Shown here: positions 1 to 42,422 of the stretch, in pieces
Layout of the letters: the number at the start of each line of letters is the position of its first letter
Position numbering within the stretch: the first letter of the stretch is position 1
IMG/VR virus record: IMGVR_UViG_2534682157_000018
Source: a virus
Taxonomy: Duplodnaviria > Heunggongvirae > Uroviricota > Caudoviricetes
Length of the DNA: 42,422 nt
Reading direction: 5' to 3' (one strand)
Translations under genes and position numbers: made by a program
Notes under the pieces: model-generated
Seen by the model: the letters and a program-made list of their open reading frames with translations, nothing else
What the model was told of the DNA's origin: nothing
Database searches by the model: none

Positions 1-2256
<2,256 letters not shown>

Positions 2257-2271
2257 TCATGCTCCATAAAC

Positions 2272-2295
2272 GATAAAACCGCCCGGAGGCGGTTT
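2272..2295 (-). terminator. terminator-like hairpin between I and J
   Basis: Inverted repeat CCGCC-N4-GGCGG flanked by A4/T3; on minus strand the stem is followed by a short U-rich stretch. Weak. Confidence 0.35.
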
Positions 2296-2313
2296 CACAT
2301 AAAACGTTTTTCA

Positions 2314-2961
2314 TCAGCGACCAATCACCACAACCTGACCACCATCCCCTTCGTCTGCCGTGCTGATCTCCTGAGAGACCACCCGCGACCCCACGCGCAT
2401 TTCACCGTACAGAACGGGCAGAACATTGCCCTGGGCAACCATGTTATCCAGTGACGAGAAATACGTGTTCTGTTTGCCGTTATCTGTACTGGCTGCCGTG
2501 GGCGTCCTGGCTTTCGGTGCCAACATCTGCGCCACACCGCCCAGGATCATACTGGCCCCTGCCGCATACATACCCGATACAGCCGTGGCCCCCAGCCAGC
2601 CCACAGGGTTCCACCATGCAACCGCAATCAGCGCCGCCCCCAGCACTGCCTGAAAAATACCGCCACTTTTAGCACCCGCCGGACGCGGTACGATGTGGAT
2701 CACGGCACCATTTTCCAGCGGCTCATTAAGACGGGCAGACAATTCAGTTTCACCTGCATCACGCCCGGCAATGCGTACCTGGTACCAGCCGTCGCTCAGT
2801 TTCTGACGAAATGCCGGGATCTGCATGGCCAGCGCCCGGATGGCTTCGGACCCCGTTTTCACTCGAAGGTCGATGCGGCGGCCAAATCGTTGTAAATCCC
2901 CGTAAAGGCAGATGCGTGCCATGCCCGGTGACGCCAGAGGGAGTGTGTGCGTCGCTGCCAT
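2314..2961 (-). CDS. I: tail assembly protein I
   Basis: ORF-track protein MAATHTLPLASPGMARICLYGDLQRFGRRIDLRVKTG... ending ...ADEGDGGQVVVIGR matches lambda I from memory; position between K and J. Confidence 0.85.
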   Translation of the reverse strand: MAATHTLPLASPGMARICLYGDLQRFGRRIDLRVKTGSEAIRALAMQIPAFRQKLSDGWYQVRIAGRDAGETELSARLNEPLENGAVIHIVPRPAGAKSGGIFQAVLGAALIAVAWWNPVGWLGATAVSGMYAAGASMILGGVAQMLAPKARTPTAASTDNGKQNTYFSSLDNMVAQGNVLPVLYGEMRVGSRVVSQEISTADEGDGGQVVVIGR

Positions 2962-3602
2962 TTGTCGGTGTACCTCTCTCGTTTGCTCAGTTGTTCAGGA
3001 ATATGGTGCAGCAGCTCGCTGTCACCACAGTAAATGGCGGCATGATTCGGCACCGATGAACCAAAACAGCACAGCAGCACATCGCCCGGCTGCGCCGCTG
3101 ACAACGGCACCTGATACAGCCCTGTGGCCTCCAGATTATCCAGATAGAGATTCTGACCGTTACGCCACCAGTTATCCCCGCGATGAAAATCCGGCATCTC
3201 AATTCCCGCCAGATGGTAAGCGTCCCGGAACAGCGTGTAACAGTCCGTCACCCCGTGCTCAAAGCGCCGCCCGGTGAGATGCGGCACACAGCGGAATTTA
3301 TGAATCGCCCCCCGGCAGACCAGCCACCACGGCAAATCACTCTGTACCTGCAGCCGCCGGTCGGCCTCACTCAGCCAGGGCAGACCACCGGGGTGGCTGT
3401 GGACCAGCGCCACAATCTCTCCCTGCATTTCTGCACTCAGCCAGTCCTCCGGCGACATCCGGAAATACGCCTCCGGCTCACCGGAGATATTCACGCAGGG
3501 AAAATATCTTTCCTCCTCCGGCGTTCTCACCACGAAGCCGCACGACTCCGCTGGCGCACATCGCCGGGCGTGCGCCAGAATCGCTGATTCTGTCTCTGTC
3601 AT
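2859..3602 (-). CDS. K: tail assembly protein K (NlpC/P60-JAB type)
   Basis: 247-aa ORF with HSHP motif and a Cys/His region; sits between L and I as in lambda; overlaps I start. Confidence 0.8.
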   Translation of the reverse strand: MTETESAILAHARRCAPAESCGFVVRTPEEERYFPCVNISGEPEAYFRMSPEDWLSAEMQGEIVALVHSHPGGLPWLSEADRRLQVQSDLPWWLVCRGAIHKFRCVPHLTGRRFEHGVTDCYTLFRDAYHLAGIEMPDFHRGDNWWRNGQNLYLDNLEATGLYQVPLSAAQPGDVLLCCFGSSVPNHAAIYCGDSELLHHIPEQLSKRERYTDKWQRRTHSLWRHRAWHASAFTGIYNDLAAASTFE

Positions 3603-3607
3603 GGGAT

Positions 3608-4306
3608 TTACTGCGAAAGTTTGTTAATGGAAAGGAAGCTGCCAAAGTTGCCGACATTATTGCGAAACTTACAGCCACTCAGGCATTTGCTGCATTTATC
3701 CTTCGTGATATCGGACGTCGGCTGGTCATATTCATCCGCGACCGCCGGACCGCTATAACCGCACTCATCGCCGCGATAGGTCCAGGTGCAGGTGTTGGCC
3801 AGCATGATACGTCCCGGAAAAACAGCGCCATCCGTTTCAGTCGGCGTGGACAGTACAAAAGAGGCACTGACCGCGCTCAGTTCGCTGCACTGCTCGATGC
3901 GCCAGCGGCTGATCACCTCCTGCTCCGGATCGGCTTCGCTGTTTCCGTTGACGAAGTTCACCGCATCCAGAAAGCGGGCGTAAACCTTACGCCGGACCAC
4001 CGTTCCGCCGACCAGACTCTGCAGATCTTCCGCCATCCCGGTGATCATGCCGTGCAGGTTAGAGACCGTCAGTGTCGGACGGGCAGCACTGCCCTTGCCG
4101 TTCATCTCAAATCCACTCCCCTGAATGGGATAGGCCTGATACTGCCGACTCTGCCAGGTGACAGACTCACCTTTTTCGTTCTGCTCATTACAGAAAAAGT
4201 AGCGATCCCCGTCTACCTCGGTCAGGTCGATTTCCCAGAGCACCACGCTGGCCGACTGCTCCGCACGAATGCATTCATTCAGCGTTTCCTGTTGTATGTC
4301 CTGCAT
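3608..4306 (-). CDS. L: minor tail protein L
   Basis: 232-aa ORF with C-terminal Cys cluster (CSKCLSGCKF), lambda L-like; synteny M-L-K. Confidence 0.8.
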   Translation of the reverse strand: MQDIQQETLNECIRAEQSASVVLWEIDLTEVDGDRYFFCNEQNEKGESVTWQSRQYQAYPIQGSGFEMNGKGSAARPTLTVSNLHGMITGMAEDLQSLVGGTVVRRKVYARFLDAVNFVNGNSEADPEQEVISRWRIEQCSELSAVSASFVLSTPTETDGAVFPGRIMLANTCTWTYRGDECGYSGPAVADEYDQPTSDITKDKCSKCLSGCKFRNNVGNFGSFLSINKLSQ

Positions 4307-4644
4307 CAGATCACCACTTCGTCAAACTGACACGAAAAATTGGTATAGGTGATATGTTCTGTCGCTGACCACGTTCGACACACCACTCTGATTTTTCTGT
4401 TAATACCCGGCGGGCGCCAAAAAAAAGATTTATAGCCTTCATGCCGGGCTAAAAATTTTTCAAATGAATCACGTTCATTCGCCTCAACTTTGAAATCACA
4501 GGTGAAAACGCGCAGAGAATGATTAAGTCCATTTGGACTTCGTTGCTCATAACCATCGCCAAATCTTACAGTTTTTATCGATGGTTTATTTTCTGTTTTC
4601 ATTCCATCCTCTGGTAACCAGTGAAATTCTTCCGTATTAGCCAC
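4306..4644 (-). CDS. M: minor tail protein M
   Basis: 112-aa ORF containing VRFGDGYEQR and C-terminal FDEVVI resembling lambda M; start may be the internal Met at about 4602. Confidence 0.75.
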   Translation of the reverse strand: MANTEEFHWLPEDGMKTENKPSIKTVRFGDGYEQRSPNGLNHSLRVFTCDFKVEANERDSFEKFLARHEGYKSFFWRPPGINRKIRVVCRTWSATEHITYTNFSCQFDEVVI

Positions 4645-7600
4645 TTAACATTCCCCCATCACGTCGCATATTTAACAGATTGCCCTGCACCCGCTGATCA
4701 ACCATCCCCATAAGTGCTTTTATTGCCTGAGGGCCAATCTCTCCATTCTGGCCGTCATTTTGAATAGTGATTTGGTATACAGGGGCATAGGTAATATCTC
4801 CGCCTCCATTACCACTTTTACTATTAATAGCTCTGACACCAAGAGAACCATCGGAAGTTCGTGTTAATGGCATAATGGCTTCCGGTCCAGCCTCACCAAA
4901 AACACCAGCCCCTCTTGCAAAAGCAAAAAATTGCGGGGAATCATAAATACCGTTCGAATACGTGTTCAATGACGGAGACTCATAAACACCGCCCTTTGCA
5001 TTCGGAATAAATTTACTAATAGCACTCCCGATAGTTCCTAAAATCCCCCCAGAAGAACTGTTACTAATGCTGTCGAAAATCCCAGTAATTGAAGCCTTTA
5101 ATGCTATTCGACTAAGATCCGAAATCACGGAAGTAGCGAAAGAACGAAAATTTGCCTTGCCTGTCGTGACAAAATCACCCAGCGCATCGGTCATTCCATC
5201 AAACATCTGAGTCGTGGTTGATTTTATCTGCTCACTGATATCCTTAGTGTCATCCAGCCAGTTATTGAATCCCTGGGAGGCACCACTAACCCAGTCTCCT
5301 GCCTGAATATCGAGCTGCTCGTTTTTCTGTCTGACAATTTCTTTTTCTCGTTCCAGAGCATCATTCAGAGCCTGCATTTTCTCCTGAAAAACATGATTTG
5401 ACATCCCACGGGATTTATCTGCATAGTCACGTTCAAGTTGCAGACGCTGATTGTTATATTCACGTTCAATCCGCAGTAATTCCTGCTGGCGTTGCTGATT
5501 TTTATCGCCAACCCCATAACCAGCAATCTGAATATCATACCCCTGTTGACGATTATCAATCGAAGCCTGCAATGAATCACGCCATGCAGCTATTTCGGCG
5601 GATTCCTTGATTAGCCTGTTATTTTTTTCAATCGCAACATTTTTCTCCATCAACGCGGTTATTTCTTCCCGGTGTAAGAGAAGCGATTTCTGATCCTGGG
5701 TTAATTTCGATGACGGTCGTGACTCCAGGTCGGCAATCTGCTGACGCCACTTAACCAGTTCCTGTTCAGAGGAACTTAATTTAACGGTTAATTCAGTTTG
5801 TGAACTTAGTAACGCATTCTGTTGATTCAGATGATCAATCATTCGTTGGGCAGCATCATCCGAATAACCTTTCGCCTTTGGTTGCTTTGGATCTTTATAA
5901 CGCTCATTTATTTGAGCGATAAAATTATTATATTCTTCCTTTGAATACTGACTCTTTAGCTTTTCCAGTTTTGCAAGTTCACTAGCTCTCTGCTGCTCCC
6001 GGGTCTGATATTGTTTTGAAAAGGCATCTGCTCTCTGTCTGAGTTCAATTCCTTCCTGTTGTCGCTTGTTGTAATCGTTTATTGATGAATTTAGGACGTC
6101 CTGAGCAATTTTTTCTGCTTGAAGTACGCCCAATTGCTGCTTTAATCGTGCCAGCCTTTTATTTTGAGCTCCGCCATCTCCAATGCCACCTAACCCGAAA
6201 ACTCCGGGTCGGGTATTTTTTCTATTTCATCAATTTGACGGAGAACATCTGAGATTTTTTGATCAAGGGAGGCCTCACGGCCAATGTCCAGCATGGAATC
6301 CCATGCCCATTTTGCGGAGTCTGCGACAGCTTTCCATGCAGTCTCAAGATAACCAAGATTTTCTTTAATCTGGTTGGTGCGCTGGATCATTGAGGATGAG
6401 TATGCTTCTGTCGCAATGCGGGCGGCCTCCTGCTGGTTCCCTTCATCCTGTAGCGCCTTAATCTGGTTATAAGTCGCAATTGTCAGAAAATGGTACTGAT
6501 CATTAAGTTTTGATATGGCACTGACAGGATCCTTTGCAATTTCATTGAAGTCATTAACCAGTTGTTCGGTTGATATTCCTGTTACTTCGCTCGTTTTTAC
6601 TATCGCTGTCGTCACTTGCTCCAGCGAACTGCTCGCTACCTTTCCCGAACGCACAAGCTGGTTTAATACTGCCGCCGCAGCGCCAGTTGTCGAATCAGCC
6701 GCATTCCCGGCACGTTGAGCTATATCGGCCAATTGCCCGCTGGTTGTCCCCAACTGATTTCCGGTAAGAATAAGAGATTTATTAAATTCGTCCTGCTCCT
6801 GAGAGCCTTTATAGTAAGCCAGTCCTAAGACCCCAACGGCTGCTGCGGCCAGGGTAAAAGGATTAATTAATCCCAGCACATAAGAACCTACACCTTTGAT
6901 CGCCGGGCCAATCCCACCGAACATATCTTTTAGCTGGCCGCCCTGCTGCATTAACACCATAAATGGCGACTGACCAGTGGACAACCCAACAACAATATCC
7001 GTCATTTGTGCAGGCAACATGCGCATAGCAAAAGCCGTTTGTTTTGCCGACATTCCGGTTTTGCTTAATTGTGATTGAGTAACCTCAAGCTCACTCCGCA
7101 TAGCACGAAGTTTTCCAGAAAGCTCCTCATACATTTCAGGAGAAAGCATCCCCTTAGCTTTTGCTTCATTGAGCTGTTTCTGTTGTTCTACCAGACGATT
7201 AAAAGCAGTTCCGACAGGATCAAGTTGAGCAATCAGACGTTGCAAAGCAACAACCTGTTCATCATGCGCTTTTGCTGCTTCTCGCTCTGCCTGAGCCTCT
7301 CCGGTAAGCTCTCGCCGTGTTTCCTGTATTTTTCGGCTATAATTCTCAAACTGAGAACCATTTATTTTCCCGGATGCAAACGCAGCATTAAGTTCATCAT
7401 GCTGTTGTTCAAGATTTCTTAGCGCCGCAGCCAGAGGGTCGATCTTGTCCAGCATTCTTTGAAAGGCCTGAGCCTGCGCTTCCTGCTGGGCGGCAGCAAG
7501 TTTTCCGGCCTTCTCGGCTTCTCTCTGCGCTTGCGCAACCCCGCTCAATTCCTCTGTGGTTTCATTAAGTTTACGGACAAGAAATTCATATTCTTCTTTA

Positions 7601-7869
7601 TCAATAAGCCCTTTATCGAAAAATTTCTTTAATTCAGAATAGCGTCGACCGACAGTATCAATTGCGGCACCAACTGGATCAATAGCTGCTTTTAATTTTG
7701 CGAGCGCGTTCTTCTCATCTTCTGTTGCCTTAGTCACTTTCCCTGCGCTATTTGCAGCAGTTTCCCCAGCCTGCGTCATTTTGACTAATGAGGAGGTCAG
7801 ATTGTCAGCATTATTTTTCGCTCCAGTGCTATCAATAATTATTGCGAGACGCGAGGTTTGCTCTGCCAT
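4637..7869 (-). pseudogene. H: tail tape measure protein (lambda H-like), read as two frames: N-part 6190..7869 and C-part 4637..6133+
   Basis: N-part has [10 protein letters not shown] (lambda H has MRMLPAQFTD from memory) and coiled-coil sequence; C-part has GEAGPEAIMPL and ends DGGMLSG. C-part frame is open upstream across the N-part stop, so the two overlap at about 6190-6230 next to a T6 run (6216-6221). Confidence 0.8.
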
Positions 7870-7889
7870 TTATTAAAACTCCTGACAAC

Positions 7890-7914
7890 AAAAAACCCAC
7901 CGCGAAGTGGGTTT
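7890..7914 (-). terminator. intrinsic terminator-like hairpin just upstream of tape measure start
   Basis: On minus strand: CCCAC-loop-GTGGG stem followed by T6, then AGGAG RBS and the tape-measure ATG. Could be an attenuator or mRNA stability element. Confidence 0.45.
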
Positions 7915-8034
7915 CAGGCGACATAATAGTAGATATAGCGATTACGAGGCCACGCAATGCTTTTCTCCAGGAGCATCATCGATTTAATTAAAGACACCAT
8001 CACATCTCTGTAACAGAGTGTACGTAATTAACAA

Positions 8035-8346
8035 CTACACACACTGCTCCTGAAAATACTGGTCATCCAGTGCAAAGATCACTGCTTCAAATTCATCGCG
8101 CTCAATCAATACCGGATGAATGGCTAAATATTCATTTATCTCTGTCAGAGATAAAGGCAAAGGCACCCCAGCCATTCCAGCATAACGTCGGGCACGGGAT
8201 ATTACCGAATAGGCGTACAACAACTCCTTAAGCACCGGGTCTATTTCTGGTTCCGGTATCGGTGGCAACCTGAGTTTTTCTCGCTTCCATCTTGCCTTTT
8301 CCCCCCTTTCTCCCCCGAACTCCGATAACCACCGCTGGGCAGCCAT
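8035..8346 (-). CDS. T: tail assembly chaperone, -1 frame extension (T-like part of G-T fusion)
   Basis: 103-aa ORF overlapping the 3' part of the G-like ORF in the -1 frame; open upstream through the slippery heptamer. Confidence 0.6.
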   Translation of the reverse strand: MAAQRWLSEFGGERGEKARWKREKLRLPPIPEPEIDPVLKELLYAYSVISRARRYAGMAGVPLPLSLTEINEYLAIHPVLIERDEFEAVIFALDDQYFQEQCV

Positions 8347-8804
8347 GGCTTTTTTATCGTATCCTGCTTCTGCTGCTCTTTACCCTGGGCGATGCTGGCT
8401 GCTTCTGCAAGGATCTGCCAGTACAACTCTGGATTCTGCTTAAGCAGCGCGATCCCTCGTTCTGCCGTATATTCCAGTGCAACCTCAACACCATTAACCA
8501 GTTCACCAACCCCTTTCCAGTCTTTCAGCAGATAACGAGCGGCATTATCAATGAGTAAATCATCAACAGAATCCACCTCGGAAACCTTTGAAATATCAAA
8601 CTCCTTCGTTCCGACGTGCAAACTGGCATCCATTTTCTCAATGTGGCGACGGATTAATGCATTACGGGAGCGATACTGATCGTTATCGCTGCTTGCCACC
8701 AACAGTTTTAACCCGTCTACAGGTTTTAAGTCCTTCATTGGCGTAAACCAGCGTTCTCCACCAATGATAATTTTCTGATTAAGAATAAACATCCATAACC
8801 TCAT
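8241..8804 (-). CDS. G: tail assembly chaperone (G-like)
   Basis: Position immediately upstream of tape measure and overlap with a -1 frame ORF; probable start at internal Met (about 8792) with GAGG RBS. Confidence 0.6.
   Translation of the reverse strand: MRLWMFILNQKIIIGGERWFTPMKDLKPVDGLKLLVASSDNDQYRSRNALIRRHIEKMDASLHVGTKEFDISKVSEVDSVDDLLIDNAARYLLKDWKGVGELVNGVEVALEYTAERGIALLKQNPELYWQILAEAASIAQGKEQQKQDTIKKPWLPSGGYRSSGEKGGKRQDGSEKNSGCHRYRNQK
8349..8355 (-). promoter_or_regulatory. programmed -1 ribosomal frameshift slippery heptamer A_AAA_AAG (G to G-T)
   Basis: Minus-strand AAAAAAG in the G frame as A AAA AAG; the T frame is open across it; same heptamer type as dnaX and tail-chaperone shifts. 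Confidence 0.6.
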
Positions 8805-8884
8805 TCAATGCGTCCCCCTGTAGGGCAGTACCACAGGAGGAATAACGGAAAATCAACTAATCGCCTCAGCACTGGCTTTTGCGA

Positions 8885-9814
8885 TCACGGCAGCCGGGGA
8901 ATTTTTTTTCTGGTTATCGTAGGTGCTTCATCTGCTGCGGTAATGCTCAATTGAACCTGGATAATGTCGCTATTACCCCCATCAGGCCATTCACCTGACA
9001 CCTGAACCTTCGGGAAACTGAAAGTGTATGCCCCCTCTCCATTCGAAAGCGTGAAGCTGAACGGAACTGTTTCTCCAGTCAGTGTTTTACTCCAGATTTC
9101 CCACGCGGCTTTAGACCATGAAAGCGTCACCGTACCGGACGGTGTAAAAGTAGTCGGAATATTTGCTCCTGCATAAGGCGAGCCAGTCCCGATACAACGC
9201 TGTGTCTGGAGTTTGTTATCGAACTGAATATCAAAACTGTCGATACAAAAACCGTTACCTCCGGCAACACCATTCAGGCTTACTGCTGAAACCTCCTTAA
9301 ACGAATAACGTAGCTTTCCTGCACTATCCACAGGTTCGCCTTTGATAAAATTCGTATCATCGGCCTTTGATTCCCAGTCCAGTCCGGCAAAGGTTACGGT
9401 CGCTGTAATATCGCCGTCGTTAGGGATCTGCATTTTCCATGAGCCAACCTGCGCTCCTCTGACGACAGAGGCAATTCCGACATCGGACGCATAGGTCGCC
9501 AGAGAAAATGTTATTCGCTCATTCCCCATTGTCAGAGAATCGCCTGACCATTCCGCGCCGAAACAGGATGCAAGAAAATCATCATGTTGACCCCAGCGAA
9601 ATTTGGTACCAACATCACCGCCGACATCCACAGTGCCAGGCGTCGCCCCCTGAGCCATCCGGGAGCCACCAATCTCATTATTTTCGCCTTTATTCTGGGT
9701 GGGTTTTACTCCCCAGCTTGTGCGTTTTAATAAACTCCAGTCACCACTTGCTGGCGTAGTGCCTGCAACCGTCTCCCGGATAAATGCCGAGATAACCTTT
9801 GCACCTGAACTCAC
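8885..9814 (-). CDS. major tail (tube) protein
   Basis: 309-aa ORF directly upstream of the G/GT pair; assignment by synteny only, not lambda V-like by sequence. Confidence 0.55.
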   Translation of the reverse strand: MSSGAKVISAFIRETVAGTTPASGDWSLLKRTSWGVKPTQNKGENNEIGGSRMAQGATPGTVDVGGDVGTKFRWGQHDDFLASCFGAEWSGDSLTMGNERITFSLATYASDVGIASVVRGAQVGSWKMQIPNDGDITATVTFAGLDWESKADDTNFIKGEPVDSAGKLRYSFKEVSAVSLNGVAGGNGFCIDSFDIQFDNKLQTQRCIGTGSPYAGANIPTTFTPSGTVTLSWSKAAWEIWSKTLTGETVPFSFTLSNGEGAYTFSFPKVQVSGEWPDGGNSDIIQVQLSITAADEAPTITRKKIPRLP

Positions 9815-9840
9815 AGGAGCCTCCTATGTCATTAATTGCG

Positions 9841-10233
9841 CTAGAGCGCGCGATATGGAATTTGAAGATTAAGCTGGAACCAGCCATTCTTTTCGCCAAC
9901 GGCTATTGAGGAAACAGCCTGGTAACTGAGACGATCGTCATCCTGAAACTCAAACAGTTCCCGCAATTTATCGGCTGTCTCAGTAATGAGTTTTGAACCA
10001 GAACCTGCGGGGACAAATAACTGAATAATGATTATCCCCGTGCGATAAACAATCGGCCCCGCGCCAATTTCATTAACTCCAGCCTGCCCGGGAATATTAC
10101 TTAACCGCGCCCAGATTAACTTACCGGAAGGATCGAACGTTGGCGCGTTCGGATACAATACGTCTTTTCCATCAATAATCGTCTGTGCCGTCATTCTGGA
10201 AATAACCGTATTTCTGATTTCAGTAAACGTCAT
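9841..10233 (-). CDS. tail terminator / tail completion protein (by position)
   Basis: 130-aa ORF between head-tail joining genes and major tail gene. Confidence 0.4.
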   Translation of the reverse strand: MTFTEIRNTVISRMTAQTIIDGKDVLYPNAPTFDPSGKLIWARLSNIPGQAGVNEIGAGPIVYRTGIIIIQLFVPAGSGSKLITETADKLRELFEFQDDDRLSYQAVSSIAVGEKNGWFQLNLQIPYRAL

Positions 10234-10610
10234 TTGTAAGCCTGTAAAACACCATGAAAAGCGTTGGCATACACGCCAGTTGGCGCTTGTTGTGAATGAC
10301 CGTTTTCAAGAGCCTCTGCATAAGGAAGGTTATTCTGGATATAAATAACTCCGTAATTTGCAGCTTTCGAAATAACCCCGATCCCACGCTGAACAGCAAT
10401 CGTACCGTTCGGATCCACGTTATCAGATATACCAAAATCGGGATGCTGTAACGACACCAGGTTGTTATTTCTGAAACGTCCGGTATCAACCGGAGCAGCA
10501 ATATCAATAGCAGTAAGAATCTGAATAGCGATGTAGCGAATCTTCAGCCCTACATCTTCCTCAATCATCCCGGCAAATATTGACGGTTCTATATCCCATG
10601 CCTTTGCCAT
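10230..10610 (-). CDS. HK97 gp10-like head-tail joining protein
   Basis: 126-aa ORF with DTGRFRNN motif typical of this family from memory; 4-nt overlap with the next gene. Confidence 0.5.
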   Translation of the reverse strand: MAKAWDIEPSIFAGMIEEDVGLKIRYIAIQILTAIDIAAPVDTGRFRNNNLVSLQHPDFGISDNVDPNGTIAVQRGIGVISKAANYGVIYIQNNLPYAEALENGHSQQAPTGVYANAFHGVLQAYK

Positions 10611-10994
10611 TTACGCTCTCCTTAACTGGATAGAGTAAACTGATGCGGAAGGATCTACACTTGCTGTAATTACCTCGTATCGTTGTAACTGCCTTGATAC
10701 AGGATCATAAATCTCAATAATATGGTCGACAGCTGGTTTATCCGTAACCTCGCATACCAGAGCGGTTAATTTAAGGTCACCATGCAAAATATTAATCCCA
10801 TCAATTCTGCCCAGCTTATAACGTGTCAACACGCCTCGCCCGGTATAGATTGCGGTGGATTCGCCGCCAGTTTCCGTCACAGGATCCCAGTGCCGGTGCG
10901 TAACGTAAGAACCAGAAAAATCACTCACGGCGTCCGCTAAATCCTCATCAAAAGCAGCGGCAACCTCTGACTGAATCTCTTCACGAAGCCCCAT
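10611..10994 (-). CDS. head-tail adaptor / head closure protein (by position)
   Basis: 127-aa ORF in the head-tail joining block. Confidence 0.45.
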   Translation of the reverse strand: MGLREEIQSEVAAAFDEDLADAVSDFSGSYVTHRHWDPVTETGGESTAIYTGRGVLTRYKLGRIDGINILHGDLKLTALVCEVTDKPAVDHIIEIYDPVSRQLQRYEVITASVDPSASVYSIQLRRA

Positions 10995-11389
10995 TATCCC
11001 CCCCTCACAACCCTGACTTGTGAGCGACTAAGTCCGTACGGTTTCAGCAGTGCTATCGCAAGCTGTAAATCGGGTTCAAGCAATGCAGTGCTGTTTGCTG
11101 GCAACTCAGAAAATGATTTCGATACACTGACCCCGTCAGCCGACACGGCTTTACTGATAACAACGCCAGAATCATTTTTCTGCTGAAACAACTTACCGAA
11201 TGAGGCAATTCTGGCTGCATATGCTCCCGCAAGTTTTACCTCTTCCGGAATACGGGATGGGTTAATTTTCAGGTTGAAGCCATTAAGCCAGGCATTAGCC
11301 ATTAAAACAGCTTTATTTTTAGCGTTCTCACTCGTCCAGGCGTTCCCAAACGCATTATCAACGTCATCACAGGTCACGTAAGTGATCAT
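10994..11389 (-). CDS. head-tail connector (gp6-like) protein
   Basis: 131-aa ORF following the capsid region; synteny. Confidence 0.45.
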   Translation of the reverse strand: MITYVTCDDVDNAFGNAWTSENAKNKAVLMANAWLNGFNLKINPSRIPEEVKLAGAYAARIASFGKLFQQKNDSGVVISKAVSADGVSVSKSFSELPANSTALLEPDLQLAIALLKPYGLSRSQVRVVRGG

Positions 11390-11392
11390 GTG

Positions 11393-11569
11393 TTACTCCT
11401 GAGTTTTCCAGCCCATAGCCTTCCAGTTGTCAACTTCATCAGGATGAACATTAGCGATAGTTGGTGCGCCGGGAAACATCTGATAATCGGTCACCATAAC
11501 CACTAACTCAATTTGCGTTTTTTGTGCGGCTTCACGCTGTGCTCTTTGCTCTTTAGTTAATCCGGCCAT
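11393..11569 (-). CDS. small hypothetical protein (58 aa) between capsid gene and head-tail genes
   Basis: ATG preceded by a G-rich RBS; translation MAGLTKEQRAQREAAQKTQIELVVMVTDYQ...; below ORF-track size cutoff. Confidence 0.3.
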   Translation of the reverse strand: MAGLTKEQRAQREAAQKTQIELVVMVTDYQMFPGAPTIANVHPDEVDNWKAMGWKTQE

Positions 11570-11580
11570 ATGCCCCCCAT

Positions 11581-11603
11581 TAAAAATGGGGCCGAAGCCC
11601 CGT
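11581..11603 (-). terminator. intrinsic terminator downstream of major capsid gene
   Basis: On minus strand: GGGGC-TTCG-GCCCC stem-loop followed by AUUUUUA, about 10 nt after the capsid stop. Confidence 0.55.
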
Positions 11604-11611
11604 TTGAATGT

Positions 11612-12751
11612 TTAACCAAGAATCAGACAACCATGTGCCGGCTTCACTGATGAAACACCCCATGCCAGTCCAACTTCATAGCGCACCTGGCGATACTGAC
11701 GATACAGTGCAATCTGGAACGTAATCCCTGAAATCGGGTCCGTAACATTCATTACATCATCAGCATTATCGCCACCTTCCGGCATTGCCGGAGTACGGGA
11801 TGCCAGCAGAAACGCGTTGCGATCAAACGCCATATTTGCCGTAAAGGCCCCAACAACTGTGATGGCAGTATCATCGGCCAGATCCTGACGCAGTCCGGGC
11901 GCTGCAAGAGTAATCAGATTGCTGGTCGCTGCTGCCACAACATACTGATTCGGATCACCAGCGAACGTAACAATCTGACCTGCAGAAATACTCCCCGAAC
12001 CAGTATCAATGGAAATAAGAACATCGCCTTCTTTTTTCTCTCCATTCACGAGATAACCAGTTGCAGCAACCTTTGGCGCTCGTTTCACACCTGCCGAACT
12101 GTGAATATTGAATCCCTCCAGACGCCCCAACACGCCCTCACGCAGTAGCTGTTCAGTGCCGGATTCATTCACTTTAAACAATACAGACTGTTTTCCGCGC
12201 AAATTAGCAATGGCAGTGGAGCCAAGCACCATCTGCAGATCGGTTGTCGGTGCGCCGTTATCCTCCAGAACCTGACGAGCCAGAGCAGCATCAGAAAGAT
12301 CATCTTTAACACCAAACGGCGTTGTCCCTGCGGTTCCCACGGCGCGGGAAGCACCGAAATACAACGCACCAAGATCAGCCTCAACCTCGTTTGCAAGGGC
12401 GCGAAAAGCCTGCTTGAACTGATCAGCCAGAATGGTGTTGTAAGTCCCTGAAGGGCCAAGAGCCAGTTGTTCTTCACCATTCCATTTAACCGGTGCCATT
12501 TTGGATTTAGTAATTTTTACATCAACAGTGCCAATATTTTGATCACCGGTATTCGGAGCTGACGGCCCCGGTACGATATCTTCGGTTTTCGCCTCAGGCG
12601 CAACTGGCGCGGTTACCGTCTGATCTTTTGCTGCGGCGTCAGCTTTTGCGTTTTTTGCTACCGCAGGGATAAAACCTACCTGCTCACGGGATACAACATC
12701 CAGGGCGGTATAAATAGTCGGGATCAACCCGGTCAGGGTATTTCCAGCCAT
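11612..12751 (-). CDS. major capsid protein
   Basis: ORF 11612..12844; likely start at internal Met (MAGNTLTGLIP..., 12751) with AAGGA upstream; about 380 aa; follows the scaffold gene. Confidence 0.7.
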   Translation of the reverse strand: MAGNTLTGLIPTIYTALDVVSREQVGFIPAVAKNAKADAAAKDQTVTAPVAPEAKTEDIVPGPSAPNTGDQNIGTVDVKITKSKMAPVKWNGEEQLALGPSGTYNTILADQFKQAFRALANEVEADLGALYFGASRAVGTAGTTPFGVKDDLSDAALARQVLEDNGAPTTDLQMVLGSTAIANLRGKQSVLFKVNESGTEQLLREGVLGRLEGFNIHSSAGVKRAPKVAATGYLVNGEKKEGDVLISIDTGSGSISAGQIVTFAGDPNQYVVAAATSNLITLAAPGLRQDLADDTAITVVGAFTANMAFDRNAFLLASRTPAMPEGGDNADDVMNVTDPISGITFQIALYRQYRQVRYEVGLAWGVSSVKPAHGCLILG

Positions 12752-12849
12752 AATTAAATATTCCTTAAAAATTTGCGTAATTGTGAATAGATGGAGTAAT
12801 GAGCTATCCAGCCCTGACACCAGCTCCCATCCGGAAGCTGACAAATGTG

Positions 12850-13613
12850 TTAATCAACGATTGTGATACCGTCTTTCAATGCGTTTTGCTTACCTGCAAC
12901 ATCCAGTGCATCAAAAGCAGAGCGTTTCATCGTTTTCTGACCAATATCATGCTGTGTCGGACGGGAGCCGCCGCCATTGTTGCCACTGGCTTTCAGGATG
13001 TAGTCTTTCTGAGGGTAATTTTCGACAAGGAACTCCAGCGCCTCATCAAACTGCGCCAGTTCGCCAGGCTTCGCGCGGGAATAAATTTTGTTGCCGGAAG
13101 CGTCATAAGCAACGATCCTCCCTTCTTCCACTTTGAATGCCTGCCCGAAGCGGGCTTGTAATAAATCTGCCGGGATCGCAATTTTATCGGCAATATATTT
13201 TGAACCCGCAAAACTACCGCCAATCATAGAATCGTAAAGCTGCTTCTCCAGCATCTGAGAGCGTTGCTTTTCTTCATCTAATTGCTGCTGAAAATTTTTC
13301 GTAATTTCTGCCTTAACCTGGTCAACCTGTCCCGCATCGAGCAGCTTTTTCTGGTCGATTTTTGACAGCATTTCCAGTGCCTCGATCGCCTTCTTCGGGT
13401 CTTCGATAGCGGCAAACTTAGCCAGTTTTTCCTCTGCAGCTTCTTTAGCCAGGCGATGATTTTTTGCCTCGCCATTAAGCTCTGTAATTTTTTTGTCGCC
13501 AGCGGTGCATCGAAGCCAATTTCTTTACCATCGTCGTGCACATAAACTGGCAGGCCAGCAGTATCAATTTCTGCGTATTGTTTTCCGTTAATCTCGACCG
13601 TTTTCAGTTTCAT
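12850..13613 (-). pseudogene. head scaffolding protein, read in two frames (N-part from 13613, C-part to 12850)
   Basis: N-part frame MKLKTVEINGKQYAEIDTAGLPVYVHDDGKEIGFDAPLA turns into Arg-rich nonsense; the -1 frame reads a natural ...TELNGEAKNHRLAKEAAEEKLAKFAAIEDPKKAIEALEMLSKIDQKK.... Frames overlap at about 13470-13525 with a T7 run (13488-13494). Confidence 0.6.
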
Positions 13614-13671
13614 ATTAGTACCTGGTTTAAGTCTTCCGACAGTTACGCTGCTCACCATCCGGATCGCAGCA

Positions 13672-13698
13672 ATAAAAAAGGCCACCCGAAGGTAGCCT
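13672..13698 (-). terminator. intrinsic terminator between MuF-like gene and scaffold gene
   Basis: On minus strand: GGCTACC-TTCG-GGTGGCC stem-loop followed by T6. Confidence 0.5.
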
Positions 13699-13717
13699 GT
13701 TGTAATAAATGATTTAT

Positions 13718-14833
13718 TTAAATCCCTGCTTTTCTGAATACCTGTGCATCACGCTCACGGAGCTGCTTCAGCGTCAGCCATTCGCCTTTATCGGTGTAAA
13801 ATTCATCTGGCGACATACCACCATCCCGAATCAGCTTTGCTCGGGTTTCCCCCACAATCTGTTTTTGTCTGGTGTAAGGCTGACGCAAAAACCATTCCCT
13901 GTAGGTTGTATCTCCGGCCACCACGCCATCCATGCTGGCCCGCTCAGCCGGGGAAATATCGCGAACATCAATACCCAGTTCCTTCGCTGATTTCAGAATG
14001 AACGTTTCCGTTGAGCGGCAGCAGAAATGAATTTTTCCCGGCCCCTGCAAATAAGGCACGCTGTGACCTACAGGTTTATTATTCAGCGTATATTTGAGGC
14101 GATCCCTGATTCGACATTGTGGCGTAGTACGATTATCAAGCGTTGATAACCATTGCTTACCCTTAATCAAATCATTATTCGCGCTGGCAAAACTCTCACG
14201 GGCAGTAGCAGCAAGATGTCCAACCGCTGTTTTTGCAATGCTGGCCGCATTAGCCCGGCTCATCTGCAATGCACCATCCTGAAATCCCTTACTGACATGT
14301 CCCCGAATTTTTCTTGCGATCTGCTCATTGGTATCCCCCAGCAAAAAACCCTGACGCACTGTATTTGTTATGCGTCTGAGCCGATCCGCCTCAAGATCTG
14401 AGGCCCACTCACTGAGCAGTCGTCCCTGGAATGGTCGCGCCATTGCAGCGGCATAAAGTGCATCAGGAGAGATACCAACCAGAGGGTGAACATCAGCAAC
14501 AAAATCAGGTAGCATAGAATCAAACAGACTTAACTGATAACCAGCCTCATAAATTGCCAGCTCGTTCAGCTCTCCGGAGAGACTGGTAAACATGCTGTTA
14601 ATAGCAGTGCGGTTAACCTTTCTGACGCTCGCCAGAAGTGACTCCAGGCGCTTAACGGTAAAATTACCTGGATCGAGGCTGTCCAGTGCTATCAGCAGGC
14701 GAGCAGTAAGTTCCGCATCGCTGTCATTCAGTATTTTCACCATTCTGGCAGCCACGCCAGTGCTATAGCGGGATATCCAGACTGCATGAGCAATTGATTC
14801 ATCACGCAGCCGTTCATTCACGGTTTGCATCAT
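13718..14833 (-). CDS. head morphogenesis protein (Mu F / SPP1 gp7 family)
   Basis: 371-aa ORF directly after portal; contains STLDNRTTPQCR-like region typical of this family from memory. Confidence 0.7.
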   Translation of the reverse strand: MMQTVNERLRDESIAHAVWISRYSTGVAARMVKILNDSDAELTARLLIALDSLDPGNFTVKRLESLLASVRKVNRTAINSMFTSLSGELNELAIYEAGYQLSLFDSMLPDFVADVHPLVGISPDALYAAAMARPFQGRLLSEWASDLEADRLRRITNTVRQGFLLGDTNEQIARKIRGHVSKGFQDGALQMSRANAASIAKTAVGHLAATARESFASANNDLIKGKQWLSTLDNRTTPQCRIRDRLKYTLNNKPVGHSVPYLQGPGKIHFCCRSTETFILKSAKELGIDVRDISPAERASMDGVVAGDTTYREWFLRQPYTRQKQIVGETRAKLIRDGGMSPDEFYTDKGEWLTLKQLRERDAQVFRKAGI

Positions 14834-16220
14834 TGATTTCCATCAGCATTACACTCTGATTTTTTAATTCATCGATCACTTCCTCTGGACGGGAATCCTG
14901 ATCGATAAATTTCAACGCCTGCAACACCCGAACCGCATCAATCTGACGTATATCACCGCCCTGACGCAATGACTGAACAGCCAGCGCGGAGGATGAGTCA
15001 AACACCTGGGCAGATACATCCAGTTCAGTGCGCACATCCACATTGCCACCGCAACTCTCTCCGATCCATTCCGCCATTATCTGGAGAATATTATCGAGGG
15101 CATCTTCGAGGGAGTTCGCCATTGTATAAAGCGGCGAGTTTTCCTGCATTCGCTCTTCATTAGTCTGATCAACAGATTTGGTGGATGTATTTTCAGCACG
15201 CAGAAGTTTAGCGCCGGCATGACGCATCTGATTTTCCAGCTTCTCAAGTGATGTTTCGCCAGATTCTATCGCTGCGCCACTATGTTCAACATATTCGAGG
15301 CCATTTTTTGTTCTGTCCTCAAAAATCGTAGCGGTGGATGCACCAACCGTCAGTTCTTCATTCCTGTCCAGCCCGTAGGCCACCAGCAATGGAACGCGGG
15401 TAACATGAAGAATATTGTCCTGCTCGCTCTGGCTTTGCCAGTGCTTGATATTCAGCAAGCCAAGATTAAGCAATGGCGGTGTACCACGCATAAATCCTGT
15501 TTTCTTCGTGTACAGTGTTACCAGAGGAATATCATCACGGCTGGTATTCCATGACTCATGAAGCGTCCAGACAGATTCGCCATTAGTGCCTTCGCTACGT
15601 CGATAAATTTCAACTCGACGGGGCATAATATGGCGGATCTGCTCCACCTTCTTCTGCCCGAAATCATCACCATCAATAATGATGACCTCTTTTATACGCA
15701 AATCAGTGAGAACAACTTTCCCTTTTTCAACTTTCGATTTCCATCCAATAACCTGGCGTGGATTCAGCATCGTAACGTACGGACGACCACCGGTCGCGTT
15801 TTCATCGGCTTTTGTACGAATCTCTTTCATATCCGTTCGTGGATAGTCCACCAGCGCATGTGCCACACCATACTGAAATGCGAGGCTGAAAAATTGCTGC
15901 GCCCACACATCCAGTCGGCTCCCCTCCATGTCGATATTTTCTGCATATTCCCTGATTTTTGCCGGCGTTTCCTCACTCAATACTGTCGGCTCTGCAAATA
16001 TGCGCCCAATATTTTGCTTGATGCTTTCTTCATACACAGGAAGTAGCGTAGCCACAGACAGGCGTTTTTTATAAGCGTCTTCATCTTCGTTAGGCCATTT
16101 TGGGAGATAATTTTCCCCCTGCCTGCGCATTTCAAGCGTACCGCCCATCAGTGCGTCGTTAATATCCCACGCCTCCAGCATATCGTTATAGTCGAGGTTG
16201 GGTGTTGATATATCAGCCAT
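14814..16220 (-). CDS. portal protein
   Basis: 468-aa ORF between terminase large subunit and MuF-like gene. Confidence 0.7.
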   Translation of the reverse strand: MADISTPNLDYNDMLEAWDINDALMGGTLEMRRQGENYLPKWPNEDEDAYKKRLSVATLLPVYEESIKQNIGRIFAEPTVLSEETPAKIREYAENIDMEGSRLDVWAQQFFSLAFQYGVAHALVDYPRTDMKEIRTKADENATGGRPYVTMLNPRQVIGWKSKVEKGKVVLTDLRIKEVIIIDGDDFGQKKVEQIRHIMPRRVEIYRRSEGTNGESVWTLHESWNTSRDDIPLVTLYTKKTGFMRGTPPLLNLGLLNIKHWQSQSEQDNILHVTRVPLLVAYGLDRNEELTVGASTATIFEDRTKNGLEYVEHSGAAIESGETSLEKLENQMRHAGAKLLRAENTSTKSVDQTNEERMQENSPLYTMANSLEDALDNILQIMAEWIGESCGGNVDVRTELDVSAQVFDSSSALAVQSLRQGGDIRQIDAVRVLQALKFIDQDSRPEEVIDELKNQSVMLMEINDANRE

Positions 16221-16222
16221 AA

Positions 16223-17533
16223 TTAAATCCGAAGTGATGTGACTCTTCCGGTCGGTTTGACAATAGGGAATTGCTTAACGATGAAATAACCTCCGGCATC
16301 ATTCGGGTGATCATTGCCAGATTTTTTATCAGGCTCCCCCTTCTCATCCCAGACCTGTTGCTCCAGAGATTCGGCATATAACGGGCAACGCTTCACATTA
16401 ACTTTATAGCGACGCTCACCATTGGCATTGCAGAACATTGCATTCATTGAGTTAACGCGATCTTTTACTGGCGGGTTCGAGCTGTTCACCACAACGTTAA
16501 AACCAGCCTGCTTAAGCTGGGCTATATCCGTCGTACTTGCGTTACTTGATTTTCTGGAATCCCCGGAAGCATCTGGATAAATATAAATTTCCCTCACTTT
16601 CCGGTAATCATTCCCATCATACAGCCAGAAGCGTTCTTTAATGATGCGGATCATATCCGGCGTATCGTAGGCATTGATGATTTCAGTTACCGCACATGGA
16701 AGCCCCAAACGCAGCACATGGACGATTCCCGCCATCTTTCCAACGTTAAAATCCATCCCAATATAAATCGGCTCCCCTGGCTGCTCCACTTCTTCGCAAT
16801 TATTCAGTTTCCGGTCAAACTGATGGTAAACAGTACCACTTGTCAGGTTAGTAAACTGTCCTCGAAGATAGGCTTTAATCAGCTCTGGAGGGTATGATTC
16901 AAGAAGCGAAGGAATGTAATCTGCTGGCAGGTTCTTTTCATTATCGAAAGTAGATGCCTGCACCAGACCATACAGTGAGGCCAGCTCTGTTTTTTCACGC
17001 ACGGCTTTAACAAACTGCTCGTAGACAAATTTGAATCCTTCCGGCGTGGTTGTAACGTCAATACCGTTGCGAAGTCCATCAATCTTATAACGCATACGTG
17101 CAATTATCTTGCGCCACGCCGTTCTGGCTTTTTCCTTCGGCAAAATGTCCAGTTCATCCACCAACGCATTACCAATTTTGAAACCGACGATCGTTTGTGG
17201 CTTCTCCATCGATCTGCAGATAGTGGTTCCCCGATACTGGCGTCCGTAATAAAAGTGAACCTCTTTATTTCCCTCATTAATTTTTACGTTCAATCCCCAG
17301 TCAGCAGCAACTTCTTCCACTGTAGGGTAAAAAATATCGCGAATTTGGGGATACGTTGGCGCAAAATATCCCTGATTTATACCTGGATGCTCCCAAATCC
17401 CCTTGCATATGCCGCCACACCCAACCCATGTTTTGCCCGAGCCAAAACCAGCAATATAGGCTTTAAATTTATGGGGCATTGAAAGAAATCGCGCCTGAGG
17501 CACATTAAGCGTCGGAGAGATCATCTTCATCAC
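16223..17533 (-). CDS. terminase large subunit
   Basis: 436-aa ORF with Walker A-like GFGSGKTW near N-terminus; upstream of portal. Confidence 0.75.
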   Translation of the reverse strand: MMKMISPTLNVPQARFLSMPHKFKAYIAGFGSGKTWVGCGGICKGIWEHPGINQGYFAPTYPQIRDIFYPTVEEVAADWGLNVKINEGNKEVHFYYGRQYRGTTICRSMEKPQTIVGFKIGNALVDELDILPKEKARTAWRKIIARMRYKIDGLRNGIDVTTTPEGFKFVYEQFVKAVREKTELASLYGLVQASTFDNEKNLPADYIPSLLESYPPELIKAYLRGQFTNLTSGTVYHQFDRKLNNCEEVEQPGEPIYIGMDFNVGKMAGIVHVLRLGLPCAVTEIINAYDTPDMIRIIKERFWLYDGNDYRKVREIYIYPDASGDSRKSSNASTTDIAQLKQAGFNVVVNSSNPPVKDRVNSMNAMFCNANGERRYKVNVKRCPLYAESLEQQVWDEKGEPDKKSGNDHPNDAGGYFIVKQFPIVKPTGRVTSLRI

Positions 17534-18599
17534 TCCTTACTCTGGCATCAACCACATTAATATTGATCGCCACAGGCTGGGGATGTTCATTATCTTCCAC
17601 CGTTTCGATCTCTTTGCGCAGCTTCTGGTTTTCCATTCTGCGCCGTTCAATTTCCAGTTCCTGTAGCCGTTTATCTGCACATAAAGCCCCGTCAGCAGAA
17701 AACAAACGCAACAATTCACGCCGGGCGGCAGCCTTATCCTCCAGCAGGATCTCAACGCCGAATTTTCCGAATTTTGCCCCTGCATATAATTGCCGCGCAT
17801 CCCCATCAAGCAGAGTGGTATCAGCCATATAAAGCTGTCCCGTTCCCTCACCGCAGCACTTCGGGCAGTCCGGATTGGGTATGGCGTTATCAACAAAGCC
17901 GAGGCCTCCATATTCCGGTTCGGGTTTGCCATCTCTGGAAGCCTGCGCCGCTGCCTTGTCGAATTCTGCTATATCGCGCCACTGGTAGAGATGATTCTCG
18001 CCCCAGCAATAACGGCAGTTAACACGGCGAAATTGTGCAAGCTGATTGGGGTCGGCCAGGACAATAGCCATCAACTGACTCACTAGTAAATCCAGGTCTG
18101 CGGTATAGCGTTTCTGGTACTGATTGCGGAAGTAGCTGATAGCGCGAAAAACCCTGGCATTTCTAAGCATACGACTGGCGTTGCTGTTAGCTGTCGCACC
18201 TTGCCCCTCATAACCGGCTAGTCGGTACGCCTCTGTCTGCTTTTTACCCTGAGCAACAAGCATCGCAAACTTAGCCTGCTGGTCAGAAATGCCGAATTCA
18301 TCGGGACAGAACGAAAATTCCTCCGCGTCGCCCTCATTCAGGCCCGCATCGAATACTGGCTTTTTTTCCTGAGATTTTTCGTTCCGCTTTTGTGCAGTCT
18401 GCGCAGATTTTTTCTGCGCACTTTTTTGCGCAGTTTTGCACATTTCTGTCTGCGCATTTTTCGGAGTTTTTTTGATGTAACGACGGGCTGTTGCGTAATT
18501 CAGTCCCCTTGCTTCACACCATGCCACCGGAGATATACCGGAGCGGGTGTATTCAGCAATATACTCCTGCTGCAACGCCCCCCAGTCCGGTCTGCTCAT
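17505..18599 (-). CDS. putative terminase small subunit / DNA-binding packaging protein
   Basis: 364-aa ORF with N-terminal HTH-like segment and Cys-rich region (CPKCCGEG); immediately upstream of terminase large subunit. Confidence 0.45.
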   Translation of the reverse strand: MSRPDWGALQQEYIAEYTRSGISPVAWCEARGLNYATARRYIKKTPKNAQTEMCKTAQKSAQKKSAQTAQKRNEKSQEKKPVFDAGLNEGDAEEFSFCPDEFGISDQQAKFAMLVAQGKKQTEAYRLAGYEGQGATANSNASRMLRNARVFRAISYFRNQYQKRYTADLDLLVSQLMAIVLADPNQLAQFRRVNCRYCWGENHLYQWRDIAEFDKAAAQASRDGKPEPEYGGLGFVDNAIPNPDCPKCCGEGTGQLYMADTTLLDGDARQLYAGAKFGKFGVEILLEDKAAARRELLRLFSADGALCADKRLQELEIERRRMENQKLRKEIETVEDNEHPQPVAININVVDARVRSDEDDLSDA

Positions 18600-18602
18600 C
18601 AG

Positions 18603-18854
18603 TTAGTCCTGATTTTTATCCACCCTGAGTAGTTCGCGCAGAGCAAAGGCATCCCCTTTTCTGGCAAGCTTAAACAATGCCGCTCGTAACTCGGCTTCAC
18701 CTTTCGCTCTGCCCTTACGGATGGCCGCATAAAAATCTGTCATTGCTTCCCGATTTTCTTTCAGTCGGTTCAGATCAACATCCAGAACGTCAGCGATTTG
18801 TTGTGCAGTCATCCGGCACGCTGCCAGAGACTCGACTTTCGAATACGGAATCAT
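18603..18854 (-). CDS. hypothetical small protein (possible HTH)
   Basis: 83-aa ORF ending 4 nt before the putative terS start. Confidence 0.35.
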   Translation of the reverse strand: MIPYSKVESLAACRMTAQQIADVLDVDLNRLKENREAMTDFYAAIRKGRAKGEAELRAALFKLARKGDAFALRELLRVDKNQD

Positions 18855-19743
18855 TTGTCACCCCCATTGATATGCAGGGTGTCTTCTTCCTGTATTTTTC
18901 GTGAAGGATTTTTACTGCAGCGTTGTTCCAGGTGACCTGATGGTGAATGCGTTTATGGCTGGCACCCATCAGTGAGATTTTTACGCACGACGGCGCATAC
19001 ATGACGGAGTAAAAACTTTTAACGTAGGTTCCGGAATCCAGATACAGCTCGGTCATTCCGCCGCTGTTTTTCTGCGTCTGTTTCTGCCCTAACTGGACAG
19101 CACCGATCGTCATAAACAATTCACCACAGCGACCGAGATTCGTGTACGTATTCACATCCTCGTTAATGCGCCCCATGAATGAGAACGGTCGATCAACCGA
19201 ACAGATAAAGCTGTTCATTGCCTTGCGTTTCACCCACGAAGCATGGCCGCCATTGTCACCAAGAAAATCCCCGCCCTGCGACATAGCGATGGAAAGAGCA
19301 GGTATTGATTCGTAGTACGCCAGCATTTCAGAAAGGATCGCATCCAGTTTCCTTATCGGAAAATAGGCCTGGTCATAGTTGCGATCCACCCGAAACTGGA
19401 ACTCGTGATAATCATCATCGAGCTGAATGAAGTATTTACACCCGACCAGTTTTGCCAGGTCGAAACAGGCATTACGGGCGTAAAAAATTGAGCGGCGGTC
19501 ACAGAAATTATCGGCTTCGTCAAAACGACTGGCGATATCGGCTTTGGAAAACACCAGCACCTGTTCACCAAATTCAGCCATGTACTGATTCCGTGTCTTA
19601 TCTTCATCATCAACAACGATAAAAATTTTCCCGGTATAGCCAGCACGACGCAACGTCCGGTAAGTCAGAACTTTGTCCGGTCGCCCGTGAGTCAGAATAA
19701 AGGCGCAAAAATCATCACGCATATTCCTCCTCCTCACCACCAT
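18790..19743 (-). CDS. GT-A fold (family-2-like) glycosyltransferase-like protein
   Basis: N-terminal AFILTHGRPDKV...KIFIVVDDED resembles the GT2 pattern and FIQLDDDY resembles a DxD motif; overlaps the stop of the ParB-like gene. Confidence 0.45.
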   Translation of the reverse strand: MVVRRRNMRDDFCAFILTHGRPDKVLTYRTLRRAGYTGKIFIVVDDEDKTRNQYMAEFGEQVLVFSKADIASRFDEADNFCDRRSIFYARNACFDLAKLVGCKYFIQLDDDYHEFQFRVDRNYDQAYFPIRKLDAILSEMLAYYESIPALSIAMSQGGDFLGDNGGHASWVKRKAMNSFICSVDRPFSFMGRINEDVNTYTNLGRCGELFMTIGAVQLGQKQTQKNSGGMTELYLDSGTYVKSFYSVMYAPSCVKISLMGASHKRIHHQVTWNNAAVKILHEKYRKKTPCISMGVTNDSVFESRVSGSVPDDCTTNR

Positions 19744-20506
19744 GCATGATCTCCACCATGCGCTGCGTCATCCGGACAAATCCATTTTCAATAGCCTGCT
19801 GATAATCAATGATCACCAGCGCCGACTCCTCGAAAAAACACTGAATTTCAGAGGGGGCGTGAGCGTAATAGTCCGCAATTCTGCTGAAATTAAACACCGT
19901 GTGACGTTCTGCCGCACACAGGAGGAATTTCTCAATATCAGGCTCAAGGGACGCCGAACGTATCCGGCTGATCAGCTCCTGAGTTTTCGTATCGTCGTAC
20001 AGTTCACTGATATCCGGTTTACCGCCCGACGGCTCATAAACAGGCGTATCAATTTTCGTCGTATACGGCTCCTCCTCATTTCCTGTACCGGGCAAAACAT
20101 CCGTCAACAGTTCATCAATTTCTGTCGGGATGAAGCCTGTCAGGGAGACATCAAAATCAGCATTGATTAGGTCCGACAGCTCCATCCGCAACAGATCTTC
20201 ATCCCAGCCAGCATTCATCGGCAGGCGATTATCTGCCAGGCGGTACGCCTTTTTCTGCTCATCCGTCAGGCCAGACAGAACAATGACCGGAACAGAATCC
20301 ATTTTGAGCATTTCAGCCGCCATAACACGACCGTGACCCGCAATAATTTCGCCCTTTTCGTCAATCAGCACCGGATTAGTCCAGCCGAATTGCTTAATAC
20401 TTTCTACCAGTTGTGCCACCTGCTCAGGGCTGTGCGTCCTGGCGTTGTGCGCATACGGTGACAATTCTTGTAATGGGCGATAGACTATCTTTAATTTCTC
20501 GCTCAT
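19715..20506 (-). CDS. ParB-like nuclease domain protein
   Basis: 263-aa ORF with ParB N-terminal-like motifs (...NARTHSPEQVAQLVESIKQFGWTNPVLID...GHGRVMAA). Confidence 0.65.
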   Translation of the reverse strand: MSEKLKIVYRPLQELSPYAHNARTHSPEQVAQLVESIKQFGWTNPVLIDEKGEIIAGHGRVMAAEMLKMDSVPVIVLSGLTDEQKKAYRLADNRLPMNAGWDEDLLRMELSDLINADFDVSLTGFIPTEIDELLTDVLPGTGNEEEPYTTKIDTPVYEPSGGKPDISELYDDTKTQELISRIRSASLEPDIEKFLLCAAERHTVFNFSRIADYYAHAPSEIQCFFEESALVIIDYQQAIENGFVRMTQRMVEIMHGGEEEEYA

Positions 20507-20530
20507 ACAGCCTTGCTTTATGAATAAAAC

Positions 20531-20558
20531 GCACCCCAGCAGCCAGTGCTACTGGGGA
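20531..20558 (-). terminator. hairpin downstream of trkG-like gene (possible terminator)
   Basis: CCCCAG-N12-CTGGGG inverted repeat; flanking U-tract weak. Confidence 0.25.
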
Positions 20559-20643
20559 CGGAGGGGTTGCTGGTAAAGTTAGGTATTGGATCAATGAGTG
20601 AGTCAACATAATATTAAACTCACAATTATAAATCAGCCATATA

Positions 20644-22117
20644 TTAGGAGCGCCAAAAAAAACCTGAAAACAATATAATAACAGGATAAATTTCAAGGCG
20701 ACCAAGAATCATAGCTATGCACATTAAACATTTTGCAATGTCATTAAGCACTCCGAATGACGATGCAGTAGCCCCAAAACCTAATCCCATATTATTAATA
20801 CATGCAGCCACTGTTGCAAATGATGTAAGAAAATCATATCCCATACCATTTAACACCAGTATAAAAAACACCGTGAAGAGAGTATAAAGAAAAAGAAACT
20901 CCATACAGACCTCATTACACGATCTGTAACTATCTTCCCTCCTACATTTACACTCAACAACGCTCTGGGATGAGAAAGCTGATTTATCTCGTGTTTGCTT
21001 TGTTTGAAAAGTATAAGAAATCGAAGTGACTTAATTCCACCACAAGTTGAACCTATACATCCCCCAAAGAAACTTGACAACAGCAAAAACACTATCGTGT
21101 GCGTGGGCCAACTTGCATAATCCTGCGTAGCTAAACCATTATCAGTGAGCATGGAGCTGGCAAGAAAAACGAATGAATAAAACTTCCATGCAAGTCATAC
21201 ATACCTATATGCCAGACCTGGAAAGAGGTAACAATGATCACCCCTAAGGCTATTAACAGAAAGAAACGAAGTTCAATATCTCTGATTAAAGGTTTTATCG
21301 TTTTCCTGCTAATAACAATATACCAAAGAGTGAAGTTGAAAGCCGATAGCAGGGAAAAAGAACCAGCCACCAGCTCAACCAAATAGTTATTAAAATATCC
21401 GATACTCTCGCTATGAGTTGAGAAACCACCAAGCGAAACTGTGGAAATCCCGTGACAAATAGCATCAAACAAAGGCATTCCTGCAAGTCTATAACAGACA
21501 ATACAAGCAATACCTAATAAAGAATAAGTTATCCACAGTGTCCGTGACGTATCGGCCAGGCGGGGAGTGAGTTTGTCATCCTTAAATGGCCCCGGCATTT
21601 CTGACTGATAAAGCTTTGCACCACCAATACCCAATAATGGCAATACAGCAACCGCCAGAACAATAACTCCTAAACCACCTATAAAATTTAACTGTGACCG
21701 ATAGTACAAATATTCCCGAGGTAATGAACTAACATCATCAATTACAGTTGCTCCTGTTGTTGTTATTCCAGAAACCCCTTCAAACAGAGCATCAATGAAC
21801 GTTAAATTAAGTTCTGAGTCAATCCATAAAGGGAATGCACTAATAACAGAAAACAAAATCCAAAACATTACAATTATAATAAACCCATCACGGGTACGTA
21901 ATTGAATGCCAGATTTCTTAGTTGTATACCACGCTCCGCCACCAATGCAAAAAAATATAACGAAAGTTATAAAGAAAACGAACAGGCTTTTTTCTTTATA
22001 AAACAATGCTACAACCATTGGTGGCAACATTGAAAGACTATAGAGCCAAACCAGGAACCCACACATATGAGTAACAACTCTTACATGAGATGTATTCATA
22101 TCTAAATATTCTTTCAA
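20644..22117 (-). pseudogene. trkG: TrkH/TrkG-family potassium uptake protein, read in three frames
   Basis: N-part 21131..22117 is TrkG-like; fragments 20850..21152 (GGCIGSTCGGIKSLRF...) and 20644..20904 (...GRLEIYPVIILFSGFFWRS) continue it in shifted frames; an A5 run (21165-21169) lies at the first junction and a T3-C-T5-C-T3 tract at the second (20887-20897, near 20900). Confidence 0.7.
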
Positions 22118-22236
22118 TTATAACCACCTTGCTGCAATATTATGATTATACTGTATAAAATTTAACTCCTCTTAGATCTTACTTCACTGTTCCTTATGAA
22201 ACAATCATCAAAATGAATCATATTGTAGTTAAGATT

Positions 22237-22701
22237 TTACTTTAAACACTGCTCGGTTATGTATTGCTGAGCACCTTCAAGTTGGGCCTGCATCATTACC
22301 AGTCGTTCCCGGAGGGTGAAATAATCCCGTTCAGCGGTGTCTGCCAGTCGGGGGGAGGCTGCATTATCCACGCCGGAGGCGGTGGTGGCTTCACGCACTG
22401 ACTGACAGACTGCTTTGATGTGCAACCGACGACGACCAGCGGCAACATCATCACGCAGAACATCATTTTCAGCTTTCGCATCAGCTAACTCCTTCGTGTA
22501 TTTTGCATCGAGCGCAGCAACATCACGCTGACGCATCTGCATGTCAGTAATTGCCGCGTTCGCCAGCTTCAGTTCTTTGGCATTTTTGTCGCGCTGGGCT
22601 TTATAGGTAATGGCGTTATCACGGTAATGATTAACAGCCCATGACAGGCAGACGATGATGCAGATAACCAGAGCGGAGATAATCGCGGTTACTCTGTTCA
22701 T
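22237..22701 (-). CDS. Rz: spanin inner-membrane subunit Rz
   Basis: Translation [41 protein letters not shown]... is near-identical to lambda Rz from memory; ATGA overlap with endolysin stop. Confidence 0.85.
22296..22481 (-). CDS. Rz1: spanin outer-membrane lipoprotein subunit Rz1 (embedded in Rz, +1 frame)
   Basis: 61-aa [27 protein letters not shown]... with lipobox and proline-rich region; fully inside Rz. Confidence 0.8.
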
Positions 22702-23195
22702 TGCTGACCCCACAAACAGATTTCACGCTCAATCTCACGACGAGTCATGAGACCTTTCCATTGCTTACCGCCAGCATATGTCCAGCGACGTAGCTGATCA
22801 CATGCGCCTTTGATATCGCCCTGGTTTATTTTGCGAAGAAGCGTCGATGTTCTGAAATTGCCAGCACCCACGTTGTAAACGAATGAGTAAAGAGCGCCGC
22901 GCGTTGTTTCCGGTATATCGACTTTGATGTACGGGTTAATTTGTCTGGCGACCGTGGCAAGGTCTTTATTCAGGAGGGCTTTGCATTCTGCTTTGGTATA
23001 CGTTTTACCGAGCATGATGTCTTTTCCTGTATGCCCGTGACATACAGTCCATACACCAACAATATCTTTGTATGGTATGTAGCTGACACCTTCCAGACCA
23101 TCGTTACCACTTGGGCCAGTGATTAACACTGATGCTATAGCAATTGCTCCGCCACCAATAGCAGCAGCAACGACTTTTCGTAATGATGGAGGCAT
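22698..23195 (-). CDS. R: SAR endolysin (phage 21 R-type lysozyme)
   Basis: 165-aa ORF with Gly/Ala-rich N-terminal signal-anchor-release segment ([18 protein letters not shown]); matches phage 21 R as I recall it. Confidence 0.85.
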
Positions 23196-23410
23196 TATTC
23201 ACCTCTCGCAGCCTTGCGCTTATCTTCTTTAATCTTGAAATAAAGGTTTGTCAGGTACGTCAGCAGGCCAAATACCAGACTACCCAGCACACCGATTGCA
23301 GCCCACTGTGACGGAGTTACTCTATCGAGCAACTGTAAAAACCAGTAGCCAGCACTGCCTGCGGAGGTGCCGTAGGCAATGCCTGTTGAAATTTTGTCCA
23401 TGGATTTCAT
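23195..23410 (-). CDS. S: pinholin (phage 21 S-type), dual-start motif M-K-S-M
   Basis: [26 protein letters not shown]...[17 protein letters not shown] resembles S21 68/71 from memory; strong GGAGGTGA RBS; overlaps endolysin start. Confidence 0.85.
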
Positions 23411-23510
23411 AGCCTCACCTCCGCACGGAACGGATGGCATAGTTATTATGTGTAGGCTTTCAGACACATCAATCAGAGCCTTAATTGATATATATGCTGG
23501 AGACGATGCA

Positions 23511-23536
23511 ATATAAAAAGCTCGCCGTAGCGAGCT
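23511..23536 (-). terminator. intrinsic terminator between lipoprotein gene and holin
   Basis: On minus strand: AGCTCGC-TACG-GCGAGCT stem-loop followed by T5. Confidence 0.45.
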
Positions 23537-23661
23537 AATAAAATGTATTTCTCTGATATTATGTTTATTTGTATTAGCTCAGACTTGACATCACAGGTTT
23601 CGTATATAGAACATCATCAAATCTGTCAGTTTGCTATGAATGAGATATAGTAATTGAAGAG

Positions 23662-24057
23662 CTAACCTCGCATGTCAAAGCCAGATTTCTGAAAATCTCT
23701 GTAGACTTCCGGATTGTTAAAGGCCGGAAATTTGGCTTTATGAGCTGCGGACTTTATCGCTTCGCAATAGGCTTTATCACCGTTACTGGTAGATATTTTT
23801 AACGCCGTGCCATCCTGAGAGAATTCCATATGCAACCTGCATTTTTTCCCTTTCCAGTTATGCGGCTCATCAAGTTTGGCATTAATTGCAGCTCTGATTC
23901 CCCGCGCTTGCGCCCCCCATTCATCCTGATCATCCCAGCGTCCTGAACTGCAACTACCTGTAGCAGTAGTTTTGTGGCAATCTGAAGGGTGTAAAGGTGT
24001 GCATCCCGCAACAAAACCGACCCAAAAAGTCAACATAACGATTTTCTTTAATCCCAC
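23662..24057 (-). CDS. putative lipoprotein (moron, paralog A)
   Basis: 131-aa ORF with signal peptide and lipobox FVAGC; C-terminal half homologous to the neighbouring lipoprotein. Confidence 0.6.
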   Translation of the reverse strand: MGLKKIVMLTFWVGFVAGCTPLHPSDCHKTTATGSCSSGRWDDQDEWGAQARGIRAAINAKLDEPHNWKGKKCRLHMEFSQDGTALKISTSNGDKAYCEAIKSAAHKAKFPAFNNPEVYRDFQKSGFDMRG

Positions 24058-24207
24058 TTCTTGCTCCTCAATCCATTAAAATCTCAGCAATAGTAGTTGT
24101 TACGTCCGCCACTGGCTCAGAGCTGACTATCCGCTAAATTTAGCTCAGTGCCGTAGCTGTGTCAGAACAAACCTAAGCCGAAACCGTTTATTACAAAACA
24201 ATAAATA

Positions 24208-24636
24208 TCAGGGTTTAAAATCCAGCACCCCATTTTGAAATACTTTATATACTTCCGGCGAAGGGGGGGCAGGTATATCAGCATTCTTTATCGCATTCAT
24301 CGCTTCACGACATAAATCGAGGTCTCCACTTTCTCTTTTAACCTCCAGTAGAAGGCCATTCGGGGCCATATGCATTCTCAGTGTACACTCTTTTCCTGAA
24401 TACTTACTCGCATCCCCGAACTGTTTTTCGATGGCGCTCTTGATTTGATGGGCATACAGACGGATATCCTCACTAACATCAGAAGTACGTTCAGATGAAC
24501 TCACATACTGTGTCTCTATTGCTTTATCGGAGTAATATGATGTACGGTCATGATAATTTGTCGATACAGCATCAGTGCACCCGATAATAATCCCACTAAT
24601 AATCAACGTAAGAATTGATGCGCTACGAAAACCCAT
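24208..24636 (-). CDS. putative lipoprotein (moron, paralog B)
   Basis: 142-aa ORF with lipobox IIGC; shares the C-terminal motif set with paralog A. Confidence 0.6.
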   Translation of the reverse strand: MGFRSASILTLIISGIIIGCTDAVSTNYHDRTSYYSDKAIETQYVSSSERTSDVSEDIRLYAHQIKSAIEKQFGDASKYSGKECTLRMHMAPNGLLLEVKRESGDLDLCREAMNAIKNADIPAPPSPEVYKVFQNGVLDFKP

Positions 24637-25224
24637 TTTTCCTCACATATGTCATATAGTAAAGGATTATATATACCGTTGTTTTGGACGCTCAAACAGC
24701 GAATCAGATCAAATAAAACGCACATTTGTTAACATTTACACAAAGTCTGCGTGGGATATTCTGAAAGAATATCCATAATGTGGAGAGAATCTATTGAAGT
24801 GCATGGTGCCGGGTGCCTCCCGGTGAACAAAATGTTCGTGATACCTGTCGGCGACAGAAAAGGTTAATGGTATCACCCCACCGCACAGGGGGATTCACCA
24901 TGCAGGAGTTTTCTTAGCAAACTCACTGCGCGCCCGGCAACTCCCAACCACATAAAATGCGGAGTTTGTGGTATTTATGCATATAACTCGCAGGAATTAT
25001 CTTAAAAAACTGATGTCGATCCGGATTAAAAAGAAGCAGGTCATCATCAGATGACTGGAAAAAAGGAAACAAAAAATACTCATCATACAGTTTTGATTGC
25101 AGGGATGAGCCTGCTATGCACAATATGCAGAATATAAGCAAGATAAAAATATGCAGGCATATTATTTCGGATTTTGTTATTAACACAACCTTTTTAATAA
25201 TCATTTGGCATACAATAAACCAGC

Positions 25225-25252
25225 CCAAAAAGAACCGCCTAAACAGGCGGTT
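25225..25252 (-). terminator. intrinsic terminator (candidate tR'-like) downstream of Q
   Basis: On minus strand: AACCGCC-loop-GGCGGTT stem followed by CTTTTTGGG. Confidence 0.5.
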
Positions 25253-25572
25253 GGTCAATACAAAGGATGCTTCGTCTTTATTATAGTAATCTGAGGCGTC
25301 GGGTGTCTTGTATCAGACAACATATTGTCCCGCTAAACAGCGAATTACAAACCACCCTGCAATGATCTCTCATCTCATTTTATATGAGTTGACGACATCA
25401 GGATAACGCATCATCAGCCCCTGCCAAGAAATATCAAAACTCCCGCCAGCAATGTGTTATCACAATATTGTAAAAAAAACACAGCACCGAAACTATAACT
25501 GGTCTCTGTTATAATTTGGAGCAGAAAGACCAGTTGCCCAACTAGCAGCATTCTCCCCTGCTTTCCTGACGT

Positions 25573-25599
25573 AAAAAAACCGCATTAAGCGGTTTTTTT
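25573..25599. terminator. bidirectional intrinsic terminator about 80 nt downstream of Q stop
   Basis: A7-CCGC-ATTAA-GCGG-T7: symmetric stem-loop with A-run on one side and T-run on the other. Confidence 0.6.
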
Positions 25600-25679
25600 A
25601 CGATGTCCATGTCTGCAATCCGCCTCGCGATACAGCTTTGCGAAGCATAGCAAAATTGAAGCAGTTTATACGTAAGAAA

Positions 25680-26222
25680 TCAAGCCATTTTCTCAGCAAA
25701 TGATTCACGCATGGGAATATATAGGGCATACTCAGCAACAGCTAACCAATTAGCAATCCGTTTTTCGCATGTGCTAAAACACCACTCTGGGTGTGCATCA
25801 TTTAGCAATTCAGCCATTTTGCGCTTAGTCATCCCCCGCCCTTCATAGCGTTGCCGGAGAATGCAAATCAATCCTGGATGCTCTGCCAGCACCTCACTTA
25901 TGACTCGATCAATACATAACGCCTCTGCATCAGTACAATGCGCCAGCCAGCTCTTTTGCTTGCCGTTGATCATCTCTCGCAAAAACGCTTCCAGCTCAGC
26001 TTTCTCTATTCCCGCTTTTTTCATTCTGCGCAGGGCTTCATTAATGGCTGTTTTCGTCAGTTTTTTGGATGCCAACAACTGATTGAACATATTCCCTGAC
26101 CTGCCACCGCCAATATACGACCAGCGCCCCCACATACGTAGTTTTCCCTGAATCCAGACACTTTCCAGCGTGGTGAGGCGAAGGTGTTCTCCGCTTTTTC
26201 CTGTATTCGTTGGATAAATCAT
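25680..26222 (-). CDS. Q: late-gene antiterminator Q-like protein
   Basis: 180-aa ORF directly upstream of terminators and lysis cassette, downstream of nin-type genes; assignment mainly by synteny, family not verified. Confidence 0.55.
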   Translation of the reverse strand: MIYPTNTGKSGEHLRLTTLESVWIQGKLRMWGRWSYIGGGRSGNMFNQLLASKKLTKTAINEALRRMKKAGIEKAELEAFLREMINGKQKSWLAHCTDAEALCIDRVISEVLAEHPGLICILRQRYEGRGMTKRKMAELLNDAHPEWCFSTCEKRIANWLAVAEYALYIPMRESFAEKMA

Positions 26223-26509
26223 AAATGACCTTTCTTTCTCCAGATTTCTTGTGTGCGAAAAACCCCTTCAGCATGCATCAGGCGCAATTCTTCTTTGGTG
26301 TAATCGCTGGTTTTTACCCGCCCGTCGATTAGATCGTGGCATGAGCTACAGGCTATCGCCGCCTGCATATCGTGTGGTTTTGTCGCTGTTCCGCACGTCC
26401 CCGCCAGCCTGTAATGCGCCAGCACAGAGGTTTCGGGATTGTGATTGCAGTAGCCAGGGATTCTGATCTGGCACATCTGGCCTTTAGCCGCTTTACGTAA
26501 ATTCACCAT
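26219..26509 (-). CDS. YbcO-like (DUF1364) putative nuclease
   Basis: 96-aa ORF with CQIRIPGYCNHNPETSVLAHYR and Cys/His cluster resembling DLP12 YbcO from memory. Confidence 0.65.
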   Translation of the reverse strand: MVNLRKAAKGQMCQIRIPGYCNHNPETSVLAHYRLAGTCGTATKPHDMQAAIACSSCHDLIDGRVKTSDYTKEELRLMHAEGVFRTQEIWRKKGHL

Positions 26510-27108
26510 TACGCAAACTCCAGTAGTTGTGCGGCCACATTTTCAACTTCCTCCTGAGAGGAGAATTTACGGAACAGAATCCAGTTCCACAGCACATTCA
26601 GTACAGATTTATAAACCTGCTGAAACTCGACTTCGTCCATATTCGCAAAAGCGATGGATTTTGCCCGACGCCCACGGCTACCGTCCGGATAAAAATGTTC
26701 GGTGTAAAATCCAGCCTGAATGGTTACCCACTCGCGAAAAGCCTCAAACGACTTTAGCAATGCCGTATCCCGGGTTCTGCGTGTCGCAACTGTGTTCAGA
26801 TATTGCTCTGCGGCATCACTCAGGGCTGGCGTGTGTTCCCGACCAACTGATTCGCACAGGTAATCAACGAAACCAGACAGCAGTTCTCGTTCGCGAGGCG
26901 TGATCGCCCCACCGACCGGAGTCCAGTAATCGAATCCCAGTTGCAGGAGTTTGAAAAAACGCTTGTGGAATGCGTAGTTACGCACACGCTTAAAGTCTGC
27001 GTGTATCCACTCACCTATTTTGATTTGATGCAGAAAATCGCAACTCTCCGGCGTCGCCGGGAGAAGTAAACCAGAAGAAGTTTGTTTGACCAGTTGTATA
27101 TGCGCCAT
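26509..27108 (-). CDS. nin-region protein (DUF1367-like)
   Basis: 199-aa ORF with 4-nt coupling to the downstream gene; family from memory only. Confidence 0.45.
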   Translation of the reverse strand: MAHIQLVKQTSSGLLLPATPESCDFLHQIKIGEWIHADFKRVRNYAFHKRFFKLLQLGFDYWTPVGGAITPRERELLSGFVDYLCESVGREHTPALSDAAEQYLNTVATRRTRDTALLKSFEAFREWVTIQAGFYTEHFYPDGSRGRRAKSIAFANMDEVEFQQVYKSVLNVLWNWILFRKFSSQEEVENVAAQLLEFA

Positions 27109-27574
27109 TTCTCAATCTCTCGATGGCGCAGTGCAGCAGATGCCAGTTGTTCAGGCTGACGTATAAAGTATAAATAAACTGGTTCCAGTGTAAAGCCCCC
27201 ACCTTAATGGAATAAAAACCAAACAACAGATTGCTGGGATACAAACAACGCTTATTATTAAAAGCGGTTAAACAAATTAAATTTTAATGTTATGCAAATC
27301 TACCAGATCACCATAATATCTCATTTGAAAACCACTGAAATAACAACCCTATCAGGATTAATCATATTAAGGTGAGTAAATATGGAAAACAACAAATCTG
27401 CACATTACGCTCCTTTTTTATCTGTAATACTTTTTGTTTTATGCTGTGCGTGGGCATTATTTTTATAAAAATATTTACAGATAAAATAAACCCGCCAAAG
27501 CTGGTTAAGTGTGGGTGCGTTGAGGATGCATAATACATCAGAGGTGGCGAGGGATTTCTCCCTCGCCCGGTCTC

Positions 27575-27787
27575 TTACTCCTCAGGTTCGTAAGCTGTGA
27601 AGACAGCGGCCTCCGTCTGCCCGGTTCGGATTCGTACCTCGCAGAGGTCTTTCCTCGTTACCAGTGCCGTCACAATGACGGTTAAACAGATGACGATCAG
27701 GGCGATTAACATCGCCTTTTGCTGCTTTATAGCCTGCTTCTCCTTGCCTTTCGGCACGTAAGAGGCTAACCTACATGTGCAAAGCAT
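27575..27787 (-). CDS. hokD: Hok-family type I toxin (HokD/RelF-like core), maximal ORF with N-terminal extension
   Basis: C-terminal 45 aa MLIALIVICLTVIVTALVTRKDLCEVRIRTGQTEAAVFTAYEPEE is near-identical to E. coli HokD/RelF from memory; the codon where I recall the HokD start Met is ATA here; an in-frame ATG at 27787 has a GAGG 8 nt upstream. Confidence 0.8.
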   Translation of the reverse strand: MLCTCRLASYVPKGKEKQAIKQQKAMLIALIVICLTVIVTALVTRKDLCEVRIRTGQTEAAVFTAYEPEE

Positions 27788-27941
27788 GAAATTGGCCTCA
27801 GATTAATGTTAAGCGTCTTGCCGGACGCGTAATGTTAACTGGGGCTTTTCTCTATCTGCCTTTGGTGTTCATGCCCGAGGCAGATAGCCTCAAGCACCCG
27901 CAGCAATTCTACTTAACTCCCGTCACCTCGCCAATATAAAA

Positions 27942-28031
27942 TCAATCAGAAAGGCGATCCATAAGAACAACAGCAAGACAATAAATTGCTATTACAGCAG
28001 CAATAGCCAGCGCACATTTGAGAACCAGCAC
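27942..28031 (-). CDS. candidate small hydrophobic peptide (29 aa)
   Basis: AGGAGG 5 nt upstream of GTG start; translation (M)LVLKCALAIAAVIAIYCLAVVLMDRLSD is one predicted TM helix plus an acidic tail; below ORF-track cutoff. Confidence 0.35.
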   Translation of the reverse strand: MLVLKCALAIAAVIAIYCLAVVLMDRLSD

Positions 28032-28356
28032 GACAACCTCCTGTATTGGACGCACACCAGTCCTGATAAATATGAGGCTGTCTCGTCAGTGATTCAATAC
28101 AACTATTGGGTATAGTTTATCTATTTTTCTTTGGCAATGGAACACAACAGCCAAACATAACCAACACTTCTTCAGATGTATTAAGTCAGGCCCCAACCAG
28201 CATTTTGAGTAAGCAGTTCACTCAAATATGACTATCTGATTTGAGCGACGTGCGAACATTTACGATAGCTTCACTATGATTGGTACATTCTGCAATCTCT
28301 TTGTCTCAGAAAGTCGAAAGTAGCTTAAGCTATATTATCAAGAGGATAATCATCAC

Positions 28357-28389
28357 ATTGAAGGTCGATACGTTACCTTCAATGTGACA
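28357..28389 (-). other. 11-bp perfect inverted repeat about 10 nt downstream of the NTPase stop
   Basis: CACATTGAAGG-N11-CCTTCAATGTG; no clean U-tract on the minus strand, so it may be a stability or regulatory hairpin rather than a terminator. Confidence 0.35.
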
Positions 28390-28398
28390 ATCTATTTA

Positions 28399-30655
28399 TT
28401 ATTGAATTTGCAGGTTTGTACGTAAGGAACCTGTAGATTCCTCATATAACTTAGATATATAATTAGACATATCATGGTTACTTCGTACTTTTTTATTGAA
28501 TTTTTTCAGGTACTTATCAACCGTAGTGCTAAGTAGCCCTGAGTCGTCTGTAACGTGAGTTATCCCTAAATTAATCAAAACACCTAATTTATTTTTTTCC
28601 ACTAAGCTATCAAATGCGGATTTATCCCCGAGCTCATTCAGTGTTGATGCTATGAAGAAACGTGCATAATCAATATGTTCACCAATTTCCTCATATTGTT
28701 CAATTTGAACTGACAAGTCTTCCAAGGCAGATTTGAAAAAATCATATGCGTAATTGTTACTTAAACACTTTGTGAAAATACAAAGAAGAGCTACTGGTGA
28801 AAACTCCTTCAGCGGGATGTCGGTATTTCCCTTGAGAATATCAACATATAATTTACCTGCATCTATATATGATAAAAAGACTCCCCTCGTTATTTTTTTA
28901 TACGGAGTTAGATATGAAGCCAAATAAAAAGAACCGTTATAAAATAACCTTAAAAATCTTGTTTTATCGTTACTAGGTTTAAGTTCATTAATTTTATCAA
29001 TAAGATATTCATTGTCTCTTAACAAACCAAAATAGAAGAAATAACTATTTGCCCAATAAATATCATAAATATTATCATTTATGTCTATTAGGCCACGCTT
29101 CCTAAGTCCTTCAGCGTAAAAATACTCCATGAATGATCTGTGTAGAAATGAGAACGTATTACTTCTAACATTAACTGTTGTTACTTCACTGCGATAAATT
29201 AGTCTTTTGAAAAGTTTGTCCTCATCAACATTCAAGTTTCTTTTGGCCAAATAATTTAAAAACATGTCCTGCACTTCTGAAATTGATATGCAGTTTAGAG
29301 AGTTATCCATCATAAATATCGCAATTTCTACTAATATATTACTTATTACATCATATTCTGTTTGCGATAATAATCCCTTAGATGTATCCCATCGTCCCAA
29401 TACTATCTCACTGTATTTTGAGTATAGTTCTGTCATTGTAGATGGTAATTCTTTAATCTCATCAGAGAGTATTCTTGCCAGAAGAATAGCGCTCACTGGA
29501 GTCCTGGGAATGAACTTAAATAGTGGTGTTTTTCTATACCATTTTTAAGTTTATTTGTTATTTTAATGTCATTGCAGATTTTATCTACAAAGTCGATTAT
29601 TTGACCTGTGCTAAGTGGTATTATCGAGTATCTTGCAAACATCTGATCGATAACTTCATAGTCCTGAAGAGAATCCATAATTCTTGAAGCAACTAGTAAT
29701 CGAATTTTATCATTCCTGGATACTTTCTCTACAATGTCCCTGAAATTGTTTTGCCTTTCCTCAAGTGATTCCTTTACTTCATCCACCGAATCAACAATTA
29801 ATAAAATATTCCCATCATGTTGTATTTTGTACTTACTTAACACACTTTGTATTATATTTTCAACATTAAGTTTTTTTCTAGAACATCCTTGTATTGACAA
29901 AATACTGGAAGGATGTAGTCTTTTTCGTAAGAATATTCTTCTTTTATTTTTCTAATTAACTGTTTCAGCAAAGTACTTTTCCCAGAGCCAACGGTTCCCT
30001 CTAAAAAAATAAATCTCTCGGCTCTCACAACACTATACAGTTTTAACGGCCTGTGTCTGCGTTTTTTATGATCTTCCTTGCTTACATATCTATCAATAAG
30101 GTTATTTATGCCAACACTACCAAAAAAAGAGCTTTCAGGTGTATCACTTATAGTTTGCAATGTATCTGTTAAGTATTGTTCATAATTAATGGATTCGAAA
30201 TCCCAAAACTCTGGGTAATATTTACTGATTAAAGAACATATTTTTTCACCCTCTATAAATTTTATATTTGTAGATTTGAATTTCAAGTAAATTTTTTCTT
30301 GAGCATTATTTGAGATCGATGAATTAGTAATAACCCAAATTTCATTCAAATGTATGTTCTTAGAGCCAGAAGAAATAAAGCGTGGATATAATTGACACTC
30401 TTCTATTTGTCGTTCAACCTCACTATTTGACTGAATTATCTTTCCAACTTTACAAATAACACCAATATATATTTCCTCGTCTAATGCCTCATCTCGTTTA
30501 ATTATGACAAAATCAGCACCTTTTTCTGATGGTCCTTGCTTATATTCAACATGTGTAACAGTCGGCAAACGTGGTAGAAGCGCTCTTAGCACTGGATGGA
30601 AATCATCAACCTCACGTTGCAATGATTCTATTTTTCTTAAGTATTCTGGTTTCAT
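28399..30655 (-). pseudogene. NACHT-type STAND NTPase with N-terminal Mrr-like (PD-(D/E)xK) domain, read in three frames (29852..30655, 29493..29900, 28399..29496)
   Basis: Walker A GTVGSGKST at the end of the first ORF; Walker B LLIVDSVDE and LLVASR motif in the second; N-terminal GADFVII...EIYIGVICK resembles an Mrr catalytic core; junctions at T7 (29871-29877) and T5 (29529-29533); visibly AT-rich. Confidence 0.65.
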
Positions 30656-30682
30656 TTGTTTACCTTAAACAGTATCCAAAAA

Positions 30683-30721
30683 AATCATTTTATATAACAA
30701 TCATATTTCATACAATGTCAA
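30683..30721 (-). promoter_or_regulatory. candidate sigma70 promoter for the NTPase gene
   Basis: Minus strand TTGACA, then 17-19 nt, then TGTTATATA (extended -10-like), about 30 nt upstream of an AAGG RBS and the start at 30655. Confidence 0.35.
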
Positions 30722-30756
30722 CTATTAGACTCTTTTTCAACATTATAAACCTATTA

Positions 30757-31101
30757 TCAAAGACTAAGGCGACGGATTTCTCCGTCAGGTAATGACCAGA
30801 TAAGGTCAGGATCAACCACAACCGGTTTCTTCACCTTTGCCCTTGATAGTTTTTTGCGGGCGTTTTGCCAGTCTTTACGAACCTGTTCTGAGGGAAATAA
30901 CCCGTAACCAGAGTTGTATACATCACCGCTCGCAACCAATTCTCTGGCAAGAAGGTTCATCAGATATCTTGTCGCACCTGTCTTAGCTTCCAGTTGTCGT
31001 AACGTCTCGCGCCCACTCTGGCGCACGAGTTCAACAACCTGCCCTTTAATTTTTTCCCGCCCTTCTTGTGTAAATACTTTTGCCATAAGCGCCTCCGGCA
31101 A
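30757..31101 (-). CDS. hypothetical protein (114 aa), possibly DNA-binding
   Basis: ORF immediately after the 270-aa gene; basic C-terminal tail. Confidence 0.4.
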   Translation of the reverse strand: MPEALMAKVFTQEGREKIKGQVVELVRQSGRETLRQLEAKTGATRYLMNLLARELVASGDVYNSGYGLFPSEQVRKDWQNARKKLSRAKVKKPVVVDPDLIWSLPDGEIRRLSL

Positions 31102-31914
31102 TCACTTTTCCGATACAATACGGCGGGAAGAATCCGTAATCTGTCGAACAATATCCCGGTGCTTGTTCAGCTCCCGCAGCGCGGCGCAGACTCGCTCCCA
31201 CTTCTGGACATGACTTTTCGCCCGACGCAATTCGCGGTTTGCCATATGCAGCGATGGTAAAACCAGGTCATCCGCTCGCGTTTCAGTAAACGATGGCAAC
31301 GACTGCACAATATCAGCCACAGTTTCTGTTTTAATATCTTCCTGTGTTGCAGCTTCCTGTACTGGTAACGCAACACCTGCTGGCTGAGGAAAGGCTTTAC
31401 CATCGGTTTCCGCTACCGATTCAACTTTCGGCTCTGCTGGTAAATTATCACCCGGTATGCAGTAACGAAATTTACCGTTCTGATTAATGCGAATCAGACG
31501 ACCTTTGCTGATAGCCATTGCCAGCGTTGAAGCCACTTTGCGTGATGTGGTACCGAACAATGTAGCCAACTCATCAGCCGTTTGTGGTCCGCGTTGTTCA
31601 ATCGTCGCGGTTAAATCGCACTCTGAGATTTTCGCTACTGTTGCTGTGGTGGTTTCTTCCGGCAGTTCTGCCTGCGCTGGCTGTTCCTGCTGAACGTTGT
31701 TATCAGCCACACGCCAGGTGTACGCGCTTTTATCAACAAAACCAGCCTTTTTCAGTTCCCATAGTTCGTTCAGCACTTCTTCACGACTGATATCAAGTCG
31801 CGCAGCAAGTTCTATGGATGTGGCTTTTCCCATTGCTTTCAGTGCGTCAAAAACAGTCTCCATTAAATTTTTCTCCCGGTAAAAATTACTTCGCAATTCC
31901 TGGCTGGACGACAT
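31102..31914 (-). CDS. hypothetical protein with N-terminal winged-HTH-like segment (possible YdaW-like)
   Basis: 270-aa ORF; likely start at internal Met ([30 protein letters not shown]..., about 31863); follows the DnaC-like gene. Confidence 0.4.
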
Positions 31915-32632
31915 TCGGACGCCAGCTCTCCCAGTTAAAATTCACCCATCGCCCGCCGTTCATGGTCATGCGATCCATAATCCGCTCGCCGAGCAATGTT
32001 TTCATGGCCTCATAGTTCAGGTTTGTCAGCATCCCCACGCTGCGCATCGACGCTGTCCGGCGATCAACAATCTGGTGCAGTACCACCTGCTCGTTTTTCG
32101 TCTCGCGCTGAATGCCAATTTCATCAAGAACCAGCAGATCCACTTCGCACAGTTCCCGCAAAAATTTTTCGCCTGACTGCCCATCGTCATAGCTGGCGTG
32201 CAGGGCACTCATAACATCAGCCACGGTAACCACAATCACTGTCTGACCGTCTTTCAGCAGGTGATTCCCGATAGCTGCCGCTAAGTGGTTCTTCCCGGTA
32301 CCAGGTTTTCCGCTGAACGCAAAATTTGTACACCCGGTCATCAGTTCATCAGCGATGGATTTCGCCTGACTCAACGCGTATCGCTGCCCTTCGTTCTGCA
32401 CCTGGTAATTCGAAAACGAGCATTTGCGGTGCAATGGCTGGATGCCAGAGCGATTCAGAATTTTTTCCACCCGCAACTGACGATTCTGACGGTTGATCTC
32501 CTCACAACGTTTCTGGCCTTCGGAAAGTTGCCACTCGCGCCACTCCGCTACCGTTTTGAATGGGGCGGTTACATGTGGCGGGGCCAGTCTACGGATACGT
32601 TCAAGAATGCCGCCTGCCGCAATATTTTTCAT
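31886..32632 (-). CDS. ydaV: DnaC-like replication protein (helicase loader)
   Basis: 248-aa ORF with [18 protein letters not shown] and DLLVLDEIG motifs; strong similarity to E. coli DnaC from memory. Confidence 0.8.
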
Positions 32633-32638
32633 GGTCAG

Positions 32639-33444
32639 TTACCCCCTGAAGCCTGGCGGGATCGCACTATCCGGTAACGAGACGGTGTTAACCTGTCGGA
32701 GTAACGTCTCAGGTCGAACACCTTTTGGCGCGAACAAGCCCTGGTATTCATTGGCGATGCTGTGTCGAATCACCTGCTCAGGTGAAAAACCCTGCTGGCG
32801 GAATTTTTCCAGCTCCCGTATCGCCCCGTTAGCACCCTGCTCCGTTCGAATCGGTTTACGCAATGCCTGGCGAAATTCAACCCACTCACGCCAAAGCGAG
32901 ACAGAAATCCAGTTCGGCAAAGCAATATCCAGAGGGTCAAACTTTTTGACACCTCGATTCCCCCGGGGGGGATTTAGGGGGGGATCTTTTTTAGATCTTT
33001 ATCTGTATCTTTATTAGTTGCCTTTGTGTTGACATCATGTTCAAACACCACTTCAACATCTGTTTGAACACCTGTTAAATTTCTCTCTTGTTTTGTTTGA
33101 ACATCTGCTTCCTTTCTGCTTCTTCTGGCCTGAACAGATGCTTTTCCTGCGGCTGATTTTTTGGTTAATTTTTCCCTGACTGATGCCAGATCTTCCTCAA
33201 TCCGAAGATGCACCCATTCCTCGCCGTTATCGCAAAAAAACTCCTGCAAGGATGGTTCAACATCAGCCCATCGCTCGTTAGTCAGACGGGCAATTTTTGC
33301 CAGCCTGTTTTTAGGTATTGGCTTTCCTGTTTGCCAGTAATTGAACATCAGCAACAAATACGCACCATGCTCCTCTGCTGACAAATGCATGGTGTCAGCC
33401 AGGTAATCAGCTATGTACAGTTGCATGTATGGTAATGCGGCCAT
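32639..33444 (-). pseudogene. ydaU: replication initiation protein (YdaU/DUF1376-like N-domain + DnaT-like C-domain), read in two frames
   Basis: N-part 32974..33495 (likely start MAALPYMQLYIADYL at about 33444) and C-part 32639..32920; C-part frame is open upstream across the N-part stop; junction lies in a C5/G7/G7/T6 tract (32960-32992). Confidence 0.5.
33038..33107. repeat. three copies of a 10-bp element TGTTTGAACA / TGTTCAAACA inside the replication gene (iteron-like)
   Basis: TGTTCAAACA at about 33038, TGTTTGAACA at about 33062 and 33098. Confidence 0.3.
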
Positions 33445-33517
33445 AATTGCCCCGTATGATGCTGCCCGGTTGCTTAGAATAAGCACAAACAGCATGGAAA
33501 CTTTTGCTTAATGAACA

Positions 33518-33929
33518 ATGACAGAATCGTCGGAAGACCCGCCGCCGCTGAAATGCGCTTTCCGGTAAACGGCCTGGACTGCATCATCATGCGCATCAAT
33601 TGCCGTACTTAACGCTTCCTGCGCCGCCAGTAATGCACGGCGTTCCAGGGTATCGAAGATGCAGAGTCGGTGACGCAGCTCGCGCGGAAGGATTGCCAGA
33701 ACCGCAGGGATCAGTTTCTGAATTTTTCCCTTTGCGCTTTCGTTTCACCTTTCAACCAACGGTGATAGATATTCTGCTGATTGTTCCAGTCCTTGCCTGG
33801 TACCAGGGGCAATTCGCCGCCCCCCTGGCGCAGATATTCTTCAGTAATGGCATTGGCTACCCATGCCTGCCCTTTTTCAGCAGCCAGGGCTAACAACACT
33901 GATTCGATGTGCTCATGCTTGATTTTCAT
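33518..33929 (-). pseudogene. ydaT: YdaT-like protein, frame-interrupted
   Basis: N-part MKIKHEHIESVLLALAAEKGQAWVANAITEEYLRQGGGELPLVPGKDWNNQQNIYHRWLKGE matches K-12 YdaT from memory; after a T5 run (33723-33727) the -1 frame continues ...QKLIPAVLAI... as in my recalled YdaT; stop at about 33518. Confidence 0.7.
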
Positions 33930-34180
33930 GAATCAACTCCCATCAGCTTTTTCGTAGTAGTTTTATTTTTGCCAATAGTTAAAATTGCATCGGCAGAAAA
34001 TAATCCGTTTGATGCATGAGCGATTTTTTCAGCGTAATTTGTTTCGCCGGTATATTCTGTGCGAGGCAATTTTCCGTTATCCATCCATTTGTAGATTGCT
34101 CTTTGGCTGACACCACAAACGTCGGCCACAACAGAAACGCGAACAGTTTTGATTACATCTTCAAGTGTTTTCTGGTTCAT
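33926..34180 (-). CDS. ydaS: Cro/YdaS-like HTH regulator
   Basis: Start at internal Met (MNQKTLEDVIKTVRVSVVADVCGVSQRAIYKWM...) with GAGGGTGA RBS; HTH motif; divergent from repressor gene; ATGA coupling to ydaT. Confidence 0.6.
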   Translation of the reverse strand: MNQKTLEDVIKTVRVSVVADVCGVSQRAIYKWMDNGKLPRTEYTGETNYAEKIAHASNGLFSADAILTIGKNKTTTKKLMGVDS

Positions 34181-34259
34181 ATCACCCTCACAATGTGAAC
34201 TTTGAGTACATGCTATAACAGAACTGACAGTACATTCAAGAGCGAATATCATTGAACTT

Positions 34260-34679
34260 ATGGTTCATGAAGATAAAGCGCGTAAAGAGTTCGCCAGTAG
34301 GCTTGCGCTAGCCTGTGAAAACGCTGGTTATGAACAACATGGAAGGCAGGCAGAAATTGCCCGTCGAATGAAATTAACACCAAAAGCGGTTAGCAAATGG
34401 TTTAATGGCGAAACAATTCCTCGCCGAGAGAAATTAAGGGAATTAGCAACACTCATTGGAACAACACCAACCTATCTTTTGGGAGAGGATACAGAAGAAA
34501 GTGGACAGGTACGTTTCTATCAGGAGTTAAATCCAAGACAAAAAATCATCATTGACCTTCTGGACGAGCTCCCTGACAGTGAGACAGATGAACTTTTAAA
34601 AACTCTTGAGGAGAAAAAACAGAAGTACAATGCAATTTACGAAGAGTTAGCACGAAAGAAAAAACAAAAAGCCTCTTAA
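34260..34679 (+). CDS. racR: prophage repressor (XRE-family HTH), RacR-like
   Basis: 139-aa ORF with HTH QAEIARRMKLTPKAVSKWFNG; divergent to ydaS-ydaT. Confidence 0.65.
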   Translation: MVHEDKARKEFASRLALACENAGYEQHGRQAEIARRMKLTPKAVSKWFNGETIPRREKLRELATLIGTTPTYLLGEDTEESGQVRFYQELNPRQKIIIDLLDELPDSETDELLKTLEEKKQKYNAIYEELARKKKQKAS

Positions 34680-34966
34680 ACCAGCATAAATCCGGTAGCG
34701 TCCCCCTCCGGGTTTGTGCTTCACTTTATCCCATCTCATTTTTTTACACACAGAATGTACTTAAAGTACTTTACAACAATGAACACAAAGTACATTATAT
34801 ACCTACCAACCCACCCCGCCCCACAGAACGCAGGGCAATACTTCGAGTTACCAGGCAGTGGTCAGGGGTTAAGTAGCCAGCCCGAGGCGTATGAACATGA
34901 CGGCGGGATTCAAATTTTGCAGTGCAGCAGTTAGTTCCGCCACCCGGCGTTAAGGGGAGAGATAAG

Positions 34967-35101
34967 ATGGTGCATTACGAAGTAGTTCAGTATTTGATGG
35001 ATTGTTGCGGTATCACTTACAACCAGGCTGTGCAGGCTTTACGCAGCAACGACTGGGATCTCTGGCAGGCAGAAGTCGCTATACGTAGCAACAAGATGTG
35101 A
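34967..35101 (+). CDS. ydaG: small protein (44 aa), YdaG-like
   Basis: ATG with AGGGGAGAG RBS; MVHYEVVQYLMDCCGITYNQAVQALRSNDWDLWQAEVAIRSNKM; below ORF-track cutoff. Confidence 0.45.
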   Translation: MVHYEVVQYLMDCCGITYNQAVQALRSNDWDLWQAEVAIRSNKM

Positions 35102-35111
35102 GATTCGCAAA

Positions 35112-35267
35112 ATGCAAAAAATCGACCTCGGCAACAACGAATCCCTGGTGTGCGGCGTGTTCCCCAACCAGGATGGAACGTTCACTGCCATGACGTATAC
35201 CAAAAGCAAAACATTTAAAACCGAAACTGGTGCGCGCCGATGGTTGGAGAAGCACACAGTAAGCTAA
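35112..35267 (+). CDS. ydaF: small protein (51 aa), YdaF-like
   Basis: MQKIDLGNNESLVCGVFPNQDGTFTAMTYTKSKTFKTETGARRWLEKHTVS; 3' end overlaps the sieB stop convergently. Confidence 0.45.
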   Translation: MQKIDLGNNESLVCGVFPNQDGTFTAMTYTKSKTFKTETGARRWLEKHTVS

Positions 35268-35752
35268 CGATTAAAACGTCTACTCCTGCTGTTCCAGAAT
35301 AACTTCATAAAATGGGAGTATTTTTCGGTGACGAGATAATAAGAACAGTTTGCGCTATCACTCTGATGTTGAATGATGCCCTTCCGTTCTAATTTTTTCA
35401 TAACCGGGTTACGGCAAGGAGAAGTGATAATAAGATTTCCTGTTTTAAGGAAATCTTTAAATACAGCGATTTCTTTCTCAGATAAACGAAGCAATACTCG
35501 TTGCTCTGGTAGTAATGAATAATGCTTTTGAATATGTGCTCGCAATCTTGAGAAGGAAATGGCGACCACGAAAGAAAAGGCAAAAACGATAATCTGAAAG
35601 AGCCAAGGTATTTCAGTATAAGCATTGAATGCGACAGTAAACTCTTTCGGTATCAGCCAGAGAGTGAGACCAAAAATGATAATCGTATACATAAGTCTTT
35701 CGAGTGGCTCGTTAGCAAAAAGTTTCAACAATGGAGTAAATACATCCAACAT
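35264..35752 (-). CDS. sieB: superinfection exclusion protein B
   Basis: From internal Met: MLDVFTPLLKLFANEPLERLMYTIIIFGLTLWLIPKEF... matches SieB from memory; two TM segments. Confidence 0.8.
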   Translation of the reverse strand: MLDVFTPLLKLFANEPLERLMYTIIIFGLTLWLIPKEFTVAFNAYTEIPWLFQIIVFAFSFVVAISFSRLRAHIQKHYSLLPEQRVLLRLSEKEIAVFKDFLKTGNLIITSPCRNPVMKKLERKGIIQHQSDSANCSYYLVTEKYSHFMKLFWNSRSRRFNR

Positions 35753-36192
35753 ATCAATAACTCTCAACTGTAAGGGTATTGAAATGTTAACACAAGCTCT
35801 CGCTGTAGGGGTATAGCCGAGACCACCGAAGCCCGGAGGTGGTGAAATAAAACCGGGCACAACACGAAGGCGCATTTCCGATATCCATAAAGAGTCGGTC
35901 TTGTCTGTTAAATTTAAATGGTGGGAGTGCGCCTCCGGTTGTAAATAACGACATTGCTGTGTGTAGTCCTGGCGGCATCAGTTTTTTCTTGAAGTTCGGC
36001 TGATGTCCGCCCTTTTTAAAGTGAATTTTGTGATGCGGTGAATGCGGCTAAGCGCACGTGGCACAGTTAAAAGTCATGTTAGTCCTTATTGGTTTGGGTG
36101 GGAAAGCCGACTGTAATTGTTAACTGGTTGCAGTCACCTGGAGGCACCAGGCACCGCATCAACAAAGTTCATTTGTAAAAATGGAGATAATT

Positions 36193-36414
36193 ATGATTGC
36201 ACATCACTTCGGAACTGATGAAATACCACGTCAGTGTGTGACTCCTGGCGATTATGTTCTTCATGAAGGCCGGACATATATTGCCTCGGCAAACAATATT
36301 AAAAAGCGAAAACTATATATTCGTAACCTGACCACAAAAACATGCATTACTGACCGCATGATTAAAGTCTTCCTCGGTCGTGATGGTTTACCTGTAAAGG
36401 CGGAGTCATGGTGA
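36193..36414 (+). CDS. kilR: cell division inhibitor KilR
   Basis: [49 protein letters not shown]... matches Rac KilR from memory. Confidence 0.8.
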
Positions 36415-36584
36415 TGACTAAGAAAATAAAATGTGCTTACCACCTTTGCAAAAAAGACGTTGAAGAAAGCAAAGCTATTGAAAGAATGCTTCACTTCATG
36501 CACGGGATTTTATCAAAAGACGAACCGAGAAAATATTGCAGTGAAGCTTGTGCCGAAAAAGACCAGATGGCACATGAACTTTAA
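36414..36584 (+). CDS. ydaE: small Cys-rich zinc-binding-like protein, YdaE-like
   Basis: 56-aa [59 protein letters not shown]; TGATG overlap with kilR stop. Confidence 0.5.
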   Translation: MTKKIKCAYHLCKKDVEESKAIERMLHFMHGILSKDEPRKYCSEACAEKDQMAHEL

Positions 36585-36658
36585 TTAATTGACTATTCGA
36601 AACTGAATTTATGCCAGAAATGGCAGGTATTCGCTCAACCTTAATTAAGGAGAAAAAC

Positions 36659-36934
36659 ATGATTACCAATTATGAAGCCACTGTTGTAACTACCGATGAC
36701 ATTGTTCACGAGGTGAATCTGGAAGGAAAGCGCATTGGCTACGTAATTAAAACAGAAAATAAAGAAACCCCATTCACTGTGGTTGATATCGATGGTCCAT
36801 CAGGCAACGTAAAAACACTTGATGAAGGTGTCAAAAAAATGTGCCTAGTGCATATCGGAAAGAATCTGCCCGCAGAAAAAAAAGCCGAATTTCTGGCAAC
36901 TCTAATTGCAATGAAATTAAAAGGTGAAATCTGA
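36659..36934 (+). CDS. racC: RacC-like protein
   Basis: From internal Met MITNYEATVVTTDDIVHEVNLEGKR...; AAGGAG RBS. Confidence 0.65.
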   Translation: MITNYEATVVTTDDIVHEVNLEGKRIGYVIKTENKETPFTVVDIDGPSGNVKTLDEGVKKMCLVHIGKNLPAEKKAEFLATLIAMKLKGEI

Positions 36935-37035
36935 AAGAAATAGCCTGCGTATGGCGCAGGCTATGAACAGTGTGTATCCGGCAAGATCATTCACTGAACA
37001 AAACGAATTTTAATCTGAGTTGAGGTTAAAAAACA

Positions 37036-39636
37036 ATGAGCACAAAACCACTCTTCCTGTTACGGAAAGCGAAAAAATCATCCGGTGAACCTGACGTCGT
37101 CCTGTGGGCAAGCAACGATTTTGAATCGACCTGTGCCACTCTGGACTACCTGATCGTTAAGTCAGGTAAAAAACTGAGCAGCTATTTTAAAGCTGTTGCC
37201 ACGAATTTTCCTGTCGTTAATGACCTGCCCGCTGAAGGTGAGATCGATTTTACCTGGAGTGAACGCTATCAACTCAGCAAAGACTCTATGACATGGGAAC
37301 TAAAACCGGGAGCAGCACCAGACAACGCTCACTATCAAGGCAATACCAACGTCAACGGCGAAGACATGACTGAGATTGAGGAGAATATGCTACTCCCAAT
37401 TTCTGGCCAGGAACTGCCCATTCGTTGGCTTGCTCAACACGGCAGCGAAAAACCGGTAACGCACGTTTCACGCGACGGACTCCAGGCATTACACATTGCT
37501 CGGGCTGAAGAACTACCGGCTGTTACTGCCCTGGCTGTTTCCCACAAAACCAGCCTGCTCGACCCGCTGGAAATTCGCGAACTCCACAAACTGGTTCGTG
37601 ACACTGACAAAGTTTTCCCTAATCCTGGTAATTCAAACCTGGGACTGATAACTGCTTTTTTCGAAGCATACCTGAACGCTGACTACACCGATCGAGGACT
37701 GCTGACAAAAGAGTGGATGAAGGGTAATCGTGTTTCACACATCACTCGCACGGCTTCCGGTGCTAATGCTGGCGGCGGAAACCTCACCGATCGCGGCGAA
37801 GGTTTCGTACACGATCTGACGTCACTGGCGCGCGACGTAGCCACTGGCGTACTGGCCCGTTCAATGGATCTGGACATCTATAACCTTCATCCGGCACACG
37901 CTAAACGCATTGAGGAAATTATCGCTGAAAATAAACCGCCCTTTTCTGTTTTCCGCGACAAATTCATCACCATGCCTGGCGGGCTGGATTATTCCCGCGC
38001 CATCGTGGTTGCGTCCGTAAAAGAAGCACCAATTGGGATCGAGGTCATCCCCGCGCACGTCACTGAATATCTGAACAAAGTACTGACTGAAACCGATCAT
38101 GCCAACCCTGATCCGGAAATCGTGGATATTGCCTGCGGTCGCTCCTCTGCCCCGATGCCGCAGCGAGTAACAGAAGAAGGAAAACAGGATGATGAAGAAA
38201 AACCGCAACCATCTGGAACAACGGCAGTTGAACAGGGAGAGGCTGAAACAATGGAACCGGACGCGACTGAACATCATCAGGACACGCAGCCGCTGGATGC
38301 TCAGTCACAGGTAAATTCTGTTGATGCGAAATATCAGGAACTGCGGGCAGAACTCCATGAAGCCCGGAAAAACATTCCATCAAAAAATCCTGTCGATGCC
38401 GATAAATTGCTTGCTGCATCACGTGGTGAATTTGTTGACGGAATTAGCGACCCGAACGATCCGAAATGGGTAAAGGGGATCCAGACTCGCGATTGTGTGT
38501 ACCAGAACCAGCCAGAAACGGAAAAAACCAGCCCGGATATGAATCAACCTGAGCCAGTAGTGCAACAGGAACCGGAAATAGCCTGCAATGCCTGCGGCCA
38601 GACTGGCGGGGATAACTGCCCTGACTGTGGTGCGGTGATGGGCGACGCAACATACCAGGAAACATTCGATGAAGAGAGTCAGGTTGAAGCTAAGGAAAAT
38701 GATCCGGAGGAAATGGAAGGCGCTGAACATCCGCACAATGAGAATGCTGGCAGCGATCCGCATCGCGATTGCAGTGATGAAACTGGCGAAGTCGCAGATC
38801 CCGTAATCGTAGAAGACATAGAGCCAGGTATTTATTACGGAATTTCGAATGAGAATTACCACGCGGGTCCCGGTATCAGTAAGTCTCAGCTCGATGACAT
38901 TGCTGATACTCCGGCACTATATTTGTGGCGTAAAAATGCCCCCGTGGACACCACAAAGACAAAAACGCTCGATTTAGGAACTGCTTTCCACTGCCGGGTA
39001 CTTGAACCGGAAGAATTCAGTAACCGCTTTATCGTAGCACCTGAATTTAACCGCCGTACAAACGCCGGAAAAGAAGAAGAGAAAGCGTTTCTGATGGAAT
39101 GCGCAAGCACAGGAAAAACGGTTATCACTGCGGAAGAAGGCCGGAAAATTGAACTCATGTATCAAAGCGTTATGGCTTTGCCGCTGGGGCAATGGCTTGT
39201 TGAAAGCGCCGGACACGCTGAATCATCAATTTACTGGGAAGATCCTGAAACAGGAATTTTGTGTCGGTGCCGTCCGGACAAAATTATCCCTGAATTTCAC
39301 TGGATCATGGACGTGAAAACTACGGCGGATATTCAACGATTCAAAACCGCTTATTACGACTACCGCTATCACGTTCAGGATGCATTCTACAGTGACGGTT
39401 ATGAAGCACAGTTTGGAGTGCAGCCAACTTTCGTTTTTCTGGTTGCCAGCACAACTATTGAATGCGGACGTTATCCGGTTGAAATTTTCATGATGGGCGA
39501 AGAAGCAAAACTGGCAGGTCAACAGGAATATCACCGCAATCTGCGAACCCTGTCTGACTGCCTGAATACCGATGAATGGCCAGCTATTAAGACATTATCA
39601 CTGCCCCGCTGGGCTAAGGAATATGCAAATGACTAA
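37036..39636 (+). CDS. recE: exodeoxyribonuclease VIII (RecE)
   Basis: 866-aa intact ORF, matching E. coli RecE in length and N-terminus ([29 protein letters not shown]...) from memory. Confidence 0.9.
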
Positions 39637-40438
39637 GCAACCACCAATCGCAAAAGCCGATCTGCAAAAAACTCAGGGAAACCGTGCACCAGCAGCAGTT
39701 AAAAATAGCGACGTGATTAGTTTTATTAACCAGCCATCAATGAAAGAGCAACTGGCAGCAGCTCTTCCACGCCATATGACGGCTGAACGTATGATCCGTA
39801 TCGCCACCACAGAAATTCGTAAAGTTCCGGCGTTAGGAAACTGTGACACTATGAGTTTTGTCAGTGCAATCGTACAGTGTTCACAGCTCGGACTTGAGCC
39901 AAGTAGCGCCCTCGGTCATGCATATTTACTGCCTTTTGGTAATAAAAACGAAAAGAGCGGTAAAAAAAACGTTCAGCTAATCATTGGCTATCGCGGCATG
40001 ATTGATCTGGCTCGCCGTTCAGGTCAAATCGCCAGCCTGTCAGCCCGTGTTGTCCGTGAAGGTGACGAATTTAATTTCGAATTTGGCCTTGATGAAAAGT
40101 TAATACACCGCCCAGGAGAAAACGAAGATGCCCCGGTTACCCACGTCTATGCTGTCGCAAGACTGAAAGACGGAGGTACTCAGTTTGAAGTTATGACGCG
40201 CAGACAGATTGAGCTGGTGCGCAGCCAGAGTAAAGCTGGTAATAACGGGCCGTGGGTAACTCACTGGGAAGAAATGGCAAAGAAAACAGCTATTCGTCGC
40301 CTGTTCAAATATCTGCCCGTATCAATTGAGATCCAGCGTGCAGTATCAATGGATGAAAAGGAACCACTGACAATCGATCCTGCAGATTCCTCTGTATTAA
40401 CCGGGGAATACAGTGTAATCGATAATTCAGAGGAATAA
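39629..40438 (+). CDS. recT: recombinase RecT
   Basis: From internal Met [16 protein letters not shown]..., 269 aa; ATGA coupling with recE stop. Confidence 0.9.
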
Positions 40439-40494
40439 TTCAGTCTGGCGGTGTAATGCACCGCCAACTTGAAATATTTTTTATGAGAAAAATT

Positions 40495-40689
40495 ATGAGA
40501 TATGACAATGTTAAACCATGTCCATTTTGTGGTTGTCCATCAGTAACGGTGAAAGCCATTTCAGGATATTACCGAGCGAAGTGTAACGGATGCGAATCCC
40601 GAACCGGTTATGGTGGAAGTGAAAAAGAAGCACTCGAAAGATGGAATAAACGAACCACTGGAAATAATAATGGAGGTGTTCATGTATAA
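40495..40689 (+). CDS. lar: restriction alleviation protein Lar (RalR)
   Basis: MRYDNVKPCPFCGCPSVTVKAISGYYRAKCNGCESRTGYGGSEKEALERWNKR..., 64 aa, Cys4 zinc-ribbon. Confidence 0.8.
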   Translation: MRYDNVKPCPFCGCPSVTVKAISGYYRAKCNGCESRTGYGGSEKEALERWNKRTTGNNNGGVHV

Positions 40690-40870
40690 AATTACCGCCA
40701 CTATTGAAAAGGAAGGTGGCACTCCTACTAACTGGACAAGATATTCAAAATCTAAACTAACGAAATCAGAATGCGAAAAAATGCTCTCAGGTAAAAAAGA
40801 AGCAGCCGTTTCCAGAGAGCAGAAAGTAAAACTGATAAATTTTAATTGCGAGAGACTTCAGTCCTCGTGA
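40682..40870 (+). CDS. ydaC: small protein YdaC-like
   Basis: From internal Met MYKITATIEKEGGTPTNWTRYSKSKLTKSECEKML...; overlaps lar stop. Confidence 0.5.
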   Translation: MYKITATIEKEGGTPTNWTRYSKSKLTKSECEKMLSGKKEAAVSREQKVKLINFNCERLQSS

Positions 40871-40969
40871 ATTGCATTGTATTCAAATTAAAACTTCATA
40901 GCTGATTATTAATAATCAACATCGGGCGTCAATTTCAGTCTAACATTGGCGCCTGCCAGAGGTGATGCG

Positions 40970-41185
40970 ATGGCACAAGTAATCTTTAATGAAGAGTGGA
41001 TGGTTGAATACGGCCTGATGCTTCGCACTGGTCTGGGGGCCAGACAAATTGAAGCATACCGCCAGAACTGTTGGGTGGAAGGCTTCCACTTCAAACGAGT
41101 ATCTCCTTTAGGTAAGCCAGACAGCAAACGAGGGATTATCTGGTACAACTATCCAAAGATAAATCAGTTTATCAAAGACTCATGA
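40970..41185 (+). CDS. xisR: excisionase-like protein (YdaQ/XisR)
   Basis: From internal Met [44 protein letters not shown]...; directly upstream of integrase. Confidence 0.6.
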
Positions 41186-41186
41186 T

Positions 41187-42422
41187 ATGTCTAAATTACC
41201 AACAGGTGTCGAGATTAGAGGTAGATACATTCGCATCTGGTTCATGTTTCGAGGAAAACGATGTCGGGAAACATTAAAAGGCTGGGAGATTACAAACAGT
41301 AATATTAAAAAGGCCGGAAATTTAAGAGCGCTGATAGTTCATGAAATAAACTCCGGTGAATTTGAGTATTTAAGACGTTTTCCCCAGTCCAGCACTGGGG
41401 CAAAAATGGTGACAACGAGAGTCATAAAAACGTTCGGAGAGCTTTGTAATATCTGGACAAAAATTAAAGAGACAGAGTTAACAACAAACACAATGAAGAA
41501 AACGAAATCACAATTAAAAACACTCAGAATAATAATTTGTGAGAGTACCCCGATATCGCATATTCGTTATAGCGATATCTTAAACTACCGGAATAAACTG
41601 CTGCATGGAGAAACGCTTTACCTAGATAATCCAAGATCCAACAAAAAAGGAAGAACCGTGCGCACAGTTGATAACTATATCGCCCTGCTCTGTTCGTTGT
41701 TACGTTTTGCGTATCAGTCGGGATTTATATCAACCAAACCATTTGAAGGAGTAAAAAAATTACAGAGAAACAGAATAAAGCCTGATCCGTTATCTAAAAC
41801 AGAATTCAATGCATTAATGGAAAGTGAAAAAGGACAGAGCCAGAACTTGTGGAAATTTGCCGTTTACTCCGGGCTTCGCCATGGGGAACTGGCTGCTCTG
41901 GCGTGGGAGGATGTGGATTTCGAGAAGGGAATTGTGAATGTCAGAAGAAACCTGACGATACTTGATATGTTCGGTCCCCCAAAAACAAATGCGGGGATCC
42001 GGACGGTAACACTACTGCAGCCTGCTCTTGAAGCACTGAAGGAGCAATACAAACTGACCGGGCATCATCGCAAAAGCGAAATCACTTTTTATCATCGTGA
42101 GTACGGCAGAACCGAAAAGCAAAAACTGCATTTTGTTTTCATGCCCAGAGTGTGTAACGGAAAACAGAAACCTTATTACTCGGTAAGCAGTTTGGGGGCG
42201 AGATGGAATGCAGCAGTAAAACGTGCTGGTATTCGCCGCCGTAATCCGTACCATACGCGGCATACTTTTGCCTGCTGGCTGTTGACGGCAGGAGCGAACC
42301 CGGCGTTTATAGCCAGCCAGATGGGGCATGAAACTGCGCAGATGGTGTATGAAATTTACGGTATGTGGATTGATGACATGAACGACGAACAGGTAGCCAT
42401 GTTGAATGCGCGGTTATCGTAG
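41187..42422 (+). CDS. intR: tyrosine-type site-specific integrase
   Basis: 411-aa ORF with C-terminal catalytic region (...HTRHTFACWLLTAGANPAFIASQMGHETAQMVYEIY...); stop codon is the last three bases of the window. Confidence 0.8.
   Translation: MSKLPTGVEIRGRYIRIWFMFRGKRCRETLKGWEITNSNIKKAGNLRALIVHEINSGEFEYLRRFPQSSTGAKMVTTRVIKTFGELCNIWTKIKETELTTNTMKKTKSQLKTLRIIICESTPISHIRYSDILNYRNKLLHGETLYLDNPRSNKKGRTVRTVDNYIALLCSLLRFAYQSGFISTKPFEGVKKLQRNRIKPDPLSKTEFNALMESEKGQSQNLWKFAVYSGLRHGELAALAWEDVDFEKGIVNVRRNLTILDMFGPPKTNAGIRTVTLLQPALEALKEQYKLTGHHRKSEITFYHREYGRTEKQKLHFVFMPRVCNGKQKPYYSVSSLGARWNAAVKRAGIRRRNPYHTRHTFACWLLTAGANPAFIASQMGHETAQMVYEIYGMWIDDMNDEQVAMLNARLS

Follow-up and report, generated by a model that had tools for sequence, protein, structure and literature searches.

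A Rac-type prophage sited at ttcA in Escherichia coli STEC_DG131-3 (DG131; O174:H8) contains several genes split between reading frames at homopolymer runs, which raises the question of whether the genes are decaying or the sequence is in error. The stretch analyzed, here called the window, comprises 42,422 nucleotides and corresponds to approximately positions 2 to 42423 of AFDV01000042.1. Three loci from that contig (L009, L025, and L047) matched the window at 100% identity with 0 gaps, and the fragment proteins carry STEC_DG131-3 accessions (EGW92324/25/44/54/55/60/61). The G+C content of the prophage is 33 to 48%. DG131 (AFDV00000000) was assembled with Celera 6.0 from 454 Titanium FLX reads, and other platforms are unmentioned in its description (Steyert et al., PMC3491183). 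As an origin in 454 error requires, AFDV01 is a pyrosequencing assembly without polish from a second platform.

Twelve single-base contractions in the window

The window was compared with CP027328.1 (L066, L075, and L029), its nearest relative, which covers positions 2852 to 42422 (39.6 kb) and was pieced together through exact-protein look-ups, and changes were defined as window specific relative to ten close relatives over 39,571 positions. An earlier note on this DNA had reported eight frame breaks in seven genes, each at a homopolymer of five to seven bases, and alignment to close relatives recovered all eight as one missing base in an A/T homopolymer, with run lengths that agreed. When one base per site was added, as the note had proposed, full-length open reading frames (ORFs) of 1077, 254, 485, 752, 285, and 140 aa resulted, and these differed from the CFSAN061771 proteins by 0 to 1 aa with the exception of the tape measure (15 aa). 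Moreover, recE (866 aa), portal (468 aa), and terminase (433 aa) were intact, as had been described. The count of eight was incomplete, however, as 12 contractions were found: the four additional ones lie at the 3′ end of the tail tube gene and in three intergenic regions (Table 1).

Table 1. Contracted A/T runs in the window. Each site label denotes a run starting one base later.
Site	Feature	Feature coordinates	Strand	Run in window	Run coordinates	Consequence or context	Longer allele elsewhere
6215	tape measure	4637-7869	minus	T6	6216-6221	splits gene, 559 + 498 aa	T7 in CP027328.1, L064, L067
8901	tail tube	~8852-9814	minus	T8	8902-8909	last codons; 309 aa vs 320 aa	T9 in CP027328.1, L064, L067
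13487	scaffold/DUF6651	12850-13613	minus	T7	13488-13494	splits gene, 111 + 173 aa	
20889	trkG, downstream break	20644-22099	minus	A5	20890-20894		A6 in 31/37 other loci, all close relatives among these
21164	trkG, upstream break	20644-22099	minus	A5	21165-21169		A6 in all clean relatives
25066	intergenic		.	A3	25067-25069	inside AAAAAAGGAAACAAAAAA	A4 in 18/18 other loci
28123	intergenic, hokD-NACHT		.	T5	28124-28128		T6 in 18/18 other loci, CP027328.1 included
29528	NACHT NTPase, second (downstream) break	28399-30655	minus	T5	29529-29533		T6 in 19/19 other loci, including lineages with the first NACHT break
29870	NACHT NTPase, first (upstream) break	28399-30655	minus	T7	29871-29877		T8 in CP027328.1
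32986	ydaU	32639-33495	minus	T6	32987-32992	breaks gene	T7 in 15/16 other loci
33722	ydaT	33508-33929	minus	T5	33723-33727	breaks gene	T6 in 20/21 other loci
35981	intergenic, upstream of sieB		.	T6	35982-35987		T7 in 19/20 other loci, including CP027328.1

The contractions lie in A/T runs and have one direction

At 11 A/T runs the window lacked one base relative to CP027328.1, and at no A/T run did it have an extra one; the two sequences otherwise differed by three isolated substitutions and one 8-SNP patch in 39.6 kb. CP027328.1 carried the longer allele at 11 of the 12 contraction sites and at seven of the eight frame breaks, the exception being 13487. Length changes specific to the window, relative to the ten close relatives, comprised 10 deletions and 0 insertions. 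All 12 length differences sat in A/T runs; A/T runs of at least 5 make up 3.0% of the window, and the probability that 11 of 12 indels would fall there by chance is approximately 2e-16. Contraction rate by true A/T run length, in counts that rest on the 10 window-specific contractions, was 1/368 at 4 nt, 0/144 at 5, 5/64 (8%) at 6, 3/20 (15%) at 7, and 1/6 (17%) at 8 or more. None of the 12 G/C runs of at least 6 was contracted; the contrast between A/T and G/C runs was not significant (Fisher p = 0.59) and was set aside as too weak, as was an asymmetry between T and A runs on the strand (7 vs 2 among runs of at least 6). The 1.5 kb of flanking core sequence, which covers ttcA and a portion of dbpA, was identical to CP027328.1 and holds only one A/T run of at least 6. 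When methylation-motif context was checked by eye, the substitutions in the window looked like ordinary clustered polymorphism.

One way in which such a pattern could arise is if the contractions, with few or no exceptions, are genuine and the Rac prophage of DG131 is decaying by homopolymer slippage, perhaps after a mutator episode. Slippage lesions would be tolerable under the relaxed selection on a prophage, and homopolymer frameshifts are known in the family: the scaffold T7 (its 173-aa C-terminal fragment was found in 310 contigs and 559 index blocks), the tail tube T8 (309-aa product in at least 1000 contigs), the NACHT T7 (267-aa N-terminal fragment in at least 38 contigs and 84 index blocks, including CP061185.1), and the tape measure T6 (three complete genomes). 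Pseudogenization is expected, however, to produce an excess of substitutions and a mixture of lesions. The comparison with CP027328.1 instead gave 11 one-base deletions against four substitution events, and window-specific changes included 0 insertions, IS elements, nonsense codons, or larger deletions. Mismatch-repair-defective E. coli accumulates approximately 6 to 7 substitutions per small indel (6.02 BPS vs 0.85 indels per CDS; 4847 BPS vs 790 indels in total; PMC8510543), whereas deletions exceed substitutions here, and a mutator spectrum is therefore ruled out. Extrapolated genome-wide, the rate would imply more than 1000 frameshifts, and the data in which decay would be read are 454-only. 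We consider genuine decay of the whole set very unlikely.

Conversely, the window could be right and the other genomes one base too long at each run, a reading whose sole basis is that a pairwise comparison is formally symmetric. The longer alleles occurred in 15 to 34 independent loci per site, including drafts, complete genomes, and metagenomes, and with them seven ORFs stay open over the lengths annotated for their homologs. We give systematic overcalling in the relatives practically no credence.

Seven contractions are probably 454 errors

Sharing by descent separated the sites: the window allele at 13487 is shared with the nearest haplotype, the alleles at 6215, 8901, 29870, and 35981 occur elsewhere although the nearest haplotype lacks them, and those at the other seven sites are not shared. 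Concatenated 75- to 79-mers were searched against complete E. coli genomes. Because the alignments crossed junctions and spacers and gave only the best place per record, exact matches may have been hidden, and only the matches at 13487 and 20889 and the near-absence at other sites were used. The window alleles at 25066, 28123, 29528, and 33722 were not seen in this survey, and the allele at 20889 was seen in one record. Single-site queries were rerun against complete genomes for 6215, 32986, and 21164; the window allele was present in 0 of 1553 records at 21164 and in 0 of 716 full-length matches at 32986.

Fragment proteins and individual assemblies agreed with the survey. The 322-aa N-terminal fragment of TrkG and the 345-aa C-terminal fragment of the NACHT NTPase were each found in the source contig only. 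Elsewhere, A5 at 20889 was confined to ECZP248, whose rzpD is also frameshifted, and to five short Logan contigs. Those five contigs carry both trkG breaks and were considered as support for a real allele, but they also carry additional A/T-run contractions and were rejected. The ydaU run lies within a cluster, C5-G7-ATTTA-G7-ATC-T6, at which assemblies disagree: the Logan SRR058421 assembly reads G6/G6/T6 and CP027328.1 reads G7/G6/T7. SRR058421 was also the sole other source of T5 in ydaT. That assembly matched the window without a mismatch over 3.4 kb and had three further contractions (G7 to G6 twice and A6 to A5); judged by sequence identity, it apparently derives from DG131's own reads. 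Its run lengths differ from those of the window, so that one read set, apparently from the same strain, would have yielded different homopolymer lengths with different assemblers. We conclude that the short runs at both trkG breaks, the second NACHT break, ydaU, ydaT, and 28123 are probably 454 undercalls and that A3 at 25066 is probably a 454 error.

The scaffold frameshift is inherited

The T7 in the scaffold gene was common to CP027328.1 (L066), L064, L065, L067, L070, and L071, of which L064 and L067 are drafts, and the gene is annotated as frameshifted in three RefSeq complete genomes. T7 is present in CP027328.1 and in hundreds of other assemblies and is therefore a real frameshift allele, passed on by descent within this prophage lineage. 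The earlier preference for systematic homopolymer error over pseudogenization thus holds for most breaks, as the data are 454-only and CP027328.1 has the long allele at seven of eight, and fails for the scaffold break.

Four short alleles also occur in other lineages

In the tape measure gene, the relatives with T7 showed 0 substitutions in the region, and of 702 complete genomes, 3 had T6, within other haplotypes and annotated as frameshifted; the 498-aa fragment occurred in 13 contigs. LR890661.1 and LR890262.1 were considered as independent support for the tape measure T6 and the scaffold T7 and were rejected as error-prone themselves, with extra homopolymer indels in C, T, and A runs that differed between the two. 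The tape measure T6 is likely, though not proven, to be a 454 undercall at a naturally polymorphic site. In the tail tube gene, T8 was also present in CFSAN061771, LR-60, and M160133, where it is annotated as frameshifted, and T7 occurs as well; the window allele may be an error or a natural allele and is assignable to neither. At the first NACHT break, CP027328.1 encodes an intact 752-aa protein with 0 substitutions across the gene. T7 is a natural allele of sister lineages, and with T8 in the nearest haplotype an artifact is likely but neither proven nor assignable. Upstream of sieB, T6 was also found in draft L032; it is probably a 454 undercall, although the short allele seems natural elsewhere and the assignment is ambiguous.

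For all four sites, the short allele was found in assemblies of other lineages that are independent and seem clean, and some of these alleles could be genuine in DG131. We also considered 6215, 8901, and 29870 as real because they are shared, and 29870 as inherited, and rejected both arguments, as CP027328.1, the nearest haplotype, has the long alleles. We conclude that real recurrent slippage occurs at the tracts at 6215, 8901, 29870, and 35981.

Recurrent variation of this kind could be functional. If the short alleles were real, A-runs in the mRNA might be slippery for −1 ribosomal frameshifting or transcriptional slippage, and run length might tune expression. The coding-strand sequence is A AAA AAA for the scaffold T7 and A AAA AAC for the NACHT T7; each heptamer fits the X XXY YYZ pattern in the frame of the upstream ORF, such that a −1 slip would re-enter the native frame, and several tracts vary repeatedly between lineages (T7/T8/T9 at 8901, for example). 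That register, however, is the automatic outcome of losing one A from an in-frame A8. Most relatives have the in-frame allele, and expression therefore needs no frameshift. The two-frame arrangement was not conserved, as relatives had a single in-frame ORF at all eight breaks; moreover, short alleles at most sites are confined to one 454 assembly, and three of the contractions are intergenic. We regard functional frameshifting at the breaks as highly improbable. Separately, a slippery heptamer (A AAA AAG) between overlapping tail-module ORFs at 8349-8355 was conserved in 32 of 32 loci and is a probable programmed −1 frameshift site of the tail assembly chaperone.

There is also a slim chance that some short alleles are real in DG131, in which case these A/T tracts of Rac-type prophages would be hot spots at which slippage recurs and switches prophage genes off time and again. 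Candidates would be the tape measure (T6/T7), tail tube (T7/T8/T9), scaffold (T7/T8), and NACHT (T7/T8) tracts. Were this so, frameshifting by −1 or transcriptional slippage at the in-register A-heptamers might make the switch leaky, and a domesticated prophage with its NACHT defense-like gene would be subject to a crude form of contingency control.

454 consensus error best explains most contractions

In pyrosequencing, run length is read from light intensity, and the signal is less discriminating in longer runs. Long runs, above all of A and T, would be undercalled often, and the assembled consensus would therefore be one base short. Homopolymer errors in 454 assemblies are A/T biased and rise with run length (Luo et al. 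2012, PMC3277595). For the window this implies approximately one error every 4 kb, and 7 of approximately 60 genes are affected. Such a density is on the high side for a genome of 50% G+C assembled from 454 data, and the prophage here is richer in A/T. What was observed is the platform, where the indels lie, their single direction and dependence on run length, and their absence from near-identical genomes; the reads themselves would have been ambiguous at the affected runs. We conclude, with a probability of about 0.8, that most of the twelve contractions are 454 consensus errors, that the scaffold T7 is real, and that 6215, 8901, 29870, and 35981 are unassignable. 454 errors would account for five to seven of the eight frame breaks first noted, and in DG131 itself the genes concerned would be intact.

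The value of this result is mainly practical, and its biological interest is low. The STEC_DG131-3 draft fragments prophage genes that are themselves intact, at least five to seven in number (trkG, the NACHT NTPase gene, ydaU, ydaT, and probably the tape measure gene), and the EGW-numbered fragment proteins listed above are spurious short families now in protein databases. Pseudogene counts, pan-genomes, and claims of prophage decay would be inflated if based on DG131 or sister 454-only assemblies. A frameshift common to public assemblies is not proof of its reality, as several noisy long-read assemblies show identical contractions; conversely, one error-like break, that in the scaffold gene, is a real and widespread allele.

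Comparison with known systems

The pattern resembles contingency loci in that tract length varies by lineage (T7/T8/T9 at 8901, T6/T7 at 6215, and T7/T8 at 13487 and 29870), but the tracts are short (6 to 9 nt) and lie in prophage structural and accessory genes, and no evidence was found for switching of tract length within a strain. A lambda G/GT-type −1 frameshift likewise combines a slippery A-rich heptamer with overlapping tail ORFs; unlike that arrangement, which has its counterpart in the conserved chaperone site, the eight breaks are unconserved. Frameshift pseudogenes of Rac-type prophages are matched by the inherited and widespread scaffold T7, and relatives carry annotated partial or frameshifted ynaK, tolA-like, DUF977, and tail tube genes. 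Real decay in those relatives takes the form of IS insertions, truncations, and internal stops, whereas the window shows a uniform loss of one base in A/T runs with few substitutions. The contractions differ from 454 homopolymer error as described by Luo et al. (2012, PMC3277595) in that undercalls occurred without overcalls and one of the twelve is real. They are like it in being single-base and A/T-only, in a rate that rises with run length, and in the splitting of genes into adjacent ORFs.

Source of the prophage

The window, which adjoins ttcA in E. coli, is a lambdoid prophage of the Rac type and runs, in order, through tail gene J, the tape measure gene, head genes, terminase, trkG, lysis genes, a NACHT NTPase gene, ydaUVT, recET, and intR. 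Three loci from assembly GCA_000225125.2 (L009, L025, and L047; contig AFDV01000042.1) matched it at 100% identity with zero gaps, the first base of the window falling near position 2 of the contig, which is 154 kb long, and its fragment proteins bear 'Escherichia coli STEC_DG131-3' accessions. DG131 is an O174:H8 sheep isolate (accession AFDV00000000) that was sequenced on 454 Titanium FLX and assembled using Celera 6.0, and no platform besides 454 is named for it in the report of the strain (Steyert et al. 2012, PMC3491183). Homopolymer errors in 454 data survive into the assembled consensus as artificial frameshifts, are biased toward A and T, and become commoner as runs lengthen (Luo et al. 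2012, PMC3277595). The prophage is A/T rich (33 to 48% G+C). At its far end, intR (41187-42422) is an intact 411-aa ORF; that the protein collection records only a 201-aa C-terminal product of it on the source contig is a gene-calling quirk rather than a lesion.

Single-base contractions in A/T runs

When the window was aligned to five close, complete genomes (Jnd12, CFSAN061771, LR-60, M160133, and M8), every length difference was one base lost from the window within an A or T run. The earlier note had described eight frame breaks in seven genes and favored homopolymer indel error over independent pseudogenization. All eight breaks were present, each as a single missing base, but the count was incomplete, as four further contractions were found. 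Repaired proteins differed from those of CFSAN061771 by 0 or 1 residue, the tape measure excepted. Runs of A or T of at least 5 nt occupy 3% of the window, and thus the placement of the indels is far from chance (P ~2e-16).

Contractions in the window. Each site is the base preceding the shortened run; the last column gives the ORF obtained by adding one base per site.
Site	Run in window	Effect	Earlier note	Repaired ORF (aa)
6215	T6	tape measure break	listed	1077
8901	T8	tail tube 3' end, last residues altered	not listed	320
13487	T7	scaffold/DUF6651 break	listed	254
20889	A5	trkG break	listed	485
21164	A5	trkG break	listed	485
25066		intergenic	not listed	
28123		intergenic	not listed	
29528	T5	NACHT, second break	listed	752
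29870	T7	NACHT, first break	listed	752
32986	T6	ydaU break	listed	285
33722	T5	ydaT break	listed	140
35981		intergenic	not listed	

The nearest relative was CP027328.1 (GCA_003017885.1), the region of which was pieced together from three overlapping loci (L066, L075, and L029) and covers window positions 2852 to 42422. The window's source is identical to CP027328.1 over 1.5 kb of chromosomal flank, and within the covered region the two differ by three isolated substitutions, at 21366, 21368, and 23224, plus a patch of eight SNPs in Rz (22577-22656). At eleven A/T runs, namely every site in the table except 13487, the window was one base shorter than CP027328.1; no A/T run in the covered region was longer in the window, and the sole reverse case was a G7 that is G6 in CP027328.1. 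CP027328.1 has intact genes for the tape measure (1077 aa) and the tube protein (320 aa), and its trkG (485 aa), NACHT gene (752 aa), and ydaT (140 aa) are unbroken as well. Against ten close relatives pooled, the window had 10 specific deletions, 14 substitutions (8 of them the Rz patch), and no specific insertions over 39,571 positions. The Rz patch places eight substitutions within 80 bp of sequence otherwise near-identical to CP027328.1 and to loci L064 and L067, and because the window's exact Rz protein is present on 20 other contigs, it has the appearance of a short tract introduced from another lambdoid prophage by recombination or gene conversion, not of error.

Sequencing error versus mutation

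The contractions could instead be real mutations, even ones left by a mutator history. In mismatch-repair-defective E. coli, however, substitutions occur at about 6 to 7 per small indel (6.02 base-pair substitutions versus 0.85 indels per CDS; 4847 versus 790 in total; PMC8510543), such that the eleven indels against four substitution events separating the window from CP027328.1 are incompatible with mutation of that kind. All eleven indels had the same direction (two-sided sign test on the ten window-specific deletions, p = 0.002), and lesion types other than one-base deletion were not found among the window-specific changes. The ten deletions rose in rate with true A/T run length, from 0/144 at 5 nt to 5/64 at 6, 3/20 at 7, and 1/6 at 8 or more, which matches the 454 profile; no G/C run was affected, the A/T versus G/C contrast by itself not being significant. 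Finally, none of the 1553 complete-genome records had the window allele at 21164, and none of the 716 full-length complete-genome matches had it at 32986; it occurred in a single complete-genome record at 20889 and was not seen among complete genomes at 25066, 28123, 29528, and 33722. We conclude that homopolymer error is strongly supported for both trkG breaks, the second NACHT break, and ydaT, is well supported for ydaU, and probably accounts for the tape measure and first NACHT breaks, but does not account for the scaffold break, where the allele is inherited. Errors would then fall about once per 4 kb, a high density for a 454 assembly. The contractions are a known artifact in a known kind of prophage, and their biological interest is low.

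A Logan assembly of SRR058421 matched the window without mismatch over 3.4 kb, with the same T6 at ydaU and T5 at ydaT, and SRR058421 thus appears to be DG131's own read set. The same assembly was one base shorter at three further runs (two G7 runs read as G6, one A6 as A5), which indicates that reads apparently from one strain yield run lengths that differ by assembler. The ydaU homopolymer cluster, C5 G7 ATTTA G7 ATC T6 at 32965-32992, was read differently in three assemblies whose strains are identical or nearly so: G7/G7/T6 in the window, G6/G6/T6 in the SRR058421 assembly (net -3, in frame, 284 aa), and G7/G6/T7 in CP027328.1 (frameshifted, 173 aa), most genomes having G7/G7/T7. We conclude that the cluster is an error hot spot across several platforms.

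Short alleles in other assemblies

Exact look-up found the truncated products elsewhere: tape measure fragments of 559 aa (5 contigs) and 498 aa (13 contigs), the 309-aa tube protein (at least 1000 contigs), the scaffold C-fragment of 173 aa (310 contigs and 559 index blocks), and the 267-aa NACHT N-fragment (84 index blocks), the NACHT T7 form being present on at least 38 contigs. Their presence rules out the reading that all twelve contractions are errors.

The reliability of comparison assemblies was judged solely by internal consistency. Two complete genomes, LR890661.1 and LR890262.1, each had idiosyncratic homopolymer indels not shared with the other; five short Logan contigs with both trkG breaks carried additional A/T-run contractions; and rzpD was frameshifted too in ECZP248, the sole complete genome to carry A5 at 20889. 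In these assemblies the shared contractions stem from errors of their own, which if anything marks the tracts as error-prone. Many idiosyncratic one-base deletions were also seen in public complete or near-complete assemblies (L063, JACWBW010000004.1; L068; L045 and L046, LR890661.1 and LR890262.1; L036, CP034784.1). A number of those in L063 and L068 fell at CCTGG/CCAGG (Dcm) motifs (for example, window-equivalent 11687, 13622, 15007, 17384, and 22055), and L045 and L046 had one-base deletions in C-runs. These look like long-read assembly error, and a frameshift common to a public genome is accordingly weak evidence of reality.

At 13487, T7 was shared with CP027328.1 and with five drafts (L064, L065, L067, L070, and L071) in which no idiosyncratic homopolymer differences were found, and the gene is annotated as frameshifted in three RefSeq complete genomes. 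We conclude that the scaffold allele is an inherited frameshift. It is widespread in prophages with other structural genes intact. On the coding strand the run (13488-13494) reads ACA AAA AAA, an in-register A AAA AAA on which a -1 slip leads back to the native frame, and thus the frameshift may be leaky.

Short alleles also occur naturally in other lineages at 6215, 8901, 29870, and 35981, and may have arisen in DG131 by genuine recurrent slippage. The tape measure T6 was present in WP5-S17-ESBL-10 and cS100a, Japanese and Malawian samples of one prophage lineage, as well as in 6EVA; it was the only frameshift in 32 kb in each, and these haplotypes lie 25 to 27 substitutions from the window's. 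NACHT T7 occurred in many drafts with a haplotype two substitutions from the window's, and the T6 at 35981 occurred in draft L032. Since the nearest haplotype carries the long allele at all four sites, an undercall in DG131 seems likelier than slippage. The tube T-run (8902-8909) was T7, T8, or T9 among relatives, and T8 gives a 309-aa protein that ends in a different C-terminal tail; because the change is confined to roughly the last ten residues, both the T8 and long forms may be functional.

NACHT gene and probable tail chaperone frameshift

The NACHT gene (28399-30655, minus strand), flanked by hokD and a DUF977 gene, encodes after repair 752 aa with a NACHT P-loop domain (214-331) and an NCH1 C-terminal helical domain (576-741). 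Matches in PADLOC were weak (HerA and mad8), and the gene looks like a Rac-borne bacterial NLR-type candidate for defense. Breaks occur at differing points in several public genomes, as the T7 form (at least 38 contigs) and as other splits in M160133, L074, and L079.

Two overlapping minus-strand ORFs (8035-8804) separate the tail tube gene from the tape measure gene, one of the YdaY family (8241-8804) and one in the -1 frame (8035-8346). An A AAA AAG heptamer (8349-8355) joins them; it follows the X XXY YYZ register when read in the upstream frame and was unchanged in each of the 32 loci covering the region. Of these loci, 25 have ATA for ATG in the -1 frame ORF, which so lacks its own start codon. 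The heptamer is probably the site of a programmed -1 frameshift of the tail assembly chaperone, and the frame change at this A-run would be genuine and should not be 'repaired' or 'polished' out. The likeness to the lambda G/GT type lies in the overlapping tail-module ORFs and the conserved slippery heptamer.

Follow-up and report, generated by a model that had tools for sequence, protein, structure and literature searches.

What a ParB-like gene and a glycosyltransferase (GT) gene do together at the head of a phage packaging operon is the question raised by this locus. The window, i.e., the whole stretch of 42,422 nucleotides analyzed here (IMG/VR record IMGVR_UViG_2534682157_000018), holds the gene pair in a Rac-like lambdoid prophage that is common in E. 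coli; 1619 of 5426 complete E. coli genomes match the prophage region, and 867 of the 1619 cover most of it. An earlier note had described two minus-strand open reading frames (ORFs) and had proposed that they serve to modify DNA or the virion or else take part in packaging, with the function left open. Both ORFs were confirmed, at 19715..20506 and 18790..19743, and HMM searches, predicted structure, and synteny now back each part of the proposal. Each product has thousands of conserved homologues; therefore, both ORFs are real genes and not chance ones. As the note had placed them, they lie between a K+ transporter and the terminase, with trkG fragments upstream and the terminase genes downstream (16223..18599, minus strand; small subunit at 17505-18599, large subunit at 16223-17533) according to ORFs, Pfam (Terminase_2), PHROG (phrog_51), and PGAP. 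The apparent frameshifts of trkG in the window, attributed to homopolymer deletions in the assembly, are unconnected to the cassette.

The ParB/Srx-fold partner gene (19715..20506, minus; 263 amino acids [aa], pI 4.5) was recognized by PF02195, phrog_620, and PGAP. Its product is the full-length form of Rac YnaK, and PGAP names the gene ynaK. The longest ORF of the GT gene (18790..19743, minus; 317 aa) overlaps it at 19715..19743. The 29-nt overlap of the earlier note is thus correct for the longest ORFs, but the genes themselves probably overlap by 8 nt (ATGCGTGA), with a strong Shine-Dalgarno sequence, because a second ATG at 19722 is preceded by GAGGAGGAGGAAT on inspection, the PGAP start in identical genomes is this ATG, and the homologue consensus starts with MRDDFC. 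The GT gene therefore probably spans 18790..19722 (minus; 310 aa; PF20691, phrog_842, AF2). At the translational-coupling junction read from the sequence (19715..19735, minus), the Shine-Dalgarno GAGGAGGAGG (19726-19735) lies within the 3' end of the ParB gene, and the GT gene, from its ATG at 19722, overlaps the ParB stop codon TGA (19715-19717). The 8-nt overlap still implies translational coupling, in keeping with the co-expression suggested previously. The same overlapping ParB/GT junction occurs in phi jlb1, HHTV-2, c5, NTR1, and a Porphyromonas phage.

The cassette heads the late/packaging operon, a position that it shares with ParB-methyltransferase genes. It stands behind a terminator-like hairpin (20534..20557, minus), a 10-bp stem followed by TGCGTTTTAT, located between trkG and the ParB start. 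A scan of the minus strand after this hairpin found no promoter-like site, and a Pfam scan of the window ORFs located a Q-like DUF1133/antitermQ gene at 25680-26222. We infer that the pair is read solely by Q-antiterminated late transcription. At the other end of the cassette, the last ~25 residues of the GT form a nonconserved tail that overlaps a small ORF (18603..18854, minus; 83 aa, 69 aa in PGAP, which calls it a hypothetical protein), which resembles a portion of a terminase small subunit (phrog_309, E 8e-23).

The second gene had been credited with a GT2-like N-terminus. Its GT-A fold was supported by the AF2 model (pLDDT 76, pTM 0.77) and by Foldseek, but a generic GT2 assignment did not hold. 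PF20691 (TAGT, TET-associated glycosyltransferase) matched at 121 bits against a cutoff of 27.5 (E 8.4e-35, profile positions 4-205 of 205), homologues carry precomputed PF20691 matches, and phrog_842 matched at E 1e-103. These profile matches place the protein in the TAGT family, the phage DNA-glycosyltransferase family. PF20691 is a GT-A family that includes the T2/T6 beta-glucosyl-HMC-alpha-glucosyltransferase, and TAGT was reportedly defined by Iyer et al. in 2013. The Foldseek neighbors in the PDB were all GT-A enzymes, among them the peptide S-glycosyltransferases ThuS and SunS and the self-glucosylating glycogenin; these matches were weak (E ~1e-4, TM 0.3-0.46) and generic for GT-A. In BFVD, the structural neighbors were TAGT proteins (TM 0.66-0.83). 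The DDD(Y) motif pointed out earlier corresponds to residues 109-112 (317-aa numbering; DDD at nt 19411-19419) and is invariant, as are R21, D109-D111, and E195-D196 across 50 sequences. The third motif reads EDV here versus EDY/F in the family signature. Between the E. coli and Haloarcula viruses, the GTs are ~43% identical, and identity to T4-like TAGTs is 22-24% (E ~1e-4). The PHROG 842 label, beta-glucosyl-HMC-alpha-glucosyltransferase, was rejected as a function in view of this low identity and of a prophage without an hmC pathway (no dCMP hydroxymethylase or alpha-GT); it should not be transferred.

The ParB N-terminal-type motifs of the first gene were recovered as well, so that the HMM searches suggested in the earlier note were positive for both ParB_N and GT-A. 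PF02195 (ParB_N) matched the partner at 28.9 bits against a cutoff of 26.3 (E 1.2e-6), phrog_620 matched at E 8.5e-91, and PGAP names the product "ParB/Srx family N-terminal domain-containing protein." The N-terminal domain, of the NTP-binding type and followed by a helical hairpin (residues 1-135; 20102..20506, minus), was modeled confidently over residues 8-135 (AF2 pLDDT ~90), and its PDB profile matches were Noc/ParB/Spo0J N-domains (E ~1e-5). Box II is GHGR (residues 57-60) and Box III is DN (92-93), in agreement with the GxxR and (D/E)N motifs of PF02195; G57, R60, and N93 are conserved in 97%, 89%, and 100% of 132 unique partners. These boxes are compatible with NTP binding or hydrolysis, and methyltransferase-fused relatives of the domain bound ATP (2025 survey). 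DNA binding by the partner is not evident, because the protein is strongly acidic (pI 4.1-4.7) and no helix-turn-helix (HTH) domain was matched by Pfam. Over its first 140 residues, the partner shares 30-54% identity with the N-termini of phage DNA methyltransferases (496 phage records), and the domain matches phrog_498 as well as PADLOC MTase_II at E 2e-38. It is thus a module that recurs on DNA-modifying enzymes. A canonical partition ParB (ParABS) was rejected: TIGR00180 reached 38.5 bits against a cutoff of 58.45 and covered the N-domain only, Pfam gave no HTH match, and the prophage annotations list no parA. The name "partitioning protein" given in phage records finds no support. An anti-phage defense system was also rejected, as PADLOC returned the MTase_II match to the ParB N-domain alone and none for the GT.

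The part of the "ParB" protein that is functionally coupled to the GT is the C-terminal module, consisting of a linker motif and a helical domain, and not the N-domain. The linker motif, Y148-T-x-K-x-x-x-P155-x-Y157-E-P-S-G (20024..20065, minus), falls in a segment predicted to be disordered (residues 136-166, AF2 pLDDT ~34), and all of 150 unique proteins, drawn from many phyla, keep Y148, P155, and Y157. The helical domain, here called parbC (residues 167-263; 19718..20008, minus), gave no Pfam match and no PDB profile match. Its AF2 confidence is low (pLDDT 32-80), and R201, H202, Y214, Q222, E226, D234, and G242 are invariant. At 50% identity, 1189 clusters contain the domain; in the best 150 of these representative clusters, it is always C-terminal, and no parbC-TAGT fusion (Rosetta-stone) was found. 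In Vibrio phage pv27, parbC is a stand-alone protein without the ParB N-domain, which is exchangeable and in some lineages absent. As far as the sequences indicate, what is new here is this previously unannotated C-terminal module as the obligate partner of this TAGT clade.

A co-occurrence survey, also suggested in the earlier note, found parbC paired with a TAGT gene in 80 of 80 viral loci and in all 77 species genomes with downstream sequence available. The pair spans more than 10 bacterial phyla (viruses of Gram-negative, Gram-positive, actinobacterial, and Bacteroidota hosts) and a haloarchaeal virus, with gene order and overlap kept. In most phages, TerS/TerL follow directly downstream, whereas in pv27 the pair belongs to the replication module and is remote from the terminase, and in HHTV-2 ~3 kb separate it from the terminase. 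A split or truncated GT is seen in several L. delbrueckii phage records. In Yersinia phage vB_YpM_44 and Vibrio phage R19R, ParB-N relatives up to 61% identical precede the terminase with no GT beside them, and these GT-less proteins do not have the parbC module. By this distribution, the pair is widespread but accessory, and the note's alternative of a common core packaging accessory was not borne out, given the GT-less relatives and the damaged L. delbrueckii GTs. When 80 species loci were clustered, the recurrent neighbors besides terminase and portal genes were a C5-methylase (4/80) and a radical SAM enzyme (11/80); the additions at some loci are a SAM methyltransferase, a radical SAM enzyme, or a second TAGT. 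Extra enzymes of such kinds are typical of multistep hypermodification clusters.

For a DNA glycosyltransferase, the source of the acceptor is critical. Canonical DNA bases have no hydroxyl group, we know of no precedent for direct glycosylation of an unmodified base, and to our knowledge, phage DNA glycosylation occurs solely as decoration of 5-hydroxymethyl- or 5-hydroxy-pyrimidines. No TET/JBP enzyme, ThyA-like hydroxymethylase, or methyltransferase was found in the prophage (PGAP annotations and a Pfam scan of the unknown window ORFs). None of these enzymes was found in c5 (annotation and a Pfam scan of its unannotated ORFs) or in the HHTV-2 ORFs flanking the pair (Pfam scan). Clustering of 80 diverse loci likewise gave no acceptor-forming enzyme as a recurrent neighbor. 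Very divergent enzymes may have escaped all of these searches. In the 50 of 191 kb of pv27 that were read, a thymidylate synthase beside DHFR looks like an ordinary ThyA. Thus, neither the TET/JBP (5mYOX) enzyme nor another 5-hydroxymethyl-pyrimidine source that accompanies the TAGT family was detected, and the acceptor cannot be phage-made 5hmC or 5hmU unless it is made by an unrecognized enzyme.

The closest known relatives differ on this very point. The T2/T6 beta-glucosyl-HMC-alpha-GT is a TAGT member that acts on DNA (PMC13216743), and phage GT-A enzymes together with the base-J enzyme JGT have in common the R...DDD...ED(Y/F) motif and act on DNA (bioRxiv 2023.12.21.572611). Our GT resembles the T2/T6 type in PF20691, the GT-A fold, the R...DDD...ED signature, and its phage origin, with the kinetoplastid JGT as a remote relative. 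However, the acceptor of the T2/T6-type enzymes is a 5-hydroxymethyl-pyrimidine or a sugar that such a base already bears, and the precursors come from dCMP hydroxymethylase plus alpha-GT or from methyltransferase plus TET/5mYOX, whereas no such precursor enzyme was detected here. In addition, no need for a ParB-like partner has been described for them, and identity to the T4-like TAGTs is ~23%. The cassette fits the "solitary TAGT" class, which comprises the 288 of 753 GT-encoding phage genomes that have a TAGT homologue without an alpha- or beta-GT (NAR 2026, PMC13216743), as neither enzyme is encoded nearby. The same paper makes no mention of a ParB partner, and the pairing with parbC is added by the present analysis.

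For the partner, a parallel is provided by ParB176, which has no DNA-binding domain but joins an NBD to a CTD through an unstructured linker and is required by its cognate thymine dioxygenase, 5mYOX176, on dsDNA (PNAS 2026, PMC13229309). Both NBD and CTD were needed for activation, mutations of the NTP site had little effect, and a GT-associated 5mYOX clade is without ParB (PMC13229309). The partner studied here has the same NBD-linker-CTD architecture without an HTH and is likewise encoded beside an enzyme of a DNA-modification family, so that it may work like the 5mYOX-associated ParB without being a member of that group. The cognate enzyme is a GT here and a dioxygenase there, with no 5mYOX at our locus. 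Furthermore, the ParB176 linker is described as nonconserved, whereas the linker here has invariant residues, and ParB176 needs its NBD, whereas natural variants of our partner family have no N-domain; the two CTDs are set side by side by description. The ParB-N/methyltransferase fusions (phrog_498, MTase_II, PF02195+PF01555) offer another likeness, with an N-domain 30-54% identical and a position upstream of the terminase. Their effector is the fused methyltransferase, whereas here it would be a separate GT recruited via a dedicated C-terminal module.

Our tentatively preferred reading, which we hold at somewhat less than even confidence, is that the pair is a late-expressed, partner-dependent DNA glycosylation module. 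The two genes would form a translationally coupled covalent-modification cassette expressed late in infection. Its catalytic subunit would be the TAGT GT-A enzyme, using a nucleotide sugar at the R...DDD...ED active site. The obligate partner would be the C-terminal module (Y..K...P.Y linker plus helical domain), which in most lineages is joined to an N-terminal ParB/Srx domain of the NTP-binding type, a kind that phages also fuse to DNA methyltransferases. After replication and around packaging, the partner would activate the GT and/or load it onto double-stranded phage DNA, and the GT would add a sugar to the DNA of the progeny genomes, which may alter their susceptibility to host nucleases and other defenses. 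Because the pairing spans more than 10 phyla and an archaeal virus with GTs ~43% identical, a universal substrate such as DNA is favored over a host-specific envelope polymer. Also in favor of DNA are the TAGT membership with its DNA-acting relatives, the N-domain shared with phage DNA methyltransferases, the precedent of ParB176, the additional enzymes at some loci, and the place at the head of the late operon. Against DNA, no enzyme for a hydroxyl-bearing base was found; the partner is strongly acidic and has no HTH; the ParB N-domain is the sole DNA-linked part of the partner, yet it is dispensable in some lineages; the invariant part of the partner is a disordered, Tyr-containing motif; GREB1, of the same superfamily, has a protein acceptor; and the GT-associated 5mYOX clade is without ParB.

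The main rival is protein glycosylation, in which the TAGT would glycosylate its own partner, e.g., at Tyr148, Tyr157, or a nearby Ser/Thr in the linker, and the N-domain would equip the glycoprotein for another task, for instance to bind an NTP or to associate with DNA or the terminase. We consider this fairly unlikely. What is inseparable from the GT is the linker motif plus CTD and not the ParB N-domain, and full conservation of two Tyr and one Pro in a predicted-disordered segment is what a site of modification or docking should show. Enzymes and their substrates are typically coupled one gene to one, and glycogenin, GREB1, and the glycocin S-glycosyltransferases that act on a cognate peptide are parallels; ThuS, SunS, and glycogenin are among the PDB fold matches, although these are weak and generic for GT-A. 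GREB1, with a related GT domain of the TAGT superfamily, is an O-GlcNAc transferase for ER-alpha, and the superfamily can thus use protein acceptors (PMC7968844); it is, however, a eukaryotic multidomain protein of 1949 aa without a ParB partner and is comparable at the superfamily level. The lack of a DNA acceptor-forming enzyme in the prophage, c5, HHTV-2, and the 80 loci also fits a protein target, and the radical SAM enzymes neighboring 11/80 pairs are of a kind found in peptide-modification clusters too. On the other hand, the characterized phage members of the family all act on DNA, the many invariant polar residues of the CTD suit a functional subunit better than a passive substrate, and it is not clear what an acidic ParB-like protein would do once glycosylated. 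The claim common to DNA and partner targets, that the pair adds a glycosyl group without a hydroxymethyl-pyrimidine precursor, either on DNA at a new kind of acceptor or on the invariant tyrosines of its own ParB-like partner, is plausible but doubtful in our judgment.

It is improbable that the ParB-like protein mainly works with the terminase as a packaging accessory, for instance by marking or organizing concatemers at pac/cos or as a nuclease cofactor, with the GT secondary or structural and nucleic acid modification not the main function. The location directly upstream of TerS/TerL in most phages, and the same position held by the GT-less relatives in vB_YpM_44 and R19R, would agree with such a function. 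However, those relatives have no parbC module, the GT catalytic motifs are all kept and strongly conserved, and the pairs of pv27 and HHTV-2 are away from the terminase. Moreover, the GT is probably not essential for packaging, because it is split or truncated in several L. delbrueckii phage records. Less probable still is seroconversion-type glycosylation of the cell envelope, as by prophage Gtr/TarP, in which O-antigen or teichoic acid would be altered and superinfection blocked. Prophage GT-A enzymes such as TarP do act in this way, phage GT-A DNA glycosyltransferases are structurally similar to TarP (bioRxiv 2023.12.21.572611), and the cassette adjoins trkG in the region where lambdoid phages carry morons. 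However, neither a membrane segment nor a flippase partner is obvious from the ORF translations, the protein coupled to the GT has a ParB fold, and the same pair (~40% identity) occurs in viruses whose hosts have unrelated envelopes, as well as in phage c5 (31.8 kb), whose annotation lists no integrase. Expression in the lysogen is also unlikely, because the pair lies behind the terminator-like site without a promoter of its own.

To the question of solitary TAGTs, this cassette adds an obligate partner module, a spread across phyla and to an archaeal virus, and a natural inducible E. coli prophage, so that what these enzymes glycosylate becomes directly testable with the usual genetic tools of E. 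coli and with mass spectrometry of nucleosides or proteins. Should DNA prove to be the target, hypermodification chemistry would be wider than known, with a bearing on restriction evasion, sequencing artifacts, and phage therapy; a new DNA acceptor would define a novel class of phage DNA modification, carried by roughly one-sixth to one-third of sequenced E. coli genomes and by viruses of archaea and of more than 10 phyla. If the partner is the target, the pair would be a new phage protein-tyrosine glycosylation system and would give the ParB fold a new role. In either case, a glycosyltransferase would have in parbC a new obligate domain, serving as its cofactor or as its substrate.

ORF A, the gene of the ParB-like partner (19715 to 20506, minus strand, 263 amino acids [aa]), and ORF B, the gene of the TAGT-family glycosyltransferase (18790 to 19743, minus strand, 317 aa as the longest ORF), are both present as the earlier note described. 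The 29-nt overlap claimed there holds for the longest ORFs and not for the probable start of the TAGT gene. With a second minus-strand ATG at 19722 preceded by GAGGAGGAGGAAT, a PGAP start at that position (310 aa), and homologues that begin with MRDDFC, the real overlap is most likely the 8-nt ATGCGTGA, with the ParB stop codon TGA at 19715 to 19717 (minus strand). With either 29 or 8 nt, this is a classical coupling junction. A terminator-like hairpin with a 10-bp stem and a T-run lies between trkG and the ParB start (20557 to 20534, minus strand), no promoter-like site was found on that strand between the hairpin and the pair, and a Q-like antiterminator gene is located upstream. These features suggest that the pair is expressed only within the antiterminated late transcript, along with the packaging genes. 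Between the glycosyltransferase and terminase small-subunit genes, a small ORF (18603 to 18854, minus strand; 83 aa, or 69 aa in PGAP) matches the middle of phrog_309 "terminase small subunit," and the E. coli-specific, nonconserved 25-aa tail of the glycosyltransferase overlaps it.

The window is a Rac-like lambdoid prophage of E. coli. Its minus strand carries, in order, tail, head, and terminase genes, the ParB/TAGT pair, trkG, lysis genes, the Q-like antiterminator gene, and replication genes, and its plus strand carries kilR, racC, recE, recT, and intR. The 2.2-kb region around the pair had a match in 1,619 of 5,426 complete E. coli genomes, covering at least 80% of the region in 867 of them, and was 99.7 to 100% identical in ten deposited phage records. 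PGAP names ORF A ynaK, "ParB/Srx family N-terminal domain-containing protein," and ORF B "hypothetical protein."

Relative to two near-identical reference genomes, single bases are deleted from the window at 6216, 8902, 13488, 20890, 21165, 25067, 28124, 29529, 29871, 32987, 33723, and 35982, every one within an A or T homopolymer run. They break trkG (20644 to 22117) into three ORFs and coincide with the split tape-measure (4637 to 7869) and NACHT (28399 to 30655) ORFs; they look like homopolymer errors of long-read sequencing and not like true pseudogenes, and neither the ParB nor the TAGT gene is touched. The NACHT-domain gene (minus strand; three ORFs here, 2,259 nt and intact in strain CFSAN061771) is probably a prophage-borne defense gene. 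It lies within a low-GC island (31 to 35% GC, 28 to 31 kb) between nin-like and replication genes, beside hokD, and E. coli SE11 has a DUF262 protein, a TPR protein, and IS3 at this site. A 533-aa ORF at 52 to 1653 (plus strand), in a region of 58 to 61% GC and without a Pfam hit, is apparently antisense to the tail-tip gene J (minus strand, running off the window edge) and is most likely not a gene.

The GT-A assignment of ORF B was borne out by profile and structure searches. The protein scored 121 bits against Pfam TAGT ("TET-associated glycosyltransferase") and hit phrog_842 with an E value of 1e-103. The PDB neighbors of its AlphaFold2 model (pLDDT, 76; pTM, 0.77) were all GT-A enzymes (ThuS/SunS, K4CP, SpsA, AvpGT, and glycogenin; E values, 7e-5 to 1e-3), and its viral structural neighbors were TAGT-domain proteins (TM, 0.66 to 0.83). 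R21, D109-D111, and E195-D196 were invariant in the homologue alignment and correspond to the R...DDD...ED(Y/F) signature of phage GT-A DNA glycosyltransferases and the base-J enzyme JGT (bioRxiv 2023.12.21.572611). As reported previously, PF20691 includes the T2/T6 beta-glucosyl-HMC-alpha-glucosyltransferase, the enzyme that places a second glucose on alpha-glucosyl-5hmC DNA (PMC13216743), and related phage GT-A enzymes glycosylate 5hmC generated by a methyltransferase and the TET-like dioxygenase 5mYOX (bioRxiv 2023.12.21.572611). The eukaryotic relative GREB1 is a protein O-GlcNAc transferase (PMC7968844). In a 2026 survey, a solitary TAGT homologue, without alpha-GT or beta-GT, was found in 288 of 753 GT-encoding phage genomes; its function was left undefined, and ParB was not mentioned (PMC13216743).

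The ParB N-terminal-type character of ORF A was likewise confirmed, by a ParB_N score slightly above the threshold (28.9 versus 26.3 bits) and a strong phrog_620 match. Its N-domain (residues 1 to 135) matches those of Noc, ParB, and Spo0J in the PDB and keeps Box II GHGR and Box III DN, with R60 in 89% and N93 in 100% of 132 unique partners. This domain is most closely related to the N-terminal modules found in phage DNA methyltransferases (30 to 54% identity, 496 phage records); it also matches phrog_498 and PADLOC MTase_II (E value, 2e-38). For the ParB-CTPase fold, a 2025 survey lists methyltransferase fusions in phages and no tie to glycosyltransferases. In other phages, ParB-N proteins without the C-terminal module parbC and without a glycosyltransferase occur directly before the terminase. 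A partition protein was considered and rejected, with no helix-turn-helix, no ParA, and a TIGR00180 score below the cutoff. In the AlphaFold2 model of the partner, the N-domain was well modeled, and the helical domain after the linker had low to moderate confidence.

The C-terminal half of the partner (parbC), a linker with a Y..K...P.Y motif followed by this helical domain, was inseparable from the glycosyltransferase across the loci surveyed. When deposited phages were searched with ORF B by tblastn, the same gene order with overlapping genes turned up in several unrelated phages: Lactobacillus gasseri phi jlb1, L. delbrueckii c5 (where the two genes are the first after cos), Nocardia NTR1, a phage of Porphyromonas gingivalis (glycosyltransferase only 27% identical), and haloarchaeal HHTV-2, in most cases directly before the terminase genes. 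In full-length alignments of E. coli with these viruses, the glycosyltransferases were 38 to 48% and the partners 32 to 42% identical, and the C-terminal half of the partner, although without a Pfam model, was at least as conserved as the N-domain. The fetched loci were scanned with HMMs built for the N-domain, parbC, and the glycosyltransferase. A parbC protein lay upstream of the glycosyltransferase in all 80 IMG/VR loci whose glycosyltransferase was at least 55% identical, and was adjacent in 79. The N-domain is therefore exchangeable as a module: in divergent loci its identity fell to 24 to 29%, while parbC (42 to 57%) and the glycosyltransferase (56 to 58%) held. Vibrio phage pv27 (191 kb) has parbC as a stand-alone protein of 139 aa that lacks the N-domain (L088:6459-6878), encoded before a glycosyltransferase with a 40-aa N-terminal extension. 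This pair is not beside the terminase; it lies within the replication module, with primase/exonuclease genes on one side and a helicase gene on the other.

In the reverse test, with a parbC peptide pattern and one genome per species, 80 of 99 hits were retained, representing Pseudomonadota, Bacteroidota, Bacillota, Verrucomicrobiota, Patescibacteria, Chlorobiota, Desulfobacterota, Acidobacteriota, Actinomycetota, Bdellovibrionota, and further groups. Of these 80 loci, 77 carried a TAGT gene (immediately downstream in 72), the other three being contig-edge loci, and the N-domain shared the ORF with parbC in 64. Against 1.84 billion representative proteins, parbC alone matched 1,189 clusters, always at the C terminus of proteins mostly of 250 to 300 aa, with a subset of 128 to 200 aa. 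Among 150 unique proteins, Y148, P155, Y157, R201, Y214, E226, D234, and G242 were 100% conserved and H202, Q222, and S228 at least 98%. AlphaFold2 predicted the segment holding the Y..K...P.Y motif to be disordered (pLDDT of about 34). The partner is always acidic (pI 4.1 to 4.7), and the bacterial glycosyltransferases of the cassette are mostly neutral to basic. Among L. delbrueckii phages Ld17, LL-Ku, phiLdb, and Ld25A, the TAGT gene is in two pieces or shortened, and an annotated "ParB nuclease" ORF of Ld25A matches the last 45 residues of the glycosyltransferase; in these records the cassette has naturally decayed or undergone fusion.

No gene for TET/JBP, a thymidylate-synthase-like hydroxymethylase, or a DNA methyltransferase was found in the PGAP annotations of two near-identical prophages, nor a TET/JBP, hydroxymethylase, or DNA methyltransferase gene in the annotation of the whole 31.8-kb c5 genome. 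Pfam scans of the window's unknown ORFs gave lambdoid DUFs only and no source of a hydroxylated base, and the unknown ORFs of c5 and those flanking the HHTV-2 pair gave no relevant hit. When every ORF flanking the cassette in the 80 species loci was clustered, terminase and portal genes were the only recurrent neighbors. A C5-cytosine DNA methyltransferase gene lies about 3 kb upstream in 4 of the 80 (L149:2-1006 and three related Kiritimatiellae-type loci), too rarely for a general partner. A radical SAM enzyme directly follows the glycosyltransferase in 11 (L110 [5185-6171], L120, L129, L137, L143, L147, L151, L156, L162, L167, and L171), from Clostridia and one Bacteroidaceae metagenome-assembled genome; this uncharacterized enzyme (CNNRCPYC motif, PF04055) starts at or inside the TAGT gene end, giving a three-gene variant of the cassette. 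A second tandem TAGT after the partner gene in three loci (L119, L137, and L151) and a class-I SAM methyltransferase between partner and glycosyltransferase in one (L124:4302-5180) suggest longer or further-modified glycans in those lineages.

We propose a late-expressed glycosylation module of two proteins, in which the TAGT enzyme would depend on parbC in its partner. Where a ParB N-domain exists, it would tie the complex to DNA and perhaps also to an NTP switch. The earlier note left the role between DNA or virion modification and packaging; modification is now favored. DNA is tentatively put forward as the target, at somewhat less than even confidence, because of the substrates known for the family, an N-domain of methyltransferase type, the place of the pair among late and packaging genes, and its high conservation over a very wide range of hosts. 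Chemistry is the weak side of this proposal, as the acceptor has no precedent if the base is not hydroxymethylated. Experimentally, the closest parallel is the phage thymine dioxygenase 5mYOX176, which requires its cognate ParB-like protein to act on double-stranded DNA; that partner likewise consists of NBD, linker, and CTD and lacks a DNA-binding domain (PMC13229309). However, the same study describes a glycosyltransferase-associated dioxygenase clade without ParB and a ParB linker that is not conserved (PMC13229309), so the ParB/TAGT cassette represents a different combination.

The main rival, distinctly less probable than a DNA target, is that the partner itself is glycosylated at the invariant tyrosines of its disordered linker. 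Such a role would account for the linker and C-terminal domain, and not the N-domain, being inseparable from the glycosyltransferase, and GREB1, glycogenin, and the glycocin S-glycosyltransferases offer precedents. The position beside the terminase would fit a pure packaging role, but the conserved catalytic site, the pv27 pair in its replication module, and the split glycosyltransferase genes of some L. delbrueckii phage records make this improbable. Envelope glycosylation is very improbable, as the host envelopes are unrelated and the pair has no promoter.

Both folds and the concept of a ParB-assisted DNA-modifying enzyme are already known, and ParB-like genes near phage glycosyltransferases have been mentioned in passing in neighborhood surveys (bioRxiv 2023.12.21.572611); the cassette is not surprising in kind. 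In the literature searched, with the TAGT-defining 2013 paper outside its scope, we found no description of a dedicated C-terminal module, itself unannotated, as the obligate partner, of the invariant tyrosine motif and dispensable ParB N-domain, or of the consistent absence of a precursor-forming enzyme. The cassette turns the explicitly open question of solitary TAGT function into a simple E. coli experiment, and resolving the target may reveal new acceptor chemistry.

Follow-up and report, generated by a model that had tools for sequence, protein, structure and literature searches.

A putative phage-21-type pinholin/SAR-endolysin lysis module in a predicted full-length Rac-family prophage

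A 42,422-nucleotide stretch of viral DNA (IMGVR_UViG_2534682157_000018, hereafter the window) carries at positions 22237-26222 a set of minus-strand genes that raises two questions: which type of lysis system do they encode, and what kind of prophage, intact or decayed, houses them? The initial annotation had proposed a lysis cassette of the phage 21 type in a mosaic, apparently complete Rac-type prophage. From sequence comparisons we consider it highly probable (roughly 0.93) that 22237-26222 is a late-control and lysis module and that its host element is a full-length Rac-family lambdoid prophage integrated beside ttcA.

Results

The minus strand of 22237-26222 encodes Q, two TolA-domain lipoproteins, S, R, Rz and the embedded Rz1, all intact and in canonical order (Table 1). 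Comparison of the predicted products supports assignment of the cassette to the phage-21 pinholin/SAR-endolysin class, with Rz/Rz1 of the lambda/21 type, and we found no evidence contradicting the identification of a lysis module. Downstream, terminase, portal, scaffold, capsid, tube and tape-measure genes form a full set.

Table 1. Features of the late-control and lysis region and its immediate downstream neighbor (window coordinates)
Feature	Position	Strand	Basis and remarks
Late-gene antiterminator Q (DUF1133 family)	25680..26222	-	Pfam DUF1133, E=2.5e-107; PHROG 753 "anti-termination protein Q-like"
Candidate tR' terminator	25571..25597	-	GC-cored hairpin between A-run and T-run, ~85 nt past the Q stop; AAAAAAACCGCTTAATGCGGTTTTTTT
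STnc100 sRNA-like element (Rfam)	24747..24933	-	Upstream of moron gene 1; cmscan 86.6 bits against a gathering score of 47, E=2.4e-17
Moron gene 1, TolA C-terminal (domain III) lipoprotein, 142 aa	24208..24636	-	Pfam TolA C-terminal, E=2.4e-23
Moron gene 2, TolA-domain lipoprotein, 131 aa	23662..24057	-	Pfam TolA C-terminal, E=1.3e-14; lipobox FVAGC
Terminator-like hairpin at the end of the moron unit	23519..23536	-	~110 nt upstream of S; AGCTCGCTACGGCGAGCT then TTTTTATATTG
Class II pinholin/antiholin S	23195..23410	-	S71 start Met1 at 23410; S68 start Met4 at 23401
SAR endolysin R (GH24 T4-type lysozyme, N-terminal signal-anchor-release segment)	22698..23195	-	Start overlaps the S stop (TAATG)
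i-spanin Rz	22237..22701	-	Pfam PF03245, E=2.3e-53; ATGA overlap with the R stop
o-spanin Rz1	22296..22481	-	Wholly within Rz, +1 frame; Pfam PF06085, E=2e-19
trkG cargo gene	20644..22099	-	Immediately follows Rz, in K-12 Rac too; aligned to the intact trkG of NZ_CP097719 and NZ_CP042896

The holin gene opens with ATG AAA TCC ATG, preceded by GGAGGTGAGG, and thus has the Met1-Lys2-Ser3-Met4 dual-start motif. Its product is identical to phage 21 S at 64 of 71 positions (90%), the first 26 residues being the same and all seven substitutions conservative, and to DLP12 EssD at 67 of 71; it belongs to Pfam PF04971, "Bacteriophage P21 holin S" (E=2e-35; 120.9 bits, cutoff 26). TMD1 (residues 8-26) is weakly hydrophobic (63% G/A/S/T, mean Kyte-Doolittle 0.22), and TMD2 (residues 36-57, mean hydropathy 1.44) keeps the G40/S44/G48 helix face. 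S fits the two-TMD layout of a pinholin, with a predicted releasable first TMD and a charged C-terminus. The S21-like holin with an M-K-S-M dual start that had been claimed from the sequence is borne out by the start codons, the identity to S21 and the PF04971 match. By analogy, the S pinholes would be nanometer-scale, depolarizing and too small to pass the endolysin.

The endolysin R is identical to R21 at 163 of 165 positions (99%), matches Pfam Phage_lysozyme (E=1.3e-45) and aligns with the solved structures of R21 (3HDE, E=9.6e-111; 3HDF, E=4e-95) and of DLP12 RrrD (4ZPU, E=2.5e-111). The T4-lysozyme-type catalytic triad E35-D44-T50 is complete. The N-terminal SAR segment previously ascribed to this protein corresponds to the Gly/Ala-rich residues 8-26 (58% Gly/Ala/Ser/Thr), where A8V is the sole change relative to R21. 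Given the 99% identity to R21, R is predicted to undergo Sec-dependent export, membrane tethering and activation triggered by depolarization. A lambda-like mode of action, in which a canonical large-hole holin frees a soluble cytoplasmic endolysin, could be entertained on the grounds that Rz/Rz1 are equally close to lambda and phage 21, but we give it almost no credence: S and R share only ~20% identity with their lambda counterparts, S is a 71-aa two-TMD holin of the P21 family, and R is a near-copy of R21 with a SAR segment.

The spanins had been described as near-identical to those of lambda, which holds at ~93% protein identity for Rz and ~90% for Rz1 (93.6% for the nucleotide sequences). 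Rz has a predicted N-terminal TMD and periplasmic coiled-coil domain, with Cys99 and Cys152 at the lambda positions, and is identical to lambda Rz at 143 of 154 aligned positions (93%) and to phage 21 Rz at 141 of 154 (92%). The frame of Rz1 follows from the two starts (22701 for Rz, 22481 for Rz1), whose offset of 220 nt leaves a remainder of 1 on division by 3. Rz1 matches lambda Rz1 at 55 of 61 aligned positions and phage 21 Rz1 at 92%; its lipobox Cys20 and its Cys29 occupy the lambda positions, and the mature part is proline-rich (10 Pro in 41 residues). The C-termini of Rz and Rz1 represent a Rac-specific allele, unlike those of phage 21, that of Rz1 (SGNDW) being the same as in K-12 Rac RzoR. 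Rz shares 99.3% nucleotide identity with K-12 rzpR, from which the first ~20 nt are missing.

Could the cassette be foreign to Rac, that is, a DLP12/phage-21 block joined by assembly error or by a recent one-off recombination in the strain? The nucleotide identity of S-R-Rz is 93% to both K-12 DLP12 essD-rrrD-rzpD and phage 21, and the PGAP gene names are essD and rrrD. Against this, the order Q-TolA-S-R-Rz-trkG is contiguous in 431 complete E. coli genomes, K-12 Rac keeps the 3' part of the same Rz allele together with Rz1 next to trkG, and the K-12 Rac deletion junction falls 20 nt inside Rz. We regard a foreign block as very improbable.

Between Q and S lie two genes for TolA-domain lipoproteins, both absent from the initial description of 22237-26222. 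In the first moron product, residues 55-142 are identical to residues 334-421 of E. coli TolA at 52 of 88 positions (PDB 1S62, 3QDP, 1TOL); its lipobox is IIIGC, and a promoter-like site is found at 24695-24666. The second product, which would be 124 aa long with the ATG at 24036 as start codon, is 29% identical to the first.

The main assignment of Q is to DUF1133, with a borderline match to PF06530 Phage_antitermQ (26.1 bits, cutoff 26). Global identity to Q21 and to Q-lambda is ~18% each, and phmmer relates it to Q21 below threshold and through an N-terminal motif only (E=0.27). Q21 (Pfam PF06530; PDB 6P18, 6JNX) was the reference for the family test. In a Foldseek search of the PDB with an AF2 model of pLDDT 66.6, ranks 1-9 were all Q21 chains (probability 1.00, TM 0.49-0.65), and from rank 10 on the probability fell below 0.1. 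With moderate confidence, the model suggests that Q is distantly related to the Q21 fold, unlike Q21 and Q-lambda in sequence. The hairpin past the Q stop has a 14-bp stem in both the MFE and centroid folds (z=-3.8 for the region), and Rac-SA53, despite its divergent Q region, retains the block; the hairpin may function as the tR' terminator. We located no consensus promoter between the Q stop codon and this hairpin, and no Q-binding or sigma-dependent pause elements; the spacing of candidate hexamers is not kept in Rac-SA53.

Alignment to K-12 Rac (NC_000913.3 1411899-1434958), phage 21 and lambda, the check that had been suggested for the Rac-type assignment, returned a prophage of Rac type, collinear with K-12 Rac in blocks of 98.3-99.8% identity, and supports a mosaic Rac-type prophage as the host element. 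Shared with K-12 Rac are 34804-42422 (intR to ydaG; integrase, xis, ralR/RalA, recET, racC, kilR, sieB, ydaFG; 99.27% nucleotide identity), ydaT-ydaU-ydaV with the 5' part of ydaW (98.3%), rzpR-rzoR-trkG-ynaK (99.3%) and ydaY-ynaA, a tape-measure remnant (99.8%). The RalA sRNA match scores 220 bits, and SieB has a Pfam match. intR lies at 41187-42422 within the first of these blocks; ttcA itself is beyond the window, but follows intR in the closest genomes.

Three segments are missing from K-12 Rac. The first, 22682-31413, spans the NACHT cargo, hok/sok, DUF1367, ybcO, Q, both TolA-like genes, S, R and the opening 20 nt of Rz; the second, 8695-20252, runs from the tail tube back to ParB and includes the terminase and every head gene; the third is all sequence to the left of 6935 (the remainder of H, then M, L, K, I and J). 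The initial annotation was correct that K-12 Rac has no Q, no S or R, and neither terminase nor head genes. With deletion junctions mapped to 2-3-bp microhomologies, K-12 Rac is the present layout after three clean deletions and a swap of the immunity region. Where K-12 Rac has racR/ydaS, the window has a different helix-turn-helix immunity allele, with no K-12 nucleotide match across 33936-34803. Among the Rac-like early genes that had been listed, recET, kilR and sieB stand, being part of the 99.27% block, and racR does not: the window has no racR orthologue, its repressor is 36% identical to RacR over 33 residues only, and the Cro-like protein has no significant similarity to YdaS. Among mosaic lambdoids, a heteroimmune allele does not exclude membership of the Rac family. 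The repressor weakly resembles DicA and has HTH_3 only, with no LexA-type peptidase domain; a failed mitomycin C induction would for that reason not count cleanly against the prophage. The repressor of the Rac-like prophage Sp10 likewise lacks such a domain, and Sp10 is not mitomycin-inducible (PMC2669165).

The prophage had also been called apparently complete, which the window does not sustain: it ends inside J, lacks lom, stf, tfa and the att sites, and contains frameshifts as read. Twelve one-base deletions in A/T homopolymers are present, nine of which frameshift seven genes, replication and virion genes among them, namely the tape measure (6215), tail tube (8901), scaffold (13487), trkG (20889 and 21164), NACHT (29528 and 29870), ydaU (32986) and ydaT (33722). 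The lysis genes are free of them, and the intact copy of trkG matches Pfam TrkH (E=7e-138). If all 12 were real, the element would be a decaying, non-viable Rac relic whose lysis cassette is left over or has been domesticated, for instance to release cell contents explosively. Decay is common in the Rac family (K-12, an IS1-truncated copy in strain H7, annotated pseudogenes in MS1679), and the Rac-like Sp10 yields no visible particles (PMC2669165). Against decay, every difference is the loss of one A or T in a run of 4-9, with no insertion among the 12; both coding and non-coding DNA are affected, one cargo gene twice, and substitutions relative to the closest genomes amount to only 0.1-0.4%. 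This pattern points to homopolymer under-calling by the sequencer, not to selection-blind decay; the 12 deletions are probably sequencing errors, and we judge a relic unlikely.

Discussion

The closest relatives of the cassette differ from it in their surroundings. Phage 21 (GenBank OL657228) has the same gene order, overlaps and dual start, with 92.8% nucleotide identity over 22247-23449, whereas upstream of S it has tRNA genes and Q21 in place of the DUF1133 Q and the TolA-domain genes, and downstream of Rz it has bor in place of trkG; the remainder of phage 21 is unrelated to the window, the tail tip excepted. The essD-rrrD-rzpD/rzoD cassette of K-12 DLP12 is of the same family (93.3% nucleotide identity, R identical at 163 of 165 positions), but sits in an argU-site prophage with quuD as Q, an nmpC moron upstream and borD downstream. 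Lambda, beyond its spanins, shares the tail tip: protein identity is 98% for J (for the part inside the window), 96% for K, 93% for L and 78% for I. Of the lambda-like J/I/K/L/M/H noted initially, J, K, L and I are thus confirmed, whereas M (42%) and H (26-36%) are distant. Lambda Q, like lambda S and R, is unrelated (~20% identity), and no similarity to the lambda V, U, Z, G, T, head or terminase proteins was detectable in the window.

Sp10/CP-933R of O157:H7 and Rac-SA53 of an LT-II ETEC (KU052037) share with the window integration at ttcA, the recET early-left region and the ydaTUVW replication block, as well as a DUF1367-ybcO-Q late-control block separated from the lysis genes by a moron slot (for Sp10, by description only). 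Rac-SA53 has a different holin/endolysin set, the toxin morons eplBA and eltII and another virion module, and covers only 22% of the window at the nucleotide level.

Gene identities, order, overlaps, motifs, near-identities and the relation to K-12 Rac come from the present comparisons; the order of events in lysis is modeled on the phage 21 and lambda systems. After derepression, Q, with its predicted Q21-like fold, would engage RNA polymerase at a late promoter immediately 3' of its own gene, and the modified polymerase would pass the terminator ~85 nt further on and the one closing the TolA-like moron unit, so that readthrough transcribes S-R-Rz/Rz1, then trkG and the packaging, head and tail genes. 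The S mRNA would yield the pinholin S68 (from Met4) and the antiholin S71 (from Met1), whose extra Lys2 would make the weakly hydrophobic TMD1 slower to leave the membrane. R, exported via Sec, would accumulate in an inactive form, tethered to the inner membrane by its SAR segment, until the time set for lysis, when S68 opens small pinholes and the membrane potential collapses. Depolarization would let the SAR segment exit the bilayer and R refold into an active muramidase that degrades the murein, and the complex of inner-membrane Rz and the outer-membrane lipoprotein Rz1 would disrupt the outer membrane as the last step.

We found no record of virions from this type of prophage, and the "phage" database entries containing it are extracted prophages. 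Of 5,426 complete E. coli genomes, 431 carry 80% or more of 22000-26600 (4.6 kb) at high identity, and 687 carry 80% or more of the left half; in strains H7, MS1679 and CFSAN061771, a module with identical annotation sits at the ttcA locus. The lysis cassette is real but already known, an ordinary possession of E. coli, because hundreds of sequenced strains carry this prophage and full-size Rac-like prophages (Sp10, CP-933R, Rac-SA53) have been published (PMC4632033, PMC2669165, PMC5917428, PMC6379469).

Lysis cassette

A phage-21-type pinholin/SAR-endolysin cassette had been proposed at 22237-26222 in the initial annotation; the observation is confirmed and was correctly read. Every feature of this interval lies on the minus strand (see the table of coordinates), and the Pfam scores of the holin S, the SAR endolysin R and the spanins Rz and Rz1 are all well over threshold. 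The stop codon of S and the start codon of R share TAATG, the stop codon of R and the start codon of Rz share ATGA, and a gap of 137 nt separates Rz from trkG.

Coordinates of the lysis region, of the blocks aligned to the K-12 Rac prophage and of the one-base deletions
Feature	Window position	Strand	Assignment or match
Q	25680-26222	minus	DUF1133 (Pfam)
Strong hairpin with T-run	25597-25571	minus	downstream of Q
STnc100-like element	24933-24747	minus	Rfam match, 86.6 bits; non-coding stretch between Q and first TolA-like gene
Lipoprotein gene 1	24636-24208	minus	TolA C-terminal domain
Lipoprotein gene 2	24057-23662	minus	TolA C-terminal domain
Terminator-like hairpin	23536-23519	minus	downstream of TolA-like genes
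Holin S	23410-23195	minus	Bacteriophage P21 holin S (Pfam)
Endolysin R	23195-22698	minus	Phage_lysozyme (Pfam)
Rz	22701-22237	minus	Rz (Pfam)
Rz1	22481-22296	minus	Rz1 (Pfam); inside Rz
K-12 block	34804-42422		intR to ydaG, 99.3%
K-12 block	31414-33935		ydaT to 5' part of ydaW, 98.3%
K-12 block	20253-22681		rzpR, rzoR, trkG, ynaK, 99.3%
K-12 block	6935-8694		ydaY, ynaA, 99.8%
One-base deletion sites	6215, 8901, 13487, 20889, 21164, 25066, 28123, 29528, 29870, 32986, 33722, 35981

Protein comparisons were made with phage 21 (OL657228) and lambda (NC_001416). S is identical to S21, the phage 21 holin, at 64 of 71 positions and has the predicted M-K-S-M dual start, preceded by a GGAGG Shine-Dalgarno sequence; its TMD1 is weakly hydrophobic and rich in Gly, Ala and Ser, and its TMD2 retains G40, S44 and G48. 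R matches the phage 21 endolysin R21 at 163 of 165 positions, carries both the expected N-terminal SAR segment (Gly/Ala-rich) and the E35-D44-T50 triad, and aligns with the solved structures of R21 (PDB ID: 3HDE, inactive, and 3HDF, active) and of DLP12 RrrD (PDB ID: 4ZPU) with E values of ∼1e-95 to 1e-111. Lambda S and R are unrelated to the window proteins (∼20% identity). The likeness of the spanins to those of lambda also held: Rz, with Cys99 and Cys152 present, is 93% identical to lambda Rz and 92% to phage 21 Rz, and Rz1, embedded in Rz in the +1 frame, is 90% identical to lambda Rz1 and 92% to phage 21 Rz1, with lipobox Cys20, Cys29 and a proline-rich mature part.

The established phage 21/lambda lysis pathway is the explanation we favor for the cassette, because its proteins are near-identical to characterized phage 21 and lambda proteins. 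RNA polymerase carrying the late-gene antiterminator Q would pass the terminator downstream of Q and then that of the moron unit. The pinholin S68 and the antiholin S71 would accumulate, with S71 delaying triggering, while R would be exported via Sec and remain inactive, tethered to the membrane by its SAR segment. Pinholes would then depolarize the membrane, releasing R to refold into an active muramidase, after which the outer membrane would be breached by the Rz-Rz1 spanin complex.

Predicted late control by Q

Q is only ∼18% identical to Q21 and Q-lambda, and a search of its sequence against solved structures matched Q21 over the N-terminal motif only (E = 0.27). Given this weak match, we turned to fold comparison. 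In a PDB search with an AlphaFold model of Q (built with 20 homologues, pLDDT 66.6), the top nine hits were Q21 structures (probability 1.0, TM scores of 0.5-0.65), and later matches were noise. Q thus probably belongs to the Q21 structural family as a distant member, and the model suggests that DUF1133, annotated as a 'protein of unknown function', is a divergent branch of that family. A consensus promoter scan from the Q stop codon to the T-run hairpin downstream detected no pR' or Q-binding element. A hand-picked candidate, TTGATT-17-TTCAAT, has a different spacing in Rac-SA53, a published full-size Rac-like prophage, and no promoter is claimed.

Tandem TolA-like lipoprotein genes

The least textbook feature of 22237-26222 is a tandem pair of lipoprotein genes between Q and S (23662-24636, minus strand), encoding proteins of 142 and 131 aa, each with a diverged TolA domain III. 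The first is identical to E. coli TolA residues 334-421 (domain III) at 52 of 88 positions (59%), and the second is a 29%-identical paralogue of the first. The layout is moron-like: a promoter-like site precedes the pair and a terminator-like hairpin follows it; the STnc100 match at 24747-24933 may be the 5' leader of the unit. A 111-aa ORF at 24923-25258 was rejected as a gene, since it has no family matches and is a product of the one-base deletion at 25066; intact relatives have ORFs of 70 and 54 aa instead.

Of 5,426 E. coli genomes, 776 have the pair, compared with a single one of 50,697 phage records; pO157-type plasmids carry a stretch that matches, at 87% nucleotide identity, the section of the query over the 131-aa gene. 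PADLOC returned no defense-system match for either gene. Among the ligands bound by TolA domain III are group A colicins, through their translocation domains, and the g3p of filamentous phages. We speculated that the proteins act as periplasmic decoys for such ligands, or perturb Tol-Pal and so aid late envelope disruption, although we consider this proposal unlikely on balance, and the literature searched gave no description of either role. A decoy could plausibly be directed against group A colicins or filamentous-phage g3p, in which case the lysogen would be tolerant to group A colicins or filamentous phages.

Sequence quality and completeness

Compared with the nearest genomes, the window has twelve one-base deletions, all in A/T runs of 4-9 bases, and no insertions. 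Their uniform direction and homopolymer context point to under-calling by the sequencer rather than to biology, a pattern typical of sequencing or assembly error. Nine of the twelve frameshift seven genes, namely those for the tape measure, tail tube, scaffold, trkG (two deletions), the NACHT protein (two), ydaU and ydaT, and gene calls across the window therefore need caution given this probable systematic artefact. Q, S, R, Rz and Rz1 are free of these deletions. The window also begins inside J, so that, with nine frameshifting deletions as read, the description of the prophage as apparently complete cannot be asserted.

Prevalence and prior records

Among 5,426 complete E. coli genomes, 431 carry 80% or more of the 4.6-kb Q-to-Rz segment with high identity, and 687 carry 80% or more of the virion half of the window. 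RefSeq already names the lysis genes EssD, RrrD, lysis protein and RzoD. Full-size Rac-like prophages at ttcA (Sp10, CP-933R and Rac-SA53) and the incompleteness of K-12 Rac have been described (PMC4632033, PMC2669165, PMC5917428, PMC6379469). The cassette is an ordinary, widespread, already known and annotated lysis module of Rac-family prophages.

No record of virions turned up for precisely this type of prophage, and the 'phage' entries that match the window are prophage extractions. The left half of the window is matched at 98.6% identity by ON032529.1 ('Salmonella phage SPF_0923', a public 'complete phage genome'), which extends into chromosomal sitABCD, uspF, ompN and nifJ. SPF_0923 was not accepted as virion evidence: the record includes the chromosomal genes uspF, ompN and nifJ, and it is therefore a prophage-plus-flank fragment and not a virion genome. 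The vB_EcoS-xxxRn series was set aside in the same way, its source being a survey of prophages in clinical isolates.

Immunity region and cargo

No nucleotide match to K-12 was found across 33936-34803. The window encodes, at 34260-34679, a 139-aa repressor whose resemblance to RacR is confined to a helix-turn-helix stretch of 33 residues; the Cro-like protein bears no relation to YdaS. The reported racR is therefore absent, and the immunity region (33926-34679) is heteroimmune to K-12 Rac, with another repressor and a Cro-like gene replacing racR/ydaS. A third immunity allele is found in strains H7 and MS1679.

Domain searches of the repressor returned HTH_3 only, weakly DicA-like, and no S24 peptidase domain. 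Because the repressor lacks an autocleavage domain, mitomycin C induction, which the initial annotation had proposed as a check, would be a poor test of viability for this prophage. The behavior of the Rac-like prophage Sp10 bears directly on that test: its repressor has no peptidase motif and it is not mitomycin-inducible, and it shows spontaneous excision and low-frequency transfer with no visible particles (PMC2669165).

An AT-rich cargo gene (28399-30655, minus strand, 32-35% GC) encodes a 752-aa NACHT/STAND NTPase (Pfam NACHT and NCH1); two homopolymer deletions leave it as three ORFs in the window. We regard it as a likely NLR-like anti-phage gene, although no specific PADLOC model matched it. 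Other Rac prophages have an MFS/GGCT/LysR/DUF2254/BCCT cargo block at the same position. Between the cargo and the DUF1367-ybcO-Q block lies a hokD-type toxin gene with a sok antisense RNA match (27575-27899, minus strand, 115.8 bits).

Mosaicism and the origin of K-12 Rac

The mosaic structure that had been proposed is borne out, similarity to phage 21 and lambda being confined to the tail tip and to the lysis or Rz/Rz1 blocks. Nucleotide matches to phage 21 are limited to a tail-tip block (1-4328, 93%) and a lysis block (22247-23449, 92.8%), the S-R-Rz cassette of K-12 DLP12 being equally close (93.3% nucleotide identity); those to lambda are limited to the tail-tip block and Rz/Rz1. The lambda-like assignment of J/I/K/L/M/H stands for J (98% over the part present), K (96%), L (93%) and I (78%) and fails for M (42%) and H (26-36%). 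Searches of the window with the lambda V, U, Z, G, T, head and terminase proteins gave no match; its head module comprises a P22-coat-family capsid, a DUF4055 portal and a large terminase small subunit. Rac-SA53 shares the early region and the Q block but has other lysis and virion genes, with toxin morons in the slot of the TolA-like genes.

In E. coli chromosomes, the nearest relatives occupy the ttcA locus as prophages, with intR, xisR, ralR, recT, recE, racC, kilR and sieB on one side and trkG and a full virion module on the other. Alignment to the cryptic Rac prophage of K-12 (NC_000913.3) gave four collinear blocks, confirming the Rac type. K-12 Rac therefore has the layout of the window minus three segments: 22682-31413 (NACHT cargo, hok/sok, DUF1367, ybcO, Q, the TolA-like genes, S, R and the first 20 nt of Rz), 8695-20252 (the rest of the ParB-like gene, terminase, portal, head genes and tail tube) and everything left of 6935 (most of H, then M, L, K, I and J). 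The statement in the initial annotation that K-12 Rac lacks Q, S, R, terminase and head genes was accurate. Base-level mapping of the two internal K-12 junctions (22681/31414 and 8694/20253) revealed microhomology of 2-3 bp. K-12 YdaW is a fusion that runs out of frame into the Rz stump, and K-12 RzoR and the window Rz1 share the unusual C-terminus SGNDW. The window is thereby identified as a full-length relative of the K-12 Rac fossil.

Between trkG and terminase, 18790-20506 (minus strand) holds a full-length ParB-like nuclease gene, of which K-12 ynaK is the N-terminal stump, and a 317-aa ORF whose best PHROG label is 'beta-glucosyl-HMC-alpha-glucosyltransferase' and which RefSeq lists as hypothetical.

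The initial interpretation was largely right, with corrections on racR, Q and completeness. Beyond correct annotation the significance of the result is slight. Hundreds of genomes already carry annotations of these features, which fit published full-size Rac-like prophages. K-12 rzpR/rzoR are the stump of the same phage-21-type lysis cassette, and the origin of K-12 Rac can be traced base by base, as three illegitimate deletions and an immunity swap.

Follow-up and report, generated by a model that had tools for sequence, protein, structure and literature searches.

[quoted passage not shown] In the 42,422-nucleotide stretch of DNA analysed here (the window), the pair is flanked by a Q-like gene and an S21-type pinholin gene. 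The best explanation that we can offer, and one that we hold at about even confidence, is that A and B are energy-uncoupled, outer-membrane-tethered TolAIII decoys which would compete with TolA. The parts of the two genes are as follows:

24208-24636, minus strand: gene A, encoding a 142-aa lipoprotein; intact ORF with an ATG start
Residues 1-19 of A, minus strand: signal peptide, with the lipobox Cys20 at codon 24579-24577
Residues 21-54 of A: variable, disordered, Ser/Thr/Tyr-rich tether
Residues 55-142 of A (24474-24211), minus strand: TolAIII domain
23662-24057, minus strand: gene B, encoding a 131-aa lipoprotein; intact ORF with a GTG start
Residues 1-18 of B, minus strand: signal peptide, with the lipobox Cys19 at codon 24003-24001
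Residues 19-44 of B (24003-23926), minus strand: invariant, Cys-containing N-terminal module
Residues 45-131 of B, minus strand: divergent TolAIII domain

Profile searches assigned both proteins to PF06519, at E 2.4e-23 (82.6 bits) for A and E 1.3e-14 (54.6 bits) for B against a gathering score of 25, and the related family TonB_2 was the sole further Pfam entry above its cut-off, for gene A only. Residues 334-421 of E. coli TolA align without gaps to residues 55-142 of A, with 52 of 88 positions identical (59%), while B shows 34% identity to TolA 341-419. In the AlphaFold2 models the domain reached a pLDDT of ~90 in both proteins, with residues 1-51 of A below 50. Foldseek matched the A model to 2x9a_B with a target-normalised TM score of 0.96 and an rmsd of 0.6 Å, and the B model to 3QDP with a TM score of 0.92 and an rmsd of 1.2 Å; both show an alpha-beta-beta-alpha-alpha-beta fold that can be superposed on TolAIII from the g3p and colicin A complexes. 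The original prediction had left the family unnamed and proposed such a combined profile and structure search, which thus named it. All the shared motifs that it listed (K.C.L.M, two cysteines and PEVY..FQ) were found in A and B, and the cysteine pair is equivalent to the disulfide pair C363-C388 of TolA (C84/C109 in A and C73/C98 in B), being invariant or nearly so in both families. The C-terminal end LDFKP is common to A and TolA. What emerged is not homology to a housekeeping lipoprotein of unrelated function, as TolA is not a lipoprotein.

A and B had also been described as tandem paralogues. Their homology is indeed beyond chance (BLASTP E 2e-18, 29% identity), but over the domain A is 59% identical to host TolA versus 28% to B, and the two are not recent tandem duplicates. 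Given such separate evolutionary histories, the label is misleading.

Neither protein is a bona fide TolA. They measure 142 and 131 aa versus 421 aa for TolA, lack its membrane anchor (domain I) and its periplasm-spanning helical domain II, and cover only positions 265-362 of the TolA profile TIGR02794 and 293-386 of NF007065; they are also encoded in the prophage late region, outside the tolQRA-tolB-pal operon. Against NF007065 they scored 107.8 (A) and 53.7 bits (B), with a cut-off of 213. A, on the other hand, passed TIGR02794 with 75.6 versus a cut-off of 59.45 on its C-terminal domain alone. As that cut-off was built for full-length TolA, this explains why RefSeq (PGAP) marks A in identical loci as "tolA, incomplete", a partial pseudogene. 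We judge this call to be an annotation artefact, a correction that holds whatever the function of A.

Both ORFs carry lipoprotein signal peptides, as had been proposed, in which a short n-region of basic character is followed by a hydrophobic core and a canonical lipobox (pattern [LVI][ASTVI][GAS]C within ~15-25 residues of the start). Gene A, preceded by the Shine-Dalgarno sequence GAGG, begins with MGFRSASILTLIISGIIIGC followed by TD (n-region MGFR, core SASILTLIISGII, then IGC; lipobox IIGC). Gene B, preceded by GGAG, begins with MGLKKIVMLTFWVGFVAGC followed by TP (MGLKK-IVMLTFWVGFV-AGC; lipobox VAGC). In the pO157 orthologue of B an ATG stands at the codon matching the start of B, which favours the 131-aa start over the 124-aa call in RefSeq. 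All 131 B-family sequences, and every aligned sequence of the A family, have the lipobox cysteine. The residue at +2 is Thr in A and B of the window and Ala, Thr or Ser in 129 of the 131 B-family sequences, with Gly once, Val once and never Asp; thus, by the Lol-avoidance rule, sorting to the outer membrane is predicted for A and B. In the models the first 38-51 residues are disordered and could therefore act as a tether. The proteins most likely face the periplasm from an anchor in the inner leaflet of the outer membrane.

The neighbourhood of the pair, all on the minus strand, contains the following elements:

25680-26222, minus strand: Q-like late-gene regulator candidate, DUF1133 (E 2.5e-107; Phage_antitermQ 26.1 bits versus a cut-off of 26)
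25572-25598, minus strand: strong hairpin terminator directly after the Q-like gene (dG -19.7 kcal/mol, z -7.8)
24747-24933, minus strand: STnc100-family prophage sRNA homologue directly upstream of A (86.6 bits versus a gathering score of 47)
24666-24695, minus strand: sigma-70 promoter-like site TTGAGC-18-TATAAT, a candidate cassette promoter (10/12 matches; ~30 nt upstream of the A ATG)
23509-23536, minus strand: intrinsic-terminator-like hairpin AGCTCGC-TACG-GCGAGCT (23536-23519) with a U-run, between B and the holin gene (dG -13 kcal/mol, z -2.85)
22237-23410, minus strand: lysis cassette downstream of A and B, from ORFs and Pfam
23195-23410, minus strand: S21-type pinholin
22698-23195, minus strand: lysozyme with a SAR-like N-terminus
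22237-22713, minus strand: Rz
22296-22481, minus strand: Rz1 lipoprotein embedded in Rz

We confirmed that the slot flanked by the late-gene regulator and the lysis cassette holds two lipoprotein genes, and the pinholin neighbour is a P21-type holin S. In identical loci RefSeq names the lysis genes essD, rrrD and rzpD. Calling the upstream neighbour Q-like is fair but weak, its Phage_antitermQ score lying barely at the cut-off; no relative of this DUF1133 protein with a solved structure was found. The slot is comparable to that of stx1/stx2 in lambdoid phages, at the same position downstream of the late regulator and with an unrelated product, and nmpC in DLP12 is another cargo gene between Q and the holin. 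The earlier likening to the stx slot was borne out by a 66%-identical variant of A in related prophages, where the order tRNA-tRNA-A-nanS-p matches the position of stx2 in Stx phages; relative to the STnc100 element, the A/B pair of the window is downstream and stx2 upstream (PMC12370729). Related late regions carry A and B, A alone or other cargo, a pattern of presence and absence at a conserved slot, and the GC content is ~0.42-0.44 in the A/B cargo versus 0.47-0.50 in the neighbouring phage genes.

As for transcription, homology to phage mEp460 starts at ~24924, at the 5′ end of the STnc100 element, and from this mosaic junction we place a putative late promoter between the terminator at 25572-25598 and ~24933. 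In the Rfam consensus of STnc100 the terminal hairpin is followed by a U-tract; the copy upstream of A has none, and thus read-through into A is possible. The hairpin with its U-run between B and the holin agrees with the terminator that had been claimed before the holin; since promoter-like and terminator-like sites were no more numerous in the region than expected from shuffling, it is plausible but not proven. Other replicons with B do not share this hairpin. A promoter or terminator travelling with B was rejected, as the homology to the pO157 and Serratia copies extends only from ~30 nt upstream of the start codon to the stop codon.

Both genes are widespread and under purifying selection. 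About 14% of complete E. coli genomes contain the A+B pair, and in 785 E. coli records the match to the A-B query reaches at least 99% identity. Of the 80 best viral-contig loci, 72 encode an A protein that is identical at all 142 residues; the two viral-contig scans brought up nothing but this E. coli element and thus no added diversity. The dN/dS ratio is 0.36 for A (against the 66%-identical variant) and 0.08–0.12 for B. B is conserved across ~20 Enterobacterales species, among which no conserved neighbours of B were found, and its orthologues also occur on plasmids and chromosomal islands without lysis genes; in Serratia the chromosomal copy adjoins GmrSD-like and HEPN genes. The plasmids with B-type genes number 607, among them pO157 and conjugative plasmids of the I-complex. 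The four sampled conjugative plasmids with a B-type gene all belong to the I-complex, and in them the relaxase gene is followed after 68 nt by the B-type gene, which adjoins the trb transfer genes. This ecology of B-type genes points to protection rather than to a phage-specific task.

We propose that each of the two proteins would display a stand-alone TolA domain III under the outer membrane. Since there is neither an inner-membrane anchor for TolQ-TolR coupling nor a domain II, ligands of TolA could be bound while force could not be transmitted. A and B might then compete with TolA for the TolA-binding segments of group A colicins (A, N, K and E1 type), for the N1 domain of g3p, the adsorption protein of filamentous phages, and for the N-terminus of TolB, and capture by such an uncoupled decoy would stall import and give a tolerant lysogen or plasmid host. 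Ligand binding, expression in lysogens and the protective phenotype are what we infer for A and B in this model. The original prediction had suggested that sensitivity to phages and colicins be tried; as TolA domain III is the entry hub of group A colicins and filamentous phages, that idea becomes more specific and more plausible. The nuclease colicins E2-E9 bind TolB and not TolA, so a decoy would affect them indirectly only.

The binding sites known on TolAIII were compared with A and B. Strand β3 is the β-strand augmentation site for g3p-N1 and TolB (PMC7391070), and the colicin A site comprises K368, L375-P380, L392 and K396 (PMC3365938). The binding surfaces of A are largely kept: it retains L375, L376, K379 and K396 of this site, and its last strand β3 reads VLDFKP versus PLDFKP in TolA. 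In B all three colicin A cation-pi lysines are lost and β3 differs (GFDMRG). A, a near-copy of host TolAIII, and B, with a remodelled surface and an invariant N-terminal module, probably differ in target. In that module and the adjoining domain, Cys19, 27, 36 and 73 are invariant in the alignment of 131 B-family sequences, in which residues 19-44 are among the best-conserved segments, behind strand β1 only. A PDB sequence search with the module returned chance-level matches only (E ~4-5), to an Fe-S motif of hydrogenase small subunits. We also rejected the module as a colicin TolB box (DGSGWSSE versus SSGRWDDQDEW), as spacing and key residues do not match.

Precedents for such competition exist in the laboratory, with the same proposed logic that an uncoupled copy of the partner titrates the interaction. 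Export of TolAIII to the periplasm, in work by Levengood-Freyermuth et al. in 1993, reportedly makes E. coli colicin-tolerant and leaky, and periplasmic TonB C-terminal fragments are said to have served Howard in 2001 as competitors of an import hub. Periplasmic g3p-N1 sequesters TolA, which makes cells tolerant to colicin A and lowers phage uptake by 4 logs (PMC10424213). Unlike these competitors, A and B would be natural, lipid-anchored and selected, would reside on mobile elements and would possibly be tuned to spare the host TolA-TolB interaction. The affinities favour decoying of invaders over disturbance of the host, as the Kd is 1.34 µM for colicin A-TolAIII versus 40–200 µM for TolA-TolB (PMC7391070), for which surface plasmon resonance gave 4.1 µM. 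A solved structure of g3p of filamentous phage IF1 bound to TolAIII is available (2x9a). The pili used by IF1 are made by I-complex plasmids.

Several observations speak against the decoy model. The pair lies inside the late operon, and expression would be expected to be high on induction, when protection from colicins is irrelevant. The independent promoter is a consensus match, without enrichment over shuffles. For B, the colicin A lysines are lost, β3 is changed, and a simple tether plus decoy does not account for its module at residues 19-44. The tyrosine implicated in TolB binding (Y352 in the literature, Y353 in our alignment numbering) is replaced by Gly in A and by Asp in B. In the full-text literature searched there was no experimental study of A or B proteins, with "TolA protein" occurring as annotation only. 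An apparently induced prophage "TolA" in a paper on EHEC and ciprofloxacin was dropped as evidence, since its table labels the gene a tail fibre protein.

Another reading, which we consider unlikely, is that A and B sabotage the host Tol-Pal system in the late phase. Expressed at high level in a Q-dependent manner, they would titrate the N-terminus of TolB, block TolA-driven mobilisation of Pal, loosen the outer membrane, raise vesiculation and aid lysis or the release of virions or cargo. That the pair shares the late-operon strand and is placed ahead of the cassette of pinholin, SAR-like endolysin and Rz, after the Q-like gene, would fit, as would the slot of stx, whose product is released at lysis, and A retains the β3 strand that TolB uses; tol-pal defects lead to hypervesiculation, and modulated TolB interactions could regulate vesicle output (PMC7391070). 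However, B orthologues reside on plasmids and chromosomal islands that have no lysis genes, a terminator-like hairpin separates the pair from the holin, the outer membrane is already handled by spanins, the tyrosine implicated in TolB binding is not conserved, and the low TolA-TolB affinity means that very high decoy levels would be needed.

Quite unlikely in our view is a TolAIII fold re-targeted, especially in B, to a ligand outside the known Tol clients, be it the periplasmic ejection protein of a superinfecting tailed phage, part of a conjugation or pilus apparatus (for surface or entry exclusion) or some other toxin that is imported, with the Cys module of B contributing specificity. The strong divergence of the B surface from TolA (31–34% identity, colicin A site lost), the high conservation of residues 19-44 with two extra invariant cysteines, and the location of B-type genes directly after the relaxase gene and beside trb genes on I-complex plasmids all argue for it, and TraT, Cor and T5 Llp exemplify outer-membrane lipoproteins that act as exclusion factors. 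No result, though, indicates a specific alternative ligand; B shows no similarity to known exclusion or defence proteins in Pfam, PHROGs or PADLOC, the PDB matches of its module stay at chance level, and with 59% identity to host TolAIII, A fits poorly. That the genes are decaying tolA fragments acquired by the phage is hardly credible. This reading could draw on the PGAP pseudogene label for A in identical loci and on the match to PHROG 5772, which has no assigned function, but it is already contradicted: neither ORF is interrupted, each has a ribosome-binding site and a complete signal peptide, the lipobox cysteine is invariant, the dN/dS ratios are 0.08–0.36, A is identical in 72 of the 80 best viral-contig loci and A-B at least 99% identical in the 785 records, B is conserved in ~20 Enterobacterales species, and the pseudogene call itself was traced to the TIGR02794 cut-off.

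Returning to the decoy model, A and B share with E. coli TolA domain III (~334-421; 1TOL, 1S62, 2X9A, 3QDP/3QDR) the domain family, the fold and the Cys pair, together with the C-terminal end, and it is to the surface of this domain that g3p-N1, colicins A and N and the N-terminus of TolB bind. They differ from TolA in having a lipoprotein signal peptide and a short tether, in the predicted anchor in the opposite membrane, in not being energised and in being encoded on prophages and plasmids, whereas TolA lies in the tol-pal operon. TraT of F, Cor of phi80, N15 and mEp phages, and Llp of T5 are established outer-membrane lipoprotein exclusion factors. Like A and B they are small lipoproteins of mobile elements, and they block the entry of competitors at the envelope, but they have no sequence or fold relationship to A and B; Llp and Cor inactivate the outer-membrane receptor FhuA, while A and B would mimic the periplasmic import hub. 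Lambdoid phages of the mEp type carry both Cor-type exclusion genes and A/B-type genes. PADLOC-DB 2.0 profiles gave no match to A or B at E up to 1, and no exclusion or defence family was matched among Pfam and PHROG entries.

If the decoy model is true, mobile elements would have a new, simple and widespread way of protecting their host, by mimicking the periplasmic import hub versus masking a surface receptor. It would help to explain why many natural E. coli are simultaneously tolerant to several group A colicins, and conjugative plasmids could offset the cost of pili that attract filamentous phages. It would also bear on colicin- and phage-based therapeutics, as the genes occur in ~14% of complete E. 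coli genomes and on hundreds of plasmids, pO157 included. As natural TolAIII variants, A and B may separate the binding of parasites from that of TolB.

More tentatively, and at somewhat less than even confidence, we suggest that mobile elements of Enterobacterales carry a large unrecognised class of "import-hub decoys", that is, short copies of the C-terminal domains of TolA and TonB, made as lipoproteins or secreted. Such decoys would catch colicins and the adsorption proteins of filamentous phages within the periplasm, and the resulting tolerance would be broad and independent of the receptor. In this view A and B are two differently tuned members, with the Cys module of B adding a second binding function. 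The carriers of the genes so grouped are prophages, conjugative plasmids, bacteriocin plasmids and chromosomal islets.

Short lipoprotein TolAIII proteins form at least 59 further sequence clusters. Three short TolAIII lipoproteins encoded on plasmids, each with the same lipobox, linker and 88-residue TolAIII ending at the C-terminus, are the following:

WP_001237044.1: Klebsiella ColE1-type bacteriocin plasmid
WP_001567367.1: pCuAs
WP_001453090.1: pO157, an 88% orthologue of B

These plasmid proteins were encountered as annotation mentions only in the literature searched. The Klebsiella TolAIII lipoproteins form separate lineages, with 26–43% identity to A and B, and their genes are paired with one for a secreted TonB C-terminal domain or a thioredoxin-fold protein; on the Klebsiella bacteriocin plasmid, the lipoprotein TolAIII gene lies beside a TonB C-terminal-domain gene with a signal peptide.

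[quoted passage not shown] Their ORFs were recovered exactly as originally predicted in position, length and lipobox, each preceded by a Shine-Dalgarno sequence, and in both N-termini a basic n-region and a hydrophobic core lead up to a canonical lipobox (...GIIIGC/TD in A; ...GFVAGC/TP in B). The features of the region are as follows.

25572-25598, minus strand: very stable hairpin terminator directly 3′ of the Q-like gene (dG -19.7 kcal/mol, z -7.8)
25233-25309, minus strand: promoter-like site (AAGACA-18-TATAAT), then a terminator-like hairpin within ~30 nt, ~300 nt past the terminator of the Q-like gene
24747-24933, minus strand: homologue of the STnc100-family prophage sRNA (Rfam), directly upstream of A
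24695-24666, minus strand: promoter match before A (10/12)
24208-24636, minus strand: gene A, ORF of 142 aa
23662-24057, minus strand: gene B, ORF of 131 aa
23536-23519, minus strand: hairpin and U-run between B and the holin gene (dG -13 kcal/mol, z -2.85)

HMM and structure searches, which the original prediction had proposed for finding the family, led to the TolA C-terminal domain. Pfam PF06519 matched A (E 2.4e-23) and B (E 1.3e-14), both exceeding the gathering score, while the NCBIfam TolA models were matched at their C-terminal ends only; in PHROGs, both proteins fall in phrog_5772, a group of unassigned function. Residues 55-142 of A aligned with residues 334-421 of E. coli TolA with no gaps and 52 of 88 positions identical (59%), sharing the C-terminus LDFKP, and residues 51-129 of B showed 34% identity to TolA 341-419 (sequences of solved structures). 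AlphaFold modelled a disordered N-terminus (A 1-51, B 1-38; pLDDT <50) and an alpha-beta-beta-alpha-alpha-beta domain (pLDDT ~90), at which A superposed on TolAIII of the IF1 g3p complex (2x9a_B; TM 0.96, rmsd 0.6 Å) and B on 3QDP (TM 0.92, rmsd 1.2 Å). The disulfide pair of TolAIII is kept in both, and the transmembrane domain I and the helical domain II of TolA are absent.

In identical RefSeq loci, PGAP lists A as "tolA, incomplete, pseudogene" with 261 nt (L002 8709-8969; L096 6711-6971) and starts B at an internal ATG (375 nt). In full length, with their signal peptides for lipoproteins, both ORFs are intact and conserved. The pseudogene label on A is best explained as an artefact, since its C-terminal domain alone reaches 75.6 bits against TIGR02794 (cut-off 59.45), an NCBIfam model built on full-length TolA. 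The dN/dS was 0.08-0.12 for B (window vs pO157 vs Serratia) and 0.36 for A (domain 0.24, tether 0.50), and the lipobox Cys was invariant across all aligned sequences. A 1.3-kb A-B query was found at ≥99% identity in 785 records and was covered by ≥80% in 773 of 5426 complete E. coli genomes (~14%). Together, these values effectively exclude that A and B are non-functional.

The window is a Rac-type lambdoid prophage of E. coli, and its part 17500-42422 is 99.6% identical to strain M8, in which the RefSeq order is intR, xisR, ralR, recET, kilR, sieB, ydaSTUV, a NACHT gene, hokD, DUF1367, DUF1364, DUF1133, A and B, essD, rrrD, rzpD, trkG and the terminase genes. The expected flanks, a Q-like gene and a pinholin gene, were both present: upstream is the DUF1133 protein, which only just reached the Pfam cut-off for phage antiterminator Q, and 3′ of A and B are a P21-type holin S, a lysozyme and Rz, with the hairpin and U-run at the place where a pre-holin terminator had been predicted. 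As A and B lie inside the late operon, Q-dependent expression at induction is expected. The stretch 25233-25309 possibly contains a late promoter and an early terminator; the promoter match before A was statistically no different from background. Compared with the Rfam consensus, the STnc100 element has an AU-rich terminal hairpin and misses the U-tract after it, thus read-through into A is possible, the element may be the leader of the A-B transcript, and transcripts of this kind would end at the hairpin after B, ahead of the holin gene. Between the Q-like gene and STnc100, we also noticed a 111-aa ORF (24923-25258, minus strand) with a TTG start and hydrophobic stretches; it had no match in a Pfam search, is absent from the RefSeq annotation and is probably not a gene.

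With the functional lambdoid phage mEp460_ev081, the only region in common is the STnc100-A-B-holin block (24924-23194). The homology begins at the 5′ end of the STnc100 element, and the Q gene of that phage differs; the cassette is therefore mobile as a whole, and the late promoter has to be upstream of ~24933. In Stx-type late regions, a 66% variant of A stands alone in the order tRNA-tRNA-A-nanS-p, which is the place held by stx2, and this bears out the proposed stx slot. In Stx2 phages, STnc100 is located 75 nt 3′ of stx2 (PMC12370729).

As for the two genes being tandem paralogs, they are adjacent and homologous, with a similarity far above chance (E 2e-18) as predicted, but they are not tandem duplicates: in the domain of 88 residues, A is closer to the host TolA (59%) than to B (28%), B shows 31% identity to TolA, and their distributions differ. 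A-type proteins form 46 clusters, and all those with a named source are from E. coli or Shigella, whereas the 368 B-type clusters come from Citrobacter, Enterobacter, Klebsiella, Raoultella, Serratia, Shigella and others. B was present in ~20 species-representative genomes, across which it had no conserved neighbours.

When 1.84 billion representative proteins were searched with a profile, 572 clusters were matched (E ≤0.001). Among the best 150 of these, 96 are ≤170 aa, and at least 59 of those short ones have a lipobox by a strict test, and some others have ordinary signal peptides. B-type genes were carried by 607 PLSDB records (259 conjugative, 302 non-mobilizable and 46 mobilizable). All four conjugative records sampled were I-complex plasmids (IncK2/Z, IncI-gamma/K1; L094, L097, L098, L099), with the B-type gene 68 nt after the relaxase gene, and in all three non-mobilizable records examined, which were of pO157 type (L004, L095, L100), it lay between hok and toxB. 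The 10-kb Klebsiella pneumoniae plasmid p1_020030 (NZ_CP028788.2; L003 4908-5641), a bacteriocin plasmid of ColE1 type, encodes a different lipoprotein TolAIII (lipobox LTAC) whose gene overlaps by 4 nt with one encoding a TonB C-terminal domain with a signal peptide; the two adjoin the bacteriocin (colicin-like tRNase), immunity and lysis genes and look like matched Tol and Ton decoys. Another lipoprotein TolAIII adjoins a thioredoxin-fold gene on plasmid pCuAs. The chromosomal B orthologue of Serratia marcescens (L010/L011 6001-8736) is in a defence-island-like setting, between nrdDG and a GmrSD_N-domain gene with a HEPN (RiboL-PSP) gene. The six TolAIII domains compared all align over 88 residues with no gaps and end at the protein C-terminus.

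TolAIII is a periplasmic hub, at which g3p-N1 of filamentous phages and the TolB N-terminus bind strand β3 by β-strand augmentation (PMC7391070), while colicin A binds the opposite sheet edge, β2, through L375-P380 together with K368, L392 and K396 (PMC3365938). A keeps β3 (VLDFKP vs PLDFKP in TolA) and most of the site that binds colicin A, where L375, L376, K379 and K396 are unchanged and the substitutions are K368H, D377E, I378V, P380R and L392M. In B, all three lysines of that site are gone and β3 differs (GFDMRG). The mature N-terminal 26 residues of B (19-44; 23926-24003, minus strand; CxPLHPSxCHKTTAxGSCSSGRWDDQDEW) gave no significant match anywhere; they are among its most conserved parts, second only to strand β1, and have two invariant extra Cys, yet AlphaFold modelled them as disordered. 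A re-targeted or bipartite binding function of B is thus conceivable, though distinctly unlikely in our estimate.

Since neither A nor B can be coupled to TolQ-TolR, the parsimonious reading is that they act as uncoupled competitors of TolA, presumably tethered beneath the outer membrane given that Asp is absent at position +2. Such competition has precedents. Secreted TolAIII reportedly made cells colicin-tolerant and leaky (Levengood-Freyermuth, 1993). Cells with g3p-N1 in the periplasm, where it sequesters TolA, tolerate colicin A, and their uptake of phage falls by 4 logs (PMC10424213). Colicin A has been reported to bind TolAIII with an affinity of 1.34 µM; for TolA and TolB, the values are 40-200 µM (PMC7391070) or, by surface plasmon resonance, 4.1 µM. 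These affinities suggest that invaders could be caught by a decoy that does little damage to the host system. Perhaps A and B instead loosen the outer membrane in the late phase by titrating TolB; their place within the late operon agrees with this, but the orthologues on plasmids and chromosomes are hard to reconcile with the idea, which we consider rather unlikely. The ecology favours a host-protective over a phage-specific role, because such genes occur on I-complex and F-type plasmids, on the bacteriocin plasmid together with a TonB C-terminal domain, and beside defence-like genes. The filamentous phage IF1 uses pili that I-complex plasmids encode. We give the decoy for invaders about an even chance, and the uncoupled competition with TolA that it shares with the late-phase explanation a slightly better than even one.

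The TolAIII domain and the database label "TolA C-terminal domain-containing" are already known. No functional study of A- or B-type proteins was found in the literature searched, where four things appear undescribed: the lipoprotein anchor with TolAIII-only architecture, the fact that mobile elements carry it, its pairing with a TonB C-terminal domain that is secreted, and how large the class is; PADLOC gave no match for A or B. The decoy hypothesis is specific and cheaply testable.

Set against M8, single bases are deleted at nine sites of the window between 20860 and 36030 (e.g. 20889, 21165, 25067, 29529 and 29871); eight of the deletions lie within A/T homopolymer runs of ≥6 and one within a 4-A run. 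They fragment trkG (20644-22099) and the NACHT gene and leave A and B untouched, and they look like homopolymer sequencing errors rather than real pseudogenes. The NACHT-domain protein (~28399-30655, minus strand; 753 aa in M8), encoded between the replication genes and hokD, is likely an anti-phage sensor. Rfam also matched the RalA antitoxin sRNA of the Rac RalR/RalA system (40688-40866, minus strand) and the sok antisense RNA adjoining hokD (27725-27899, minus strand), which are ordinary Rac or lambdoid features.

Follow-up and report, generated by a model that had tools for sequence, protein, structure and literature searches.

A probable late-gene switch behind the DUF1133 Q gene of a Rac-type Escherichia coli prophage, followed by a putative decayed copy of a conserved structured RNA

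The 6S RNA of phage lambda is a short pR'-tR' transcript comparable to the RNA that we predict here, and we take the Q families of lambda and of the Stx phages to differ from the family treated in this work. The mechanism of antitermination at pR' of phage 21 has been described (bioRxiv 10.1101/651190). For AntQ, an antitermination-type activity has been demonstrated by experiment (Hershko-Shalev et al. 2016, PMC4825925), and the promoter directly after antQ gives rise to IsrK, a terminated RNA that activates translation of its own read-through isoform; in Gifsy-1, orf45, anrP and isrJ lie downstream of isrK (PMC4825925). StxS is likewise a short pR'-tR' RNA, made constitutively in lysogens; RNase E cleaves it out of a precursor of 258 nt, and it both binds Hfq and activates RpoS (PMC7547250).

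The stretch of DNA analysed here (the window; 42,422 nucleotides, IMG/VR record IMGVR_UViG_2534682157_000018) is a lambdoid prophage of the Rac type from E. coli, and the interval that follows its Q gene is probably the late-gene control region of that prophage. Strains such as CP53 and HS30-1 harbour the identical Rac variant. The features of this region are collected in Table 1. The Q protein matches the Pfam family DUF1133 with an E-value of 2.5e-107 and the Pfam family Phage_antitermQ weakly (26.1 bits against a cutoff of 26). Its relationship to the Q protein of phage 21 emerges from profile comparison, as a DUF1133 profile built from 15 sequences aligns with phage 21 Q in hhalign with a probability of 94.5% and an E-value of 7.9e-8 over nearly the full length of both (residues 16-178 against 8-151). 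The single Q sequence searched with phmmer against the solved PDB chains of Q21 gave an E-value of only 0.27, and a structure model predicted from the single sequence was unusable (pLDDT 39.6). Based on the profile alignment, we regard the window Q as a homologue of phage 21 Q. A Q protein from a Salmonella locus (L008), which has isrK directly 3' of its gene, is about 84% identical to it. On the minus strand, the TGA stop codon of Q occupies 25682-25680, and the genes downstream of the interval encode TolA-like lipoproteins and then holin and lysozyme. The region from Q to the lysis genes is a mosaic, and the block 24940-25572 gave zero matches against the phage database. Rac prophages are often defective, so Q may perhaps go unexpressed in practice. 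Outside the studied feature, a match to STnc100 lies at 24933-24747.

Table 1. Features of the region from the Q gene to the second terminator, with positions in the window.
Feature	Positions	Strand	Remarks
Q-like late antiterminator gene	25680-26222	-	180 aa; DUF1133; relative of Q21; AntQ-like
Predicted late-promoter -35, TTGATT	25678-25683	-	Overlaps Q stop codon TGA; TTG invariant in 29 unique promoter variants
Q-binding-element-like segment, TTACGTAT + AAACTGC	25661-25675	-	Between -35 and -10; position of the annotated phage 21 QBEu/QBEd
Predicted extended -10	25655-25663	-	TG 25663-25662, c, TTCAAT 25660-25655; 17-nt spacer from -35
Putative sigma-dependent pause element, TATGCT	25644-25649	-	-10-like, preceded by TGc; matches position of annotated phage 21 SDPE TAAGCT
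Predicted terminated late-promoter RNA, about 75 nt	25573-25648	-	Fold -30.1 kcal/mol, z -4.3
5'-proximal hairpin of the predicted RNA	25622-25646	-	GCUUCGC...GCGAGGC, from the fold
Predicted late-promoter terminator, tR'	25573-25599	both	A7-CCGC-ATTAA-GCGG-T7; symmetric
Post-terminator segment	25520-25572	-	74-77% identity with other DUF1133-Q prophages
9-bp inverted repeat, AACTGGTCT / AGACCAGTT	25497-25535	both	21-nt loop contains TGTTATAAT
TGTTATAAT, perfect extended -10 consensus	25507-25515	+	Probably incidental
Putative decayed copy of a conserved structured RNA, about 290 nt	25227-25509	-	From nhmmer matches, alignments and covariation
Long hairpin of the structured element, about 35 bp	25389-25474	-	Helices 2-3; 4 compensatory pair differences between the window and the L100 relative
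Promoter-like AAGACA-18-TATAAT inside the element	25280-25309	-	10/12 matches in scan; weak -35
Second intrinsic terminator	25227-25252	-	3' end of the structured element; stem AACCGCCTGTTTAGGCGGTT 25252-25233, then CTTTTT

The sequences at the end of the Q gene argue for a promoter of the late genes placed directly after it, with minus-strand transcription predicted to begin at about 25649-25646. The -10 was identified through its conservation and its match to the annotated pR' of phage 21. Across the 29 unique promoter variants the arrangement TTG-N20-TGnTTnAAT-N5-TAnGCT is conserved, with TGnTTnAAT kept at no less than 90%, and the offset of TTG-N20-TGnTTnAAT from the stop codon is fixed within each group. 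The pause-like motif TAnGCT likewise sits at a single fixed offset per group; of 49 unique sequences from downstream of Q, 43 contain it close to the stop codon, a count that includes two spurious upstream matches. A consensus promoter scan of the region left the late promoter unreported, because the -10 hexamer TTCAAT has T at -11, the second position of the -10, where the scan requires the normally essential A. The same non-canonical base explains why the earlier sequence-only reading of this interval saw no convincing -35/-10 pair by eye and, together with the failed scan, limits the predicted start site to a precision of a few nucleotides.

Homology to the more diverged DUF1133 prophages begins precisely at the -35 (query position 484, which is 25683) and stops precisely at 25573, such that the block common to them runs from the -35 through the end of the terminator. 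This block of promoter, pause and terminator stays with the DUF1133 Q genes while everything downstream of it varies, and the stretch from the Q end to the terminator was matched in 1,848 of 5,426 complete E. coli genomes. Furthermore, the 8-mer that follows the -35 co-varies across loci with the C-terminal helix of Q, its predicted recognition helix: the helix STCEKRIANWL is paired with 8-mers of the type TTACGYAT, the helix TCRRRID with TGAGCM, and the helix RTCE(T/S/N)RID with TTGCGCGG, while phage 21 itself combines the helix TCRREVD with TGAGCA. In the window the two halves of the segment, TTACGTAT and AAACTGC(T), form no clear direct repeat, which leaves the downstream subsite of the putative Q-binding element uncertain. 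These observations bear on the proposal that the late promoter lies elsewhere, for instance at TTGAGC-18-TATAAT (24695-24666) before a TolA-like gene, and that the hairpins between merely end unrelated moron units. That site scores 10/12 in the same scan that passes over our proposed pR', and the mosaic make-up of the region from Q to the lysis genes would suit unrelated units; against this, the block remains attached to the DUF1133 Q genes despite changing downstream sequence, co-varies with the Q recognition helix and matches the phage 21 layout, and a promoter just before a cargo gene would fit lysogenic conversion. We therefore consider this proposal very improbable and retain the promoter at the Q end.

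The block closes with tR', whose first nucleotide on the minus strand lies 80 nt past the Q stop codon. Read on the plus strand, it consists of A7 (25573-25579), CCGC, ATTAA, GCGG and T7 (25593-25599), within a perfect 14-nt inverted repeat (25570-25583 / 25589-25602), and its fold of -19.7 kcal/mol on the minus strand and -19.5 on the plus strand (z about -6.8 and -6.3) was equalled by none of 200 shuffles. The core stem has only four G-C pairs, and a consensus terminator scan missed the site, probably because the A and T runs become part of a longer stem, so that no T tail follows. Within 3 kb, terminator-like sites are no more numerous than chance predicts (3 against an expected 2.6); both terminators of the interval are conserved in related loci and are thus not accidents. 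Every one of the 28 distinct hairpin variants has a GC hairpin followed by a T-run 45-93 nt past the Q stop, and the stems are of several different sequences. The symmetry of the window hairpin suggests that it is able, in principle, to terminate transcription in both directions.

The interpretation offered by the sequence-only reading is partly supported, and all three features on which it was built are confirmed: the symmetric A7-stem-T7 terminator at 25573-25599, about 80 nt after the Q stop, by sequence and fold; the second minus-strand terminator, with its stem and CTTTTT; and the plus-strand extended -10 at 25507-25515. Its expectation that the late promoter and its terminator would lie in the interval holds for a conserved, phage 21-like arrangement of which only the -35 extends 3 nt beyond, to 25683, and the A7-stem-T7 hairpin is borne out as the late-promoter terminator.

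Taken together, we think it probable that the interval is a late switch, composed of a promoter at the Q end, a pause, tR' and Q-dependent read-through, with the second terminator standing apart. Promoter activity, pausing, Q loading and transcript ends are deduced here from the observed features, homology, conservation and covariation. In a lysogen, where Q is absent, sigma-70 polymerase would start at about 25648 from the promoter that overlaps the end of Q, re-bind the -10-like TATGCT (25649-25644) and pause there. It would then stop at tR' (25599-25573), thus releasing an RNA of about 75 nt that folds into one hairpin at the 5' end and the hairpin of the terminator. Upon induction, by homology, Q would bind at 25675-25661 between the -35 and the -10 and load onto the paused polymerase, which would subsequently ignore tR', the second terminator (25252-25227) and further hairpins. 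Read-through would then cover the genes for the TolA-like lipoproteins, holin and lysozyme and the genes beyond them.

The short RNA itself may have a role of its own, compatible with the switch, as a trans-acting regulator like IsrK or StxS transcribed from the minus strand between about 25648 and 25573. Its position and size are those of IsrK, StxS provides a precedent, and the A-rich stretch and U7 tail would suit Hfq binding. A hairpin that begins at nucleotide +2 or +3 is present in most variants, though with differing sequences, and within the close group both the 5' hairpin and the 30-nt initial transcribed sequence are conserved. This conserved initial sequence may instead serve pausing or Q loading, and the sequence of the RNA is unrelated to that of IsrK except in the terminator. 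The Rfam isrK model (RF01394) matches 25646-25573 over its full length (model positions 1-77) with 21.6 bits against a threshold of 50 (E 0.038), whereas true isrK sequences, in the same place after AntQ-type genes at two other loci (L008 and L004), score 67-76 bits. We hold the trans-acting role to be a possibility of the less likely kind, one that would add to the switch rather than replace it.

On the opposite strand, the sequence-only reading had raised the possibility of a short RNA of 75-80 nt. If TGTTATAAT did act as an extended -10 promoter, transcription beginning about 7 nt downstream would indeed yield a plus-strand RNA of 78 nt (about 25522-25599), stopped by the bidirectional terminator; it would be antisense to the read-through late leader, with its 3' 27 nt complementary to the short late RNA, and could damp leaky late expression. 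A perfect TGnTATAAT can function without a -35, the terminator is perfectly symmetric in its A7 and T7 runs, and the RNA would fold with -29.7 kcal/mol (z -6.9), though mostly by virtue of the terminator. The motif occurs at chance frequency in the window (TGNTATAAT once against 1.46 expected, and at least once in 74 of 100 shuffles), and no -35 can be read upstream of it. In L119, the closest relative of this sub-region, the sequence is CGTTATAAT, in which the plus-strand TATAAT is kept but the TG is lost, and L100-type relatives have no plus-strand -10 at this position and carry TATGAT or TATAAT on the opposite strand. Relatives form a hairpin at the place of the inverted repeat around the motif, with other sequences. 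The 38 complete copies among the examined loci and the approximately 444 genome copies are nearly identical, such that conservation among them has no power to judge the motif. The A-tract that confers bidirectionality is found in only two of the hairpin types seen, and a good T-tract in the plus direction is missing from most tR' variants. Rfam matches on the plus strand to Thr_leader, isrK (E 0.09), AgrB (0.63) and OrzO-P (1.8) are far below threshold and were judged to be driven by the terminator hairpin. A plus-strand RNA is thus unsupported and we regard it as unlikely; most probably, TGTTATAAT arose by chance in AT-rich DNA.

A second reading of the same strand pair is a type I toxin-antitoxin system, in which a hydrophobic 45-aa open reading frame at 25551-25414 on the minus strand would be the toxin and a plus-strand RNA over its start codon the antitoxin. 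The reading frame is present and hydrophobic, an antisense RNA would cover its ribosome-binding region, and the Rfam matches to the antitoxin RNAs AgrB and OrzO-P, weak as they are, point in this direction. These E-values are non-significant, the Shine-Dalgarno core lies only 1 nt ahead of the ATG, and the region shows covariation of the RNA type instead. The frame is also broken in relatives by a 2-nt indel (the L107 type) and by a T-run that varies between 6 and 8 T, and a tblastn search of the frame against 50,697 phage records gave no match. We rejected this reading, on the unconserved frame and the lack of a phage homologue, as having next to no likelihood, and return to the late switch and what lies beyond it.

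What lies beyond is, in our reading, the 3' end of a separate conserved RNA rather than a barrier to the late promoter, an outcome that the sequence-only reading had not anticipated for the second terminator. The terminator folds with -12.4 kcal/mol (z -2.8; 5 of 200 shuffles as good), and its stem ACCGCC/GGCGG and T-run are kept in all aligned relatives, which carry T8 where the window has TTCTTTTT. In the alignment of the whole element, 95.3% of paired cells can pair against 41-54% in slid controls, compensatory pairs number 13 against 7.6 +/- 1.7, and compensatory cells number 285 against 96 +/- 11 among 64 unique sequences, while the sense strand folds better than the antisense strand. We consider it highly probable that this fold is real and conserved. 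The window copy lacks 17 nt that form the 5' arm of helix 10, and retains the long hairpin, five of the six pairs of a long-range helix and the terminator.

A phage tRNA gene, with the tRNA promoter upstream, precedes the structured element by about 100 nt in relatives, and a tRNA stands just upstream in 76 of 89 viral-contig copies (tRNA-Gly in 75 of the 89). The window contains no tRNA genes, and a consensus scan found no promoter for the element between 25572 and 25509, where the minus-strand hexamer is TATAAC in the window and TATGAT or TATAAT in relatives. These arrangements suggest that the element is, in relatives, the trailer of a phage tRNA operon, and that the window has lost the tRNAs and keeps a partly decayed copy. 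Inside the element, hexamers aligned to the TATAAT of the promoter-like sequence are AACAAT, TACAAT, TATAAT and TAAAAT, with A2 and T6 kept, and we note, as speculation, that this sequence could yield an RNA of about 48 nt ending at the second terminator.

The element matches no Rfam family, STnc100 included. Among the 5,426 E. coli genomes 417 carry it, as do 96 stretches of viral contigs in IMG/VR, and it is unannotated in the inspected records; a canonical copy is found in EAEC 042 (NC_017626.1:1549927-1550217). No relevant paper came up when the literature was searched in full text with sequence strings from the short RNA and the element. Identity with the sRNA PasA was rejected, as the PasA fragment (supplement, PMC8550237) gave no match and a search of the E2348/69 PasA locus with the element HMM found none; PasA and PasC are encoded against the direction of the late genes. 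Whereas the switch cassette is ordinary, the structured RNA is apparently undescribed and thus the more novel part of this region. More tentatively, it may represent an undescribed phage RNA family of about 290-300 nt, with a hairpin of about 35 bp, a long-range helix that covaries through four states and, at the end, a hairpin with U-tract, made in lysogens as a tRNA-operon trailer and endowed with a distinct regulatory function, the last of which we consider rather less likely than not. It is possible, for example, that it is a stable RNA processed by RNase III or the precursor of an Hfq-type sRNA, with a conserved single-stranded AUUGACCA before the terminator, in which case effects on lysis-gene expression or on host targets are possible.

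For Q proteins of the DUF1133 class, which is annotated only as a domain of unknown function and includes the toxic AntQ of Salmonella, our analysis gives predicted positions of the late promoter, the pause site and the terminator, together with a probable Q-binding site. The match between helix type and 8-mer type predicts protein-DNA pairings comparable to the solved Q21-QBE complex, and the RNA of about 75 nt predicted in lysogens of this very common E. coli prophage is likely to be abundant.

Comparison with the phage 21 late-promoter region, which the sequence-only reading had suggested, gives the same order of elements, namely -35, QBE, -10, start, SDPE TAAGCT and terminator. The phage 21 cassette resembles that of the window in its homologous Q, in the succession of a -35, 2 nt, a 16-bp Q-binding region abutting the -10, a TAnGCT pause at the start and a terminator followed by holin and lysozyme, and in the combination of a TCRR-type helix with TGAGCA-type sites, which is also found in one DUF1133 subgroup. 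It differs in that the two proteins share only about 23% identity, with the window Q longer by about 18 residues (180 against 162), the distance from -35 to pause is 2 bp shorter in the window, and two directly repeated 8-bp subsites are not obvious in the window. In addition, the annotated phage 21 terminator begins 2 nt past the start, whereas that of the window stands apart from the pause and the predicted RNA has about 75 nt, and no tRNA genes follow in the window.

For the structured element, the closest parallels by position are STnc100 (RF02076) and the PasD prophage sRNAs, whose genes are likewise located between the Q gene and those for lysis (Zhu, Shabalina and Storz 2026 preprint), though the element carries no STnc100 match and has no counterpart in the PasA locus of E2348/69. 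Its relatives also resemble trailers of the 3'ETS-leuZ type in that they stand immediately behind the final tRNA of an operon that has a promoter of its own, and carry the operon terminator. 3'ETS-leuZ is a tRNA-operon trailer RNA of E. coli, and the element departs from it in being much longer (about 290 nt), highly structured with its hairpin of about 35 bp, and phage-borne, and in that the window copy is detached from any tRNA.

For the short RNA, the parallel with StxS lies in a late promoter that is constitutive and whose transcripts end a short way downstream in lysogens, to give a short RNA; StxS is cut by RNase E, whereas the primary product of the window is predicted to measure about 75 nt already. 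The loci with Rfam isrK matches differ in the last ~30 residues of Q and in the whole promoter and RNA sequence, which there reads TTGACT-18-TATATT without TAnGCT, and the window falls short of the isrK threshold; they are followed by matches to c4-type antisense RNA, where the window has the relic tRNA-trailer RNA, an STnc100-like RNA and TolA-like genes. Nevertheless, their Q proteins are 84-89% identical to the window Q over its residues 1-176, the -35 overlaps the stop codon, an RNA of 74-77 nt is closed by an intrinsic terminator, and in the Gifsy-1 antQ-isrK type read-through enters the downstream operon. By its place behind the Q gene, the predicted RNA of about 75 nt would thus be a positional analogue of IsrK, StxS and the lambda 6S RNA.

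The window corresponds to a lambdoid E. coli prophage of the Rac type; in genomes matching it, the prophage is inserted at ttcA, with intR, recET, kilR, sieB and trkG. The features under study occupy the ~1-kb gap between the Q gene (25680-26222, minus strand) and two lipoprotein genes, which are followed by a P21-type holin gene and a lysozyme gene; the minus strand is the direction of all relevant transcription. Non-phage cargo lies between the replication region and the Q region (an MFS transporter, a LysR regulator, a BCCT transporter and a DUF2254 protein), and the same set is present in CP53, one of the matching genomes. On counts alone, none of the three features proposed in the sequence-only reading exceeds chance (terminator-like sites, 3 versus 2.6 expected), and our verdict therefore rests on comparison with relatives.

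Features of the prophage and of the Q-lipoprotein interval, with the Q helix types and the promoter sequences found with them (window coordinates)
Feature	Position	Strand	Remarks
RalA antitoxin RNA	40688-40866	minus	Rfam match, 220 bits
sok/hok locus	27725-27899	minus	match, 116 bits
-35, TTGATT	25683-25678	minus	overlaps stop codon TGA; 17-nt spacer to -10
8-mer TTACG(T/C)AT	25675-25668		helix STCEKRIANWL (window)
8-mer TGAGC(C/A)			helix TCRRRID(T/M)W (DUF1133 subgroup)
8-mer TTGCGCGG			helix RTCE(T/S/N)RID (DUF1133 subgroup)
IsrK promoter, TTGACT-18-TATATT, unrelated			helix RTCCSRVDV (AntQ type)
TGAGCA subsites			helix TCRREVD (phage 21 Q)
Extended -10, TGc + TTCAAT	25663-25655	minus	then five bases
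Pause-type hexamer, TGc + TATGCT	25649-25644	minus	after five-base gap
Third terminator-like hairpin, GTCATCTGATGATGAC then CTGCTTCTTT	25040-25055	minus	between structured element and STnc100
STnc100	24747-24933	minus	Rfam, 86.6 bits vs gathering score 47; between second terminator and TolA-like gene
Promoter-like site, TTGAGC-18-TATAAT, 10/12	24666-24695	minus	directly 5' of first TolA-like lipoprotein gene
Two lipoprotein genes, TolA C-terminal domain	24208-24636, 23662-24057	minus	

Comparison of the DNA 3' of the stop codon in 107 loci encoding Q relatives revealed one block that stays attached to the Q gene while the DNA further downstream changes, and the BLAST match in diverged E. coli prophages covers exactly 25683-25573. 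The pattern TTG-N20-TGnTTnAAT-N5-TAnGCT is common to 29 unique variants, all of which keep A and T at positions 2 and 6, respectively, of the second hexamer, as expected of a sigma-dependent pause element. The first hexamer has T instead of A at -11, which is why the late promoter was missed both by eye and by the consensus scan, and why the exact transcription start (about 25649-25646) is uncertain. The same order is annotated in phage 21 (-35 TTGACA, QBEu ATTGAGCA, QBEd AATGAGCA, -10, start, pause element TAAGCT, terminator), whose Q mechanism has been described (bioRxiv 10.1101/651190). The conserved block, the phage 21 order and the co-variation with the Q helix thus bear out the earlier proposal that the late promoter and its terminator probably lie between Q and the lipoprotein genes; we infer from these comparisons that the promoter is active, that polymerase pauses and that Q binds, as well as both transcript ends. 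In the more distant DUF1133 Q genes (group B: L009, L013, L016-L026) the late promoter, from the -35 through the binding site to the -10, is embedded entirely in the 3'-terminal part of the Q reading frame, whose stop codon ends 7 nt ahead of the pause element; one stretch of bases therefore codes for the C-terminal tail of Q and also holds its own promoter.

The strongest argument that the promoter block is the probable cognate Q-loading site is that the 8-mer located 2 nt after the -35 falls into discrete types, which track the C-terminal helix of Q. The putative downstream half-site, AAACTGC, shares the TG of the extended -10 and shows little variation, and a direct repeat of the phage 21 type could not be shown in the Q-binding-like segment of the window.

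The first terminator, read earlier as a symmetric hairpin, indeed falls within an inverted repeat with perfectly matching 14-nt arms (25570-25583 / 25589-25602) that include A7 and T7; the folding energy of each strand is about -19.6 kcal/mol (z about -6.5; 0/200 shuffles as good). A GC hairpin and T-run follow the stop codon of DUF1133 Q genes by 45-93 nt in 28/28 distinct hairpin variants, with differing stems (CCGC, CCCGC(C), CCACC, GACGC, GGCCGC, GCCCGAGG), which identifies this terminator (25599-25573) as tR'. A short RNA of roughly 75 nt is predicted (about 25648-25573), composed of a 5'-proximal hairpin and the terminator hairpin (-30.1 kcal/mol, z -4.3), the former starting from +2/+3 in most variants with differing sequences. 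The Rfam isrK model matches 25646-25573 over its full length, with a score of only 21.6 bits, making the short RNA a positional analogue of IsrK and not a family member. By-product RNAs of this kind, exemplified by StxS, can become Hfq-binding regulators (PMC7547250). Just 3' of tR', a ~50-nt segment (25520-25572, minus) shares 74-77% identity with other DUF1133-Q prophages (L107, L011, L075) and then diverges; 3' of its counterpart in L107 is what looks, by eye, like a regulator ORF.

An extended -10, TGTTATAAT, does occur on the plus strand at 25507-25515, but the antisense RNA proposed to start there is unlikely. The motif comes without a -35, and TGNTATAAT is found at chance frequency (1 versus 1.46 expected). 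It forms part of the loop between the 9-bp arms of an inverted repeat (25497-25505 / 25527-25535) whose counterparts in relatives have other sequences, and both strands resemble a -10 because the core, TTATAA, is palindromic. The nearest relative carries CGTTATAAT, relatives of the L100 type instead show TATGAT or TATAAT on the strand of the late genes, and only two variants of tR' are symmetric. Conservation cannot decide on the motif, since the window's version varies hardly at all among its copies. The would-be antisense RNA would overlap a 45-aa ORF whose frame is not conserved in relatives, which largely refutes a toxin-antitoxin reading.

The second terminator, AACCGCCTGTTTAGGCGGTT then CTTTTT, was likewise found where it had been placed (25252-25227; -12.4 kcal/mol, z -2.8), and it ends a homology span, 25509-25227, that defines a structured RNA element. 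Searching with the window segment (nhmmer) recovers copies in many other loci, at roughly 65-70% identity as estimated from alignments, and BLAST finds the canonical form in 417/5,426 E. coli genomes, as well as on some plasmids and in 2 phage records. In the RNAalifold prediction, a hairpin of roughly 35 bp is accompanied by a long-range helix and a number of small ones. Among 18 distinct sequences, 95.3% of cells pair versus 41-54% with slid partners, with 13 compensatory pairs versus 7.6 +/- 1.7 in shuffles (0/500 reach 13) and 43 compensatory cells versus 14.1 +/- 4.0; the long-range helix occurs in four states (GAGGCG/CGCCTC, GAGGTG/CACCTC, GAGACG/CGTCTC, GAGATG/CATCTC). In a larger set, 64 unique sequences that a motif scan recovered in viral contigs, compensatory cells number 285 versus 96 +/- 11, and compensatory pairs 36 versus 29.2 +/- 2.8, below the largest shuffle (38). 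The many G-U pairs and the much better sense-strand fold (-124.5 versus -87.1 kcal/mol antisense) indicate that the RNA is transcribed in the direction of the late genes. The element has no match among Rfam families.

In relatives, the element starts about 100 nt 3' of a tRNA gene (tRNA-Gly in 75/89 copies), a promoter-like site lies upstream of the tRNA operons, and the association persists whether the upstream gene encodes a Q of the DUF1133 type, a Q of a different family or a methylase. The window contains no tRNA gene, and its copy, which lies partly inside the studied interval, lacks 17 nt and is a relic. As the element normally trails a tRNA operon, the second terminator is best read as the probable terminator of a lost one; Q-modified polymerase would ignore what is now an extra obstacle. 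More speculatively, a -10-like hexamer within the element (TATAAT, 25285-25280; A2 and T6 kept in relatives) could yield an RNA of roughly 48 nt. The records inspected hold no annotation of this tRNA-trailer RNA and a sequence-string search gave no literature match; it appears to be undescribed. Copies on large E. coli plasmids (L118, pBCE049-1; L120, p-1122), which have 'tRNA-OTHER' just upstream and adjoin a DMT transporter gene and transposases, show that the element has travelled outside prophages.

Further downstream, the first TolA-like gene, with its own promoter-like site, looks like a cargo gene ('moron'), whose product could act as a TolA-domain decoy with a possible effect on colicin or phage entry. 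Phage mEp460 has DNA identical to 24600-24827 (the 5' end of this gene and 190 nt upstream), annotated as 'TolA protein'. A 2026 preprint links STnc100 with PasD sRNAs, which are found in pathogenic E. coli; locus L111 has it in three tandem copies.

The Q product belongs to Pfam DUF1133 (E 2.5e-107), with a borderline Phage_antitermQ match. A DUF1133 profile (15 sequences) can be aligned by hhalign with almost all of phage 21 Q (probability 94.5%, E 7.9e-8), the single window sequence reaching only E 0.27 against solved Q21 chains, and DUF1133 proteins were listed as Q antiterminators by HHpred in a survey of Stx phages (PMC8136144). Directly 3' of two Q homologues (Salmonella, 84% identical; E. 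coli/Shigella, 89%) lies Rfam isrK (67-76 bits), the same arrangement as antQ then isrK in Gifsy-1, where AntQ acts against termination and a promoter just 3' of antQ gives IsrK as its terminated transcript (PMC4825925). Rfam matches in such AntQ/IsrK-type loci (at L004 3075-3276 and L008 3187-3268) also include a C4 antisense RNA just 3' of isrK, and in L004 the a1/b1 target elements of C4 overlap the isrK start, which suggests that the IsrK-orf45-anrP region is related to the P1/P7 c4-icd-ant immunity module. The window cassette is homologous to the phage 21 Q cassette and would work alike, and its closest known locus is Gifsy-1 antQ-isrK; it is of a known kind, in a different specificity group.

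Follow-up and report, generated by a model that had tools for sequence, protein, structure and literature searches.

On the minus strand of the window (the whole stretch of viral DNA analysed here, 42,422 nucleotides long), a 70-codon open reading frame with an ATG start runs from 27787 to 27575 and translates as MLCTCRLASYVPKGKEKQAIKQQKAMLIALIVICLTVIVTALVTRKDLCEVRIRTGQTEAAVFTAYEPEE. A Pfam search places a Hok/Gef domain (PF01848) at residues 25-66 of this product, with E = 3.5e-22 and 78.2 bits against a cut-off of 22, and the match spans model positions 1-42 of 42. When HokD of K-12, as annotated in the MG1655 record, served as a tblastn query, it aligned to positions 27730..27578 with 49 of 51 residues identical, the two differences being M1->I, where the window has ATA, and V41->A. 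Over the 45 C-terminal codons the agreement is 44/45. The alignment begins at the ATA itself (27730..27728, minus strand), which stands in the place of the hok ATG of K-12, 933W and strain 503025. These results bear out an initial annotation of the locus in several respects: it had claimed a Hok-family toxin gene, near-identity of the 45 C-terminal codons to HokD and a HokD start that reads ATA here. The hok coding region, 51 codons with an ATA start, is placed at 27575..27730 (minus strand) by the K-12 HokD alignment, by the span of the hokD gene that PGAP calls in strain CFSAN061771 and by the Pfam HOK_GEF match.

The longer frame that contains hok is mok, because its layout is the same as that of the annotated mokW/hokW and mokC/hokC pairs. 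The mok frame (70 codons, 27575..27787, minus strand) is in frame with hok and ends on a common stop. In the curated annotation of 933W, mokW and hokW have 70 and 51 codons, lie in frame 57 nt apart and use one stop codon; mokC and hokC of K-12 are likewise in frame, with one stop codon and starts 57 nt apart. The mok Shine-Dalgarno sequence, GAGG (27796..27799, minus strand), lies 8 nt before the mok ATG, and GAGG is the mok Shine-Dalgarno motif in R1 (PMC9841398). An in-frame upstream ATG with a GAGG ribosome-binding site had been described before, at a distance of 25 codons from the start of HokD. The ATG and its GAGG are there, but the mok ATG (27787) is 19 codons ahead of the ATA, and 25 codons is its distance to the Met26 ATG (27712).

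Of 105 sampled alleles, 104 can be read without interruption between the mok ATG and the hok stop, and one is a nonsense allele. Mok codons 2-5 are hypervariable, and in the Rac allele of strain 442/2, which belongs to the same subfamily, a 1-nt insertion shifts mok out of frame, as in R1. Members of the hokW/hokD subfamily usually have mok and hok in one frame, and an upstream extension such as this is what the family normally shows rather than an oddity.

Within the longer frame, hok keeps a Shine-Dalgarno sequence of its own, AAGGAG (27740..27745, minus strand), 9 nt before the hok start position and invariant in all aligned alleles. The next in-frame ATG (27710..27712, minus strand) is Met26 of Mok and Met7 of Hok; it is kept across all Hok variants sampled, no well-spaced Shine-Dalgarno sequence lies ahead of it, and it would give a 45-aa product if used. 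A 45-aa version had earlier been taken for the product of the HokD start, which is incorrect, as a protein of that length begins at Met26. The UACG motif at Hok Tyr46 (27589..27592, minus strand) is retained, and UACG is the reported site of TadA A-to-I editing in hokC/D/E mRNAs (bioRxiv 10.1101/2025.08.07.668861). Both K-12 HokD (bioRxiv 10.1101/2025.08.07.668861) and HokW (PMC8621323) are toxic on expression.

We considered V41A as a second, private damaging change and rejected it. None of the 105 aligned alleles carries Ala41, but a targeted probe turned it up in combination with an ATG start, both in the complete locus of DAX4 and in E2348/69, which marks it as a polymorphism. Two NCBIfam models stayed below their cut-offs, namely NF007279 (Hok family toxin subfamily; 43-44 bits against 73) and NF007290 (HokA equivalog; 37-39 bits against 89). 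These models cover other Hok branches, and the name hokD given by PGAP must come from a rule other than these two. No PADLOC model matched Hok.

Regulatory elements of the hok and sok transcripts

A promoter scan places the hok/mok promoter at 27906..27934 (minus strand), with the -35 element TTGGCG (27934..27929), a 17-nt spacer and the -10 element TAGAAT (27911..27906); all alleles keep the -10 and the start region. Transcription is predicted to start at about 27899, the position at which the match to the Rfam model also begins. This match, to the leader model RF01794, covers 27899..27725 (minus strand) and model positions 1-157 of 157, and it scores 115.8 bits against a gathering score of 59. 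The RF01794 family is built on the R1-type architecture. A second RF01794 match, on the plus strand at 27841..27963 (18.6 bits, E = 0.18), was discarded as noise. From the Rfam match and the folds, the full-length hok/mok mRNA is predicted to measure about 416 nt (27484..27899, minus strand), and about 355 nt is expected for its 3'-processed form.

Three short elements of this RNA account for the pairings seen in the minimum free energy (MFE) folds. The tac element at the mRNA 5' end, GGGUGCUUGAGG (27888..27899, minus strand), pairs in the full-length fold with the fold-back inhibitory element fbi, CCUCAACGCACCC (27513..27525, minus strand), which is conserved across alleles; nt 1-12 pair with nt 375-387 of the 416-nt RNA in the window, 503025 and 933W alleles alike. 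In the same fold, the mok Shine-Dalgarno sequence is paired with the CCCC of the upstream complementary box, or anti-Shine-Dalgarno element, ucb, AAAAGCCCC (27841..27849, minus strand). When the RNA is cut just past its 3' stem-loop, tac pairs with ucb instead and the mok Shine-Dalgarno sequence is freed. The folds thus predict both the tac/fbi lock and the refolding switch in this locus.

Seven nucleotides past the stop codon lies a perfect 9-bp stem with a GAAA loop (27546..27567, minus strand). The initial annotation had pointed to this perfect inverted repeat and its 4-nt loop, which are confirmed, although it put them at 27543..27564. The repeat is the conserved 3'-terminal stem-loop of the processed hok mRNA and not the terminator of the gene; in R1, the homologous stem-loop shields the Tr-hok mRNA from 3' exonucleases (PMC9841398). 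The terminator of the hok mRNA is found at 27481..27506 (minus strand), where the alignment of alleles reveals a C->A mismatch in the stem and a UUUG loop in place of UUCG, and where the fold has a weakened hairpin. Beyond the ATA, the changes specific to this lineage are all non-coding: the C->A mismatch in the terminator, the loss of its UUCG loop and three changes at 27530-27534. We considered whether these last changes, in the 3' UTR, compensate for mok codons 2-4 and rejected the idea, as by hand pairing the changes lower the predicted pairing with the mok start region. The same 27530-27534 haplotype also occurs with another mok haplotype, and this comparison gives no evidence of covariation.

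The initial annotation had proposed a search of the plus strand for a Sok-like promoter and terminator, and that search returned a promoter identical to that of sokW and a Sok hairpin. The sok promoter (27744..27772, plus strand) has the -35 element TTGCCT (27744..27749), a 17-nt spacer and the -10 element TAACCT (27767..27772). From the -35 to the start site it is identical to 933W/Sp5, as well as identical in 91 of the 105 alleles. Work on the hokW system detected sokW RNA and showed that HokW toxicity emerges when the promoter is mutated (PMC8621323). The predicted Sok RNA of about 71-73 nt (27779..27851, plus strand) was mapped from the 933W sokW annotation, which corresponds to plus-strand positions 27779..27849. 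It is predicted to carry a single-stranded 5' tail of 9 nt that is complementary to the start region of mok, with a long hairpin and a U tract after it. Its fold has an energy of -30.2 kcal/mol (z = -4.7), and 0 of 200 shuffles fold as well.

The locus at about 27481..27934 is almost certainly a type I toxin-antitoxin module, a complete hok/mok/sok that belongs to the prophage hokW/hokD subfamily. The mechanism of hok/mok/sok has been established for R1 hok/sok and for hokW-sokW of Sp5. It starts from a stable hok mRNA (about 416 nt) that adopts a closed form, with its 5' tac clamped to its 3' fbi and the mok Shine-Dalgarno sequence masked by ucb. Slow trimming from the 3' end to the stem-loop past the stop then allows tac to pair with ucb and exposes the mok Shine-Dalgarno sequence. 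Translation of mok in turn opens the hok initiation region and leads to the 51-aa membrane toxin. The unstable Sok RNA, whose promoter lies inside mok, blocks toxin synthesis when it pairs with the mok initiation region and directs RNase III cleavage.

Relatives, genomic context and the absence of relBE

The hokW/mokW/sokW locus of 933W and Sp5, a validated type I toxin-antitoxin system (PMC8621323), has about 93% DNA identity to the window over the transcript. It shares the 70-codon mok in frame with a 51-codon hok, an identical hok Shine-Dalgarno sequence and sok promoter (-35 to start), the same tac, ucb, fbi and 3' stem-loop, and a location in a lambdoid prophage. The two differ at the hok start, which is ATG in 933W and ATA in the window, and in the 5' tail of Sok, with mok codons 2-3 reading CTT TGC in the window and CTG AAC in 933W. 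They differ also in the Hok protein, which in the window has Ala41 and a TAYEPEE tail whereas HokW ends in VDYESEK, and the window has another terminator, a Rac-like prophage and other neighbours. With hok/mok/sok of plasmid R1, the window has in common the GAGG Shine-Dalgarno sequence of mok, a 70-codon mok, tac/fbi, ucb, the 3' stem-loop and a Sok promoter inside mok. In R1, however, mok is out of frame with hok, the start codon is AUG, the Hok sequence is only distantly similar and the module sits on a plasmid rather than in a prophage.

The closest intact relative that we found with the same Hok protein is hokD of E. coli DAX4, in a Qin-like prophage, which is a complete locus with Ala41 and has the accession WP_162857827.1. 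It differs from the window in its ATG start, its canonical terminator (CCCGC-UUCG-GCGGG), its mok codons 2-3 (CTA GAC) and the prophage in which it lies.

Comparison with hokD of K-12 (relF, in Qin) bears directly on the absence of relBE. In the Qin operon, hokD follows immediately after relB and relE and has its transcription from the relB promoter. Besides the Hok protein itself, with its 49/51 identity, the 3' UTR, 3' stem-loop, fbi and terminator of the two loci are homologous (94.9% over 257 nt). The homology of K-12 relE-hokD to the window begins only at 27744, that is, from the hok Shine-Dalgarno sequence downstream. K-12 hokD lacks the hok promoter, the leader with tac and ucb, the mok start and the sok promoter and RNA, and relBE replaces everything upstream of the hok Shine-Dalgarno sequence; its start is ATG, whereas the window has ATA and is without relBE. 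Strain E2348/69 has a copy truncated at the same junction as in K-12, by an IS481-family element. Because the homology starts only at 27744, relBE-hokD of K-12 is a truncated, derived form, the complete prophage hok/mok/sok being the norm.

Tblastn detected no RelB, RelE or Rem homologs in the 42-kb window (best E > 0.2), in agreement with the earlier claim of a hok gene without relBE. The absence of relBE is the rule in this family and not an oddity. The overall reading offered by the initial annotation was correct as to the Hok gene, the missing relBE, the ATA and the upstream ATG, and it went astray in treating as peculiar two features, the extension and the lack of relBE, that are normal in the family.

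The initial annotation had also allowed that the locus might be a decayed remnant of relBE-hokD (the relBEF operon). Naming alone speaks for this, in the form of the PGAP hokD call and the 96% protein identity to K-12 HokD. Against it, similarity to RelB or RelE is absent throughout the window, and upstream of hok lie instead a complete leader, mok and the sok promoter and RNA, none of which K-12 hokD has; the K-12 homology, moreover, extends from 27744 only. The prophage context is that of Rac (ttcA/intR ... trkG) and not of Qin, with Rac-like neighbours in place of rem, ydfU, ydfT and cspF. We regard a decayed remnant as having next to no chance of being the right explanation and retain the complete module.

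Over 12.5 kb, the window is 99.8% identical to strain CFSAN061771. In that genome, a Rac-like prophage at ttcA carries intR, xisR, ralR, recET, kilR, sieB, ydaTUV, NACHT, hok, DUF1367, DUF1364, DUF1133(Q), lysis genes, trkG and structural genes. The hok locus belongs to the early-right region of a Rac-like lambdoid prophage, where it is flanked by a NACHT cargo gene on one side and the DUF1367/YbcO/Q genes on the other, and the adjoining gene is NACHT, as had been noted from the outset. In PADLOC, the NACHT protein gives weak P-loop matches only.

By BLAST, the hok family is present in 4727 of 5426 complete E. coli genomes, typically in two copies each, annotated hokD. At the DNA level, the locus is 95-96.5% identical to many prophage copies in E. 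coli that bear the annotation hokD or MokW, and phage records annotate the same stretch as MokW, HokW or SokW. An enrichment of hok genes in prophages has been described (bioRxiv 10.1101/2025.08.07.668861).

An ATA codon at the hok start

The hok ATG has become ATA through a G->A substitution at 27728 (minus strand). The hok start thus reads AUA instead of a canonical initiation codon (AUG, or GUG/UUG), even though hok keeps its own Shine-Dalgarno sequence. The rarity of this allele was gauged with a 40-nt probe in which every 28-mer seed contains the variant base, run in an ATA and an ATG version against the 5426 complete E. coli genomes. The ATA probe found 12 places in 12 genomes, and the ATG probe 9294 places in 4668 genomes; the hokD-type places number 11,036. 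The 12 records with ATA are the same 12 that contain the whole 511-bp locus at a minimum of 99.8% identity; the locus is identical in 11 of them and 99.8% identical in the twelfth. The exact 70-aa product occurs on 188 public contigs.

Neither the 105 aligned alleles nor the 120 viral-contig alleles listed include an ATA. In the viral contigs, where the start codon was left fully degenerate in the search, ATG was found in 120/120 among the matches listed. We had weighed the invariance of ATG in these 105-120 alleles as proof of selection and downgraded it, as about 73% of hok columns are equally invariant among the 105 alleles.

An error of sequencing or assembly could produce such a codon, and the window does differ from the near-identical genome of CFSAN061771 by six 1-nt deletions, which hint at error-prone sequencing. 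All six, however, are indels in A/T homopolymers, and the hok locus is free of them; the ATA, by comparison, is a substitution, present in 12 independently assembled complete genomes and on the 188 contigs. We give an error a negligible probability. Because the indels sit elsewhere and the substitution is common to the 12 genomes, the ATA is a genuine rare substitution, fixed in one E. coli lineage, to which strains CFSAN061771, M8 and M160133 belong. Correction of the codon in the RNA, by TadA A-to-I editing of AUA to AUG, was also considered and was rejected: editing needs the motif UACG, and the A here precedes AA.

The 11 genomes with 100% identity over 511 bp come from humans, chickens, mouse, cat and cheese. 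From one host or country to the next the allele does not change, and its frame has no further lesion. In these genomes (for example, that of strain CFSAN061771), RefSeq/PGAP annotates hokD as 51 codons starting on the ATA, and the protein accession is WP_162857827.1, the same as that of the ATG-started gene of DAX4. The exact sequence is therefore already in RefSeq as hokD, and the system is not of a new kind. As a variant, the ATA allele is minor, and its start codon is the sole really unusual feature of a gene that RefSeq already annotates.

Toxin output of the ATA allele

In the window allele, the single G->A change makes the hok start AUA, and all regulatory elements are still in place. 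We infer that output of the 51-aa Hok is down by about two orders of magnitude. A low level of this product is to be expected because AUA supports little initiation, in E. coli some 0.02-3% of the AUG level (bioRxiv 10.1101/063800), and because start-codon substitutions abolish toxicity in R1. Among the loss-of-toxicity mutations from a saturation suppressor screen in R1 hok were substitutions at start-codon positions 2 and 3, and first-position changes to GUG, UUG and CUG did not turn up (PMC9841398).

Our preferred reading, held with some confidence, is that the ATA allele encodes an attenuated or inactive toxin. On the same side we counted the weakened terminator stem in this allele and the existence of dead copies in the family, namely one nonsense allele in 105, the IS481-truncated copy of E2348/69 and the relBE-truncated copy of K-12. 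On the other side we counted the persistence of the allele with all its regulatory elements intact, which could mean that it is still under selection rather than decaying. Taken as one statement, a hok/mok/sok module with an attenuated or inactive toxin is quite likely what the window contains. Such a module would keep its Sok/mok regulatory shell intact around a disabled or weakened toxin and would represent decay by a single step, fixed in one E. coli lineage.

From the intact AUG of mok, a 70-aa protein that includes all of Hok should still be made, and the ATA change could be close to neutral if this fusion is toxic. The module might then be fully working, with the toxin made as the 70-aa Mok-Hok fusion or from residual starts at the AUA or Met26, with Sok exerting control via mok and with the ATA being neutral or dosage-tuning. 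The mok ATG, its GAGG and the frame to the hok stop are all intact, and the allele is free of further coding-frame damage across 12 complete genomes and 188 contigs. Judged by its sequence, the leader of 19 residues has a basic, hydrophilic character, which should keep it in the cytoplasm, and it would not have to hinder insertion into the membrane. With the Pfam domain beginning only at residue 25, even a 45-aa product would have the whole domain, and, as a single chromosomal copy of hok kills (PMC9841398), an output of a few percent might still matter.

Several observations nevertheless make a fully working module unlikely. The fusion is not conserved, given the out-of-frame mok of the Rac allele in 442/2 and the hypervariable Mok codons 2-5, and, according to published work, mok counts through its translation and not through its product (PMC9841398). 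The hok Shine-Dalgarno sequence is invariant and ATG stands at 9294 of 9306 places, neither of which would be needed if the fusion sufficed. Start-codon mutations abolish R1 toxicity (PMC9841398), and Met26 is without a well-spaced Shine-Dalgarno sequence. As mok is out of frame in R1, the R1 result does not bear on a Mok-Hok fusion. Our literature searches for the toxicity of an N-terminally extended Hok or of an in-frame Mok found nothing.

It is also conceivable, though we think it improbable, that the ATA allele is no pseudogene but a selected, disarmed module, in which Sok and the mok leader are active and Hok output is a trickle. If so, the locus might serve as an orphan antitoxin against incoming phages or plasmids whose hok matches the Sok target, dampening the addiction or killing that they cause. 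Alternatively, low-dose Hok, whether initiated at the AUA or made as the 70-aa fusion, might serve persistence or the timing of phage release.

For the family as a whole, recognizing relBE-hokD of K-12 as the exception should stop similar complete loci from being flagged as odd. On the preferred reading of an attenuated or inactive toxin, the RefSeq accession that the ATA and ATG genes have in common means that catalogues count a probably crippled toxin as intact, and gene callers that disallow ATA would report the 70-aa mok frame as the toxin. The discovery value of the locus is small, and the ATA allele matters mainly as a caveat for annotation and as a natural test of the toxicity of the Mok-Hok fusion, in a subfamily where mok is usually in frame with hok.

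The cargo slot beside hok and its NACHT gene

The hok locus is adjoined in the window by a cargo gene on the minus strand (28399..30655) whose product is a STAND NTPase, with a NACHT domain followed by a C-terminal helical NCH1 domain (E = 1e-38) and an N-terminus that weakly resembles an Mrr-like nuclease (E = 0.006). None of the PADLOC v2 system models matched this gene. Other prophages carry different genes at the same position: in strain 503025, an AbiH-family gene and a hypothetical gene occupy the slot, which runs from the DUF977 gene to the hok locus, and in phage Rac 442/2 small hypotheticals fill the space taken by the NACHT gene in the window. A second set of coordinates for this slot is L003 265..2654. 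From these gene contents, the slot beside hok looks like a defence-cargo hotspot of Rac/Qin-type prophages.

The NACHT gene is not intact as the window stands. Relative to CFSAN061771, a near-identical E. coli genome, the window has six 1-nt deletions (at 33728, 32993, 29878, 29534, 28129 and 25070), all within A/T homopolymer runs of 6–8, and two of them break the 752-aa gene into three ORFs (30655..29852, 29900..29493 and 29496..28399). This split has the look of sequencing error at homopolymers, not of genuine pseudogenisation, and other ORF calls across the window should be interpreted with these deletions borne in mind.

A conserved small ORF and two further RNAs

Upstream of hok, we also observed a small ORF on the minus strand (27942..28031; 27942..28055 in its longest form), the stop end of which lies 7 nt short of the hok -35 element. 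An AGGAGG lies 5 nt ahead of its GTG start, and its product is a hydrophobic peptide of 29 aa, VLVLKCALAIAAVIAIYCLAVVLMDRLSD. The ORF recurs in about 28 of the prophage loci compared; each of the 17 unique versions has an open frame and keeps both the GTG start and the GGAG(G) Shine–Dalgarno sequence. Variable sites among these versions number 5, 5 and 12 at codon positions 1, 2 and 3, a pattern consistent with purifying selection on a coding sequence. The ORF is without annotation in RefSeq and in three of four phage records, and its peptide had zero matches in Pfam or NCBIfam; the product is a candidate small membrane protein and perhaps a second toxin-like peptide.

Two other RNAs were matched on the minus strand of the window, at 40688..40866 and 24747..24933, listed in that order with RalA first. 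RalA (RF02694, 220 bits), a second type I antitoxin RNA, neighbours the Rac prophage's ralR region, and the STnc100 sRNA match (RF02076, 87 bits) lies downstream of a Q-like antiterminator gene.

Allelic variation across the hok locus

The Rac prophage of E. coli 442/2 (MN652886.1, 1631..1844) has a 1-nt insertion (AAAGGTCAAGG; alignment A2, column 161) between the mok and hok starts, and because of it mok is out of frame with hok. Plasmid R1 has the same out-of-frame arrangement, whereas mok is in frame in 104 of 105 other alleles. Two further loci are truncated. In EPEC E2348/69 (L128 1730..2890), an IS481-family element stands in place of the hok leader, mok and sok, and in K-12 (L004 2775..2850) relBE lies upstream; homology to the complete loci starts in both at the identical nucleotide, …CAGGAGAAGCAGGCT ATG. 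One breakpoint with two different upstream sequences suggests that the two loci share a truncated ancestor or that the junction is prone to recombination.

The ATG-to-ATA change at the hok start is hidden in protein-level catalogues because RefSeq gives one accession with a Met start, WP_162857827.1, to both the ATA gene of CFSAN061771 (L001 6231..6386) and the ATG gene of DAX4 (L129 2890..3045). Other pipelines call either the 70-aa or the 45-aa frame at the ATA-allele locus. On the plus strand, where the sok promoter occupies 27744..27772, the substitution at 27728 turns GCTTCAT into the A/T-richer GCTTTAT. It falls at about -51 from the point where Sok is predicted to begin, a region in which UP elements act; that it might affect Sok transcription is pure speculation.

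The mok start region (27769..27795) is also the 5' tail of Sok, its single-stranded recognition tail. Across the 105 alleles compared (L005–L124), a hypervariable stretch runs from directly past the mok Shine–Dalgarno sequence through mok codon 5, with at least eight common haplotypes, and the surrounding leader, sok promoter and hok are nearly fixed. Genomes carry up to ten hok-family copies, and hypervariability at the mok start would fit diversifying Sok specificity between co-resident copies.

Follow-up and report, generated by a model that had tools for sequence, protein, structure and literature searches.

An AT-rich prophage locus that very probably carries an allele of the anti-phage gene bNACHT25, frameshifted as sequenced

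The locus and its reading frames

The window, that is, the whole stretch of viral DNA that was analysed (42,422 nucleotides, IMG/VR record IMGVR_UViG_2534682157_000018), was found to represent a Rac-type E. coli prophage extending from the tail gene J to intR, which adjoined ttcA in the reference genomes. A bNACHT25-type gene was located on the minus strand at positions 28399..30655, within a block that had been pointed out as AT-rich on reading the letters. The base composition bore this out, as the GC content was 0.316 at 28357-30721 and 0.319 for the coding sequence, vs 0.474 across the remaining window.

As sequenced, the gene was 2257 nt long, compared with 2259 nt in intact alleles, and was divided among three frames, all of them on the minus strand. 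ORF 1 (29852..30655, 267 aa) covered the nuclease domain together with the opening portion of the NACHT module, in which Walker A lies, and its stop codon lay six codons past a run of seven A (A7). ORF 2 (29493..29900, 135 aa) continued in a second frame from Walker B through the end of the NTPase core. ORF 3 (28399..29496, 365 aa) encoded the helical and winged-helix part of the NACHT module, with residues H506 and S508, and a C-terminal region of putative sensor function.

Frameshift 1 was located at 29871..29877, where T7 (A7 on the coding strand) was present in place of the T8 of intact alleles, within the codons for E-K-K (aa 260-262). Frameshift 2 was located at 29529..29533 and consisted of T5, where every other allele examined had T6. 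The original prediction had placed a three-frame split at these two runs, and the alignment to intact alleles matched it exactly: the window differed from the intact CFSAN061771 allele by two substitutions and two single-T deletions. The two -1 frameshifts block a full-length product of the gene as sequenced. Repair of both T runs by the addition of one T to each resulted in a single protein of 752 aa, which was shorter than the approximately 770 codons claimed earlier.

The upstream region travelling with the gene (30656..30769, minus strand) contained TTGACA, TATAAT and an AAGG sequence 8 nt before the ATG. The gene had been credited with a sigma70-like promoter of its own, and this held only in part. 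A perfect TTGACA was indeed present at 30721-30716, but a good -10 element was missing at 16-18 nt downstream of it; a perfect TATAAT at 30747-30742 was accompanied by no -35 element, and a consensus promoter scan returned nothing upstream of the ATG. The published clones worked from native upstream DNA (10.1101/2022.07.19.500537).

On the other side of the gene, a perfect inverted repeat (28353..28387, minus strand; arms 28353-28365 and 28375-28387) was found 11 nt past the stop codon. Its presence had been foreseen correctly, but its length was 13 bp instead of 11 bp. The repeat extended to an 18-bp RNA stem (-23.2 kcal/mol, z -4.6). The hairpin after the stop had no U-tract and the terminator scan made no call; a role as a transcript-end element is possible.

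The cargo slot of the prophage

The gene was flanked by sok/hokD on one side and by a DUF977 gene, the 3' end of which had been replaced by cargo, on the other. The sok antitoxin RNA of hokD/sok (27725..27899, minus strand; Rfam RF01794, 115.8 bits) formed the conserved left flank of the slot. The DUF977 gene (30757..31101, minus strand) was annotated in reference genomes as 'missing C-terminus', and its full-length form in loci with other cargo was 138-143 aa long. The borders of the cargo were determined by aligning its flanks with blastn to five Rac-type loci that did not carry the gene. The right border was fixed at 30769/30770, and the left border fell within 27753-28006, varying with the comparison strain. 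The maximal extent of the cargo segment was 28007..30769, with a GC content of 0.326.

The slot was occupied by alternative cargo in other strains, namely PARIS (AriA/AriB), a CBASS cyclase with a 2TM effector, an OLD-like ATPase-Toprim nuclease with a Dcm methylase, QueH, and a two-gene cassette that had no PADLOC match. Since the same slot carries different cargo elsewhere, other defence systems among it, the earlier description of the gene as a cargo gene, or moron, was supported. Defence cargo is swapped at the sok/hokD-DUF977 junction of Rac-type prophages, where new systems could be sought.

By megablast, the segment was detected in 18 of the 5,426 complete E. coli genomes at an identity of 97.6-99.8%, and it was mostly annotated there as one 752-aa 'NACHT domain-containing protein'. 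Neither megablast nor tblastn gave a match among 50,697 phage genomes, so the gene was not seen among the sequenced free phages of that collection. Relatives were encoded at 77 distinct loci of the GTDB species-representative genomes, mostly as full-length matches, and these were spread over many bacterial phyla and one Methanosarcinales MAG.

Domains, motifs and predicted structure

All of the motifs listed in the original prediction (GADFVII, EIYIGVICK, GTVGSGKST, LLIVDSVDE and LLVASR) were present in the repaired protein. An N-terminal PD-(D/E)xK effector of the Mrr/FokI-like kind was found at approximately aa 1-155 (30191..30655, minus strand). The D of GADFVII corresponded to the catalytic D48 and the K of EIYIGVICK to K69. 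The HMM searches that had been proposed for the frame-repaired protein gave a weak match to Mrr_cat (PF04471; aa 23-143, 17.0 bits vs GA 21, E 0.0064), and the fold of the nuclease domain agreed with that of Mrr-like nucleases. Residues E44, D48, K69, Q83 and E105 of this domain were invariant in homologs down to 32% identity. PF04471 also appeared in the precomputed Pfam matches of two distant homologs.

The same searches placed Pfam NACHT (PF05729) above its threshold, with 36.7 bits vs GA 26.7 at aa 214-331, and NPHP3_N matched the NACHT region with 37.3 bits. This NTPase core was encoded at 29664..30016 (minus strand), and frameshift 1 fell inside it. Walker A (GTVGSGKST, aa 220-228) was located at 29972-29998 and Walker B (LLIVDSVDE, aa 285-293) at 29778-29804, both on the minus strand, and LLVASR corresponded to aa 320-325. 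Walker A residues G223, G225 and K226 were invariant in 33 homologs. According to Kibby et al. (10.1101/2022.07.19.500537), NACHT can be told apart from the remaining STAND NTPases by Walker B, which is extended to the D[GAS]hDE form. The repaired protein carried this extension as D289-S-V-D292-E293, and D289, D292 and E293, together with R325 and H506, were invariant in homologs down to 32% identity.

The full-length model of the repaired protein had a pLDDT of 82, and its top Foldseek matches were NOD2, NLRC4, NLRP3 and NAIP5 (E 1e-9 to 1e-7). Together with the Pfam match and the D[GAS]hDE form of Walker B, these matches upheld the assignment of the NTPase to the NACHT type. The C-terminal part had been described as low-complexity. 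Instead, it was modelled confidently (pLDDT mostly 85-93) as an all-helical region and contained the NCH1 domain (PF22728, aa 576-741; 28435..28932, minus strand), which was recognized with 132.1 bits (E 2e-38, GA 27). No solved relative turned up when PDB chains were searched by sequence, and an NCBIfam search gave generic P-loop noise only.

Identity with bNACHT25 and comparison with other systems

The repaired protein was identical to WP_001702659.1 at 742 of the 752 positions (98.7%). This accession is that of bNACHT25 (PMC12169576), the source of which was E. coli ECOR11 (Kibby et al. 2022 preprint, 10.1101/2022.07.19.500537), and the same protein was annotated at this place in LC-1302-2020 (CP091756). 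Because of this identity, the gene of the window is regarded as an allele of a named and experimentally studied gene (Kibby et al. 2022/2023; Conte et al. 2025). We conclude with high confidence that the locus is a bNACHT25 allele of bacterial NACHT clade 6, a single-gene anti-phage system carried as AT-rich cargo of a Rac-type prophage. The earlier suggestion of a candidate anti-phage defence gene was thereby borne out, since the published protein is anti-phage. The finding is already known in this respect; bNACHT25 is among the better-studied relatives of NLRs in bacteria, and another copy of it adds little.

The window protein shares with bNACHT25 the length of 752 aa, the REase-NACHT-NCH1 architecture and the Rac-type prophage slot as in CP091756, and D48, K226, H506 and S508 occur in it at identical numbering. 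It differs from bNACHT25 by ten substitutions, of which L594F is private, and by the two -1 frameshifts as sequenced. The private L594F was located within NCH1. The commonest E. coli allele, WP_033801850.1, was intact and only one amino acid (L594F) away from the repaired protein, with a nucleotide identity of 99.8%. It was found on 567 contigs and had the same flanks as the window, e.g. in CFSAN061771. A further member of the same clade with the same domain order, bNACHT32 (WP_057688292), is 81% identical to bNACHT25, and its defence is likewise dependent on D48 and DnaJ (PMC12169576).

It was also considered that the gene might encode a different STAND protein, either of the Avs/AVAST type or a non-defence NTPase, which merely resembles NACHT. 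The original prediction had spoken of NACHT/Avs-type proteins, and only the NACHT half of this wording was retained. The PADLOC search gave no Avs- or STAND-specific match but only weak generic P-loop matches (HerA, mad8); the PADLOC 2023 library likewise gave no bNACHT-specific match. Both Pfam NACHT and NCH1 exceeded the curated thresholds, the D[GAS]hDE signature was invariant, and the protein was nearly identical to the experimentally defined bNACHT25, so that a different STAND protein was effectively refuted. The Avs/AVAST assignment in particular was rejected, because the NTPase was of the NACHT type, the C-terminus was NCH1 and PADLOC gave no Avs match. Avs4 (AVAST type 4; PDB 8dgf) differs in that its NTPase belongs to another STAND clade and its TPR-like sensor binds the phage portal directly, whereas the sensing by bNACHT25 is indirect, via DnaJ. 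Mammalian NLRs (NOD2, NLRC4, NLRP3 and NAIP5) have the fold of the NACHT module in common with bNACHT25, but the latter has no LRR, CARD or PYD and carries a nuclease effector on the same chain.

Proposed mode of action

It has been reported that bNACHT25 protects E. coli from DNA phages and from Emesvirus RNA phages, and that this defence is lost upon the D48A substitution in the nuclease (PMC12169576; 10.1101/2022.07.19.500537). Mutations equivalent to those at H443 and S445 of NLRC4 (S508P in bNACHT25) resulted in constitutive toxicity, and D48A rescued the histidine-mutant allele of bNACHT25 (10.1101/2022.07.19.500537). The equivalents of both residues, H506 and S508, were present in the window protein. 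The MS2 coat protein alone activated bNACHT25, although it was not bound by it, and both the defence against T2 and T4 and the activation required host DnaJ and the DnaJ-DnaK interaction, on which ground a guard-like model was put forward by the bNACHT25 authors (PMC12169576; 10.1101/2022.07.19.500537).

The sequence of events published for bNACHT25 is as follows. In the resting state, the NACHT module holds the protein inactive. Activation takes place upon infection by T2, T4 or an MS2-type RNA phage, expression of the MS2 coat protein alone being enough as well. The signal is received indirectly, via DnaJ and its interaction with DnaK, which fits a guard-type mechanism rather than the direct binding of a phage protein. 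NCH1 may serve as the sensor. By analogy with NLRC4, Avs and other STAND proteins, NTP-dependent oligomerisation could then join the nuclease domains. As published, the N-terminal PD-(D/E)xK nuclease of activated bNACHT25 degrades DNA, and the growth of the cell and the production of phage stop. The D48A substitution removes both defence and toxicity. The anti-phage activity of the window allele, which carries L594F, is predicted from that of bNACHT25.

Origin of the two frameshifts

The window matched the STEC DG131 draft, and the truncated products encoded in it were identified by exact look-up as STEC_DG131-3 proteins EGW92325, EGW92344, EGW92355 and EGW92361. When the whole window was compared with the nearest complete genomes, each of the 12 indels proved to be the loss of a single base from an A/T run, and no G/C run was contracted. 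The fraction of contracted A/T runs increased with their length and was 0/145 for 5-mers, 5/64 for 6-mers, 3/17 for 7-mers and 2/7 for 8-mers, and the only 9-mer was contracted as well (1/1). Nine of the 12 indels fell inside genes, two of them in trkG, in the runs at 20889 and 21164, and one each in ydaU, ydaT and the DUF6651, tape-measure and tail-tube genes. Pyrosequencing miscounts homopolymers. The STEC DG131 draft was produced with 454 Titanium FLX alone, followed by Celera assembly (PMC3491183). Re-sequencing is needed before the split frame of this record is read as biology; the assembly is 454-only, and A/T runs have systematically lost single bases in it.

The fragments of trkG and ydaT were confined to STEC_DG131-3. 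The tape-measure fragment was found on 3 contigs, and the 309-aa form of the tail-tube protein was found on at least 1000 contigs and thus represents a common allele. Some homopolymer contractions of the window therefore recur in other assemblies, and not every difference is an error. A mismatch-repair mutator was considered as another origin of the 12 indels. It was rejected as less likely than 454 error, given that all of the indels were deletions, all of them were in A/T runs and no G/C run was affected, and the platform was documented.

The two frameshifts of the gene were judged separately. The T5 run was absent from all six of the aligned complete-genome alleles and from all eight independent assemblies with A7. 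On these grounds, frameshift 2 was, in all likelihood, a 454 homopolymer undercall, as far as a rough estimate allows. The case of frameshift 1 was less clear, as a real A7 allele does exist in other genomes. On the allelic background of the window, intact genes outnumbered A7 by approximately 15:1 (567 vs 38 contigs), and about one sixth of the other 8-base A/T runs of the assembly were contracted. From these two values, an artefact was about twice as likely as a real null at T7, so a 454 undercall was roughly estimated to be the probable cause of frameshift 1 too. It is accordingly moderately probable that the real strain has an intact gene; if not, it would carry the A7 null allele that circulates naturally. 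Rescue of the split frame by programmed frameshifting or transcriptional slippage was discarded, as the frame is unbroken in intact alleles, the run has only 7 bases and frameshift 2 would still block the product.

The A7 null allele in other genomes

A genuine pseudogene would mean that DG131 truly carries the A7 null, that frameshift 2 is either neutral decay or a sequencing error, and that the defence is lost. This account is the less likely one, and the following observations support it. The exact 267-aa product was present on 38 contigs (84 index blocks), that of EGW92355.1 among them, mostly from independent drafts, and in the complete genome LD67-1, and A7 was read in all eight of the independent loci with this product that were inspected. 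A7 also occurred on the bNACHT25 background, which is 50 substitutions apart, e.g. in strain 19KM1766N; there, the A7-type fragment of 500 aa was found on 124 contigs vs 117 with the intact gene. Further, 6 of the 18 complete genomes bearing the gene had it disrupted (A7 twice, and +T, +A, truncation by IS1 and truncation by IS3 in the others). The pseudogene account is opposed by the prevalence of intact genes on the background of the window itself, by the contraction of other 8-base runs in a 454-only assembly, and by frameshift 2, which was unique to the window. An undercall at both runs was therefore preferred for the window.

Independently of the state of the gene in DG131, a third background with A7 was observed, namely an allele with a divergence of 10.6% (240/2259 nt) that adjoined an EcoRII-like restriction-modification system. 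The A8 to A7 null allele arose on at least three allelic backgrounds. At a flank identity of 99.9%, the diversity was too little to resolve the origins of the A8 and A7 alleles. No literature on homopolymer variation in bNACHT genes was found, and the only mildly new point of this analysis is that the A8 to A7 null allele recurs. As this allele is common and recurrent in public genomes, counts of presence and absence overestimate the number of functional bNACHT25 copies.

Such a recurrence could also be expected from a contingency locus, in which the A8 run at codons 260-262 would act as a reversible OFF/ON slippage switch of a costly, self-toxic nuclease within lineages, and the A7 of the window would correspond to a reversible OFF phase. 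If true, this would be a case of a bacterial NLR-like immune gene that undergoes phase variation. The identical change from A8 to A7 was the only indel on the three backgrounds, the third of which was located in another genomic context, and 12 A/T runs of at least 6 bases were counted in the 2.26 kb of the gene, against a density of 1.9 per kb elsewhere in the prophage. However, 8 bases make a short run by the standards of classical phase variation. The run was missing in an Enterobacter plasmid homolog of 82% identity, which had GAT AAA AAT instead, and the site was not conserved in more distant homologs. We therefore consider a switch improbable. The other disrupted alleles used different runs or IS elements, in keeping with an AT-rich gene that is simply lost by mutation, and such ordinary loss of a homopolymer-dense gene is a simpler account of the A7 alleles than a switch.

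Homopolymer Losses in the Window

When the window was aligned to the nearest complete genomes, 12 of the 12 indels were found to be single-base deletions in an A/T homopolymer on the window side (6215, 8901, 13487, 20889, 21164, 25066, 28123, 32986, 33722 and 35981, together with 29528 and 29870 within the bNACHT25-type gene at 28399-30655, minus strand). Such losses broke trkG twice, and ydaU, ydaT, the DUF6651 gene and the tape-measure gene once each. It was concluded that this pattern of one-base losses is a signature of the 454-only DG131 assembly and that, therefore, the gene calls in the window record are unreliable at runs of at least six bases.

The site at 8901 belongs to the tail-tube gene (8885-9814, minus strand), where T8 instead of T9 resulted in a 309-aa form, whereas the form in the reference MS1679 has 320 aa. 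Since the identical 309-aa product was present on at least 1000 contigs, it was regarded as a common natural allele and not as an error.

Disrupted and Divergent Alleles of the bNACHT25-Type Gene

The frameshift at 29871-29877, in which A8 of the coding strand is shortened to A7, was recurrent among the bNACHT25-type genes, being found in three allelic backgrounds (loci L006, L008, L015-L022 and L024 of other assemblies). Public assemblies contained A7 and the intact gene in similar numbers (124 versus 117 contigs) for the bNACHT25 background, which differs by 50 substitutions from that of the window. Copies truncated by insertion sequences were also recorded in two complete genomes: IS1 removed the N-terminal half of the gene in FLI21 (L009), and IS3 removed the promoter and the first 29 codons in GPEC1446 (L023). 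With these two counted in, the gene was disrupted in 6 of the 18 complete genomes having it.

Two C-to-T changes on the coding strand (window 28878 and 30152) were private to the window copy among the compared alleles of its own type (99.8% identical). One of them caused the L594F substitution in the C-terminal NCH1 domain and the other was synonymous at T168; these changes may be either real SNPs or errors.

A 10.6% divergent allele, also carrying A7, was detected in the Logan assembly SRR22942731 (L024:2967-5307). Its neighbours encode a methylase resembling Dcm and an endonuclease resembling EcoRII, a defence-island setting that differs from the Rac prophage context. Full-length relatives of the query with 30-40% identity were spread over many bacterial phyla and one archaeal MAG (Methanosarcinales archaeon, L046).

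Cargo Slot between sok/hokD and DUF977

The sok/hokD-DUF977 junction of Rac-type prophages (window 27753-30770) is a cargo-swap site. In other strains (loci L010-L014) the slot contained PARIS (AriA/AriB), CBASS (cyclase and 2TM), an OLD-like ATPase-Toprim nuclease with Dcm, or QueH. E. coli ET201, like nine or more additional strains, had in this slot a two-gene cassette encoding 310-aa and 178-aa proteins, both annotated as hypothetical (L014:1154-2637). A PADLOC search of this cassette gave no match, and the gene pair is put forward as a candidate defence system that has not been described before.

Within the DUF977 coding sequence, a terminator-like hairpin with 7 bp (4 GC), followed by a T-rich tail, was noted at 30770-30787 on the minus strand, directly abutting the fixed right border of the slot. 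The hairpin could have arisen by chance or could be tied to the recombination junction.
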